Below are positions 1-64,000 of a stretch of DNA of 64,000 nt, piece by piece. Made by a program: the position numbers and the translations under genes. A model generated the notes under the pieces. That model saw only the letters and a program-made list of their open reading frames with translations, did no database searches and had not been told where the DNA came from. The number at the start of each line of letters is the position of its first letter. The stretch's first letter is position 1. Source of the stretch: Thalia democratica (taxonomy: Eukaryota); assembly GCA_965202585.1 (NCBI GenBank), contig OZ241829.1, positions 73,160,001 to 73,224,000 on the forward strand. Reading direction: 5' to 3'.

Positions 1-1896
1 TTATATTGTTTATGTCCTTATTAAAAATATAAATTTAACAGTACTTATCATTTTATTTTCATTTATAAAATTTAAGTTGAGTTATCGTAGAATTCACTAT
101 CTTAAAGTTATTAAAATCTACGCAATAGTTTATGTATATATTGGAAAGTAAAATTGTTTAAACTGTTCCATAAAAATTATTCGATAAAATAAAATTAAAT
201 CTTTAAACGCAAAGTACTGATAAAATTAAACGAAAAAATATTTAAGCGTATTATATTTTGGCTTTCTTTAAAAAGTTTTTAACATTGCATTCAAGTAAAC
301 AAATGTTTGCTTTAATTATTTTTTATCTTCTTTTATAAATTGATTTCAAGTTATGTATATCTATTTCTTTAGTTCTTATCTTACTAAACAAGTTTTTAAG
401 TACGTTTTTATACACAAAATTTAGTTAATTTTCGTTTAGTCTTTTTTTACTTTCATTTCGTTTAACTGACTTTTCTATTACTAAATTTTTAAATATTTTA
501 ATTATAAAAATAAATTCTAATAGCTCGTAAGAAATGTTACAAGTATGTGGTGTACGACTCAATAACCATAAGGTTCCTTTGTACACCAGGTCTTTAGACC
601 AAATTTTTTCTTTTGTTTTTTAGAGCGCTTTTATTTATCGCTCAAATAACAATATAAACCCGTTCAATGAAACTGCAATAATAATTTTTTATAAAAAATT
701 TTAGTTATAAAGTACACGAGTACCAACATCGGCACCCTTTCGATTTTTTTCTAAAATCTTAAAAAACAAATAAGAATGTTGTAAATGTAAATGTTTCAAA
801 GTATAAAAACTTGCTGAGTATTGAATCTTTTTAAACAATACAGTGCTTTAAACTAAATGTAAAATTATTTTAGAACAACTTCTAATACTAGTAAATGATA
901 ATATTTTAATTATTAATTTTAAAATTATGAAAAGAACATTATGAAGATTTTAAATACTAGTGAGTAATAAATAACAAGAATAAGACAACAGTTTATGTTG
1001 ATATTTTAACATAACTGACAATGTTATATAGATTAAATGCTTAACAAAGTGTATTTTGAAACGTTGTTAATCAAATGTTAAAATTACCCTATATATAAGA
1101 TTAAATTAACTAAAAAGATAAATTTTGATCACCGATTTTAAGAATGTAAAATTTTTTTTTTTTAATTTTTACAAATAAAAATATAAAGATACTTATTTCC
1201 AAATAAACCACTGTCGGTAGACGAAGATTTTTTTTCTATTAGCTGAAGTTATTTATAATAAAAGATTTCTACTATAGTTTTCAATATTTTATAGTTTCAA
1301 TATTTTGAAAGCAAAACATAGTTTTTACTTGATTTAAAAATTCACTCCTTTTTGTTTTGACAAGACAAGTAGAAACAATTTAAGTTAAAATTACTGAAAT
1401 CAAATTTTTAAACAAAATCTTTTTATCTTAATTTTTTTTTTAATTTGCAGCATTTTTTAATATAGATATAAGCGAAACTGTTAAATTTCTTCTTTCTTAA
1501 TTTACCAAACGTTTATTTAAAGTAAACTTACAGATTACCAAATTAATTATGATTATTAATTTAATATTACTTAATAAGTTAATATTAAGTTATTTCATTT
1601 CGAGACTTAAGCATATAACACAAACTATTCTATTATAAATTTTATTCTAGTTTTATTCCAGTATTTTTGATGTAAAAGATCAAATTTCTATTTAATTTAA
1701 ATTCAAGTTTACCCCTTATTTAAAAATATTAATACTTTTAGTTAAGAAATAATATATTAAAACGTTTTCTTTTATACACTATATGAAGTCAGATCTTGTG
1801 CATTGATTTATTAGTTTATACTAAAATATTTTTTCATGATACACGAAAACTAAAATCAATTAACAAACAAAACTAAACGGTATGAACGAAAATAAA

Positions 1897-3450
1897 CTAA
1901 ACTAACATAGAACGCAACGGTAAAACATAGTTACTTTTTTGATCTTCAACTAAATTTTTGTAGCTATTAGCACATATGTAATACAACTTTTCAAACAAGT
2001 TTGAAAAACTTTCTAAAAATTTATTGACATCTTCTTTTAAAGTACTATTTAGGTTTGCAAATTCACGCAATGTATTTAAACACATCTTTTGACATTCATC
2101 ATCATCCTTTTTAAGCTTTTCTAGTGTATAATAGATAATAATTGTTTTGTTTTTGTCTGTTTCATCCATATACTTCAGCATAAAGCTAACTCTTTTTAAA
2201 GTTGTCGTAAATAAGTCCTTACTAGTTGATAAAATAGCCTCTACAATTACAAACATATCAATAATATTTTTATTTCTTTCAATTGTATTTTTACTATAAT
2301 GTATCGAACGGTTACTGGCTTTTTTCCAGACCTTTAGCTGTATATCGAACATATTTGAGATAAACTGTTTCAAGCGTTCATTACATTTTTGTTTATTTAA
2401 AACTTCAAAAATTTTCATTTTACGATTCAATATTTTATTATATAATGAAGCAATTGAATTAAAATTGTTCAATTGACCAAGATCATTCTTCAGCTCTTTT
2501 AGTTCATCATTTATTAGTTTCAAACTGTCTACAAATAACTTGTGCTGCTGATTTAAATCATAGCGAAGCTTTACAACGTTATTATTTTCAGGCTTCTTTT
2601 TATCATCCACTTTAAATTTCATTTCAAAAGTTTGGAAATCATCATTAGAAGTACTTGTATTACCTTTGGTACTAGTTTTATTGTCAAAAAATTTTATAAC
2701 TTCATTATTCAATTGGTCTGGACTTTTTTCATTTACAAGCTTCTTTTCATTATCCACCATATATTTTTCCTCAAGAGTTTGCAAATCGTCATTTGAAGTA
2801 CTTGTATAAGCTTCTAAACTTTTTTCCTTATCAACAACATTTATATTTTCATTTATAGGCTCGTTTTTTCTATACATTTTAGATTTTTGTCCAATAGCTT
2901 GCAAGTTGTCATCAGAAATAGTTTTATTAGATCTCAAACTAACATTTTTGTTAAAAACTTTAATACTTTTTTCTACCAATTGGTCTAGACTTTCTTTGTT
3001 AGTACTCGCTTTGTAGGCTTCTTTTTCTGAGATTGGTCCTTTACAGTTTAAATCAGATTTTGAAATTGATCTTTCACAGTTTAAACCGTATTCACCTTTA
3101 GAATTTGATCTCTTTCTGAAGAATGGTTTACTAAAACATATAAAGCCTTTGTTTATATATGGAGATTTGTGTAAGCCGTTTTCAAGTTTGCTGGTTTTGA
3201 AGTGAGCTTTTGCTGATTTATCCTTAGTGAATTTAGGATCAACCTTTGGCTTAGCAGAAACTACGTTTGACACTTTATTGTCTTTCTTTGAGTCTGTTTT
3301 ATTTTGTACAACATCATATTTCAAACAGCCTTTCAGTTTATTGTTGTTTGAAGTGAAACACTGAAATGCACAAATTGTAGCAGATATACCAGCTACACCC
3401 AGAATAATTTTGCTCAAACTGACATCAAAACGTAGTCGAACTTTTATCAT
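1897..3450 (-). CDS. Uncharacterised 517-aa K/N-rich protein with N-terminal hydrophobic segment, internal imperfect repeats and a helical C-terminal region; probably taxon-restricted
   Basis: A 1554-bp open frame is far beyond chance in this AT-rich DNA. An in-frame stop lies upstream of the ATG. A candidate acceptor (ttatttatttctgtag, AG at 3517-3516) 65 nt upstream suggests a 5'UTR intron. N-terminus: basic residues then IILGVAGISATICAF. No domain recognised. Confidence 0.75.
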   Translation of the reverse strand: MIKVRLRFDVSLSKIILGVAGISATICAFQCFTSNNNKLKGCLKYDVVQNKTDSKKDNKVSNVVSAKPKVDPKFTKDKSAKAHFKTSKLENGLHKSPYINKGFICFSKPFFRKRSNSKGEYGLNCERSISKSDLNCKGPISEKEAYKASTNKESLDQLVEKSIKVFNKNVSLRSNKTISDDNLQAIGQKSKMYRKNEPINENINVVDKEKSLEAYTSTSNDDLQTLEEKYMVDNEKKLVNEKSPDQLNNEVIKFFDNKTSTKGNTSTSNDDFQTFEMKFKVDDKKKPENNNVVKLRYDLNQQHKLFVDSLKLINDELKELKNDLGQLNNFNSIASLYNKILNRKMKIFEVLNKQKCNERLKQFISNMFDIQLKVWKKASNRSIHYSKNTIERNKNIIDMFVIVEAILSTSKDLFTTTLKRVSFMLKYMDETDKNKTIIIYYTLEKLKKDDDECQKMCLNTLREFANLNSTLKEDVNKFLESFSNLFEKLYYICANSYKNLVEDQKSNYVLPLRSMLV

Positions 3451-5134
3451 TTTACCAGTTTAAATAACTACTAACCTTTAACTTATAATATTAATCAACT
3501 GTTTTTAATAAAACTCTACAGAAATAAATAATAAAGTTTTTCTAAACTTTCATTTAAACAAGGTAAGCTAGCAGCTATCTTTATTAAAAAAAATATTAAA
3601 TTGAACTTATAATAGTTTATTCTGAAAGTTTTTTATTTTTATTTGATTATTAAAACATAAAACCTTTTTATTTAGTAATAAACCATTTCAGCCTATTGAA
3701 AAACCAAGTAATAAATGTGATGTTAAGATTTAGTATATTTGTAATAATTAGGTAAACATGGTAATAAAATTAAGACTAATCTTTATTCTATTCAGATTTA
3801 TTTTTGCAGTTTTCTTGAAGAAAATATTTTTATTATTAAATATACATTAAACTATCAATTGTAAACTAAAGTTAATTTTTTTTTACTTAAAATTAAACTA
3901 TATTATTACTAAAAAAAGTTTTGAACTTTATTAAACTTAAAAAACAAAGGCAAGTAGTATAATATTTCGTTTATTTTTATTTATTTAAAAAAAATATCAT
4001 GAAGTTGTTAAAAAATTATACAACAAATATATTGAGTATCTTATCTATCTCTCTACTATATTCATTATAACAATTTTACAGTTTTTAGTAAGATACCTTA
4101 GTTTGATTAAAAGATAGAGCTTATGCCATTACTACTGTTTTTATAAAAAACGAGTGTATACTACAAAAAAAAATTGTAAATTTTTATATGCTTTATGTAT
4201 TTTGAAAGCTGTTTTTTGTCAATAAATTTAAATAATAATGAAAAAAAAAAGTTATCAAACTTTTATCTCAAGTTAAAGTAAGTAACATACATAGGTGTAA
4301 GTCGATAAAAAACTTAAAAAAAAAAATTTTCAAGAATTATAAATGCATAAAATTGTATTTATAATTGTATTAATTGTATAGAATGTTTGACAGTTAATAA
4401 AAAATAAAGAAGATAGTTAACACAAAAATAATACTTATTTCATAAAAAAGTATATCAGTACAATTTAACTTAATCTCAATCTTATGAAGTTATTGTCTTA
4501 ACAAAAAAAATTTGTTCGACATACTGAATTGTAAATTGCTTATTTAAATAAAAGTAAAAAAGTGCAAATTAAATACTTTTATTAATATCAATTAAAGAAT
4601 TTTTTTCATTAAAATCGAGTTTTTACTTGAGTATATTTGATTTTGAAAAAATTTATTAGTTTATGACTAAAAAGATATAATTTAAAATAAAAACCTTTTT
4701 TTTGTTCTTAACATACCTAAAGATATATATATATTTATTAGTAAAGCAAATCTTTTTATGAATAGTTTTATTTTTGAAATAGTAAAACTAAGTAAATATT
4801 ATGAAGTATGAAAAACATTGGCAAAACTTATAGTTCAAAAATAATTATTTAAGTTATATTTGCAGATAACGTAAGAATCATGATGATAATTAGTTTCTAA
4901 CTGAGACATCTACAACCTTCATAGGTCAAAGAACATGAGAGTAATTTTCAATAAAATTTCATACGATATAATGAACACAAGTATAAACACCTTATATTTC
5001 AAAAGCTTACAACTCATTTCTAAATTTTACATGTGGTAAAATTTTTAAAAATTTAGTAATGGTGAACTTTTACACCACTTTTATGTTTATGTCTGTAACA
5101 TAATTTATAACTTAGTATTTAAAAACAATTACCC

Positions 5135-5340
5135 AAAATAACCGTACGTAAAACATTTGATCAACCAAAAAGCTAGCAAAATTGAGAATCTTCGATGTGA
5201 CGTAACTGTTGGTGTTCAAAGGAATTATGCTTAGTTATGACGTCACATTTGATTTGATAAGGTCATTGTCGGTGTGAAGTCATTGATTAATCTCTTCACT
5301 GACCTGCGACATAAAAAGACTAAAAGTTTGTTTGCTAAGT
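5135..5340 (-). promoter_or_regulatory. CRE-containing promoter-like module P1, likely promoter of the 517-aa gene
   Basis: TGACGTAA, TGACGTCA (5238-5245) and TGAAGTCA in a block homologous to 7370-7560 and to 11220-11304 plus 12463-12580. It lies upstream of the minus-strand ORF. Confidence 0.5.
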
Positions 5341-5964
5341 CACAAAAATTTGATAGAGTTTCAAAGCTGTAAGTCCAATTAAGCAAAGTAAAGTTTTAGT
5401 TTAAGTCACTGATAATAATGGTATATGTATATATTAAGAAACTAACTTCGATTTAATTAAATTATAATAAACATACTATCGCAACAGCTCTTTTAAACAA
5501 AGATAATAATAAAATATTAATGTTACAATAATACAAAATTGTTTCATCAGTAAAACTGCAAAGGTTGCTAAGCATCGTGAGTCAATATTTCTATAAAAAA
5601 TATGAAGAGAAAGTAAAAGTATCAATTTGCAAATACTTTTATATTTTAGTATAAAGTAAAAGATATAGCTTTTAAAAAGGTGTAGCATGTTCGTTACAAA
5701 TAAGCTTTTTTTGTACATCTTTTTTACAAATTACAATTATATTACCTGTTTGAAAAATTATACAAATTGAAACACTATATGCAGCACTTTTGATTGTTAC
5801 CAGCGTCTAAACGCGTAAAACCATTTAATTCTGTTTTAGTATAATAGTAATATGGAGGTAAGTCTTTTAAAAACTTGTATTACATTATTTAGTAGACCAT
5901 TAATTATTATTTATATTACACTTTGGTGTTCATTAAAACAAATCTAACTAATCAACTGTTAGTA

Positions 5965-6747
5965 CAGTAACCTCTCGGATCTTTACGCATTCGTGACGTT
6001 ACGCACTCTCGTTTAGTTACGCATTTCAGAATTCTATAAAATTCAGAAAATAAAAATTTTGTTTTTTTTTTAATATTGCAAAAATTAGGTTTAATGTATA
6101 TTTTTAAATTAAAATATATTTTTGAATGCTAACACACCTCTCTATATCTTTAGACTTTGTAAATTTATGTTCGTTGACTAATTGATAAACATTTAGTTAT
6201 ACCTCAGTATATCAGAAATTTTGTAAACAATAAGAGATTAAATCAAAATTCTGAAAAAAACATGACTGTTTTTAATAATAAAAGTATAATGAAATAATGA
6301 GATTTTAAAATACAAAGAAATAATACAGCAGTCTCACATTATATATTAATAAACACCATTTTATATTTGTAAAGAAATGTTTAATTATAAATTGAATTTG
6401 CTAAGTAGAATAGTGTATAAATGTCACATATAAATGAAGACAAAGATAATTTTTACTTATTTTTAAAAAAGTAAAATTATTTTTTCTCGTATTGTTATTT
6501 TATAGAAATTCAAATCCTTTTTTTTTTTAATAAATGTATAGCTTTATCTGTTGTTTTCATATTTATAAATGAAGTAAACAAATTGTTCAAAGTGGGAAAG
6601 TGCCCAGTCTGCTTTTAACTAGAAGCAATATTAAAAAACAGCCATTTTAGTAAGTATATTTGGTACCTCTCGTTTCTTTACGATCTTTCATATCTTTACG
6701 CACTTTTTCTGTGGACACAATGTGCGTAAATAAGTGAGAGGTTACTG
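5965..6747. mobile_element. Non-autonomous Tc1/mariner-superfamily (pogo/Tigger-like) MITE
   Basis: 12-bp perfect TIRs CAGTAACCTCTC...GAGAGGTTACTG, flanked by TA on both sides (5963-64, 6748-49). No ORF. Confidence 0.85.
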
Positions 6748-7230
6748 TATTTTAATTCTAAAACATTAAAAGTTTATACTTACTTTGCAAGTAAATTTAA
6801 AAGAAGCAAGTAGGGTGCCGACTAGCAAAGCGACGGGGACTTAAGAACAAAAACACTTAAGAACAAAAAGAAAAGTAGTAGAAGTTAGTTGGCGTAGCGA
6901 AGCACAGCCAACGAAGATAAAACGAAAGTTTTATTTTCTAATAACTCCATATATTTAAATTAATAAAGTGCAGTTTAAAACTAACGAGTAATGTAAATTG
7001 TTATGTCTAACTGTGATTAAAGTATTGCTATAGCTAACTTTTAGAGCTAACTTTAGCTAACAATAAAATTATTTTAATAATTAAAGTAACAATGTAAGTT
7101 GATGTGTTTATTATAGAATAATACCAGACTGTCTACTACAAAACTGTATCATTTGTAGTAAGACACTCAGGATACATACTATAAAACATAAAAATTTACT
7201 GTAACTCAGTTATTTTTAATATAAACTTAC

Positions 7231-7560
7231 ATCTGGATAATTACAAGTATGTGATACTGTATGTTAAGAGTAAAATAACACACTAAAAGATCATGTATAA
7301 TTAATCGTACATCAAACAAATAACTAACATGATACCAATCAGCATAATGACGTGGCCTTAATATTAATCGTACGTAAAACGTTATATCAACCAAAAGACT
7401 AATAAAGTTAACAATCTTCGATGTGACGTAATAGTTAGTGTTCAAACAGAATGTGCTTAGTTATGACGTCATTGTTTTTTTGATGAGCTCATTTTTGGTG
7501 TGACGTCATTGATTACTATCTTAAATTACCTGTGACATAAAAGTACTTCAAGTTTGTTTG
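7231..7560 (-). promoter_or_regulatory. Promoter-like module P2 with candidate non-coding first exon
   Basis: TGACGTCA at 7464 and 7501, TGACGTAA at ~7426. Minus-strand donor ccagat|GTAAGT at 7230 is conserved in the duplicate (donor at 11083). Confidence 0.5.
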
Positions 7561-9772
7561 GTTTCACTCTTTTATATAAAGAAGTAAAAAAAGGACAAAA
7601 ATTAGCCCTCCATGCAAAATTAACTACGTGCAGAATCCACGTTTAAAACTAAACAATTTAAAACTGATATACAACCTAAAAATTTAGCATTGTATTTTGT
7701 ATTTTAAACCTGAATAAACAAGTAAAGGTAAATTAATAAATAAACAAAAAGTATTATAGTGTTTCAGTTCTACAAAAACATAATTTGTCTAAATAAATAA
7801 ACATTGTAACCGTAAAATATCAAAATCAGTATTAAGAGCTGTGAATAGATCAGATATTTATTTGAAAAAAATTTAAGAATTATACTCCTTGTTTGGAACA
7901 ATTAAAATAAAAACTAGTAATCTACTGGACCCGGGTTTTTTTTTTGAAGTTAAGATCCGGCTGGATCTGGATACTTTTACAAATAAAATGTAGCCGTATG
8001 TGGATCGGTAAGTTTACAATTTTCAGAGTTTTACAGCTATCTAGACTTCTTAGTTTTAACTTTTCATTTAAAACCGATAAAAGATTGTAGGAATCATTTT
8101 TTGTCGACGGGTAATATTTACTTGAAAAGCTTTTAAGGGACCAGTCATGTTAACAAAACTTTTTTTGCAAAATTGTATTAAAATAATCATTTATAAGTGC
8201 TAAAACATAGATAAATAAAATTAACAGCACATTTCAAAAACGTATATTTTTATAAAAACTTAGTGTGAGTTGCTATGCACAATTTTTTTTATGATAAAAA
8301 CTTATCCCTCCAAATGTTTCTGCTTGGCAAGCTAGGTCCAGCCAACGGACTGTAAATTGCCTGATTTTAGCCTACAATCGTGTTTTAATTAAAAATAGAT
8401 TGATAGACAAATTCTTCGGTTCAATCTACTTTTTTGCTCATTAAGGGTGGTCAATATACGACATGCAAGTAAAATCCTGCTTGGGACTATATTTCTAAAC
8501 ATAACAACTTGTACTAAAAATATGTAGATAACTCTAACTGGCCCATTTTTAAGGTTGAACTAGAAAACACTAATTGTAAAAACATTTTAAAACTAGTTGA
8601 CAAAGTTTTTTTAAAAACTGGTCAATTCAATAAAAACCTTATTCGAAACACCGTATTAGTATATAACGCATGTCTGCCTTATTTACATTATTTAGCGATA
8701 TACCAAAAATTAAATTTAATTTTATTATTTAACTTAAAAAGATAACTTTATCTTTTAATCAGCTTTTATAAACTACAAATACCTGAAAAGTTATCTTCTT
8801 TGTTTGAAAGATAACCAGTCAAATTACAAATTTAAAGAGGTTAAAAAATAACAATTATGTCTCATGTCACAAAAATTCTTAAACAGATTAAAATTAATTC
8901 ATGCTATGTATCCAAATTTATTTTTAAATTAAAACCCTAAATATGGTGTCTAATTTGAATACTTATCATTATTTAAGAAAACCATACTTACTTGAAACAA
9001 GATAAAGTAATAACTAGTAGCAGTAAAACATAAAACAATAAAGTTATGAATTCGTTTTAACTTGTTATTACAAATCTGCAGCAGTCTATCATTGTAACTA
9101 AACAACACAGACTGGTGTATAAAAATATAGCAAAAAATAAAATATATTCAAGTAACGCAATAAAGAATGGAAAAACAACCAAAATAATCACACGACTAAA
9201 TAACACTAATCAAAAGTTAATAACAATAAACACTAGCTTAACTTTAAAACTTTAAGAAATTTTCTAATGCTTAAATATAAAGTAATGGACAATTGGTTGT
9301 GAATATAATATATTCATTGTTAAAAAAACTGATTATTTTAAGGTTTGGTCAGCAAAGCATTATTAAACATTTTTTTGTTTAAAAAAGTATGTTAAGCATT
9401 TCCATAACAAATTTTTTTAAATGCCTATTTAATTTTATAACAAGCACAAAGTAATGTTGGTTAAGTCATCATATCAAACAGTTCTAACTAGTTTTTTTAT
9501 GTTTTATATTAAATCATAATTTCCCTAGAATTACGCAGCTTATTTCTACTTGTTAACAAGTTCAGCATGAGTACAACTTTTATTAGTTAGTTTTGCCCGT
9601 TGATTTTAATAGTTGTTCACCCTTCACCAAAATTTAATAAAAGCAATAATTTTAGACTATCTTAAATACTTTTTAGAGTTTAGTAAGCTGAAAAACTGGA
9701 AAGCGAACTAAAATGTATTTTGTATAAACAGTATGACAATATAAAATATAAGAAAAAATATCAGTAACTCAC

Positions 9773-9900
9773 TGTTGCATTTATTTCCGTGTTGTTGTAG
9801 TTTGCCCTGTTCCGTTTATTTACATTTAATTGAAGGTTGTTCAGATGTAGCTTCTTAATGATGATGACTATTTCAATGATCACATCATCTTTTGAATAAG
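9773..9900 (-). other. Candidate small spliced exon (paralogue at 15740..15832)
   Basis: Acceptor tttacAG|cttat and donor aaca|GTGAGT in both copies. Exit phase differs between copies (128 vs 93 nt), so coding is unsupported. Confidence 0.45.
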
Positions 9901-11304
9901 CTGTAAACTGTTAAAAAATTTCACAACAAGTAATAAAAGTGAGAATTTATATTGCATTACATTTATTTAAGAGCTTTGTAAGCGGGGATATTAGAAAATG
10001 AATCTACTAAATCTTTTATGTAGTATGTTTAAGTACAATATTTAACGCGAAATTAGCGGGAAGTGTTCGATATAGCGCAGAAAATTACCTAGACTGCTGT
10101 TGCAAAGTGTGAAAAGATTAACAAGCCATCCACAAAAACATCAACCAAAGTTTGAACAATCAGAACTCCTTAGGATGCAAAGTATATAGTGAGAAAGAAC
10201 TTTAGAAGGTAAAAAGATACAGTTTCTATTTGCAGCTGGAGTGAAAAACTCTGCTATAAATGAAAAGAGATAAAAGGTACGTGCCATTACGAATGCTTTT
10301 TTCACAACTAATATGACGTTATAAATTTAACTAAATGACGTCACAAACTTATAAGGTATTTAAAAGTTGAAGTGACGACCAGTTATAATATAATAAACAA
10401 AACAAGTTGTTTGAAAAAGTATGATGTCGCAATCTTTGAAACTTTGCACAAGTTTGATATGATTAACATCGTACACCGTAACCTTGAATTTTAAGCTTGA
10501 AGTTATTTGTTTTAATATAAGACAGCAAAGTTAGTTTCCTATTTCAAAAACAACCAAATACGATTTCACGTTAGAAGAAGATAAGTAGAATTAACACAAA
10601 TATAATGTATCAATAAAAATTTGCAAATTTTAGTATATAATATATATGGTGAATATTTTTTAGATTTTTTTTTAAAGTTAGATATTAAAGTCTTTTAAAA
10701 TAAGGTTTTTACTTTTTTACGATATGGTAATACTTTGTGGTTTGGCGTATTGAACCGCAGCTAACGAAGACTAAACAAAAGAAGACAACTGAAGACAAAA
10801 CGAAATATCTTTGCTTTCTAATAAGTCTAGTCAATTGTTATGTTTAGTATAATATTAACAACTAGTACAAATTGTTATGTCCAACTGTTTTTTAAAACTA
10901 ACTTCAACTAGCAATAAAATCATTTCAATATATAAAGTTAGAACGTAAGTTGAAGTGTTTATTATAGAATAATACCAGAGTTATCTACTACAAAACTATA
11001 TCAATTGTAGTAAGACACCTATGATACATACTATAAAACATAAAACTTTACTGTAACTCAGTTATTTTTAATATCAAACTTACATCTGGATAATTACAAG
11101 TATGTGATACTATATGTTTAGACTAAAATAACACACTAAAATATCATGCATATTTAATCGTACATCAAACAAATAACTAACATGTTGCCTTTCAGCATAA
11201 TGACGTGGCCTTAATAGTCACCGTACGTATAGCATTTTATCAACTGAAAGAATAAGCAAGTTAACAATCTTTGATGTGACGTAATAGTTGGTGTTCAAAC
11301 GGAG

Positions 11305-12462
11305 CGGTAGGACTTTTTATGGGTAGTATTTTTTGGGCACTATTTTATGTGTAGAATTGCTGCAATAGTATTTACATGCTACTGCAATTAAGTTGCTGCA
11401 ATTAAATGAAAAATAATTTACTGTATATGCCTTATATAAATATTATGGATAGTTTTTGTAGTTTTAAATTTATAAACAAACAAATAAAAACAAAATTGAA
11501 CAAAAATAAACTAATAGTTTGATTTAACTGTACATTTATTTAAATTCTATTTTGTAAACTAACAAAAATAGTGGCTGAAATTATTAAAATATAATGGATT
11601 ATTTTGTCATTTAACATTTAATAAAGAAAAAAAATTTGAATACTTTTGAACAAATTGTTTAATTTAAAAGTATATTTATGTAAATTATATTTCAATATTA
11701 ACAGAAGTAATGGCTTGGCGGCATATTATAAATCTTTTGGATATTTTCATCATTTAAGATTTTATAAACAAAAAAAAATAAAATTGAACACACATAAACC
11801 AATTGTTTGATTTATAGTTGTATATATGTAATTTATATTTAGTAAACTTATAAAAGTAGTAGTTTGGTCTTGTGTGTACTATTTTATGTGCACTATTTTA
11901 TTTGTAGAATTGCTTCAGTCAATTATGTTAATAATTTGATATGATTTCATTTAAACTATGGGTAGTATTTAGATGTTGCTGCATTAAATAAAAGTAAAAT
12001 ACTGTCTAGGCCTTATATAAATATTATGGACAGTTTTTGTATTTCAAATTTATAAACAAACAAATAAAAAATAACTTGAATATACATATACCAATAGTTT
12101 GATTTATTTGTAAATTTATTTAAATTGTATTTTGTAAACTAACAGAAGTAGTGGCTAGACTTATTAAAATATTAAATTAAATAAATATCCAAAATATTTA
12201 TAATATGCCAAGCCTTTACTTCTGTTAGTAATAAAAAATATAAATTAAATTATTCATACTACTTCAAAAACTATTCATAATATTTATTTAAAGCCTATAC
12301 AGTATTTTTTTTTTTATTTAATGTCAGCAACTTTATTGCAGCAACATGTAAATACTAACCATAATGTTAATGACATCACATCAAATTATGAGCAGAATTG
12401 ATTGCAGCAATTCTACACATAAAATAGTGCCAATAAAATACTACCTATAAAAAGTCCTACCC
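11305..12462. mobile_element. Non-autonomous Mutator-like (MULE) DNA transposon
   Basis: ~60-bp TIRs (GGTAGGACTTTTTATGGGTAGTATTTT...AAAATACTACCTATAAAAAGTCCTACC) and a perfect 9-bp TSD CAAACGGAG (11296-11304, 12463-12471). The uninterrupted homologous site is at ~7440 (gtgttcaaacagaatgtgc). Internal direct and inverted repeats. Confidence 0.85.
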
Positions 12463-15400
12463 CAAACGGAGTGTGCTTAGTTATGACGTCACTATTTTTA
12501 AGATAAGGTCATTTTTGGTGTGAGTCATTGTTACTCTCCTAACTGACCTATGACATAATAGTACTTAAAGTTTGTTTGGTTTTACTATTATCTGTATGGT
12601 CTGTCGTTTAGTACTATTAACGTTCCATGCAAAAGTAATTACGTGCAGAATCCACGTTTAAAATAAAATTATACAAAACTGATACATAATCTAAAATTTT
12701 AGCAATTGGAATTTTAAATCTGAATAAACAAGTAGGAAAATTAAACTCATAAAAAAATATAGTGATTAAGTTCTACAAAAACAGAGCTAGTCTAAATATA
12801 ACACACATTGAAACGGTTAAATATCAAAACCAGTATTAAGAAATGTAAATAGATCAGATAAATAATTTTAAAACGTTTTAAGAGTTATGCTACCTGGCTG
12901 GAAAAAATTAAGATTAAAACTAATGATCTAGCGGAACTGTTTTTTTTTTTTCAAGTTAAGATTCGGCTGAATTTGGATACTTTTACATAGTTTATTAAAT
13001 AAAAATACAGCCGTATACGGATTCGGTATATTATTTTGTTTTTAATTTTACAATTTTTAATTTTTTAATTTAGGTCAAAACAAAAGTAACGCAGTATTGA
13101 AGGGATAAAAACCAAACTAATCAGAATCTTACCAAAAAAATACTAATTATCAACACTGCCTGTAAGTTTAACTAAACCGACAAAAGTAACATAGTATTAG
13201 AGGTAAGAATTTAAAAAATGTTTTAATAAATATGATCCAACGATATAAATGACGAAGAAAATCAGGTGCGAGGATGTAAAACTTCAATGACGTCTCAGAC
13301 CGTATTTCCTTTCACAGTTTGTTTTCCAGTTTTCTAGTTTTGTTTTACAGTCGAATAAAGCCATTTCAAAAACTCAAAGCAAGGTGATATCCAAGAAAAA
13401 CTATCAGATAACGAGCAAAATATTTGAGAAGTGTTTTAATGTTGGGTAAGCAAAAAGTTAAGTGTTTTTGAAAAGTATTGATAAATATTAAGTCTTTTTA
13501 TGAAATAATAAAAAAAAGTAAAAATAAAAACATTACATGTCTAAATAAAGCTACAGTGCACACAACCCTTAGTTATTAAGTTATTAAAAATTATTAAGTT
13601 ACAAAAAAAGTCAAATCATCAACAGCTAACCAGATTGTTTATATTGCAGCTTTTATGTTGCTTTTCGCCTTTGCTTCATCTGATGCTTATAAATTGCGTC
13701 TTCAGCATCTAAAAAATATATGTTAGTAAAATATATAAATGTTTTATAAAAATTAAGAAATACTTGTGAAATTTTTTTTTGAAATTTTGTGATACTCCTA
13801 AGTGATTTAACGATTTTTTCAAAATGCTATAAAACAAGTAGCTCATTTAACATTAAAAAACGATTTTTCAATTTTCCATTTTATATTATAAGTTTAAGCA
13901 TAGACTACGGTTTATAAAATAGCTTTTAGCTTTTTTGATTTTGTATCTGACCCCAACAACTTTCATCGTTAATCATTTTAAATTTAACTCCACAAAAATC
14001 AAAAATAAATCTACAATGCAAAATCAAAAACAGAACAATATAAATTTTATTCTAACAAATTCATGTTACAATATGAGATTCATAAGCGAATAAAGAGTTT
14101 GGAATTTTACTCTGTTATAGTGAAACAACAATATGAAGGTTGGTATTCAGATAGCTACTAAATATATAAAAACTGCATTGTTACGTCACAAGCGAACTTT
14201 GCGTTAGAGGCTTAAAATAAACGTAAAAATAGTCAGTAACCAAAAAAACGCTCATGTATAAACAGTTGTCAGCTCAGAGTAAGAATAAAATAATTAGGGA
14301 AAAACAAACCGCAAAGTTAAAAACCATGTTACTTTACAAGCCGCTTTTGCGGTTGTTAAGCAAGTTTATTTGTAATATTTTTAAGTAAGATAACATATAG
14401 CGGTACTTGCCGGCTTATAAATACTGTTTATAACAAACATCTGAACAGTCATTCAATTAAACCAGTGCTTTTAGGTGCATAAATTTTAAAAGTATATTTA
14501 ATTCTGAGTACGAGCGTTTGTGAGATTGTGGTCTTTTGTCATCAGGTTAGAGAACTTTAAAATAAGTCAAGAAAATTTTCGAGAAAGTTTTTACGAGATT
14601 GAATGAAATACATTAAAGTTTATTAGTAGACATCAGTCAAAAGATCGAAAGAATTTTGAAAGAAACACAAGTTTAACTTTATCACTTTGCAGGAAAACCA
14701 GGTAATAAAAATTAAAAACATTTTTATTTAGCTTTTAAACTAATTTCGAGCATAAATTTATTAATTTAAAAAATAAATCCAAATAAGATGTTTAAAAACG
14801 TAAATTAATAAATTAAATGTTTAAAATAGTTGTTTTGCATCAAAAGAAAGTTGAAGTTGAAACGTTATATCATATACATCTATACGAAATTTTATTAGAC
14901 TAATTATTATATATATTAGTACAAATAATAATGTATAAAACCTTGCTTCACAAGTTTAGATACTGATAAAGTTATTAGGAATTTTTAAGTTTTAAATGTT
15001 TTATGTTTGTACAAACAATATTTACAATTTTCTAATTGAAGCAATAAGTTTATACAGTTTTATTTTATAGAACACTTACAGACCATAAATATTTATACTT
15101 TATTAATTTGAAAATTTATTTAATTTTAAACTTCTTTAAGATCATTTCATTCTAGATGATTTTTACTAAGAACTAGCTAAAGTTTGAAAATTTAAGAAAT
15201 TTTTAAATGCTTAAATGTAAACGTATGTACAATCGGTTATGATTAAAATATATTAATAGAAAAAAATCTGATTATTTAAGGTTGGATCATCAAAACAATT
15301 TTTAACTTTTTTTTGGTATAAAAAAAGTTAAGCTGTAGTCCTAGAGGGCCTATACAATTTTGGTTACAAAGCTTAGTAAAAAATATTTTGAAATTCTATT

Positions 15401-15739
15401 TAATTTTATATCAAGCACACAGTAGTTGTGGTTAAGTCATCATATCAAACAGTTTCATTTAATTTTTACATGTTTTATTTAAAATTTTAGTTATTCCAAG
15501 AATCACTTGACTTTTTTTTTTACTTTTTTAACAAGCTAAGCCTGCATAACACCTTTTATAATTAGTTTTGCCCGTTAACTATAGTACTTGTCCACCCTTA
15601 ACTACAATCAATAAAAGCGAGATTTTAAGACTAATTTGAATATTTTTTAGAGTTTAGTAAGCATGAAAATCGAAATGAAATTTTTTTTTATTATATAGTA
15701 TAATACTATGAAATATATAAACTAGTATTAGTAACTCAC

Positions 15740-15832
15740 TGTTCCGTTTATTCTCATGTTGTTGAAGGTTGTTCGGTTGTAGCTTCTTAATGATGATGGC
15801 TCTTTCAAGGACCACGTCGTTGTATAAATAAG
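15740..15832 (-). other. Candidate small spliced exon (paralogue of 9773..9900)
   Basis: cttacAG acceptor and GTGAGT donor; strong similarity to the 9773 exon. Confidence 0.45.
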
Positions 15833-16299
15833 CTGTAAGAAATATAAATTTAAAATATATATAATATTATTATCGAAATTAAAACATTGATTATGCGCAC
15901 TTTATTTTATTTTCAAATCTTTTTCGAGAAAGTAAGCTTTAAACTCTAAATTATACATAAGCGTAATGTATAATGTTATTATAGGAGAGTGTGGTTTTAA
16001 ATTAATTAATAATATTTCTAATAATAAATTCTCATCTACTTGAAAATAACATTTTGATAAGGTGAAATCGTAAAACTCAAAATTTATACTTAACCTTTGT
16101 AGTCGTATTACGAGTTCCTAGCGGTTTTTTACCCGAAAGGCTAAAAAACTAAGACTACATATAAAACTAAATTATAATACAAATATGAAACATAAATTGC
16201 ATCTAATAAAGAATAGGAAGCTCACTGACATAGAAAGTAAAAACGAAATTTAGAAAAAATAAACCGAAGGCAACACTTATATACACTTTTTTCAATTCA

Positions 16300-16420
16300 G
16301 TGTGAAAAAGTAAGTACAACAGTGATGATATTTTAGACGTCACAGACAGCTTTTTACAGGTGAAATCGTTTTTCACACGCAAAAGCTCAAGGTAAGTGTT
16401 TGTTGTTGGGCCGTACAAGA
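16300..16420 (-). promoter_or_regulatory. Diverged A-type promoter-like module
   Basis: ACGTCACAgacagcttttta...tgttgggccg aligns with ACGTCACAagcggctttta...tgttgggccgcgc of the A-type modules at 41960, 49990 and 58215. Confidence 0.4.
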
Positions 16421-17074
16421 CGGCTTTAAAAATATTCAAAAAACAACCAACTGGAAGAAACAATTAGTTCTAATACCGTTACTTAGATTACAACTTGTGT
16501 TGTGATCGCGAAATTTTGTGAAATGTGAGTGGTGATGTCACGGTTTGAGATTGATCAATTATTGAAGCATAAAAATTTGAGAGAAACTTTTAAGGTTCAA
16601 CAATTCGAAGAAAAAGGTTTTTTTTGAGGCGCAGCTGTTTGTCTTTCGAGTAACTAAGAAAGTTGCTTGTTTACTTTTATGTTTTCGAGCTAGTACTTCA
16701 AGTAGGTTTAATTTTCTATGAAAATTGTGTTACATTTTCGTTCCATTAATTTGAACTTTTTAACTTTTTTTTTGCATAACCACCAACTTGGCTGACCGTA
16801 ACTTTTAAACTGGATTATTTCAAAGTTAAAAATAGCTTTTATTTTTGTTTTTACACAAACGAAGGTACGGAAATATAAAAGCATTATAAATATTTTAAAC
16901 TTTTTCAAAGCAACAATTTATAGTTGATATTTATAGCTCTAAATAAAGTATCAAATTATCAAAATTAATTTGAAGTTTTTTCACTTATTATACTCTAAGG
17001 TCATTTAAAGACATATACAAGTTTTTATAACGATGAAGCAAGTAGATTTAAAAAATTCTTATTTGAACTTTTAA

Positions 17075-17216
17075 AAAGGGTTAATCATTCCAGTTCGATC
17101 ATCAGATCACAAGTTTTTCGGTTGTTACTGACTGATGAGTACTATTAAGGACGAAACCGGTCTCATTCTACCGAAGTCTTGTGGTCTGATGAAAAAATTG
17201 GCATGATCAACCCTTT
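17075..17216 (+). ncRNA. Minimal type I hammerhead ribozyme (core 17127..17167) at the apex of a ~142-nt rod-like hairpin
   Basis: CTGATGA (17132-38); helix II GTAC-TATTAA-GGAC (one A.G mismatch); GAAA (17153-56); palindromic minimal helix III ACCGGT; GTC cleavage triplet (C17162); helix I TGA/TCA. Flanking arms 17075-17122 and 17170-17216 form 38 Watson-Crick plus 3 G.U pairs by manual alignment. Confidence 0.8.
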
Positions 17217-17338
17217 GTTTAATACGATGTTATAGTTTTAAGATTATTTAAGTTCTATTACAGATCTAGCTTTACTGACTGCAACTCGCACATTAAAAAA
17301 TTTTAAATACTATTTATCAAAAAACTGAAAAAATAACC

Positions 17339-20300
17339 TGAGAAGGAATATTTCAGAATTACTTATGTCACACATCAACACTTTAAAATATCTTATAGTT
17401 TGGGCAACCATAATAAGTTATTTGTCAGTTTAAAACTTAATTCCCAGTTATTGTTTATTTTTTTAAGTTATAGTTTTAGATTGTAAAGCTAAAGCATGTT
17501 TTTTTTTAAGCTTAAACTATAAAAATGAAGGATTTTTTACAGTTTTTTGTTGATTATTTTAATAGCTTTAAACTAACTTGCAATATAAAAACGTAAGTTA
17601 AAAAAATTACATTAAATATATGTTTCTTTTGAAATAAATATTCTACTTTAACAATAAGTATAGCGATAAACGATTTTTATCGACTTTAATGTAATATGTT
17701 TAGAAAATACTTTAAACTGTCCAAATTTTAATTTTCAAACGGTGAAACTTTTCAACATATGTATGATATTGATGTTTTTAATTGAATAAGAAAAATATAT
17801 TCACAATGTTCTGGTTATTTTAAAACTATTAAACTTAATTGGGTAGCCTTTTCGTATAGCACTTGTTGACTAATTTTGTTCTTTTTTATATTGAAAATTT
17901 AATAACTGTATACAAATATAAATATATATAATATTATACAAACAAAAACTATTAACTTTTTTGTCGCATATTGATTGCATTTTATAGTGGTGAAACATTA
18001 ATCTATAACTGACCAGAATGCTCATAGCTTTGTTGTTGAATTCAAACTGACGTGATTGCTTCCTTTGCAGATGACTAGGCTGTAAAAAATATTTATTTAT
18101 AATTTAATTTTACATAATATAGTTTAATGGTGTTTTTAGATTTAAACAAATTTAAATTAGAAAAATTATTCTAGTAGTAATTAAATTTTAAAAGGTACTT
18201 TTCTACAGTTGTTAAACCATATGTATATGATAAAATTGCATTTAAACACTTATTCTACTTTATTTAATAATTTCAATCGATTTAAACAATACTTTTATCA
18301 AAATAAAAACTTAGGTTACGGTGTTTAAGCATTAAGAATCTTATTTTACTGAAATATCGTAAACAATTTTATTTAAAAACTCGATTTCAAAAATAACCAA
18401 AAAAAAAAAACTTTTTTACTATAACAGTTTAAAGATTATAAACGTAATAAATATTCAACTTCGAGTTGTCAAAAATCTATTTGATATTTGCCAGTTTTTA
18501 TTAACAATTTAAGTTTTTCTTTATAGTATCATTTAACATTCAATTAATACCAACAATAATGAAAAAGAGATCAATACATAAAAGTAGTTCAAGCGTAACA
18601 AAGATGGCGACCGTGTATGAGGGTAAACTAATTTGCATTCTTCAGCTTGAAACTGCTGCTTCAGCTTTGAAAGTAAAAGTCGCTTGTTACGTCACAAACG
18701 ACTTTTACCTCAAGGCAGGCGAAGCGCTGAACCTTCACAGTTGATAAAAATATGTATACCGCGCAGTGCGGTTGTGAAAAATAGGGTTAGAAAACTATAG
18801 TTGTTGCTAGAAAACTACAGTATGCTAGTTGCTTAGAATACTTGTTGCCTAGAAAACAACAAAAAAAAGTTTACAAAACTTTTAAGTTTTCAAGTCTAAG
18901 CTTTAAATAACGCTGCTTTAGGTAAAGCTATGCTTAAGCTTATACCAACCCAAAATCAAAGTAAAAAAGTTAAAGTTAATTCTGAAATTTACTCTATTAG
19001 CTTAAAAAAAAAGTTTTGTAGTTATGAAATTGAACAAAAGATACATTCAAAATATAAATTACAGTCGTTAATTTTTTTGCAAATTTGTTTTTATCAATTT
19101 CTTTAGTTTGATTTTCGAAATTATTCTGATATTGGAGCTCCAAGCTCAACCTTTGTCAAATGCATTTTAATCATAAACTAATTTTTAACACATTTCTTTT
19201 TAGTTTAGTTTAAGGCTGATGCATGAACTTTAGCACCATGTGAAGTAAAACAATAATTTCAGAACATTATTCATGAAAATTGTATTAAATGTATATAAAC
19301 TATTAAAAAGAAGAGATAAAACAAAATGCTTAAGCGAGCAGACGCGCGGGCCACGCAAGCAGGTGAAGCTACAAGCGGGGAAACAAATACACTTTGCTGA
19401 AAACAGGAAAACACATACAGACAAAGCGATCGCTGCTCGTATTTAAAACAAAAGTCTTAATTAGGGGATTGTTGCTCATGAGTTTTTCTTTTTGGACCCG
19501 CTAACAAACAAACCACGCGTCGCTAATAAAGCTGAGAAGGCATATTTTAAAATTATTTGTTTCATACTTTATCACTTTACAAATATCTTTTAGTTTAGGC
19601 TATTATAATAAATATTATGTCAGTTTAAAGCTTAAATCCTCAATCTTGTATAATTTTTAAAATTTAGTTATGAGTAGTAAAGATTAAGCATCCTTTTTTA
19701 AAAGCTTAAACTATGAATTGATTTTTTTTTGTACAGCATTTTGTCTACTAGTTAAATAGCTTTGACCCCTACTTGCAATACATAAACTTAAACGAAAATA
19801 AAAATATATAAAAATATTATTTCTTTTGAAAAATTAATTCCTTTGTAACAATATGTATAGCAATAAATATTTTTAACCGATTTCAATTTAATATTTGTAC
19901 AAAATACTTTAAATAATCCAAATTTTAAATTCTAAATGTTACGACTTTTGAACATATGTGTGGTACGTGGTTCTGTTAATTATACAAGAAAATATATTAA
20001 CAACCTTACAGTTGATGTAAATTTGTTAAACTATATTAAGTTACTTTTTGATAGGCAATTATACACCAATTTTTTTTTTTGCTTTGTTTAGTAAGGAAAT
20101 ATTAATTTATAACTAACCTGAGCATTCATAAGTTTATTGTTAGATCAAATCTGACGTGACCACTTCGTTTGCGACTGACTAAGCTGTAAAAAATATTTAA
20201 TTACAGTTTTATTTTACATAAGCTAGTTTAATGCTGTTTTTAGATTTAAACAAATGTACCGTAAAAAATTATTCTGATAGTAATTAAACAGTTGGTAGGT

Positions 20301-20885
20301 AATTTTTCACAGTTGTTGAACCATATGTATATGAATAAAATTGCTTAAAACACTTCTTCTATTGTAATTTATAATTTAAATCGGTTTAAACAATACTTAT
20401 ATCGAAATAAAAACTCAAGTAACGGTGTTTAAACATTAAGAACCATATTTTATTGAAATATCGTAAAAAATTTTATTGAAAAACTTGATTTGAAAAATTA
20501 TTAAAAATTTTTTTTTTGTTATAAAAGTTAAATGCTTTAAAGATTATAAACTTAATAAATATTCAATTTCGAGTTTTCAAAAGTTTACTTGATATTTGCC
20601 AGTTTTTATTAACAACTTAAGCTTTTTTCATAGTATCATTTAAAATTCAATTAATACCAACAATAATGAAAAAGAGATCAATACTTAAAAGTAGTTCAAG
20701 CATTACAAAAATGGCGACTGTGTATGAGCGTAAACTAATTTGTGTTCTTCAGCTTCATACTGCTGCTTCAGCTTTGAAAGCAGAAGCCGTTTGTGACGTC
20801 ACAAACCGCTTTTGCCTCCAAGCATTCGAAGCGCTGAAGCTTCAGAGTTGATTAAGACATTTAAACCGCACAGTGCGGTTGTAAA
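17339..20885. repeat. Tandem duplication: ~17339-18780 matches ~19532-20885
   Basis: Collinear from ctgagaagg through ctgacgtga...gctgtaaaaaatattt to the A-type modules; a minus-strand acceptor ttttttacAG is kept in both copies (~18080, ~20183). Confidence 0.85.
18598..18780 (-). promoter_or_regulatory. A-type promoter-like module (YY1-like, CRE-like, palindromic Runx-like site); paralogue 20705..20885
   Basis: AAGATGGCG (18601), GTTACGTCACAA, GCGAAGCG and ACCGCGCAGTGCGGT. The same motif order occurs in seven modules across the window. Confidence 0.5.
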
Positions 20886-21076
20886 AATTTAATAGTAAAA
20901 CATATAAATATACAAACGCAGATTGTCAACGACAAAGAGTGGTCTGAATCTGAGTGGCATTGTGAAAGCGGGCGCTCGTGTGTTATGAATTGTGACGTCA
21001 CGATTAACTAGTTTCAGTAAATGATGTAAGAATATGAGAAAGGTTTTACTGTGTTCGATTATCGGTTTACTTTCTT

Positions 21077-22244
21077 GTGCACGAGCGTCACTTTTGCACG
21101 AGGGGACACTTTTGCACGGCATCACTTTTCCACGAGTGAAAAATTTTGCTAGGCGTCACTTCTGCACAGCGACTCTTTTGCACGGAAGGTCACTTTTACA
21201 CACTTAGTCACTTGTACACGGCGTCAACTCTGAACAGCGACATTTTTTATGATGACAATTTTCCACGTAAGCATTGTTGACAACGATACTTGTGCACAAC
21301 GTCACATTTATACGGTGATTTTTTTGCACATCGAAATTTTGGCACAATGACTTTATGGCTCTTTTTATTTTCACGCAACATTAAAAAATAAACTTTCCAT
21401 ACAACTAAAAAATAACCATTAAGTAAAAATCTTAAACTTCTTACACTTCATAAATTAACTAATATCTTTTTCATTAGTTTAACAATCATTTAGAAATAAA
21501 ATTGAATTAAAATCTTTGTTAAACAACTATTAAAGCTAATTTTAAGATAAAGAAAATAAAAGTTAAAAATCGGTCTCAAAAACCGATTTTTAAAGTCGAA
21601 GTTAAATTTATATTTCTGTTTAAAATTAATGAAATTTAGTTTATTTTTAATTAAATTATTTAAAATTGTTTTAATTTAAAAGTAAAAAACTGTACTTATA
21701 AAGTATATTTTAATAACGATTATAATTATGAATTAAAAGAATATTAGTACATTAATATATTGTTCTACGTATAACTTTAAATAAACACTTTCCTTTAAAA
21801 TACTATCACATTATATCTATTCAAAACAGCTTGCGTTTAAAAGCGAATATTATTTAAGTTCACAAAATAAAATAATATTTAATCTATTTAAACTTTTATT
21901 AAAGAAAATAAAGATTAGAGCGTGCAAAAGTGAAGCTCCGACCAAAGTTGACCAATCGATTAAAATTTTTGCATTTCATAAGTATATCCGTGAAAATATA
22001 ACGCTGTGCGAAAGATACGCTTTGCAAAAATGTTGCCATGCAAACGTAACGTCGTGCAAAAGTTTAGACGTTTAAAAATTTTGTCGTGCAAATATGACCC
22101 TGTGTGCAAAAGAGTCGCCGTGCAAAAATGTCCCTTCGTGCCAAAGTGACGACTGTGCAATAGTGACGCCGTGCAAAAGTGTTCCCTCGGGCTAAATAAA
22201 CGTTCGTGCAAAAGTGTCCCCTCGTGCAAAAGTGACACCCACCC
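21077..22244. mobile_element. Non-autonomous DNA transposon with arrays of subterminal GCACG/CGTGC repeats
   Basis: Left array of cacttttgcacg units; right inverted array of cgtgcaaaagtg units ending GTGACACCCACCC; AT-rich core. TSD not resolved. Confidence 0.7.
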
Positions 22245-22969
22245 ATATACAGCATGCCATAAGGTGCTAATATCACTGTTTTAATGAAACTCGAGGATAC
22301 TGACATTTTTGTCAGTCGAAACAATTATAGTTAAGATAGCATATTGTCGCTTGATACACTAGTTTTTAAAAACAACTACCGAAATTGTTTTACAAATATG
22401 TACAAGACAACAAAAGTGTTCATTTGCCTACAAATGATCATCTATTAATGGAAAAATTTTAAAAAACGTAGCATAATTTGTAGATGTTGCAATTCAAGTC
22501 GTCAGTGATGTTTTATGTGTGCTGACATAGAACTGTTTCATTGTAGAGAACCTCAACATTAGTAAAACAGCCTGAAATGGAATGATGCTCACTTTTTACC
22601 GCAGTGATTCTAGACCAGGGTTTCCAAAATTATTTTTTAAAAGGCGTTTTTAAAGAAATAAAAAAAGCTATGATCCTACATAACAGATTATAGAATAACA
22701 GATTTACTCAAAAAACTACCATTAAAAATACCTAAAACCGTTTTTTTTTTTAATTTTCATCAGCTGTTCCGGAATATCTAGTTTAAATTTCAAATTATGA
22801 CCTTCTTTTCCCCTTCCCCTCCGTGGCTCCTTTACTGCGAATAGTCCCCAAGGGGACCACTTGGCTAATTTTTTGAAACCCTTTTCTAGACCTACTAAGT
22901 GTTTGTGCACAGTAAGTTTAGATATGTTAGTCAAATTCTCAGGTCGTTAGAAAAGTAGGGTTTACAAAA

Positions 22970-23110
22970 ATGAGCAATTATGACGTCAGAAGTAACACAA
23001 AAAGTTCTAATGACGTCATAATTCACTCAAGCTTCACAAGCCGAATCTCAAAGCGAAATCACCAACAGGATTTGAAGTCAGAGACACAACCGTTTCAAAT
23101 TATTTCAAAT
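22970..23110 (-). promoter_or_regulatory. Paired-CRE module; paralogues at 25710..25850 and 26870..27010
   Basis: Shared pattern ATTATGACGTCA..AGTAA..AAAGTT..T(G/T)ACGTC..ATTCACT..AAGCG(A/G)AA(T/C)CACC..(G/T)AAGTCA in three dispersed copies. Confidence 0.5.
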
Positions 23111-23934
23111 GATTGTAAAAATAATTAAAGTCTGCTCTTTATAAAACAAACAGAAATTAGTCGAGCCTCTAAAAAGAGGTACCTCTCGAAAACAGACAAC
23201 CTATCCAGTGGAGTTGTAGACTGGTCAACAAAAAGAATATGAGCTCAAAAGGAGTGTACAAAAAAGTCACCTGAAAAAAAACAGAAACAATTGCTGAAAG
23301 ACACCAGGTTTGATATCGAAGACAATTAAATCACAAAGAGTTGATGGGCAAGGATATCATTGGCGACAAAAAATACATTCGTAATAAGGTTTTATTATTT
23401 GCCGAACATATATATGAACGATTATATTATGTGCTCAGAACCAAAAGACATAAAATTTTTATGCATTATTTACATATTGAAATGATGCTTACCAATGGTT
23501 CTTGTTTGTTTTACTATTTGCCGCTGCGATTTAAACTACGAAGTAAGAAAGTAGGTGCACGAGTTTTATAGATAAACACATGCAACATAAGTTTGCCTGT
23601 TTACACTAAATGTAGGACCACCTGAAAGATAATATATCTACTGATTATCCAAAAAAAAAATTACAAGCTACTTTTTACTGAAACTAGCAGGTTTTCATAA
23701 TTGATTGAATTGATTTATGATTCGGGTGAATTACAATGAACGTGAAACTAATATTTTAATACAGCACGTACAAATATTCTAAAGTTTACGTTTTTTAACT
23801 AATGTTTAGGATAAAACAAAATTTGTAGAGTAGATCTTAATGTATTGTTCTAAAGAAAACAAAACTGTGCGACTAGAGGATTAATCTGACAACTTAACAG
23901 TAAAACAAATAATATCAGTACATTTATATGATAT

Positions 23935-24562
23935 GAGTATGAGTCAAATATGCACAAAGGGAGACTTTTGAACGTAGACGCTTTTGCGCGATGAGTTACT
24001 TTTGTACGAAAACATTTTTGCACGTGTTGAAATTTTTTTTTTTTTCTTCTGATTTTTTTCTTAATTTTTTATGTATTTTATTTTTACTATCTTTATTACC
24101 CCTAACCTTACACTCGGTCGGTAAATTCCTTATTTTTTTGTTAATTAGTATTTTAAATTAAATTTTTAGCTAATTAGTTTTTATTTATTATTTATTTTTA
24201 TTATCATTATTACACCTAGCCCTTAACTTCAGCCTGTTTTATTTTTCTTTTATTTGAATTATTGTTATTTTTTTTATAATGATAGTTTTTATTAGTTATT
24301 CTTTTTTTCTTATTTTTTTACTACCACTGTTACCCCTAACCCTTGTCCTAGGTCGGTAGCTTCTTTTTATGCTTTTTGTTTTTTTATTATTTTATCTTTT
24401 TTTTTTTGTATTATTTTTTTGTTTTATTTTACTCTCGTGCAAAAATTATCCTTTATTCAGAAGTGACCCTCCTTGCAAAAGTTTTTTTGGTTCAAAAGTG
24501 TCCCTTCGTGCATAATTAATCTTTCGCACAAAAGTATCTTCGTGCATATTAAACCCGCTCCC
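23935..24562. mobile_element. Non-autonomous DNA transposon (GGGAGCGGGT..ATATGCAC-type ends)
   Basis: Left gtcaaatatgcac...ttttgcacg repeats; right cgtgca repeats ending gtgcatattaaacccgctccc. Related to the element at 44369 and 60532. Confidence 0.65.
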
Positions 24563-26369
24563 ATAATGTATAGTTATACAAAAATTTTTTATTCTATAAT
24601 ATATATAACTCACAGGGATTTTGACTGAAATTTCTTCGCGAAATTTCGATTTCTGGTGAGTTCATTTATTTCCGTGATGTTAGCTTGAAAGTTTGTTGCC
24701 TTTCATTCTTAAAACCCTGATATTTTAACTCCGTGCAACTGTTAAAACATTGAAGTTTAGTTATTACTTTTATCTGAAGTATGATTTGAAAAGGTAGTAG
24801 TTCACTAACAAAATTCACAAATAAGGTACGATATTAGCTACCTACCAAAAATGTACACTTTCACTACTGTTTAGTGCTCACTGCATGACGTCAATCTAAT
24901 TCTTCAAACTCCTTCATTTGGCTGTTAAAAATTCTATTTAATAGGAAGTAAAACTAACTTTAAAGTTAACAACAATCTATAATACTTTAAAGTGTTTAAG
25001 TGTAATCAATTTTTCCTTTATAATAATTAAATTCTAGAAGTATTTTTTCCAGTTTTATTTGATACACAATAGCAAACGAAATAAAGCATTTTATTAATGT
25101 AAATTTTAACTTTAACTTAAAACAAATTTTAGCCAAGGGTTTCCAAAAGCGGGACATAACAGCAAAGAGGTAAAAATGGAAGGGGCATGAGTTGTAAAAG
25201 GATCAAAGGGGGCCTCGAGACCATAGTTTAAAACTCACACAAGATATTCTATATTCTTTGGGGAAAAGTAATAAAAAGGTTTTAATTTAAAAGTAGTTTT
25301 TAAACAACTCTTGTCGGAGAAGCGATAGCATTTTTATTTCTTTAAATTAAGCCTTATGATTTTTTTTTTTGAAATCCTGAACAAACCGAACAACAAACAT
25401 GTTTTTTATCAGTTTTGTTTTACTGAATTTTTATTTTATTTTCAATATGTTTTTTTAAATCTTAGCTGATCGTTATTCTTTGTTAAAAAATGTATTTAAC
25501 ACGCTTATGTATAAATCTTTATTCTGTATTCTTTAATTATGTTCAGGAAAAAAATATTTTGAGATGATCAGACTTTATTTATTTTTTCGGTATTTAAAAT
25601 AAAAAACTTAAAAATTTGGAAAGAATTTACATTTAACTACTGCGTTTAAGTCTTTTACAATAAGCGAGATATGAATAAACTTGCACAAGGTAAAAAAAGA
25701 AAAGCGAAGAACTATTATGACGTCACTAGTAATAAAGTTAATTTTACGTCACGATTCACTTTTAGCTTGACCAGCCAAAGCCTGAAGCGAAACCACCGAT
25801 TGGCTTCTAAGTCAAGATGAGTTAGTTTAGAGTCATGTTGAAAATGACTGCAAATATCGATAACAAAAGATTATCACTTAGCTACGACTATATTAATATA
25901 AGACTTACTTTGAAGCCAATTTGTGATGTAAAAACGAGCGAATGATGTTTTCAGCTCATGACTTCATGAAAAAATATATTTTTTGTGACGAACAAATATT
26001 AAAGCTACTTTTTTCTTTGTCTTGTTTAGATTAAGTTATAGATTTCAAGCTTATTTCAATATTTTTTTAATTTGTTATCTTTAGATGATTGGTTTGAAAA
26101 CTCTTCACAACATGCACAAATTTTACAATTATAATATTAAAAATCTTATGTACTCTTGAGAGTTACATAGCTTATTTTATCATATTTGATAGTTCTGTAT
26201 CATATCTACCTTTAAAGATTGCTCATTTTTAGATATATAGGGATTTATTAATTAAGTGACTCCGAATAGTTGGTTAGCATGATTAACTAAAATAAACTAA
26301 TTCAGTTACTTTTGATGTTAAAAATTTGGTCTTAGCTAAAAACTTTTTACCAAAATACAAAATTGATGT

Positions 26370-26539
26370 TTCGTGCGACAAAGTCATCGTGCCAAAATGT
26401 CGCTGTGCTAAAATTTCGTCGTAAAATTGTGATGATGTGAATAAGTATCGTTGTACAACAATGCTGCCGTAAAAAAATGTCGCCGTGCAAAAGTGTCCCC
26501 TCGTGCAAAAGTGACGCAGTGCAAAAGTGACACCCACCC
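26370..26539. mobile_element. Right-end fragment of the same family as 21077..22244
   Basis: gtgcaaaagtgtcccctcgtgcaaaagtgac...gtgacacccaccc, identical to the terminus at 22244. Confidence 0.65.
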
Positions 26540-27800
26540 AGTTTTTTTCACAGCACATTATATGCTTAGTTCAAAAATAGCTTTGTTTACCACCACATTG
26601 TATTAACTCTTGTGTTATTTTTTTTTAATTCAAACCACAATTTTTATAAAAATAAAATGGTTTTTATCAAACAAATTTATTATTTTAATTAAGCAAATAT
26701 CAAATTAAAGTCTGTTATTTTAGATACAATATACCTAAGAAATCTTAATGCAGAAAAACTATTGCAATTAACAGAGAACGTCTGTAATTAACTTAGTTAT
26801 TTTTACCATAAGACAACAAAATTAATAGAACTTTTTAAAGCTTCATAAAGACGGCACACAAGATAAACAACTATTATGACGTCACGAGTAACACAATAAA
26901 GTTTTGTGACGTCTTAATTCACTTTTGCCAGCCAACCGAAGTTCAAAGCGGAATCACCTAAAAGTTCTGAAGTCAAATAGGAATTAGTTTTAAGTCATGT
27001 GAGATGATTGTTAAAAGAATTCAGCAACGAGGCTACAAATTGAATCAATGCTCATTGAACCACATTTGTAGATAATTGTAAAAGTCTTCTTTAACAAGAA
27101 TAAATATTATGAGAGAAACCATTATGTTGGTATATTTTAAGCGTTTAAAAACTTACCTACGCAGTATTTTGTACATTATCAGACTATTAAATATCGTCAC
27201 AGGTAAGGTATTTTTTTTCATGAAAATCACAAACAGCCACTGTAATAAATTATTTCAAAGTTGTAAGACATTCGATAATTTCATCACTAATAGCCTTTTT
27301 AATTTAAACAAAAATTAACAGAACAAATTATACATTTTATCTAGTCATGCACAAATGTACAAAGCACTATTCAACTGATTAAACCAAGGATAACCAACTC
27401 AAGCACAGTGGATGTTGTTTACAGGAAATTAATAGGATTAATGGTCTTCGACTTTATGAAAAATTTGAAAACAATAAAAAAGAAAAACAAAGGTTGTTCG
27501 CTGTAATTGCCATCCTTGTAAAAAGAACGGAGCTTATGACCAGGACCATAATAAACCTTTAAGTTTGAGTATAAAGCGTACAAAACATGTAACTTCCTGC
27601 ACTAAATTAAAGTCTAATTTAATTTATAGTAGAAGTTTTAACAATTATAATCCTTTCAAATAAATGAGCTCCAGGGATGTAGAAATTTGTAGTTTTTTCA
27701 GATAGTTCATTGTTTATAAATAGATTAGTAAAGTATTTTTTTGGCGGCACGCTAAAAAAATATGTTTGACTAGGACAAAGTATGAAAAAAATGCACCAAC

Positions 27801-27858
27801 CTGGCATCTGCAGCAGCGATTGCAGCGTACTCCTGCGAGGGATCCATCTCGTCGACCA
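27801..27858 (-). other. GC-rich candidate micro-exon, partial duplicate of 28498..28640
   Basis: tttaaAG acceptor and GTTGGT donor; a 2-nt indel relative to the 28498 copy. Confidence 0.35.
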
Positions 27859-28497
27859 CTTTAAAGATTTAACGTTGTGGTTTGCTGTTTTTGTTCTAAT
27901 TTTTAACTTTAACAGCTTGAAAATAAAACTGTTTTGTTGTTTTTTTAAGCTTAGTTCAACAAGTTATAAGCATTGTAATTTAAGGTAGAGGTACTTATCT
28001 GTGAAATCTGGTTGATCTGTGAAAATAAGGAAGGAATGGATTAATAGTTAGTTACCAAAAAATAAAGCTGTAGTCAGATTCAATGATTTAAGATAACTTA
28101 CTCAGAGAAAAAAAAAAAATTATACAACTCCAAAAAATATTTTTTGAATAAAGGATTTACTTAGTAGCTTCGGACTTCTACCTAGCAATGAATTTTGCTA
28201 AACTATATTGGTGACCTTATTGTGCAAAAGACGGTGAACCAGTACTAGTCATGTAAAAGAAAAGCAACTTCTTGTTTCTATGGTTTGAACAACGGTATGT
28301 TAGTTACTCTTAAAATAAGATTTATTTTATAAATGAACTTAAGAGATGTGGAGAAATGGAGCTAAATGTATTGTATTGTAACGTTTCAGATGTTTATTTT
28401 ATATATAACAACTAATCGATAGCTTCTGTGCACCACAAAGTACTTTTTGTATACCACTTTGTGCAATTAAAAAAACATAAGAAAAAAATGCACCAAC

Positions 28498-28640
28498 CTT
28501 GCATCTGCAGCAGCGATCGCAGGACTCCTGCGAGGGGTCCATCTCATCGACCACCTTAGCAGCGAATTTAAGCGGTTCGTTTAGTTGCTGGATGTCTTCG
28601 TTCACGTCGCTTGCTGTTTCTATATCTCCGTTCAGGAATT
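28498..28640 (-). other. GC-rich candidate exon
   Basis: ttctaacAG acceptor and aag|GTTGGT donor; one open frame (..FLNGDIETASDVNEDIQQLNEPLKFAAKVVDEMDPSQESCDRCCRCK); much higher GC than its flanks. Confidence 0.4.
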
Positions 28641-29069
28641 CTGTTAGAATATTTCATCTGATAAGCTCATTGTAGATTCAACAAAAAAATTATCAACTTT
28701 GTTTTAAAAAATGTTGCTTTTGGATTACTTATTTGTTTTAGAATACAATCAATCCCTATTAAAACTTATTTTTCGGCTAAAATATTTATAGACTTATTTC
28801 TTTTAACTTTTTGTATCAAAATAGCCTAGATTGCTAAACGTTGCATAAGAATATGCTTAGGCTCTTTGGATGATAAACTTCCAGACAGCTTGTTCTTCTA
28901 AGAATGATTTCGTACTTATTATTATGATAGTTAGGACCACTAGTTAATTTTAATTACCTAGTGCTCTAAAATTTAGTATTAGCAATATATTCTCAAAAAA
29001 ATCAAAGGTTGGTTAACAATTATAAATAAGAATTTCTCTAATTAGTGTGCGAAGTCTGTTGATTAATGT

Positions 29070-29680
29070 AGGGAACACAAAGTGGTATTTAATTTCATGG
29101 ATACACGTTTACAATCTATGGAAGTTGGATCTATAAGTAAAAAACGCATTGCTACTCTTTTATTTTGGAACAGGAGAAGACATGCCCAGAGACAACTTTA
29201 CAATCTGTTTATATTATATCTAAAACATAGTCCATCTCCGTTTACAAACCATAAAAGTCAACAGCATTTTCCTCTAGCGGATATGCGCAAATCTTAATTC
29301 TATCAGAGAATCAAAAAAAATCTTTGTGCAAAATAAAGTATCATGGTGAGAAGTTTATCAAAAAGTTTCAAGTTTTTTTTTGTGATTTCAACGCAAGGGT
29401 TACATCTGATCATCACTTTTTGTCTAAAGGTCTGTGACAAATTTGGTTTCATAGAGAAGTATAACACATTTAACCTTTTTGGTTTAATTTTGTGATAAAC
29501 TAAATCTCTGTGTAATCAGTTCTGTTTATCAACCTAAGCATACAATATTTTCCAGACATCTTAGTTTTAATAGTTGACATTAGCTAGACCTCATTCTAGA
29601 AGATTGTCATCACTAAATTAATTAGGTCTTATCTCAGTGCAGAATGTAATAGCGATCAGAGTTGCCAACAGTTTTTTGTG
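29070..29680 (+). mobile_element. Degenerate RTE-clade LINE fragment (APE-type endonuclease), with stops and frameshifts
   Basis: Conceptual translation gives ordered APE motifs: VVFNFMDTRLQSMEVGS...; CDFNARV (29381); FCDKLNLCVISSVYQPKHTIFSRH..*H*LDLIL (29584); ECNSDQ (29651). These match GDFNARVG / NLCITNSFF..KPQHKVSWRHP..HWHQLDLIL / DCDTDH of RTE endonucleases. Confidence 0.75.
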
Positions 29681-29779
29681 AGTTTTCTTTAGGTTTCTGA
29701 AATTCTTCCGGTTTTTTATAAAAAGGTTTATTTAAAAACCACTCATGTTTTAAAGTTCGGAATGTTTTTTTATCAATTT

Positions 29780-32270
29780 CGTTTTGAACAACATCAGAAT
29801 AAATTTTTTTAAAATTATGAAACTTATAGTAAAGTTTATTTTGATTTTAATGGTTTATGGATATTTAGCTAAAAGTAATTACGTCAGATAGAATCAAGTG
29901 TAAAAGTTTTTATAAAGGTTTTAATTTAGAATTAAATAAAATTATACTGTTTTGAAGTTATACCAGGTTTTTGAAAGAACAAGTTTTTTGATCTATTTAA
30001 AGTTGTAAATCAAACTTAAGGTTAGAAGTAATTGTGACGTCGTACCAGAACCTTCAAACAGACTTTTGAGTAATTGTTACGTCACATCAGAACTTTTAGT
30101 CAGGTTTGTGAGTAATTCAACTTACAAAATTGGTATGACCTGAAGTAATGACATTTAAAAATAAACATCAATAAATATGAATACTTAACATAATAAATAT
30201 AAACATAAATAACATGAATACAAAAAAACATGTGTGGTATCAAAATATGAATAAGCGAGCTCATAGAAAAATAATTCCTGCTAGAGCCGCAACCACTGAG
30301 GAGAAACAAAGTCAGTATTATCTTGTTGCACTATTCAGTTGCAAAATGGAATTCATAAGATTCAAAATCAAAGCTTTCTAAAAAGTTCTCAGTTCAATGA
30401 TTACTAAAGACAAAGAAATGAGCTGAGATAACTGTTTCAATCAAGCTTATGTTAAAAAATCTCTTTATTTGGAAAGTTGAAGAAAAAATTCTTCTTTGTT
30501 ATATTTGCAAATGTTGCTTGCTTTCTAATGTTACAATTTTAGACTTAGACAAGTAGTTGATTCAAAATATAAAAAGGGTTAATTTAAAACAGAAGAAAAT
30601 TTGTTGTTGTTAATATTATTATTGTTGTTTTTTTTCTTAACCGATGAATAAATTTTACAAAACTTATCTTTATATTTTCATTTATAAAAGTCAAGTACAT
30701 TTTATACACAAAGTTCAGTTAATTTTTGTTTAGTTTTCTTTTCTTTCATTTCGCTTAATTAATTGTTTTATCACAAAAGAGTTAAATTTTTGAATGAAAA
30801 CAAAATCATGTGTAATAGCTCGTAAGAAACTTTATAAGCATGTGGTATATGACTCGATTACCAAAAGGTTCCTTTGTAGACCAGTTCCTTAGAACAAACT
30901 TTTTGAGCGCTTTTTTTATCGTTTAATAAAAAATATAATTATATTTTGGATAAATATCAAAGGTGGACAACTAAAAGTCATAATCACGCACAACTCTGTT
31001 TAAAGTTTATAGTGTGACGTCACAATTACTCACAAGTCTGCTCGAAGGTTTTTGTGCTTGAAAAAAAAGACTTATACAGGTTTGTGCATATTATACTTAG
31101 CTAGACTCTTTAAAACGATTCCTTACAAAATAAAATAATTATGCTTTATCACTCCATGAGGAACTTGTTTTTTACAAGCTTAAAAGAAGCAAACTTAGAA
31201 TAGACCTTTGGAGTGAGTTACAAAAAAAAATCGCAGTACTCTACAAGCTGTTTTAATAACAGAAGGGATTTGTAGAAAAAAATAGAAAAATAGTATATTA
31301 ATATAAGCTAGTATGAAAAAATCTACTCTTTTTTATTTTTGTTTTTGCTTCACTTAATATCAGCACGTGAATTTCATTTGAAGTTATTTAATTTTGAGTG
31401 TTTACTAACTTACTGTTTATATTGTTATTTTAATGTTTTAATATTTACATAACAAGCTATGCCAATATTTTTCTACATTAAATCATACAAAAGTTTAAAC
31501 AAAATTAATTAAAATTTATAAGTAAAAGAATTATAACTTTCTTAATGGGTTTAGAAAAAAAAACGTAAAAACATAAAAACACTCTTCAAAAAAGAATGAC
31601 TCCAGTATAGATTTAGGACTCAAAAATGGCTCGTTTTTCCCTTATGGGTCATATTTTGGCGATAAGCTGTAAAAGGGCCAAAGAGGGTATAGAGTGCTTA
31701 GATACGCTTACGAAATTTTTGAAACTAGATATTTGAAGAACAAAAACCATGAGTGGTAGCAATATTTTTCTAATATTTTGAAAGGGGCGATTATTAAAAC
31801 GAGTTTGGGAAACTCTGCCCTACAAAAATATTGTTAACATAGTTTAATTAGGCGCAGTGCTTGTTAGTGTACACAAAAAGAAGCACTCACAATTAAGTGC
31901 ATATTAGACTATTTATAACCTCAGATGATTAAAGGTGATTGTTTTTTTAAGTTTTTTAAAGAGAGTGTTTTGAAAAACAAAGTAAAATTCTTATACAGAT
32001 TATATTTGTATATATTGTTCAAACTTTATTATTTAAATTAAATTTAGGTTATAATATTATAAGTGGTAGTTATTAATGTACTTGTTTGATCAATGAAAGG
32101 CTATTAAAAGAAAAAAAAAATTAAAACTTACACAGTAAGTATTATAAATATGAAAAATGAACTTGGAGTGTCTTAGTTTCCCTTCCACTTAATCGCGTTT
32201 CTCAGCACTAATGTTGAAAAGTTGTTGCTCGTTCTTCTTACTCGAAAATATAAACCACCGTCTAAATGTT
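29780..32270. repeat. Older paralogue of the 44-45, 52-53.6 and 60-62.6 kb blocks; 30690-30930 also matches 380-640
   Basis: Shared blocks: aaaatatgaataagcgagctca...aaagtcag; ggtggacaactaaaagtcataatcac; gcagtgcttgttagt; tagctcgtaagaa...ggttcctttgta. Confidence 0.8.
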
Positions 32271-33220
32271 AAAAAATAGAAAATATGTTATGTATTTAAA
32301 TTAAGATTTTAGCTTTACATTGATAAGTTTTGCTTAGTTTACTTTATAAATAGTTTAGCCGTTTATACTTATAGTTTATACTTAAGTTATGTTTATCTTT
32401 CTTTGTGAGTCTACTGAAGCTACTTTTTAGATTTTAACAAACAAATATCTAAAAAGTATACATAATAGTATTGTAAAACCTTACTAAATATTCAGTTTTC
32501 ATTACTTGAAAAAAAAAACACAAAAAAGGAGTGATAATTAAAATCCTATCACACGATCAATTTGTAGTAAAAATAAATGATTTAAGGAGACTAACTCCTC
32601 AGAAGAGTGAACTTTGTAAGAGTACTAGCTGTTGGTAGTTTATTTCTAAACGAAGAACTCTTTTCGACTTACATATTTTAATAACTTTCAATGGAACAAC
32701 TTAATGAATTTTACTTCAAGCTGAAATTTTTTGAAATCTCGAAAAATGTTCACAATCAAATTGTCGAAAACTTATGGAGATCGATTTGCTATCTTGAAGC
32801 TCAAACATTGTTGTTTGATGTAAAAGTGAATAAACTCAAGTCTTATTAAAAAAAAAATTCTTCAAAAATAAAAACCAAAACGGTTAATACAACTGTAGAT
32901 AAACGTGTTAAATAATAACATTTGACTTTATAATATTTTTGGTTTAGAATTCAAAAAACATATGGACCTGAAAGAAATGAATTTGTATTGCTAAGGTTCT
33001 TATAGTTATTAATTTAAATCGCGTTTTTTGGTTAATATGCGTATTCAGTGAAAATGTTACTATATTTTCGTCAAAACAAAAAACATGCTGTCAGCACTGT
33101 GGTAGCTAAAATAACAAAAAATTGCGTGTTAACAGCATATAAAAGAAATTCGCGCAACAGAAAACTACATGTGACGTCATAATACATATTAAATGACGTC
33201 ACAAGCTGACTTTAGGAGTC

Positions 33221-33452
33221 CAGGATTCCTAGACTTAAAGTTTTGAGAATATTATAGTCGTGTTAGAGACGAGTTTTGTAAACTTAAACTGACAATTTTT
33301 AACTTCTTTTTTTTTGTCGAAATTCCTGACTATTCCTGAATTTTTTTCAAAATCCCCCATTTTTTTCTGATATTTCCTGACTTTTGTTATTTTTTAAAGT
33401 TTTTCTAACTTTTCCTAAATTCCTGACTTTACCTGACCTTGTGGCAACCCTG
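33221..33452. mobile_element. hAT-like MITE fragment
   Basis: Repeated ttcctgact subterminal motifs ending GTGGCAACCCTG. Left end degenerate (caggattcc); no TSD found. Confidence 0.5.
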
Positions 33453-33714
33453 CTTAAGGTAAATTGTTATAACTATTAGTTCTAAATTAAACTAATTAAC
33501 TAATGACGAAATGATGCTACAAAAAATTTAATTTTTAAAATTATCACAACATGGGTATAAATATAACAACTTACTTGAGTGTTCCATGGACTTAATTCCG
33601 AATTACGATGCATTCTTGTTGATAGATTGATGGAGTACTCACTTCACCGTGATGAATAGATTGTTCTATACTCTGTCCAACTGTTAAAATATAAATTCAA
33701 CTTGTTCAATTTGC

Positions 33715-34352
33715 TGTAATGAATACGTGCATTATTCAAAGTTGAGCTCAGAGAATATTTTGAGTTTGACACGCTTCATTGCACTAGCCAATGAGAATCA
33801 TCTGACGTGTTTCAAACTAATTCTGATGCAACTAAATATCAGAAAATGAGTCAGTGTATTTGTAAGCAGTTGGTTAGTTGGTGTGCAGCTGGAACTACCT
33901 TTTATTGATTTGTGATTGTGTATTGTAAGTATTGTTTTGTGTTAAAAGTGAATATCTTAACTGGTATTTAAATGTTTTAATATTTAAGCCAGGTTTATAG
34001 TTAATAGTTTATTCTTTTACAGTTTCTTCTTTACTAAAAGTTTTATTAAATTTTTAGTTTATTGTTTAAAGTCTTTTAAAGAGATTTAAATAGATTGTAG
34101 TTTCTAAAAAGTTTGTCATAGTAATTTATAGTTTTGTATATGCTCAAATTTCTTGTTGTGTTTTATATAAAAGATTCATCACTTAAAACTGTCTGTCTGA
34201 TTTATATAAAGTAGCATTAAGTAGTGTATAGTTATTATGTCCAAATACAATAGTATAAATGAGAAGTATGAACAAAAAGGTCAGGTTGACTATCTGCCCA
34301 CAGTAAGTCACCCTGACCCAACTGAGGCTTTAGATGTTGGGCCACCAACATC
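33715..34352 (+). repeat. 5' LTR with internal promoter motifs and a candidate 5'UTR intron
   Basis: CCAAT (33788), TGACGTG (33803), TGAGTCA/TCAGT (33847), donor GTAAGT (33925), acceptor cttttacAG (34022), ORF ATG (34237), terminal hairpin GATGTTGG-gcca-CCAACATC. Confidence 0.8.
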
Positions 34353-36288
34353 AGTAGCCCACAATGGCGTCCTTTTAAGTAGTGAGAACTACCAATCTTT
34401 TGATCAACAGTTAATTATGTCAGAATTTGAGAAAAATAAGATACATAAAACCTGTAATAAAAGTGGGCATTATAGCATTGACAATGAAAGCAGAGTAAAC
34501 ACCATTAGACAGAAGCAGTCTTTAGATTATGAAAGTTCACTAGAAGTGGAAGAATTGGAGATGGAGAAACTTACAAAACTAGTAGCCCAAGCTAGAATTT
34601 TAGAAAAGAAAGCCACCTTAAAAAGGAAATTGAATTCAATTTATAATAGATTAGATAAAGGTCAAAATAAATCACAATGTAAGATAGGTTACAGTGGTAG
34701 TAGTCCTGTATATAATTCTTCCCACACTGTAGGGGCTACATATAACAGCAGTTTGAAACAAAGGACTTTGGAAAATTGCAAACTTTTTTCCCAGATTGAG
34801 GCCATTGGGGACCCTGTAATTGAATTAAGATTTTTTGAGGATAGGTGTAGTACTTATGGCATTACTGATGATACTGAAAAGGTTTAAATACTTCAAAGAA
34901 TCTGGCCACGTCCTGATATAATAGATTTTTTTGAAGCTTATGATGAGGACAGAACATACTTTAATCTTTTCAAATTTTTAGAAGGCCAAGGCAGTAAACT
35001 GCCAAAAATCTTAGGAACCCATCCAAAATGGGAGGGGCCAGCAAAATTCCAAAAATTGTACTTTTCAGCAAAAAAGTGGGCAAAATCAAATGAGCAAGAT
35101 AGAATTAAGTATTTCATGTATGTTCATGCTCCTGATAAATTAAAAAAGAAAATTAAGGAAAATTTTGGGTTAAGGTATGAGGAATTTTTAAGGCACACAG
35201 AATCAATATGTGAGATAGAAAAACAGAGAGTTGTAGAGCAAGCCAAACATGTTTCATATGAACCTCACAAACCATACTATGGTAGGAACAGAAACAAAAG
35301 ACACAATAATGTAGGTTGGCAGGAAAACCAAAATCTGTTTCATAATAACCACAGTAGTAACCAGCCTAATCAAAATTACTATAGGCTAGAAGATAACCAA
35401 TCTACAAATAATGTTAGAGTCCACTATAACTACAAAACCCAAGACAATAACCATAATGTAAATGATTATCATCCAAACCATAATATTTCTAAAGTAAATG
35501 GAGAAAATGACAGAACAGTAAAACACTGTAATTTTGCAACCACAAAAACTCCTTCAGTTCATTCAACCAGAAAAGCACAAAAATTAAAACCTAAAGCTCC
35601 AAGAAAAATTATAACATATGGAGTAACAGGCCGAGTTGTGTGGTTTAATCTTAAAAAGGGCTATGGATTCATTCATTGTGATAATAAGGACAGTGATGTT
35701 TTTGTTCATCATACTGAAATTACCAAAAACAACCCTAATAAGTTTTTAAGGTCACTTGCTCAAGGTGAGGCTGTTGAATTTGATGTTGTAATGAGTGAAA
35801 GTAAAATACCTCAGGCTGTGAACGTAACAGGTCCTAATAACAAACCAGTTTAAGGTTCCAAATATGCCCAAGACAGGTGGTCAAGCTATAATCAGAGTTT
35901 TAACAGGCAACAGAGGCCTCAACAAAAATGTTATTTTGTCAGTGACTATTGTAAAGTAAAAAACTACCAGCAAAGAGAAGAGCAAAACTGTTATGAGTTA
36001 AAACACAACCACCAAATAACCCACCAGGATCAAACAACTGATGATAGACAATTTGCAAAAGAAAGTACCCATACTGATTCTCCAAATGATTTATTAAAAA
36101 TTAGCTCTACAGGCTATCAACCTATTAGCAATGAAAAAGAACAGTTTGAACCTCAGAGTGAAATTTTGAAATTAATTTCAGAAAAAGATAAATTAATTAA
36201 AGAAGGTATCAAAATAGAAGAAAATGTTGAAAGTATTAAACTTAAAATTGACAAATTAAGAAATAAAGTTTTTGAAAGGCTAATGTAA
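34237..36288 (+). pseudogene. Gag-like capsid fused to a Y-box-type cold-shock domain; 683 codons with two in-frame TAA (34885-87, 35851-53)
   Basis: The supplied ORFs 34237..34887 and 35056..35853 share one frame, which stays open across both stops to 36288. Capsid-like: GDPVIELRFFEDRCSTYGITDDTEKV*ILQRIW. CSD (35620-35868): GRVVWFNLKKGYGFI..DVFVHHTEI..NNPNKFLRSL..GEAVEFDV..AVNVTGP..PV*GSKYA, with RNP1/RNP2 and the Y-box-specific NNPxKxLRS segment. Confidence 0.85.
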
Positions 36289-36885
36289 AATAACATTATT
36301 CTAGGGTTTAGTTAGGCATGACAGTTGAGTGATGATTCTGTATGACTAAACAAATGTTTTTTTTATTTTTTGTGAAAATTTTTTGATCTTAAAACCAATT
36401 GATACTATATTGCCAAAGATTTTTTTCTGAGTTTAAAATTTTAATTAAAAGTTGCTTATCTATAAAAAGTAATAACAGTATTTGGAAATGTAACCAGAAT
36501 TGTACTGATATTTAATTTTATTTATTATGCAAATACAATAATGTTAACACCAGTTTTTTTTACCATGTTTTCTAAGATTTTACTAAGCTAATTAATCTGA
36601 TAAAACTTATGTTCTTATATAAAAAGTAATACAATTGTTTTAATAATATGAAAGGCAAATACTTGATTTTTTTTCTCTTTCTTATTAGCATTCTATTTCA
36701 ATTTGATTTTTAAATTAGTAATGACTAGTTTGAGTTTATCAATGGGTTACACTGTTCCTTTTATTTTGTTTTTTTGCTGTTTACCAATTAGATTTAGGTG
36801 AACATCACCTTAGAATTCTTCTAGCAGGAGGCAAGCAGAGGATAGAGTGATAATCCTCTTCAAAAAAAAGGACTACAGAAGATAG

Positions 36886-37530
36886 TGTAATGAATACGTG
36901 CATTATTCATTATTCAAAGTTGAGCTCAGAGAATATTTTGAGTTTAACACGCTTCATTGCACTAGCCAATGAGAATCATCTGACGTGTTTCAAACTAATT
37001 CTGATGCAACTAAATATCAGAAAATGAGTCAGTGTATTTGTAAGCAGTTGGTTAGTTGGTGTGCAGCTGGAACTACCTTTTATTGATTTGTGATTGTGTA
37101 TTGTAAGTATTGTTTTGTGTTAAAAGTGAATATCTTAACTGGTATTTAAATGTTTTAATATTTAAGCCAGGTTTATAGTTAATAGTTTATTCTTTTACAG
37201 TTTCTTCTTTACTAAAAGTTTTATTATATTTTTAGTTTATTGTTTAAAGTCTTTTAAAGAGATTTAAATAGATTGTAGTTTCTAAAAAGTTTGTCATAGT
37301 AATTTATAGTTTTGTATATGCTCAAATTTCTTGTTGTGTTTTATATAAAAGATTCATCACTTAAAACTGTCTGTCTGATTTATATAAAGTAGCATTAAGT
37401 AGTGTATAGTTATTATGTCCAACTACAATAGTATAAATGAGAAGTATGAACCTAAAGGTCAGGTTGACTATCTGCCCACAGTAAGTCACCCTGACCCAAC
37501 TGAGGCTTTAGATGTTGGGCCACCAACATC
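36886..37530 (+). repeat. 3' LTR (possibly truncated by a few bp at its 3' end)
   Basis: ~99% identical to 33715..34352; includes a second copy of the first ~38 codons of the ORF. Confidence 0.8.
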
Positions 37531-37630
37531 GGTTTAGATTTGAGGTTTATGTTGTAGATTTTGAGGTTTTTTGTTGTAGATTTTGATGTATTTGAAGTTT
37601 GAGGTTGTAGATTTGAGGTTTATGTTTCTA
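37531..37630. repeat. Degenerate minisatellite of ~20-bp units (tgaggtttatgttgtagatt)
   Basis: About five imperfect units directly abutting the 3' LTR. Confidence 0.55.
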
Positions 37631-40286
37631 GAATTTTGTTTGCTCCAAAAAATATTTTAGTATTTAAAGCTATAATTGTCTGTTATTTTAGATTGTGATT
37701 ATCACATTAAAATATCACTTTTTATTTTATCTTATAAAATAGCTGGCTTAAATATTCTAAAAACAAATATACTTTTTGTAAGCTCAGCCGAAGTCTGGAG
37801 GAATAAAGTCAACCTTAAAAATATATATAACAACGACAGTTTCAATAAAGCAGTAATTTGCAAATTAATGCTATAATATTCGTACAAGTTTGTTTCGTTC
37901 GGACGTTTTCTGACAAACATATTAACAAACTTAAAATAACAGTTTTTTAAACAAAAACGAAAATGCCTAAAAAATTTTTATTTAATTACCTAAGTGAACG
38001 AAAACCTCTCGGTCATTGAGTCGTACACGAATTAAGTGTTTTGAACTGTTAACAAGTATTTATAGTCATGCAAGATGACTTTAAAAATTCATCAGTTAGA
38101 AGTTATTAAAAGAAAGGTTGAAGTGTTATAACAATTTAAATTTATTTATTTTTTGAAAACGCTATATTGTTTAAGTTAGTTAGTGACGTCATGATATACT
38201 ATACTTGATTATGACGTTAAATTTTGAGAGTTGTTTTTTTCTTTTTTTTTATGGTTTGTAAATTTCAATACAATTTATAGTATTTTGAAACATTCTATAC
38301 AGATCGGTTGTTATAAAAGTGTTCATAATGTGCAATTAAGTTACAAAATCATTTTGCTTTTTAATGTTCGAACGAATATTGTACTTTTTATAATGTTATG
38401 CAGTTTACTTTTTTAAGTCCTCACAGTTAGCTCATTTGTTATAAAAAGGCAGTGAACGATCTTAAATAGCTTAGTATCATATAATAATAATTTCAGATCC
38501 GACTCAGCGTTTTGAGCATAATTGACATACTTCGTATAATCTTACAAAACATAATCAAATAAGGTCAAACAAGTAGCTAAATATTGTGGCAGCTCTACTT
38601 GTTAGTAAATGAAGCAACAGGTATGCCTGTATAATCAAATATCGAATTAGTAACAAATATTGTAAGTAGCTCTCTCATTGTTTTAATCAATGAGCAACAA
38701 CAACCATTTAGTTAGTAACAGCAAGTAATTTCGTCAGTCAAGAGACTTAACACGTACCAAATTAAAAACCTCAAATTAACACTCGCGTAAATTAACACAA
38801 AATGTACATAGCCTCATACGACCCCGTTTTTAATAGAAATATTTTAATCGTTTTATTTTTCTTTAGTTTATAACTATTAGTAGGCGAATGATCCAAGCAC
38901 CGGATAAGTTATTGAAAGTTATTTTCTTATTTAAAACAATAATTAAAATAAATAATCAACATATAGATTTGTTACAACGTTTTTAATCGCTGATTACACC
39001 GGGAGTTATTCGGGAAGTCGGAAATGAGACTTGGACAAAGTGCCAAGTTACTTAGATGCAGTTCGCCTTTTTAACTGATCCATCTTTGTCAAAAGCAGAT
39101 TTGTATTTATTAGTGGGTTGTTTCAATTTAAAGAACAACGTAGATGAACATAAAAGTTAATTGGAGTTTGTTTGTACACTCTTAACTCGAAACAAACTAA
39201 AATGTAAAATATCAGTCAACCTTCACAGATTTGATTCAGCACAGTTTTGGAGGTATAAATAGATTCGTGTGATTTAAATGACTTAACACGAGGGAAGAAG
39301 CGAGATGAGTGATAAAAACATAAAGAAGCACTCGAAACAGCACTCTTGAAGGAGCAGCCTAAAAGTCCGTTTGATCATGTTGAAACACCAAAAATATTTC
39401 TAAACATTTTTACACCGTTTGTCAACCGTGACACATGTTTAATGAATATATAATTGAGTGGTAACTATCAAAAAACTGCCGCTTCTTCGCAGTGAGTAAA
39501 GGTTAGTCGTAAATAATTGAAAACTGTAATGACTAGAAAGTTATATAAACAACTAGACCAATTGACTACAAATAATAATGCTTCAAAATAAATTTAAGAT
39601 TCAAAAAATTAAAAAAACATGAACATAAAGTTCATACGGAGAATTTCAACATGAAAATATAAACAAGCCTGCTCATACAAACAACTAGCTCGAAAAAGCA
39701 CCAGGTAACAAACTAAAGGGGCACAAAGTCAATTTAGATTGTCAACACAGATATTTTGTTTAAACTGACAGATGATGTCATTAGCAATTATGACATCACT
39801 CCTTCAAACAGAACTGTGAACACAAAGTAGTAATAAGCTTTTTATTTGCGCTTAAGTGAAATGCATGGTAATTCACAAAATTTTATGACCTGAGCTATTG
39901 ACATTCAAACACAAACAATAATGAATATGAGTATGAAAAATATCAATGTAAAGAATATAAACGGTATCAGACAAAACTACAACATAAATAAAAATAATAC
40001 TAGTGAAATCTAAACTTGAATAAGTCTCTTAAAAACAAAGTCCGTGACGTGTAAAAGGGCAGTAAGAGATTACCTAGGTACGAGAAATTCAAAAAAAAAG
40101 ATAAGTTTGTATTGAAATTCAAAAAATATTGAACAAAAACTTGAGACAAGAACTATTTAAAAGGCTAAAACATAATTTTGTAATAAATTTTGATTATGTA
40201 AACAGTTATAGATTTCATCAGAAAATACTCAATTTAATTAGTAGTTCAACTGAAATTAGCAAACGTACAGAAATAAAAGTAAAATG

Positions 40287-40499
40287 AACAATAAGTAAAA
40301 TTCAATAAGCGACAAACTAGACAAAAATATTTTTCAGTTTTAGTTTGTTAAGCACTTAATGATTATCATCTATGCGTTTCTGAATCTTTTTTGTACAAAC
40401 ATTTAGGTCTAATTTATACATGCAACAGTGGGTTATAAGTATAACCTTTATGAGTTGTTATAAGTCTTGTTTGTCGCTTATTCTATTTTACTTATTGTT
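40287..40499. repeat. 213-bp inverted-repeat element with 36-bp arms; copies at 48062..48275 and 55992..56223
   Basis: AACAATAAGTAAAATTCAATAAGCGACAAACTAGAC versus GTCTTGTTTGTCGCTTATTCTATTTTACTTATTGTT: 33/36 complementary. Confidence 0.75.
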
Positions 40500-41051
40500 T
40501 TTTTACTATTAATTTTCTACAGAAGCTTATCTTAGTTGAAAAGTTGAAAATGTATTTTACTTGTTTGCTCAATAAAATTCTTTTTAATGAATCTTGTTTT
40601 AATTTTTTTTCTGTATCTGTAGTACTATAAAAATATTTGGCAAAAAAAAAGTACAATTTAAAGGAAATTTGAAACTCAATTTAGATAATAATTTGATTAT
40701 AATTAAATAGAGCGGTATTTTTTTAATTTGTAAAAAAAGAGTGTTTATGAAGTTAAGTTTAAGAAAATCTGCCCTATTGAACAAAGACTGATAATTAGAT
40801 GCAAAAAGTAGTGCGCATAGTAACTTTTTGAAAAACTAAAGGGGGGACGATTGCTGTTCAAATTTATCAAAAGTGGTTGTTACGAAACTTAGCTTTGAAA
40901 GTCCTGATAAAGATCAATGCTACACAAATGTAGTTAACTTCATTTGTTTAAGATCATTTAAGATAAAACATCATCAGTAGTAATTCTCAGTGAGCTTAAT
41001 TAATGAGATATGTTAGCTTACGCAGCATGTTTTAAAAACATTTTAACTTAC

Positions 41052-41150
41052 TTGGAGTGTTTGCATCATCAACTGCATCCTTCAACATTGATGTCAGCTT
41101 TAGAGATTGTTGATTCCTTCCACAAAAACAAGCTGCCATCCTCTGTTAAA
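41052..41150 (-). other. E-family small exon, possibly starting a peptide MAACFCGRNQQSLKLTSMLKDAVDDANTP (phase-1 donor)
   Basis: ttttcaacAG acceptor, ATG at 41139, ctccaa|GTAAGT donor. Paralogues: 48997..49095 (frame intact), 56917..57011 (4-nt deletion), 53463..53534, 54784..54850, 62469..62540, 63779..63854, and diverged 32163..32261 and 33575..33680. Confidence 0.45.
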
Positions 41151-41957
41151 CTGTTGAAAAATTAACATTTAAAATATTTTAATACAGATAATAGCTTTTT
41201 CTTTAGTTTAAAAATTACGAAACTTCTACCACCAATTTACAACTATTTTAGCTTAATAAATAAATTCAAAACTAGAGATTTTCTTTTAGTTAATTTGCAG
41301 TACATTTCAATAACACCACACGTCACCACTGCTTACAACATACAAATGTAAATTGTAAATATGTTACTTAAAAACATCGTGTGTTTTTCAAAAGCATTTT
41401 ATTTTAACAATATGTGAAACAAAAGAATTTTTAATTACAAAAATTCTGAATTATTAGCCGTAAAATTCGTTTAAACAGTATGTGTAAGTCTAACAAAGTA
41501 GAGATATTTTAAAAATATCCATATTGCTAAAAATAAAACTTAATACTTTTCTTGTATTATATATTTAACGTTTAAATGGTAGTTAAATACTACTTTAGTT
41601 ATATTTTGACTAAGCAGCTTCAGTAAACATGTAATATTTTGGATAAAAAACGTATTTCTCGGTATTAATTTAGCTACTTTAAAATAGTTGTAAAAACCAA
41701 AGACATAATGTTTAAAAATGTATTCGAAACATTAACTATTAATGTCAGAATTCTAACTTAAATAACCACAATTCAACATTTACGTGTTGCATTAGTAAAT
41801 TATTATAAAATATAATTTTCAATTGTTGTAGTTAAACATACAAAACAGATAAAACATTGAGAAACTTGTCTGACTATACAAAAACATTTATCCCGTTATT
41901 TTTCTACAGTTTTTGAGTTATAAGTAAACTAAAAAGTCTCAAGAATACTTATCAAAA

Positions 41958-42310
41958 AGCCGCGCGTAAAAAAGATGGCGACAATACTTGAGCGCAGGAA
42001 GTTTGCGATATATTAACTTAAAACTGCTGCTTCACAAAACTTAAGTGACGTTACAAAGCTTCAGCTGAAAAAAAAACTGTTTGTTACGTCACAAGTGGCT
42101 TTTACTTCAACAGCCGAAGCGTTTAAGTTTCACAGAAAGCATGTTGGGCCGCGCTCGTCAGGCCTTAAAATATTATGAATTCAACAAAGACAGCAACATG
42201 ATAATTAAGCGTGCTGCCACTTTGAACGTTACTCATACTGTGAAGGCGTTCAATCGCTGATGACGTCACTTAAAAGTCAATTTGATATATGACGCAAGGA
42301 AAAAATATGA
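41958..42310 (-). promoter_or_regulatory. A-type promoter-like module plus second CRE cluster; paralogues at 49993, 53898, 58215 and 62891
   Basis: CCG(C/A)GCGTAAAAAAGATGGC, AAAACTGCTGC, TGACGT(C/T)ACAAA, GTTACGTCACAA, CCGAAGCG, GGGCCGCGCT in conserved order, located 0.35-1.2 kb upstream of E-exons on the minus strand. Confidence 0.55.
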
Positions 42311-42837
42311 GAGAGTTTTTTTACGCTGCCTCGGTCTACCTGCTGTTTGGCAATTTTAATTTTTTGTATGATTAAAAGATAATAATAAACATAACAATTA
42401 AGATGAAGTTGTATATGTAATCAAGATAAAATAAATAAAACTATTAATGCTACTAAATTTGAATCCTTACGCAGGCTAATATGAACAAATACAAAAAATT
42501 AAGTTTAAGTATGTTTTTTTGGGTAATAAAAATAACCATCAAAAGTAATTTCAAGCATGTATTTTGGCTAATAAAAACAAATATAACTATAATCGTTAAA
42601 TTTGAATAACAGAAGTGTGAGATAGATTTATGTGACGCAGATAGCAAAACGAGTGAAAGTATATAAATGTAATCCTCAATGGATCAACCATACTGCAACA
42701 TTAGACTTACACAGTCTATACGAGCCGACGACGGTCACTATTATGTTGTCGGTGTGTAGGAATCAAATATGTATATAAAATCGAGTTACCATCCTAACTG
42801 CGAGGACTACCTTCCCTTCCTCAATGGCTGTCATAAA

Positions 42838-43084
42838 TGAATATCTGAAAAGCATGGGTCGTCACAGAGTTGCACTTTAGCACAGAGTGACACTTTGGCA
42901 CGGAGTGACACTTTATCGCGGAGTGACACTTTGGCACGGATAGACCATTTACCAAGGGTCGTCATTTAAGACAAAGCAACACTAAATCACGGAGTGACAC
43001 TTTAACACGGAGTGGCACTCTGGCACGGTGTGAAACTTTGGCTCAAATTGACATTTTAGCTCGGTGTCACTCCATTCTAACACT
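42838..43084. mobile_element. Small element of ~17-bp tandem units (GAGTGACACTTTGGCACG); copies at 59091..59337 and an expanded one at 50855..51555
   Basis: Ends resemble GGGTGTCAGAA...TTCTAACACT; the internal tandem array varies in length between duplication units. Confidence 0.6.
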
Positions 43085-44368
43085 TATATCGTTTAAAAAA
43101 CGATTATGTTTGATTTGACAAAAACATACCTAATGCTTATGTAATAAAAAAAATTGTTTAGTATTTCAAAACAAAAGATAATCAATATTAAAATAATATT
43201 TTGTGTAAAAGTGTCACAAATTTAAACTAAGGAATCGAAGTATAAGTATAAACAATATTTCAAACAATTTGACTTATAAACTTTTAAAGCACATTAGGAA
43301 CAACGATAATGTATGCTTTTGAATCGAAACTTAAATTACAAAATTATTAGTTGTGTTACACCTAAATTGAGTCATACAAGCATCATATTTATGTTCAAGT
43401 AATTTAAAATACTATCTTAATAATACTTAGTTACTACAATAATATTACTACAATAAATGTGTTTTTTCTGTAGCGTAATTTATTGATGTACCACCAATTG
43501 TATGTAAACTTAGTAAATGAAAAAAGCGGTGTAATTAGAAACTATTACTATAAATCTAAATCAATAATAAGCAAAAATATTTAATGGATGTAAAATAAAT
43601 TTTAATGAAATTACTTATGTACAATGACAATAAATTAACTAACCAGAGGGTTCATGCTAATGTTCCATTTTCATAGTTTCTGATTACAAAAGACGTAGTC
43701 GATTTTTTTTTGTTGACCCGTCACTTGACTGTTGAAGTAAAGTTTGTTGAATAATTGTAAATTTATATAAGCTTTTTTATTGACATTTTAGAAAATTTGT
43801 TGATAGAAAATTTGTTGATTGATTGAAAAGTTTTATACACCTTTTAAAGATATTTTAGAAATTATAGAACTACATTATGAATGTGGATCGTAAGCTGGTT
43901 GTTTGCTTCAACGGTTAAAAGTAGAAGTTAACAAACGAAATTATTTTTTCAGACATTTTGTTGATAGTAGTAGTACTGTAAGATAACTTAAAATATTCCA
44001 TTTTTAATAACAAAATTTTTGTTTTAAATTTTAAACAGAAAAAAGTTTGGAATGTTTATTTATTGATATCAGCTAGCACAACGACAAAGTAAAGTTGCTA
44101 AACATTAAAACAAAATATGACATAAATTTTAATTCTGTATAATGATTTATGAATGTTTAGTTAAAAATAATTACGTCATAAAGAGTCAAATGCAAAAGTT
44201 TGCATAAAGGTTTAAATTTATAATTAAATAAATTATTTAATTAAGCTAAAAGTGATTGTAATGTCACATTAAAATCTTTAAACGGACTTGCGAGTATTTA
44301 TTACATCACGACAGAATTTTCAATCAGAGTTGGGAGAATTAGTGACGTCATATCAGAACCTTAAAACA

Positions 44369-44753
44369 GGAAAACGGGTCAAATATGCACCTAGACAAAA
44401 CTGCACCGGGTTACTAAATTGCACGAGGGCGCAAGATTGCATGGAAATACTTTTGCACGAAGACAAGCTTGCACGAGGGGACAAAATTGCACGAGGACAA
44501 TTTTGCAGGAGGGTCATTTTGCGAGAGAGTAAAATAGAAAACACAAAAATAAAACTGAAAAATAAAAAAACTAAATAAACAAAACAAGTAGAAAAGGTTA
44601 TGGGTAACAGTGATAGTAAAAAAAATGAAATTAATAAAATACTTAAAAATAAAAATTCAACCCGTGCAAATTTTTTTTGTGCAAAAGTATTTTTTTGCCC
44701 TAGTACAATTTTGTCCCCTCGTGCAGGTACCATTCAAACCATTGACAGATACC
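44369..44753. mobile_element. Non-autonomous, Mutator-like DNA transposon inserted in a B-type CRE module; copies at 60532..60926 and partial 51635..51904
   Basis: GGAAAACGGGTCAAATATGCAC left end, GCACG repeats, imperfect 9-bp flanking duplication (cttaaaaca / attcaaaca, 7/9). Empty homologous site at ~30050 (agaaccttcaaacagact). Confidence 0.6.
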
Positions 44754-45254
44754 ATTCAAACAGACTTGGGAGTAATTTTATCGTCACATTAGAACTTTCA
44801 AACAAGAGCTGTTAGTGATTATGACGTCACATCAGAACTTTTAGTCAGGCTTGTGAGTAATTCAACTCATAAAATTGGTACGACCTGAAGTAAGGACATT
44901 CTAAAATAAACATCAATGAATTTGAACATTGAACATAGATAATATGAACGTAAAAAACATGAATACAAAAAACATGCATGGTATCAAAATATAAATAAGC
45001 GAGCTCATAAAAAGAATAATTCCTGCCAGAACCGCAACCCACTATGGAATCCCTGCAACCTAACAAGGAAAACAAAGTCAGCATTATTTTGTTGCAAACT
45101 AGGTTACATAGGATTCAAAAACAAAGCATTCTAACGATTTCTCGATTGAATGATTACAAACGATGAAGAAATTGTAAATTCACATACATAACAACAGTCG
45201 ACAACTAAAATTTATAATCACTCGCAAGTCTGTTTAAAGGTTCTAGTTCATCTT

Positions 45255-45712
45255 TATTTAAATGTGACTTATTTGATACTTAACACTTCTAAATCAATTC
45301 TGCTTAGCAAATTCAATTTATATTTAAGCATTTGATTACAAATAGAAATGTTGTGGTATCTATAATAAAATTTGTTTCTATATCCTTTTACAAAAAATAT
45401 GTATTTGGTTCTGTAATGGATTTCTGCTTTTGAACAAAAATATATAAAACATAAGAAAAATGTTTTATAAAAATTGTTTATGTTACTATAACTTTTTTTA
45501 ATTTGACCTTAGCCCACATAAGGATAAACTTGTGTTGCATTGTATTAAAGATATGTTAATGGATTTATTGAGTAAAAATTAAATTTCATGCAATAAAAAT
45601 TTGAGGAATTGAAATTAAAGTTTTTTTTTTTTGAGTTTTTTAGAATTCTAAAATGCGTAGTTAAACGATAGTGCGTAACGTCACGAGTTCGTAAGGATGC
45701 GAGAGGTTACTG
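45255..45712. mobile_element. Truncated inverted copy of the Tc1/mariner-like MITE at 5965..6747
   Basis: Ends ...GCGTAACGTCACGAG..GAGAGGTTACTG|TA, the reverse complement of the 5965 end; 45260-45360 matches the reverse complement of ~6340-6430. Confidence 0.75.
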
Positions 45713-48700
45713 TAAAAATAACAGTTTATCGAACAAAAACGAAAATGCTTAAAAACGAAACCTCTCGGTCATTGAGTCGTACACGACATTAAGTGTTTTG
45801 AACTGTTTACAAGTATTTATAGTCATGCAAGATGACTTTAAAAATTCACCAGTTAGAAGTTTTAAGAAGAAAGGCTAAGATTTTAGAACAATTTGAATTT
45901 AATTATTTTTTGAAAGCGTTATATTGTTGTAGTTAGTTAGTGACGTCATGATATACTTGATTATGACGTTAAATTTTGAGTGTTGTTTTTTTCTATTTTT
46001 CTATACGGTTTGTAAATTTCAATACAATTTATAGTATTTTGAAACATTTTATACAGATCGGTTGTTATAAAAGTGTTCATAATGTGCAATTAAGTTACAA
46101 AATCATTTTGCTTTTTAATGTTCGAACGAATATTGTACTTTTTATATGTTATGCAGTTTACTTTTTTAATTCTTCACAGTTAGCTCATTTGTTATAAAAA
46201 GGCAGTGAACGATCTTAAATAGCTTAGTATTATATAATAATAATTTCAGATCCGACTCAGCATTTTGAGCATAATTGACATACTTCGTATAATCTTTACA
46301 GAACATAATTAAAAAAGGTCAAACAAGTACCTCAATATTGTGGCAGCACAGCTTTTTAGTAAATGAAGCAACAAATATACCAGTTTTCAAATTATTATTA
46401 GCGAATATGTAATTTTATAACAAATGTTGTAAGTAGCTCTCTCATTGTTTACAACCATAAGCAACATCAACTATTTACTTATAAAAGCAAGTAATCTCGT
46501 CAGTCGAGAGACTTAAACACGTATAAACTTTCAAACGTAAAATTAACACTCGCGTAAATTAACACAAAAAGTTTATTAGCCGCCTACGACCCCGTTTTTA
46601 ATAGAAATATTTTAATCGTTTTATTTTTCTTTAGTTTATAACTATTAATAGGCGCATGATCCAAGCACCAGATAAGTCATTGAAAGTAGCTATTTTCTTA
46701 TTTTAAACAATGAATACAATAAATAATCAACATGTAGATTTGTTACAACGCTTTTAATCGCTGATTACACCGAGAGTTATTCGGGAAGTCGGAAATGAGA
46801 CTTGGACATATTGCCATGTTACTTAGATGCAGTTTGCATTTTTAACTGATCCATCTTTGTCAAAATCAGATTTGTATTTTATTAGTGGGTTGTTTCAATA
46901 TAAAGAACAACGTAGATAAATATAAAGTTAATTGGAGTTTTTTTATACATAATACAGTTTATACATTTATACAGTTATGTTTATACTTAACTTGAAACAA
47001 ACTAAAATTGAAAATATCAGTCAATCTTTTACGGGATTCAGTAGAGTTTTTGAGGTATAAAAAGATTCGTGTGACGCAAATGACTAAACACGAGAGAAGA
47101 AGCGAGATGAATAAAAAGAGACATAAAGAAGCACTCGAAACAGCACTCTCGAAGGAGCAGCCTAGAATTACGGTTGATAATATTGAAACACCAAAAATAT
47201 TGCTAAACTACTTTCACCGTTTGTCAACCGTGACACGTGTTTAATGAAGAAATCATTGTGCAGTAACAATCAAAAAACTCCCGTTACTTTGCAGTGAGTA
47301 AAGGTGTAAAGTATTGAGAACTGCCCGACCAACAGACTACAACGGCATCAGAGTCAATAAATTAAAAAAACAAAAACATAAAGTTCATGAATACGAAGAA
47401 TTTAAACATGGACATATAAACAAGCCTGCTCATACAAGCAACTAGCTCGAAAAAGCACCACGTAACAAACCAAGGGGGCATAAAGTCCACATGCGGTTGT
47501 TGCACTAAGGCTGTCAACAAAGATACCTCAATAAAACTGATATATGACGTCATTAGCCATTATGACGTCACTCCTTCAAAGAGAATTGTGAACACAAAGT
47601 AGTAATAAGCTTTTTGTTTGCGCTTAAGTGAACTACATGGTAACTCACAAAATTGTTAGGACCTGAACTATTGAAATTCAAACATAAACATTAATGAATA
47701 TGAGTATCTAAAATATCAATGTAAAGAATATAAACGATAACAGACAAAACTAAATAAACAAAAATGTTACTAATGAAATTAAAACTTGAATAAGTCTCTA
47801 AAAAAAATCCTTGACGTGTAAAAAATACTAGAGAGAGTACCTAGTTATGAGAAACTCAAATATAAATATACTTGAGTTTGTATTGAAATACAAAAAATAT
47901 TAAAAAAAAATTGAGATAAGTACTATTCAAAAGTTTAAAATACAATTTTAAAAATAAACTTAAACTAATATAACAGTTGTAAATTTCATCAGAAAACACT
48001 CAATTTAATTAATTAGTAGTTCAACTGAAATTATCATACGTACAAAGATAAAAGTAAAATAAACAATAAGTAAAATTAGATAAGCGACAAACTAGACAAA
48101 ATTATTTTTTAGTTTTATTTTGTTAAGCACTTAATGTTTACCATCTAAGCGTTTCAGAATTTTTTTTATACAAACATTTAGGCCTAGTTTATACAAGCAA
48201 CAGTGTGTTTATAAACATAATCTTAATAAGTTGTTATAAGTCTTGTTTGTCGCTTATAGTATTTTACTTATTGTTTGTTTTAATATTAATTTTCTACGGA
48301 GGTTATCTTAATAAAATTACTAATTAAATTATAGTTATGTAATTATATACAATTAGTCTATCTCTAGTTAATTTTTCTTGATGTCTAATATTATTAGTTG
48401 AGTGTTTTCTGATGAAGATTATAACTGTTTACTTACTCAAAGTTTATTTTTCAAAATAGTTGCTAACAAAATTAGTTGTAATGGTTTGCTGAAATGTATT
48501 TTACTTGTTTGTTCAATATTTTTTTTTTATATTGAATCTTGTTTAAAGTTTTTGTTTAATACATGTAGTACTATAAAATTATTTGGCAAAAAATAATTGA
48601 AAGTACAATTTAAATGAAATTGAAATTCAATTTAGATAACAATTTGATTATTATTAGTGAGAGCGCTCCTTATTTTATTTGTATAAACTTAAGTTTAAAA

Positions 48701-51700
48701 ACCCTGCCCTTTTGAACAATGTTTTGCATCGACTGACAACTAGATGCAAAAAGTAGTGCGCATAGTAGCTTTTTGAAAAACTATAGGGGAGACGATTGCT
48801 GTTTAAATTTTATAAAAGTGATTGTTACCTAATTTGGCTTTAGAAGTCTTGATAAAGATCAAAGCTACACAAATGTACTTAACTTCATTTGTTTAAGATC
48901 ATTTAGGACATAACATCTTAAGTAGTAATTCTCAGTGAGCTTAACTAATGAGATATGTTAGCTTACGCAACATGTTTTATAAATTTCAAAACTTACTTGG
49001 AGTGTTTGCATCATCAACGGCATTCTTTACCATTGATGTCAGCTTGAGAGATTGTTGATTCCTTCCACAAAAACAAGCTGCCATCCTCTGTTAAACTGTT
49101 GAAAAATTAACATTTGAAATATTTATTTTAATATAGGTGATAACTTTTCCTTTAGTTTAATAGTTACGAAGTATCTACCACTAATGTATAACTATTTCAG
49201 CTTAATAAATAAATTAAAAACTATATATTTTCTTTTATTTAAAATGCAAATACCTATTGTATTAATTAATTCTACTGCTAATGTGTATATATTTTAACTT
49301 AATAATTAAATTTAAAAATAGAGGTTTTCTTTTAATTAATATGCAGTACATTTCAAAAACAACACACGTCACCACTACTTACAACATACAAATATAATCT
49401 AAAAACATCTTGCTTAAAACCTTCAGTTGTTTTTAAAAGGTATTTTAATTTAACAGTACGTGACACAAAATATTTTTTATAATTCTGAATTAATAATCGT
49501 AGATTCATTTTAACAATATGTGTAAGTCTAATAAAGTAGAGGTAATTTAAAAAACTCTATAATGCTAAAAATAAAACTTAATACTTTCATTGTATGCTAT
49601 AATTAACGATTGAATGGTAATTAAGTACTAGTTTAATTTTAGTTTGACTAAGCAGCTGCAGTAAAACATGTAATATTTTGAATAAAAAACGTATTTCTCA
49701 ATATTAATTTAGCTACTTTACAATATTTGTAAAAACATCGTGTTTAAAAGTATAAATGAAATATTAACTATTAATGTCAAAATTCTAATTACAATGACTA
49801 GATTGCAAAATATTTCCGTGTTGCATTAACAGATTATTATAAAAATATTTTTTCAATTGTTGTAGTTAAACAAATAATGCAGATAAAACATCGAGAAACT
49901 TGTCTGACGATACTAAAACATTTATCTCGTTATTTTTCTACAGTTTTGAATTAAAAGCAAACTAAAAAATCTCAAGAAACACTTTTTTTAAAGCCGCGCG
50001 TAAAAAAGATGGCGACAATACTTGAGCGCAAGAAGTTTGCGATTTTTTAACTTAAAACTGCTGCTTCACAAAACTTAAGTAACGTCACAAAACTTCAGCT
50101 GAAAAAAAAATTGTTACGTCACAAGCGGCTTTTACCTCAAGAACCGAAGCGTTTTAGTTTCACATAAAGCATGTTGGGCCGCGCTCGGCAGGCCTTAAAA
50201 TATTTGGAATTAGATAAACCAGCAATGAGATAATTGTGTGTGCTGCCACTTTGAATGTTACTCATACTGTGAAGGCGTTCAATCGTTGGTGACGTCACTT
50301 TAAAGTCAATCTGATATATGACGCAAGGAAAAAATGTGAGAGAATTTTTTACGCTGCCTCGGTCTACCTACCTTTACGCAATTCTTATTTTTTGTATGAT
50401 TAAAAGATAATAATAAACATAGCAATTAAAACGAAATTGAATATGTAGTCAAAATATAATAAGTAAAACTATTAATGGTACTAAATTTGAATCCGCACGC
50501 AGGCTAATATGAACAAATACAAAAATTAAGTTTAAGTATAATTTTAGGCCTAATAAAAACAACTACCATAAGTAATTTCAAGCATGTATTTTGGCTAATA
50601 AAAACAAATATAACTATAATCATTAAATTTGAGTAACAGAAGTGTGAGATAGATTTATGTGACGCAGATGACAAAACGAGTGAAATTATGTCAGTGTAAT
50701 CCTCAATGGATCAATCATACTACAATATTAGACTTACACTGGACGAGCCGACGACGGTCACTATAAAGTTGTCGGTGTGTAGGAATCAAAAAAAATATAT
50801 ACAATATCGAGTTACCATTCTCCTAACTACGAGGACTACCTTCCATTTCTCGATGGGTGTCAGAAAAGCATGGGTCGTCACAGAGTGTCACTTTAGCACG
50901 GGGTGACACTTTAGCGCTGATAGACCATTTACCAAGGGTCGTCATTTAACTACGAAGCAAAACTAAAGCACAGATTGACACTTTAGCATAAAGTGGCACT
51001 TTGGCACAGAGTGACACTTTGGCACGGAGTGACACTTTAGCGCGAATAGACCTTTTACCAAGGGTCGTCATTTAAGTACAAAGCAAAACTAAAGCACAAA
51101 GTGACACTTTAGCGCGGATGTACCCCTCGAAGGCTGTCATAATATAAAGAAACGTAAACTACATAACCAGGGTGTCGGAAAGGAACAGCGCTACTTTAGC
51201 ACGGGGTGACACTTTAGCACAGATCGTCATTTTAGCGCAAATTGACACTTTAGCACGGTGTTACACTTTAGCGCGATTGACCTTTTAAAACGGGTCGTCG
51301 TTTAAGCAAGGAGTCACACTTTAGACGGAGTGAAATTTTAGCACGAAACAATTTCAGCTTCACTTTATATCAAACGATCAAATTTCGAAAATAGTTAGCA
51401 AAACAATAACTAAAACTATAAACAAACGTGAAGTACTTAACCAGATGTCAAAAAAGCACATAGCCACTTTAGCACGGGTTGTCACTTTAGTTATAGGTAA
51501 AATTTTAGTACGGGTCGTTATTTAAGTAGGGAGTGACACTTTAGCTTCACTTTATACCAAATTATCAAATTTCCCAAATGATCAATAAAACCAGTCTATT
51601 TGTAATTTATAATAAAAATAAAGCCAAGCAGGCGTTTGCACAAGTTTGCACGAGTTACAATTTTGCAGGAGGGTCATTTTGCGAGAACAAAAAAAAACAC

Positions 51701-54700
51701 AAAAAAAAAACTGAAAGGTAAATTAATAAAAGAAAAACAAGAAGAAAATTTATGGGTAACAGTGATAGTAAAAAAAAATAAATTAATAAAATATTTGATA
51801 AAAAAATTTAACCTGTGCAAAACTTTTTTTTGTGCAACAGTATCTTTGTGTATTTTTGTGCCCTAGTACAATTTTGTCCCCTCGTGCAAAATTGACAGAT
51901 ACCATTCAAACAGACTTGGGAGTGATTTTAACGTCACATTAGAAACTTTAAATAGACTTGTGAATGATTATGACGTCACACTAGAATTTTTAATCAAGCT
52001 TGTGAGTAATTCAACTCACAAAATTTTTACGACATAAAGTAAGGACATTCAAAAATAAAACATCAATGAATATGAACACTGAACATAGATAAAATGAACG
52101 TAAATAACATGTACACAAAAAACATGCATGGTATCAAAATATAAATAAGCGAGCTCACAGAAAAAACAATTCCTGCCAGAACCGCAACCCACTATGGAAT
52201 CCCTGCAACCTACCAAGGAGAAACAAAGTCAGCATTATCTTGTTGCAAAATAGGTTACATATATATATATATAGTATACAAAATAGGTCAAAAACAAAGC
52301 TTTCTAAAGAGTTCTCGCTTGAATGATTACAAAGTGAGAAAGAAATTGTTCGTTCACATAAATAACGACGGTGGACAACTAAAAGTCATAATCACTCGCA
52401 AGTCTGTTTGAAAGTTCTGGTGTATGTAAAAAGAATCTCTATGTGTCTGTGTAGATTATACTAGGCTAAACTCTTTAAAATTATTTCCGTAAAGATAGAT
52501 TTATTATCGGCTATCATTTCAATGGGAACTAGTTTTGTACACAGTTAAAGTTTGACCATTTCAAACAAAAACATTTAGTACAATTCAGTACTTTAAAAGT
52601 TTTTAATAGTAACAACAGAAGGGATTTGAACAACGAAAGTTAGAAAAGATGCGAAACAATTAACAAATCGAAAAATTTAAAGACACTATTTTTAGTGCTG
52701 CTCAAATTTCACATACTAGCAATACATGTGATTTGTTTTGCATTTACTGATTTGAATAATTGGGTAGTTTACTGCAGAGTGTTTGTAATAACTAGTTGTT
52801 TAAATAATAATTATATAAAGTATGTGTTTTGTGGGCTTATTATTTATCTACCAAACTAAAACTGTTTCACACTAAACTATAATAACGAATCAAAAACATT
52901 AAATCAATAAGAATAAAAAGCAAGTAAAACTACAACTTTTTAAAATAAATTTATACAGGAAATGACAAAATATTATGAACATAGTAAACGGGGATGATTT
53001 TAATATATATACTAAGATTACTAAAGTAGTCCGTATTTTTCCCTTTTGGGAAGTATATCTTAGCAATTATGTGGGTAATAAGCTGCAAAAAAGGGGCGAA
53101 CGGTGTCGAGTAGAGTTGGTATGGCAAAACTGCTTTGCAGAATAGTGTTTTCCACTAGTGTTAACAATGATGTGACGCAGTGCTTGTTAGTATGCAGAAA
53201 TTTACAATTTTATTTATAAATTATATTGAACGGTAGTCTTTTTAAAAGCTCGGAGAAAAAAGTGATTGCTTTTTAATGTTTGAAAAATCCCGATGGATAT
53301 CATAATTAAACAAATTATCTTAATTTTACTTTTATAAATTAGCGAAAAAACATCACAAGTAGTAGTTCTTAACGGTTCTTATATGTTCAAAGACAAAATC
53401 TTGCAACAAAAAACTTAATTGTGATAACTTGAATAATATTGATTATAGATATCAAAACTTACTTGAAGTTTTTGCGTTATCACACCTACTGATTCCCAAG
53501 ATTGACGCTAGCTTGAAGAATTTTTGCTTTCTCCCTGCAGTTGTGGAAAAATTATCATTTTTAAATATTCAGCTTCAAGTAAATTCTAGCTTTATATATC
53601 ATTTGAGGATTACAAAGTTTTGACAGCTAATCTATAAGTGTCTTACTTTAATAGATAAAGTTTATTGTATTATCTAAGAAAGGACTTACTTATTTAATAA
53701 ACTATTACAGCTTTGGCTTTAAAAAGTTGTAAAAATTATATAAGGTTAGATTTTTAGTCGTTAGGAGTTTCGTTGAAAACATAAAAAATTTAGTTAACAA
53801 ATAAAAAATTTCTCAAAGTAATTTTATATACCTTAAAGCTGCTTTGAATTTCTGTTATTAAAAGGTGCAAAAAACATCAAAAATAATAATTATGAGTAGG
53901 CCGAGCGTAAAAAAGATGGCAGCGACGTTTTAGCGAGTTAATTTTTAACTTAAAACCGCTACAACATGAGCTTAAAGTTTAGTGACGTCACAAAACTTCA
54001 GCTCGAAGAAAAAGGTGTTTGTTACGTCACAATTGACTTTTGCTTCCGAGCAGCCGAAGCGGTGAAGCTTCAGAGTTCAGATTTGAAACAGCAAGCTGGG
54101 CCGCGCTTGGCGACCCTTCAAATTAGATATTTAGCAGAATGCTTTCTAAAACCAAAGCAGGTAGCACTTTTTATTTTAATTACACTTTGAAAATTGCAGC
54201 AACGCGTCTTTTTAAGCGTAATTTTTTATAGAACTCTAAATTTTAAGTGTAATGTTAGTTTTTGTAAGTTTTTTGTACATTTTTTATTATAAAAATGGTT
54301 AAAAAAACACAAATTTTTAGTTAAGTACAACACAATTTTAATAAACTTTTAAATTTTTTTAACAAATTTATTTTATCAGCTAAACTCCCACCTAGAAAAG
54401 CAATTTAAATAACGATTTTGTAAATAGTATCTTATTGTGCTACGTTTTTTATGCTATTACTTATTAAGCTTTTAGTTTTAGTTTCAGTAAAAGAATATAT
54501 TTAATAAGTTGCCATATTAATATTTAAAGTTTGATGTAAAAATAAGATTAAACGGTAGTCTTTTCTAAAGCTTAGAGAAAAGAGCGATTGTTTTTAAAGT
54601 TTGAGAAATCCCGATGGATATCATAGTTAAACAAATTATCTTGATTTTATTTTTATAAACTACCGAGAAAACATCACAAGTAGTAGTTCTTAACGGTACT

Positions 54701-57124
54701 TATTTGACCGAAGACAAAATCTTGCAACAAAAAAATTTAATTGTGATAATTGAATTACATTGATTATAGATATGAAAACTTACTTGGAGTCTTTGCTTTG
54801 TCCCACCAACTGATTCCCAAGATTGAAGAACTTTTGCTTTCTCCCTGCAACTGTGGAAAAATTAACAGTTTAATTCATTTAGTTTTAAATAAGTTTTAGC
54901 CTTATATTTAGTTACAGATAATTTAACTGATCCATCTTTGTCAAAAGCAGATTTGTATTTTGTTAGTAGGTTCTTTTAGTTTAAAGTTCAACATAGATGA
55001 AGATAAAAGTGAACTGAAGTTTGTTTATACACTCTTATCTCGAAACTAACTAAAATGTAAAATATAAGTCAACCTTTTACGGGATTCAGCAGAGTTTCGA
55101 AGGTATAAAAAGATTCGTGTGACGCAAATGACTAAACACGAGAGAAGAAGCGAGATGAGTGAAAGAGACATAAAGAAGCATTCGAAACAGCACTCTCGAA
55201 GGAGCAGCCTACAAATACGGTTTATAATACTGAGATACCAAAAACATTGCTTAACAACTTTCAATTGTACACCGTTTGTCAACCGTGACGCATGTTTAAT
55301 GTATATATAATTAAGTGGTAACAATCAAAAAACTCCCGTTTCTTCACAGTGAGTGACGGTTAGGTGTAAAGTAATGAAAACTGCCTGACCAATTAAGACT
55401 TTCAATACAAATACCTCAATAAAACTGACAGATGACGTCATTAGCCATTATGACGTCACACCTTAAACAGAATTGTGAATAATAAAAGTATAACAGAGTA
55501 ATAATAAGCTTTTTGTTTGCGCTTAAGTGAACTACATGGTAACTCACAAAATTGTTATGACCTGAGCTATTGACATTCAAACACAAACATTAATGAATAT
55601 GAATATGTAAATTATATAAAAAAATAATATGAATGTAAAGAATATCAATGACATCAGTATAAATTTTTTGAACAAAAAGAATACTAGTGATACTAAAACT
55701 TTAATAAGCTTAATAAAAATGAAGTCCGTGTAAAGGATGTGACGTGTAAAAGGGACGTAAGAAAGTGCCTGGATACGAAAAACACAAAAAAAAAAGATAT
55801 ACTTGAGTTTGTATTGAAATGCAATAAATATTGAACAAAAACTTAAGACAAAAACAACTAAAAGTTTTTGATATAAATTAGAAATAAATTTTGATTATGT
55901 AAACAGTTATAGGTTTCATCAGAAATTACTCAATTTAATTAATTAGTATTTTAACTAAAATTATCATACGTACAAAAATAAAAGTAAAGTAAACAATAAG
56001 TAAAATTTAACAAGCGACAAAATAGACAAAAATATTTTTAGTTTTATTTTGTTAAGCACTTAATGATTATCATCTAAGCGTTTCAGAATCCTTTTTTGTA
56101 CAAACAATTAGGCCTAATTTATACAAGCAACAGTGTGTTTATAATCTAATATAATCTGTTAAATATAATCTTTATAAGTTGTTATAAGTCTTGTTTGTCG
56201 CTTATTCTATTTTACTTATTGTTTGTCTTACTATTAATTTTCTACCGAGGCTTATCTTAGTTGTATAACTAATTAAATTATAGTTATGTAATTGTAAACA
56301 ATTAGTCTATCTCTAGTTAATTTTCTTGATGTCTAATTTTAATAGTTAAGTATTTTCTGATGAAACATACAAATGTTTTATTACTTAAAGCTTATTTTTC
56401 AAAATTAGTTGCTAAAAAAGTAGTTTTAATGGTTTGCTGAAATTTATTTTACTCGTTTGCTCAATAAGTTTGTTTTGAGTGAATGTAGTCTAAGTTTTTG
56501 TTTTATAACTGTAGTACTATAAAAATATTTGGCAAAAAAAAAAGTACAATTTATATGAAATTTGAAACTCAATTTAGATAAAATTTGATTATAATTAGTA
56601 AGAGCGGTCTTTTTTATGCCCTATGGAACAGTGTTTTGCATCGACTGACAATTAGATGCGAAAAGTAGTGCGCATAGTAGCTTTTTGAAAAACTAAAGGG
56701 GGGACGATTACTGTTTAGGTTTCTTAAAAGTGGTTGTTACGAAATTTGGCCTTGGAAGTCCTGATAAAGATCAAAGCTACAAGCTACACAAATGTACTAA
56801 ACTTCATTTGTTTAAAATCATTTAGGATAAAACATCTTAAGTAGTAATTTTCAGTGAGCATAATTAATGAGATATGTTTGCTTACGCAGCATGTTTTATA
56901 AATAAAGAAAGTTTACTTGGAGTGTTACTATAACTGCATCCTTCAACATTGATGTCAGCTTGAAAAATTGTTGATTCCTTCCACGAAAACAAGCTGCCAT
57001 CTTCTGTTAAACTGTTGAAAAGTTAACATTTGAAATACCTGTTTTAATACAGTTAATAGCTTTTTCATTCGTTTAAAAATAACGAAACTTCTACCACTAA
57101 TGTGTAACTACTTTAGCTTAATAC

Positions 57125-57550
57125 ATAAATTTAAAACTAGAGATTTTCTTTTAATTAGTATTTAAATACCTACTGTATTAATTAATTCTACTACTAACGT
57201 GTAAATATTTTATCTTAATAAATAAATTAAAAACTAGAGATTTTCTTTTAATTAATATGAAAATACCTACTGTATTAATTAATTCTACCACTAATGCGTA
57301 AATATTTTATTTTAATAAACAAATTAAAAACTAGAGATTTTCTGTTAATTAGTATGCAAATACCTACTGTGTAAATTAATTCTAATACTAATGTGTAAAT
57401 ATTTTAACTTAATAAATTTATTTAAAAATAGATTTTTTCTTTTATTTAATATGCAAATACCTACTGTATTAATTAATTCTACTATTAATGTGTAAATATT
57501 TTATCTTTATAAATTAATTTAAAATTAGAGATTATTTTTTAATTAATATG
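57125..57550. repeat. ~97-bp tandem repeat, five copies (two at ~49210-49340, one at ~41265)
   Basis: Recurrent aaaactagagattttct...aaatacctactgtattaattaattcta...taatgtgtaaatatttt with ~97-bp period. Confidence 0.8.
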
Positions 57551-60499
57551 CTGTACAATCCAATTACAACACACGTCACCACTGCTTACGACATATAAAT
57601 ATAACTTAAAAACATCTTGCTTGAAACCTTCAGTTGTTTTTTAAAAGTATTTTGGTTTAACAACACGTAACACAAAAGATTTATTTTTAATTTTTAAATA
57701 ATAATCGTAGAATTCATTTAAACAGTATGTGTAAGTCTAACAAAGTAGAGATAATTTAAAAAATTCAATGTTGCTTAAAACAAAACTTAATACTTTCATT
57801 GTGTTCTATATTTAACGATTAAATGGTAATTAAATACTACTTTAGTTATAGTTTGACTAAGCAGCTTCAGTAAAACATGTAATAATTTGATTAAAAAACG
57901 TATTTCTCAGTATTAATTTAGCTACTTTACAATATTTGTAAAAACATCATGTTTAAAAGTATAAATGAAATATTAACTATTAATGTCAAAATTCTAATTA
58001 CAATGACTATATTGCAAAATATTTCCGTGTTGCATTAATAGATTGTTATAGAAATATTATTTTCAATTGTTGTAGTCATACATAACATTTAAAAAACTAT
58101 TGATAAAACATTGAGAAACTTGTCTGACGATACTAAAACATTTATCCCGTTATTTTTCTACAGTTTTTACGTTATAAGTAAACTAAAAAATCTGAAGAAT
58201 TACTTATGTTAAAAACCGAGCGGAAAAAAAGATGACGACAATACTTGAGCGCAGGAAGTGTGCGGTTTTTTAAATTAAAACTGCTGCTTCACAAAACTTA
58301 AGTGAATTCACAAAACTTCAGCTGAAAAAAAAACTGCTTGTTATGTCACAAGCGGCTTTTACCTCAAGAACCGAAGCGTTTTAGTTTCACAGAAAGCATG
58401 TTGGGCCGCGCTCGGCAGGCCTTAAAATATTTGGAATTAGATAAACCAGCAATGAGATAATTGTGTGTGCTGCCACTTTGAACCTTACTCATACTATGAA
58501 GGCGTTCTATCGTTAGTGACGTCACTAAAAAGTCAATTTAATATATGACGCAAGGAAAAAATGTGAGAGAGTTTTTTACGCTGCCTCAGTCTACCTGCTG
58601 TTTGGAAATTTTAATTTTTTATATGATTAAAAGATAATAATAAACATAGCAATTAAGATGAAGTTGTATATGTAGTCAAGATAAAATAAATTAAACTATT
58701 AATGATACTAAATTTAAATCCGTACGCAGGCTAGTATGAACAAGTACAAAAATTAAGTTTAAGCATGTTTTTCGGCTGATAAAAATAACTATTAAAAGTA
58801 ATTTTAAGCATGTATTTTGGCTAATAAAAACAAATATAACTATAATCGTTAAATTTGAGTAACAGAAGTGTGAGATAGATTTATTTGACGCAGATGGCAA
58901 AACGAGTGAAATTATGTAAATGTAATCGTCAATGGATCAACCATACCACAATATTAGACTTACACTGGACGAGCCGACGACGGTCACTATATAGTTTTCG
59001 GTGTATAGGAATCAAAAAAATATATGTAATTGGATTACCATCTTCCTCACAGCGAATAACACCTTCTCTTCCTCGATGGCTGTCATAAATGGGTGTCAGA
59101 AAAGCATGGGTCGTCACAGAGTGACACTTTAGCACGTAGTGACACTTTGGCACGGAGTGACACTTTATCGCGGAGTGACACTTTGGCACGGATAGACCAT
59201 TTACCAAGGGTCGTCATTTAAGAACGAAGCAACACTAAATCACGGAGTGACACTTTAACACGGAGTGGCACTCTCGCACGGTGTGAAACTTTGGCTCAAA
59301 TTGACATTTTAGCTCGGTGTCACTCCATTCTAACACTTATATCGTTTAAAAAACGATTATGTTTGATTTGACAAAAACATACCGAATGCTTATGTAATAA
59401 AAAAAATGTTTAGTATTTCAAAACAAAAGATAATCATTATTAAAATAATATTTTGTGTAAAAGTGTCACAAATTTAAGCTAAGGAATCGAAGTATATATA
59501 TAAACAATATTTCAAACAATTTGACTTATAAACTTTTAAAGCACATTAGGGACAACGATAAGGTATGCTTTTGAATCGAAACCTAAATTACAAAATTATT
59601 AGTTGTGTTACACCTAAATTGAGTCATATAAACATCATGTTTATGTTCAAGTAATTTAAAATACTATCTTAATAATAATACTACAATAAATGTGTTTTTT
59701 CTGTAGCGTATTTTATTGATGTACCACCTATTGTATGTAAACTAAGTAAATGAAAAAAGCGGTGTAAGTAGAAACTATTACTATAAATCTAAATCAATAA
59801 TAAGCAAAAATATTTAATGGATGTAAAATAAATTTTAATGAAATAACTTATGTACAATGACAATAAATTAACTAACCAGAGGGTTCATGCTAATGTTCCA
59901 TTTTCATAGTTTCTGATTACAAAAGACGTAGTTGATTTTTTTTGTTGACCCGTCTCTTGACTGTTGAAGTAAAGTTTGTTGAATAATTGTTAGTTTATAT
60001 AAGCTTTTTTATTGACATTTTAGAACTTATAGAACTACATTATGAATGTGGATCGTAAGCTGGTTGTTTGCTTCAACGGTTAAAAGTAGAAGTTAACAAA
60101 CGAAATTATTTTTTCAGAGTTTTTGTTAATAGTAGTAGTACTGTACAGATAACTTAAAATATTCCATTTTTAATAACAAAAACTTTGTTTTAAATTTTAA
60201 GAAAAAAAGTTTGGAATGTTTATTTATTGGTATCAGTTAGCACAACGCAGAGTAAAGTTGCTAAATATTAAAACAAAATATCACATAAATTTTATTTCTG
60301 TATAATGATTTATGAATGTTTAGTTAAAAATAATTATGTCATTAAGAGTCAAGTGTAAAAGTTTGTATTAAGGTTTAAATTTAAAATTACATAAGTTAAT
60401 TAATAAGGTAAAAAGTGATTGTAGTGTCACATTAAAACCTTTTAACGGACTTGCGAGTGTTTTTGACATAACGACAGAAATTTCAATCAGAGTTGGGAG

Positions 60500-61060
60500 A
60501 ACTAGTGACGTCATATCAGAACCTTTAAACAGGAAAACGGGTCAAATATGCACCAAGACAAAACTACACCAGGTTACTAAATTGCACGAGGGCGCAAGAT
60601 TGCATGGAAATAATTTTGCACGAAGACAAGCTTGCACGAGGGGACAAAATTGCACGAAGACAATTTTGCAGGAGGGTCATTTTGCGAGAGAGTGAAAAAG
60701 AAAACACAAAAATAAAACTAAAAAATAAACAAGTAAATAAAAAAAACAAGAAGAAAAGGTTATGGGTAACAGTGATAGTAAAAAAAATGAAATTAATAAA
60801 ATAATTAAAAATAAAAATTCAACCCGTGCAATTTTTTTTTTGTGCAAAAGTATCTTCGTGTATTTTTTTGCCCTAGTACAATTTTTTCTCTTCGTGCAGA
60901 TACCATTCAAACCATTGACAGATACCATTCAAACAGACTTGGGAGTAATTTTATCGTCACATTAGAACCTTCAAACACGAGCTGTGAGCAATTGTTACGT
61001 CACATTAGAAACTTCAAGTAGACTTGTAAGTGATTATGACGTCACACCAGATTTTTTTAA
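60500..61060 (-). promoter_or_regulatory. B-type module built from tandem ~42-bp CRE-containing monomers; paralogues at 30030-30100, 44340-44840, 51925-51990
   Basis: Repeated [T(G/T)ACGTCACAT(T/C)AGAAC(C/T)TT.AAA...GACTTG.GAG] units followed by a conserved downstream block. Confidence 0.5.
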
Positions 61061-64000
61061 TCAGGCTAATTCAACTCACAAAATTGTTACGACATGAAGT
61101 AGTGACTTTCAAAAATAAAACATCAATGAATAAGAAGATTGAACATAGATAATATGAACGTAAACAACATGTATACAAATAACATGCATGGTATCAAAAT
61201 ATAAATAAGCATGCTCACAGAAAAAATAATTCCTGCCAGAGCCGCATTTCACTAAGGATAAACTAAGTCAGCATTATCTTGTTGCAAAATGAAATACATA
61301 AGATCAAAAACAAAGTTTTCTAAAAAGTTCTCGATTGAATGATTACAAAGGAGAAATAAATTGTACATTCACATACATAACAACAGTGGACAACTAAAAG
61401 TCATAATCACTCGCAAGTCTGTTTAAAGGTTCTGGTTCTGTTGAAAGAATCTCTACGTGTCTGTGTAGACTATACTAGGCTAGACTCTTTTAAATAATTT
61501 CCGCAAAGATCGATTTATTATCGGCTATCGTTCCAATGGGAACTAGTTTTTGTTCACAAATCTAAGTTTAACCATTTAAAACAATAACAAATAATACAAT
61601 ACAGTACTTATAAATTATTTGTAAGTAATAACAGAAGGGAGTTTAACAACAAAAATCATAAAAGAAGCAAAACAATTAACAAATCAAAAAATTTAAAGAT
61701 ACTATTTTTAGTGCTGCTCAAATTTCACATAGTAGCAATATGTGTGTTTCGTTTTGCATTTACTGATTTGAATATTTGGGTAGTTTACTTCAGAGTGTTT
61801 TAAATAACTAGTTGTTTGAACAACGCTTATATAAAGTATGTGTTTTGTGGGTTTATTGTTTTTCTACCAAACTAAAACTGTTTTACGCTAAACTATGATA
61901 AAGTGTCAAAAACATTAAATCAATAAGATTAAAAAATAAGTAAAACTATAACTTTTTATAATAATATCATAAAATAAACGAATAAAACAGTATGAACATA
62001 GTAAACGGGGAAGGTTTCAATATATATATATACGATTACTAAGGTAGCCCGTATTTCCCTTATTTGGGAAGTATATCTTAGCAAGTATGTGCAAAAAGGG
62101 GCGAACGGGGTCGAGTAGGGTTGGTATGGCAAAACATGCTTTGTGGAATATTGTTTTCCACTAGTATTAACAATGATGTGACGTAGTGCTTATTAGTATG
62201 CAGAAATTTACAATTTTATTTATAAATTATATTGAACGGTAGTCTTTTTAAAAGCTCGGAGAAAAAAGTGATTGCTTTTTAATGTTTGAAAAATCCCGAT
62301 GGATATCATAATTAAACAAACTATCTTAATTTTACTTTTATAAATTAACGAAAAAACATCACAAGTAGTAGTTCTTAACGGTTCTTATATGTTCAAAGAC
62401 AAAATCTTGCAACAAAAAACTTAATTGTGATAACTTGAATAATATTGATTATAGATATCAAAACTTACTTGAAGTTTTTGCGTTATCACACCAACTGATT
62501 CCCAAGATTGACGCTAGCTTGAAGAATTTTCGCTTTCTCCCTGCAGTTGTGGAAAAATTATCATTTTTAAATATTCAGCTTCAAGTAAATTCTAGCTTTA
62601 TATATCATTTGAGGATTACAAAGTTTTGACAGCAAATCTATAACTTTTTTACTTTAATAGATAAAATTTATTGTTTTATCTTAGAAAGGACTTACTTATT
62701 TAATAAACTATTACAGTTTGGGCTTTAAAAAGTTGTAAAACATATATAGATAAGATTTTTAGTTGTTAAAATTGTTGAAAAAATTTAATTAACAAATTAA
62801 AATTTCTCAAAGTAGTTTTATATACCTTAAAGCTGCTTTGAATTTCAGTTACTAAAAGGTGCAAAAGACATCAAAAATTATAATTATGAGTAGGCCGAGC
62901 GTAAAAAGATGGCAGCGACGTTTTAGCGCGCTGATTTTAACTTAAAACCGCTGCTACATGAGCTTAAAGTTTAGTGACGTCACAAAACTTTAGCTCGAAG
63001 AAAAAGTCGTTTCTTACGTCACAAACGACTTTTGCCTCCCAGCAGCCGAAGCGCTGAAGCTTCAGAGTTCAAATTTGAAACAGCATGCTGAGCCGCGCTT
63101 GGCGACCCTTCAAATTAGATATTCTGCAGAATTCTTTCAAAAACCAAAGCAGGTACCACTTTTTATTTTAATTTAATTTAATTTAAATTGCTGCAACGCG
63201 CCTTTTATGCGTAATTTTTAATAAAACTCTAAATTTTCAGTTTTGTGTAATGTTAGTTTTTGTAAATTTTTTGTACATTTTTTTGTTATAAAAATGGTTA
63301 AAAAAACATATAATTTTTAGTTAAGTACAACAGAATTTTAATAATTAAAAAAAAAATTTTCACAAATTTATTTTATCAGTTAAACTCCCGCCTAGAAAAG
63401 CAATTTATATGTGAATTTTGTAAATGGTGTCTTATTGTGCTACGTTTTCTATGCTATCACTTTTTAAGCTTTTTAATTTTAGTTTCAGTAAAAGAATATA
63501 TTTAATAAGTTGCCATATTAATATTTACAATTTAATGTAAAAATTAGATTAAACAGTAATCTTTTTAAAAGCTCAAAGAAGAGAGCGATTGCTTTTAAAG
63601 TTTGTGAAATCCCGATGGAGATCATAGTTAAACAAATAATCTTGATTTTATTTTTATAAATTAATGAAAAAACATCACAAGTAGTAGTTCTTGACGGTAC
63701 TTATTTGATCAAAAACAAAGTCTTGCAACAAAATATTTGATAATTTTAATAATATTGATTATAGATATGAAAACTTACTTGGAGTGTTTGCTTTGTCCCA
63801 CACTGATTCCCAAGATTGACGCCAGCTTAAAGAATGTTTGCTTTCTCTCTACAACTGTGGAAAAATTATCATTTTTAAATATTTAGCTTCAAGTAAGTTC
63901 TAGCTTTATAATTTATTTGAGGATTACAAGGTTTTGACAACTAATGTATAAGTATTTTACTTTGATAGATAAATTTAAAAGCAACATTAAAAGTTAACAG

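Follow-up and report, generated by a model that had tools for sequence, protein, structure and literature searches.

CRE/ATF sites (TGACGTCA) occur in promoters and enhancers, where they are bound by CREB/ATF bZIP dimers. A cellular CRE promoter normally carries them as a single-copy element beside its gene, typically within about 200 bp of the transcription start and often with a TATA box downstream; the YY1 core-promoter motif (AAGATGGCGGC) is expected recurrently just downstream of the start site. Tandem units that each bear a conserved short promoter motif are known from the clustered protocadherins and from the TCR V-beta segments (a CRE-like decamer), and in nematode 21U-RNA (piRNA) clusters CTGTTTCA lies ~40 nt upstream of a U-initial 21-mer, the units being spaced by hundreds of bp and found on either strand. 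Tandem non-coding arrays dense in promoters are likewise already known: at the zebrafish miR-430 locus, whose product is non-coding, a promoter is reported on average every 1.8 kb across ~0.6 Mb (10.1101/2021.08.09.455629). The hrs of baculoviruses combine palindromes with CRE-like and TRE-like bZIP sites and act as enhancers via host bZIP factors; they occur as blocks of 0.4-0.9 kb with a repeat unit of ~72 bp, scattered through a viral genome dense in coding sequence (PMC13513840).

The window (the whole stretch of DNA analysed, 64,000 nucleotides) holds ~59 kb of AT-rich animal DNA that consists of nested tandem duplications, with a short CRE-centred module roughly every 2 kb. Self-BLAST, the site map and the spacing of the sites place this array at 5139..64000 (no strand assigned), and it continues past the right end of the window. 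The explanation that we favour, with a probability of about one half, is that the modules are bZIP-bound regulatory elements, likely promoters of short non-coding units, which were tandemly amplified. A previous sequence-only reading had described a window-wide, co-oriented battery of promoter-like modules; its observation is confirmed, and its interpretation is partly supported.

Perfect TGACGTCA sites number exactly 31 and span 5238-62982, where 0.32 are expected and dinucleotide-preserving shuffles yield at most 2; the earlier figures (at least 31 against ~0.3) were therefore accurate. The many half-matches reported with them are also there (TTACGTCA, n=11; TGACGTAA, n=3), and altogether 71 ACGT-centred full or half 8-mers fall into 50 clusters. 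Pairs ~20-45 bp apart had been claimed: 18 of the 50 clusters do hold two to four sites at start-to-start spacings of 18-42 bp, but two further spacings measure 76 bp. The sites are palindromic TGACGTCA or TGACG/CGTCA half sites, as the definition of a CRE demands, and they are both commoner than chance and conserved relative to their flanks, in a moderate sample of non-independent pairs. The copies of TGACGTCA are not independent either; collapsing the duplicates leaves about 9-10 families with unrelated flanks, which is still far above 0.32, and the k-mers common to different families are only extensions of the CRE itself. The CACAA that was said to follow often on the + strand is recovered in ACGTCACAA, with 13 occurrences on + versus 4 on - (0.49 expected). 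No perfect site lies in the non-array DNA of the window, i.e. 1-5.1 kb with a 517 aa ORF, a 3.8 kb LTR-flanked element and a 1.16 kb TIR element, in which we estimate that about 5-6 would be expected at array density. Related organisms (L001, L002), represented by ~10 kb of DNA, showed no site, which is uninformative either way for this species.

Modules follow each other at a median spacing of 2.15 kb (1.98-2.36 kb in 12 of 28 intervals), and with a recurrence of ~2 kb the expression "amplified battery" is a fair description. The basic period of ~2.1-2.3 kb per module is clearest in the B/C sub-array (14181..27010, +; 14-27 kb), which comprises seven ~2.2 kb mini-units anchored at 14181, 16335, 18687, 20794, 23011, 25744 and 26907 (+). 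Self-BLAST resolves 38-64 kb into three tandem units of 8-9 kb with 80-90% identity, all on +: unit 1 (37997..45753) with modules D, decayed H, B, E, F and G, unit 2 (45754..54921) with D, H, B, E, G and B, and unit 3 (54922..64000), truncated at the window end, with H, decayed B, E, F, G and B. This higher-order unit, which holds four to six modules, is younger than the basic ~2 kb spacing; smaller and older local duplications lie upstream of 38 kb (5-13 kb and 17-21 kb). Blocks of 96-100% identity between duplicates reveal gene conversion. In old copies nearly all of the sequence has diverged past alignment and the surviving part is a module of 150-250 bp, slightly GC-richer, with one to four CRE sites (TGACGTCA or TTACGTCA), often paired 18-42 bp apart. 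The array is old, and its sites have outlasted substantial divergence, given that the units are 80-90% identical and that the LTR pair of an inserted element is 99.2% identical.

The grouping into several related module types that the sequence-only reading proposed is supported. The A family has three CRE-like sites and an AGGTCA...TGACCT pair. Its first copy (5198..5282, +) carries TGACGTAA, TGACGTCA 40 bp later and a decayed TGAAGTCA, with AGGTCA/TGACCT half sites and a CATAAAA box after the CRE-like sites; the second (7348..7508, +) has four sites (TGACGTGG, TGACGTAA, TGACGTCA and TGACGTCA); in the third (11201..12528, +) TGACGTAA (11277) and TGACGTCA (12484) are separated by the TIR element (11306-12461, with a 9 bp duplication CAAACGGAG). 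The CATAAAA box, 30-35 bp past the last site, is conserved in all three copies, and the A module reads like a compound promoter. The module at 10314..10343 (+; TGACGTTA and TGACGTCACAA, 22 bp apart) shows weak kinship to the one at 33172..33201 (+), an inverted pair of two perfect CREs, also 22 bp apart. C modules are found at 22981..23018 (+; an inverted pair of perfect CREs, 30 bp apart), 25718..25751 (+; TGACGTCA and TTACGTCA, 26 bp apart) and 26877..26914 (+; TGACGTCA and TGACGTCT, 30 bp apart), and single perfect CREs with unrelated flanks at 20993..21000 and 24886..24893 (no strand assigned). A G module (30035..30084, +), inside an older partial unit copy (29752-31007), is built of a 42 bp tandem unit with one site per copy. 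The module with the perfect CRE at 31015..31022 (-) is related to the G/F family in inverted orientation (it scores 40-41 in reverse, where the null reaches at most 15); most modules do face one way, as had been stated, with this exception, and the co-orientation is mostly trivial because it follows from direct tandem duplication.

With seven or more copies of ~215 bp, the B family can be recognised as a repeat. In the B module at 18601..18790 (+) AAGATGGCGAC is combined with a CRE-centred palindrome (TTACGTCA) and a GC-rich hairpin; its recent paralog at 20708..20897 (+) has a 24+24 nt palindrome with TGACGTCA at the centre. All five copies of AAGATGGC, the supposedly general YY1-like component, are on + and belong to this family, where they read AAGATGGCGAC or AAGATGGCAGC and precede the nearest CRE by ~70-85 bp; the motif thus amounts to effectively one occurrence, and a recurrence of the YY1 core-promoter motif at many independent promoters, which a general role implies, was not found. 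A search for a TATA or initiator at a fixed distance across families gave none, a conserved TATA-like box being present in the A family only. GC reaches 35-36% within ~100 bp of the modules versus a background of 26% (range within the window 21-35%), and the rise is symmetric about the modules, so that, with no fixed-distance TATA or initiator either, the modules point to no direction of transcription. Two simple tandem repeats accompany the modules (no strand assigned): the 18 bp CACAGAGTGACACTTTAG with a GTGAC core (42863..43060, 50879-51285 and 59115-59317), each time ~600 bp past an E module, and the 16 bp CTTTTGCACGAGNGACA (21074..21201, 22104-22234 in inverted form, 44453-44512 and 60612-60670), always a few hundred bp or less from CRE modules and with a period indivisible by 3.

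How well the motif survives in diverged copies can be read from the paralog alignments, in which per-base identity is 95.8% within the CRE versus 87.2% elsewhere. The perfect 8-mer is retained in 67% of 42 ordered comparisons for the CRE (~21 unordered, partly non-independent paralog pairs) versus 41% for 1033 central-CG control 8-mers, and the CpG of the CRE in 86% versus 72% for other CpGs. Gene conversion could preserve sites without selection, a caveat on this statistic. When whole ~2.2 kb mini-units from 14-27 kb were used in nhmmer, the module alone was found in non-adjacent units. Retention, module-only alignment and the site-free gene and transposons point to constraint on the motif. 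Outside the window, the B-module pattern had 0 matches in metagenome contigs; in viral contigs it matched 3 times, each time singly and in isolation, and these contigs have a GC of 48-51% and lack an array-like CRE density.

The enrichment, the structure of the duplications, the retention of the motif above matched controls and the lack of any coding or structured-RNA signal are direct results, whereas it is our inference that a bZIP dimer binds, that the modules act as promoters and that each unit yields one transcript. The sequence from about 5.1 kb to the right end is an old tandem array that kept duplicating, with modules that are putative cis-regulatory elements bound by a CREB/ATF-type bZIP dimer. 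Each module would most likely be the promoter or promoter-proximal enhancer of a short transcription unit, presumably non-coding or with a very small ORF only. Unequal crossing-over and gene conversion would amplify and partly homogenise the units, while selection would maintain the binding sites. Some modules have decayed, which is a counter-point to this explanation: in unit 1 both CREs of the H module (39773..39798, +) were lost by CpG transitions (TGATGTCA, TGACATCA), and in unit 3 a B module (58303..58348, +) is reduced to TGAATTCA and TTATGTCA.

Alternatively, the array may be inert repeated DNA, in which the CRE descends from an ancestral unit (a macrosatellite or a transposon-derived promoter fragment) and became abundant by amplification and gene conversion, with no host function. 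All sites do lie within duplicated sequence, conversion tracts reach 96-100% identity, several modules are decayed, the B family is a recognisable repeat of the size and copy number given above, and transposon promoters can carry similar sites: the LTR of the inserted element has a CCAAT and a TGACGTGT half site. We nevertheless hold this explanation to be rather unlikely, because a perfect 8-mer is common to families with unalignable flanks, and neutral decay that leaves flanks unalignable should have erased the 8-mer as well; its retention above matched CpG 8-mers argues in the same direction. Nor do the modules look like parts of a mobile element. No TIR, LTR or target-site duplication marks module borders (an inverted-repeat scan of three B modules showed neither a TIR nor a target-site duplication), the modules sit within long collinear duplications, and a Pfam scan of 149 stop-to-stop ORFs of at least 54 aa revealed no remnant of a transposase, RT or integrase. 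The one convincing Pfam match, a cold-shock domain, lies in the LTR-flanked element (33715-37530, 3.8 kb); marginal matches concern CRA and Dbr1_C (E 0.003-0.006). The sequence-only reading had considered that the modules might belong to a known transposon, and within the window this is not the case, since both recognised transposons are without a perfect site and no transposon ends are found at modules. The diagnostic combination of terminal repeats or target-site duplications with remnants of transposition genes is absent from the modules of the window.

Almost no coding capacity had been noted between the modules, and indeed only 9 ORFs reach 90 aa and coding constraint is not detectable. 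A tandem family of small protein-coding genes (of the micro-exon or short secreted-peptide kind), each with a CRE promoter, would suit the ~2 kb spacing, and a segment of the B module resembles a short exon, with an acceptor (TTTATAG/), AAGATGGCGAC with an ATG and then GTAAAC; by our count its two paralogs differ by ~six or seven changes, about evenly synonymous and non-synonymous. This explanation is nonetheless very unlikely. Frames open for at least 35 codons in two paralogs, the length to which our judgement applies, show no coding constraint: their substitutions are even over the codon positions, and non-synonymous changes far exceed synonymous ones. Other B copies have lost the ATG or the reading frame, indels between copies of the 450 bp element that has the longest shared ORF cause frameshifts, and no Pfam family is represented. 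Splice-signal hexamers are symmetric between the strands, which likewise leaves the proposed minus-strand micro-exons without support. As a candidate class, the micro-exon or small secreted-peptide cluster was rejected for want of coding constraint and frame preservation.

Could the units instead encode small structured RNAs of the snRNA, SL RNA or miRNA type, each with its own upstream CRE? Downstream of the B modules come ~100 nt with a GC-rich hairpin and an A-rich box at their end, the B palindromes fold to -38 to -44 kcal/mol, and a miRNA-like hairpin is kept in two paralogs (7101-7190 and 10952-11041). Against this stand the Rfam searches, which returned nothing at gathering score and three sub-threshold, chance-level matches at E up to 1, and a tRNA search of the window, which returned none. 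The regions downstream of the B modules have folding z-scores between -1.85 and +0.17, and RNAalifold of 8 B copies gives a weak consensus (-8.1 kcal/mol, covariation term +0.69) without net covariation. A hairpin scan of both strands detected B palindromes, repeat-derived hairpins and the one conserved pair only, no hairpin recurs in every unit, and the most conserved part of the B palindromes is the central CRE, not the arms. Small structured RNAs are therefore a highly improbable product of the array; among known classes, snRNA, SL RNA, snoRNA, tRNA and ribozymes were rejected, with neither a covariance-model match nor a covarying structure.

The modules might also serve a gene outside the array, as enhancers or as alternative promoters with short 5' exons, similar to clustered alternative first exons. 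One candidate is the one clear gene of the window, the 517 aa ORF at 1897-3450 (-): its 5' side faces the array, which starts 1.7 kb upstream of its ATG, and on the minus strand this ATG is preceded, at a distance of ~65 nt, by a good acceptor (TTTATTTCTGTAG/AG). That the modules are the sole conserved parts of the units would also agree with such a role. However, neither strand has a conserved splice donor past the modules, ~28 alternative promoters would be unusual for one orphan gene, and the strand bias of ACGTCACAA favours +, so that we consider this explanation quite unlikely.

Our favoured explanation, amplified bZIP-bound promoters of short non-coding units, can be taken further, to a new flavour of promoter-dense non-coding locus with 28 or more mini transcription units driven by CREs, spaced at about 2 kb along more than 59 kb of an AT-rich animal genome, in which the promoter is conserved and the transcribed sequence drifts. 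We regard this extended proposal as unlikely. If true, the locus could respond to a stimulus with a burst of transcription of non-coding RNA or small-RNA precursors, form a transcription hub as at miR-430, or act as a sink for bZIP factors. The lncRNA, piRNA-precursor or micropeptide cluster suggested by the sequence-only reading, and its possible undescribed locus type, are candidate readings. Should the modules be active, the locus would be a clear case, from an invertebrate, of a tandem array whose transcription factor site alone is kept by selection while the transcribed body decays. It would then bear on the origin of promoter-dense non-coding loci (transcription hubs, small-RNA precursor batteries) and on whether the act of transcription or factor binding, not the RNA sequence, is the selected function, and CREB-dependent induction could be studied in it as an easy natural system. 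With inert modules, the array would be an ordinary macrosatellite that has diverged, and would teach only that motif counts in duplicated DNA need collapsing before enrichment is claimed; if the density of TGACGTCA is similar genome-wide, the locus is not special.

Compared with the known systems, the array resembles cellular CRE promoters in that TGACGTCA and half sites (TGACGT/ACGTCA, TTACGTCA) are clustered and paired in GC-richer islands and retained in diverged copies, but about 30 modules over 59 kb with no detectable gene are unlike them. With nematode 21U-RNA clusters, composed of many tiny autonomous units, it shares a short common motif and a region poor in protein-coding genes; a piRNA cluster of the nematode type was rejected, as the motif is TGACGTCA and not CTGTTTCA, the spacing is ~2 kb and the modules face mostly one way. 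The B modules, as CRE-centred palindromes, recall baculovirus hrs, whereas the window has next to no ORFs and units of ~2 kb. Like miR-430, the array consists of tandem ~2 kb units, each with a putative promoter region. The miR-430 units, however, are very similar to each other and have pre-miRNA hairpin triplets and TATA-type sharp promoters; here no hairpin is present in every unit, the CRE is what the units share, and they have diverged except for the module. Finally, the units of protocadherin and TCR V-beta arrays hold long conserved coding exons, of which none is detectable here, but as in those arrays the units are tandem and mostly co-oriented, and the motif is kept while the rest diverges.

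The array that extends from about 5.1 kb to the right end of the window can be read as a series of tandemly amplified cis-regulatory modules to which bZIP factors would bind, and which would most likely be the promoters of short non-coding units; to this reading we assign a probability of roughly one half. An exact count gives 31 perfect CRE sites (the bZIP/CREB site TGACGTCA) between 5238 and 62982, against a mean of 0.32 and a maximum of 2 in dinucleotide-preserving shuffles, which bears out the abundance claimed by the sequence-only reading. The GC content is 21-35% with a CpG observed/expected ratio of 0.92, and the window is therefore not CpG-depleted. ACGT-centred full- and half-site 8-mers number 71 in 50 clusters. 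In 18 of the clusters there are two to four sites, their starts 18-42 bp apart, or 76 bp in two cases. The strand bias also proposed for these sites is real, because the counts are unequal: the half site TTACGTCA occurs 11 times versus three times for TGACGTAA, and ACGTCACAA is present 13 times on the plus strand versus four times on the minus strand. The YY1-like component suggested at the same time shrinks to five plus-strand copies of AAGATGGC, found only in the B family of modules, where the nearest CRE follows some 70-85 bp downstream. A search for co-motifs among the module families yielded nothing common beyond extensions of the CRE itself; with one representative per family, the only k-mers enriched across families are GTGACGTCAC, TATGACGTCA and TCACAA.

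The flanks group the 31 perfect sites into nine to ten families: A (5238, 7464/7501, 12484); a family of 10336 and 33172/33194; B plus C (18687, 20794, 23011, 25744, 26907, 42084, 50114, 54022, 63014, with 14181 and 16335 as weaker members); two single-site families at 20993 and 24886; G and F, with an inverted relative at 31015; D (38184, 45941); E (42261, 50290, 58517); and H (47545/47563, 55433/55451). The A module contains three CRE-type sites, one of them enclosed by an AGGTCA...TGACCT pair, and all three copies carry a CATAAAA box 30-35 bp past the last site; farther along, two copies have ATGCAAAA and a TACGTG...CACGT pair in common. These features look promoter-like. Inverted CRE pairs are found in the C, H and 33172 modules. 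The B modules are CRE-centred palindromes and form the strongest hairpins in a window-wide hairpin scan; their centre is the most conserved part, so that a symmetric protein site fits better than an RNA stem. Extended palindromy was rejected as a general property of CRE sites, being confined to those of the B family. A few hundred bp from many modules lie 16 bp and 18 bp tandem repeats with GTGAC cores, and for the 16-mer a coding role is excluded by period or frame.

Self-comparison of the window resolves the region from 38 to 64 kb into three copies of a higher-order unit in tandem (37997-45753, 45754-54921, and from 54922 up to the end of the window), which are 80-90% identical; at 29.7-31.0 kb there is a fourth copy, partial and degenerate. 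Smaller duplications are found upstream, where 17332-18782 matches 19525-20888, 7039-7981 matches 10890-12987, and 9232-9906 matches 15172-15838. Anchored on modules, the spacing has a median of 2.15 kb and falls within 1.98-2.36 kb in 12 of 28 intervals, with an especially regular run at 14181, 16335, 18687, 20794 and 23011. We read the block as an old tandem repeat of about 2.2 kb, of which larger pieces would have been duplicated later. Expansion of a 97 bp tandem repeat, to 4.8 copies, is peculiar to unit 3 (57089-57551); units 1 and 2 have about one copy each (41241-41294 and 49174-49345). Two short GC-richer segments, 27781-27863 and 28478-28558, share 90% identity, and the ORFs of 84-114 aa that they overlap have no Pfam match; from one of the segments comes a strong hairpin at 28501-28590 (-32 kcal/mol).

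Inside the higher-order units there are patches of 96-100% identity that look like gene conversion, and the whole array might be inert repeat DNA whose uniformity is maintained by conversion, an account that we consider rather unlikely. Taken together, the paralogous alignments have a per-base identity of 95.8% in CREs versus 87.2% elsewhere. Of 42 ordered comparisons that start from a perfect CRE, 67% have an equally perfect one in the paralog, versus a retention of 41% for other 8-mers with a central CG (n=1033), and the CpG of the CRE is retained in paralogs at 86% versus 72% for other CpGs. This excess argues for constraint with moderate force, given a small sample of overlapping pairs. 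More telling than these statistics is the outcome of nhmmer searches with whole mini-units of about 2.2 kb, in which only the module is detected in non-adjacent units and the rest has diverged past detection. Moreover, families with flanks that can no longer be aligned still hold the perfect 8-mer. The H module of unit 1, at 39773-39798, is dead through two CpG transitions and the B module of unit 3, at 58303-58348, has also decayed, as would be expected in a large redundant family.

That the units are small protein genes appears quite improbable. Pfam searches with the eight largest ORFs and with 149 ORFs of at least 54 aa identified a cold-shock domain (CSD) within an insertion only, and frames open in two paralogs have substitutions spread evenly across codon positions, with non-synonymous changes dominant. 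Alternative genetic codes were rejected likewise: stop reassignment extends ORFs equally in all six frames and no genes emerge. The longest shared ORF, an LRR-looking one of 85 aa at 53366-53620, lies inside a non-coding element of about 450 bp with four copies (53200-53664, 54522-54907, 62206-62670 and 63523-63977); one pair of copies agrees at 99-100% and the rest at about 86%, and the ORF is regarded as non-coding because indels of 2, 7 and 11 bp among the copies shift its frame.

Small structured RNAs as the products of the units are more doubtful still. ARAGORN found no tRNAs in the window, and no Rfam family reached its gathering score there, the three sub-threshold matches having E-values of up to 1. 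Folding of the approximately 100 nt downstream of B modules was not significant in single-sequence folds, RNAalifold detected no covariation among eight copies of this region, and the window-wide hairpin scan likewise gave no support above chance level. Together with a 3' hairpin, one B downstream copy contains a GT donor and an Sm-like AGAUUUGA, but donor and Sm-like site are not kept in the other copies, and an SL RNA or snRNA was therefore rejected for this region. Two individual hairpins may be mentioned. The first, of 90 nt at 17101-17190 on the plus strand (-33 kcal/mol, z -5.5), has a hammerhead-like core (CTGATGAG...CGAAAC...GTC) with a loopless helix III; it scores 26 bits with Rfam HH9 versus a gathering score of 52, and the core is probably a degenerate or chance match. 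The second is miRNA-like and conserved in two paralogs on the minus strand (7101-7190 and 10952-11041), about 270 bp from an A module, with identical arms, a differing loop and z-scores of -4.1 and -3.3; no further copy exists within the window.

Splice and poly(A) hexamers exhibit no strand asymmetry in the window, and the modest rise in GC around modules (35-36% vs 26%) is symmetric, so that no direction of transcription can be assigned. The minus-strand micro-exons of the sequence-only reading are not upheld by these hexamers, which are equal on both strands.

Perfect CRE sites are absent from the non-array DNA, namely the first 5.1 kb and two inserted elements. The first 5.1 kb includes a Lys/Asn-rich ORF of 517 aa (1897-3450, minus strand), without a Pfam domain, which is the only ORF in the window that could plausibly be an ordinary gene. 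With its 5' side this ORF faces the array, and some 65 nt ahead of its ATG, at about 3516 on the minus strand, is a good acceptor; the modules could thus form a cluster of enhancers or alternative promoters serving a flanking gene, which we hold to be unlikely. Promoters of short non-coding units remain our preferred reading. The larger insertion (33715-37530; 3.8 kb) is flanked by direct repeats of about 623-640 bp with 99.2% identity, and its LTR carries a CCAAT and a TGACGTGT half site. Its interior is one long frame with in-frame stops at 34885-34887 and 35851-35853, which encodes an animal Y-box-type CSD; no gag or pol was found in the insertion. In a Tara Oceans contig, a homologous CSD ORF of 544 aa lies directly 3' of a Ty3/gypsy RT-RNaseH-integrase ORF, and the insertion resembles a gypsy element with an internal deletion, from a lineage that has a CSD ORF at the env position. 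The smaller element (11306-12461; 1.16 kb) is foldback- or MULE-like; it has TIRs of about 60 bp (95%) and sub-repeats in its interior, and is bordered by the 9 bp target-site duplication CAAACGGAG. Its insertion separates two CRE sites within an A module.

The closest relatives of both the CSD ORF and the 517 aa ORF are on contigs of Tara Oceans marine metagenome assemblies; the latter has seven relatives with 31-53% identity, all from ENA, and the one contig that was traced is of this origin. The Y-box type of the CSD points to an animal as the source of the window, AT-rich and with little representation in annotated databases. Among the metagenome contigs searched there were no matches to the B-module pattern and no loci for the 517 aa protein, exact look-ups of the window ORFs returned no record, and scans of viral contigs yielded no related locus, only isolated single matches on contigs of unrelated composition. 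A distant CSD homolog led to ENA contig ctg149792_8x_l, which is vertebrate-like (GC 39%, CpG observed/expected 0.26) and was left out of alignments and searches after this composition count. By motif counting only, the 180.8 kb contig IMGVR_UViG_2706795366_000001, of a composition unrelated to the window, carries 10 TGACGTCA within a terminal 2.8 kb and 11 within a separate stretch of 12.9 kb; it may be an animal virus. Stacked CREs are thus a feature of large DNA viruses too.

Among described loci, zebrafish miR-430 comes closest to the array in architecture: promoters recur there every 1.8 kb across 0.6 Mb (10.1101/2021.08.09.455629). In contrast to the array, all units of that locus have hairpins and its promoters are of the TATA type. 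For repeated modules that join palindromes and CRE sites, the closest analogue is provided by the hrs of baculoviruses (PMC13513840).
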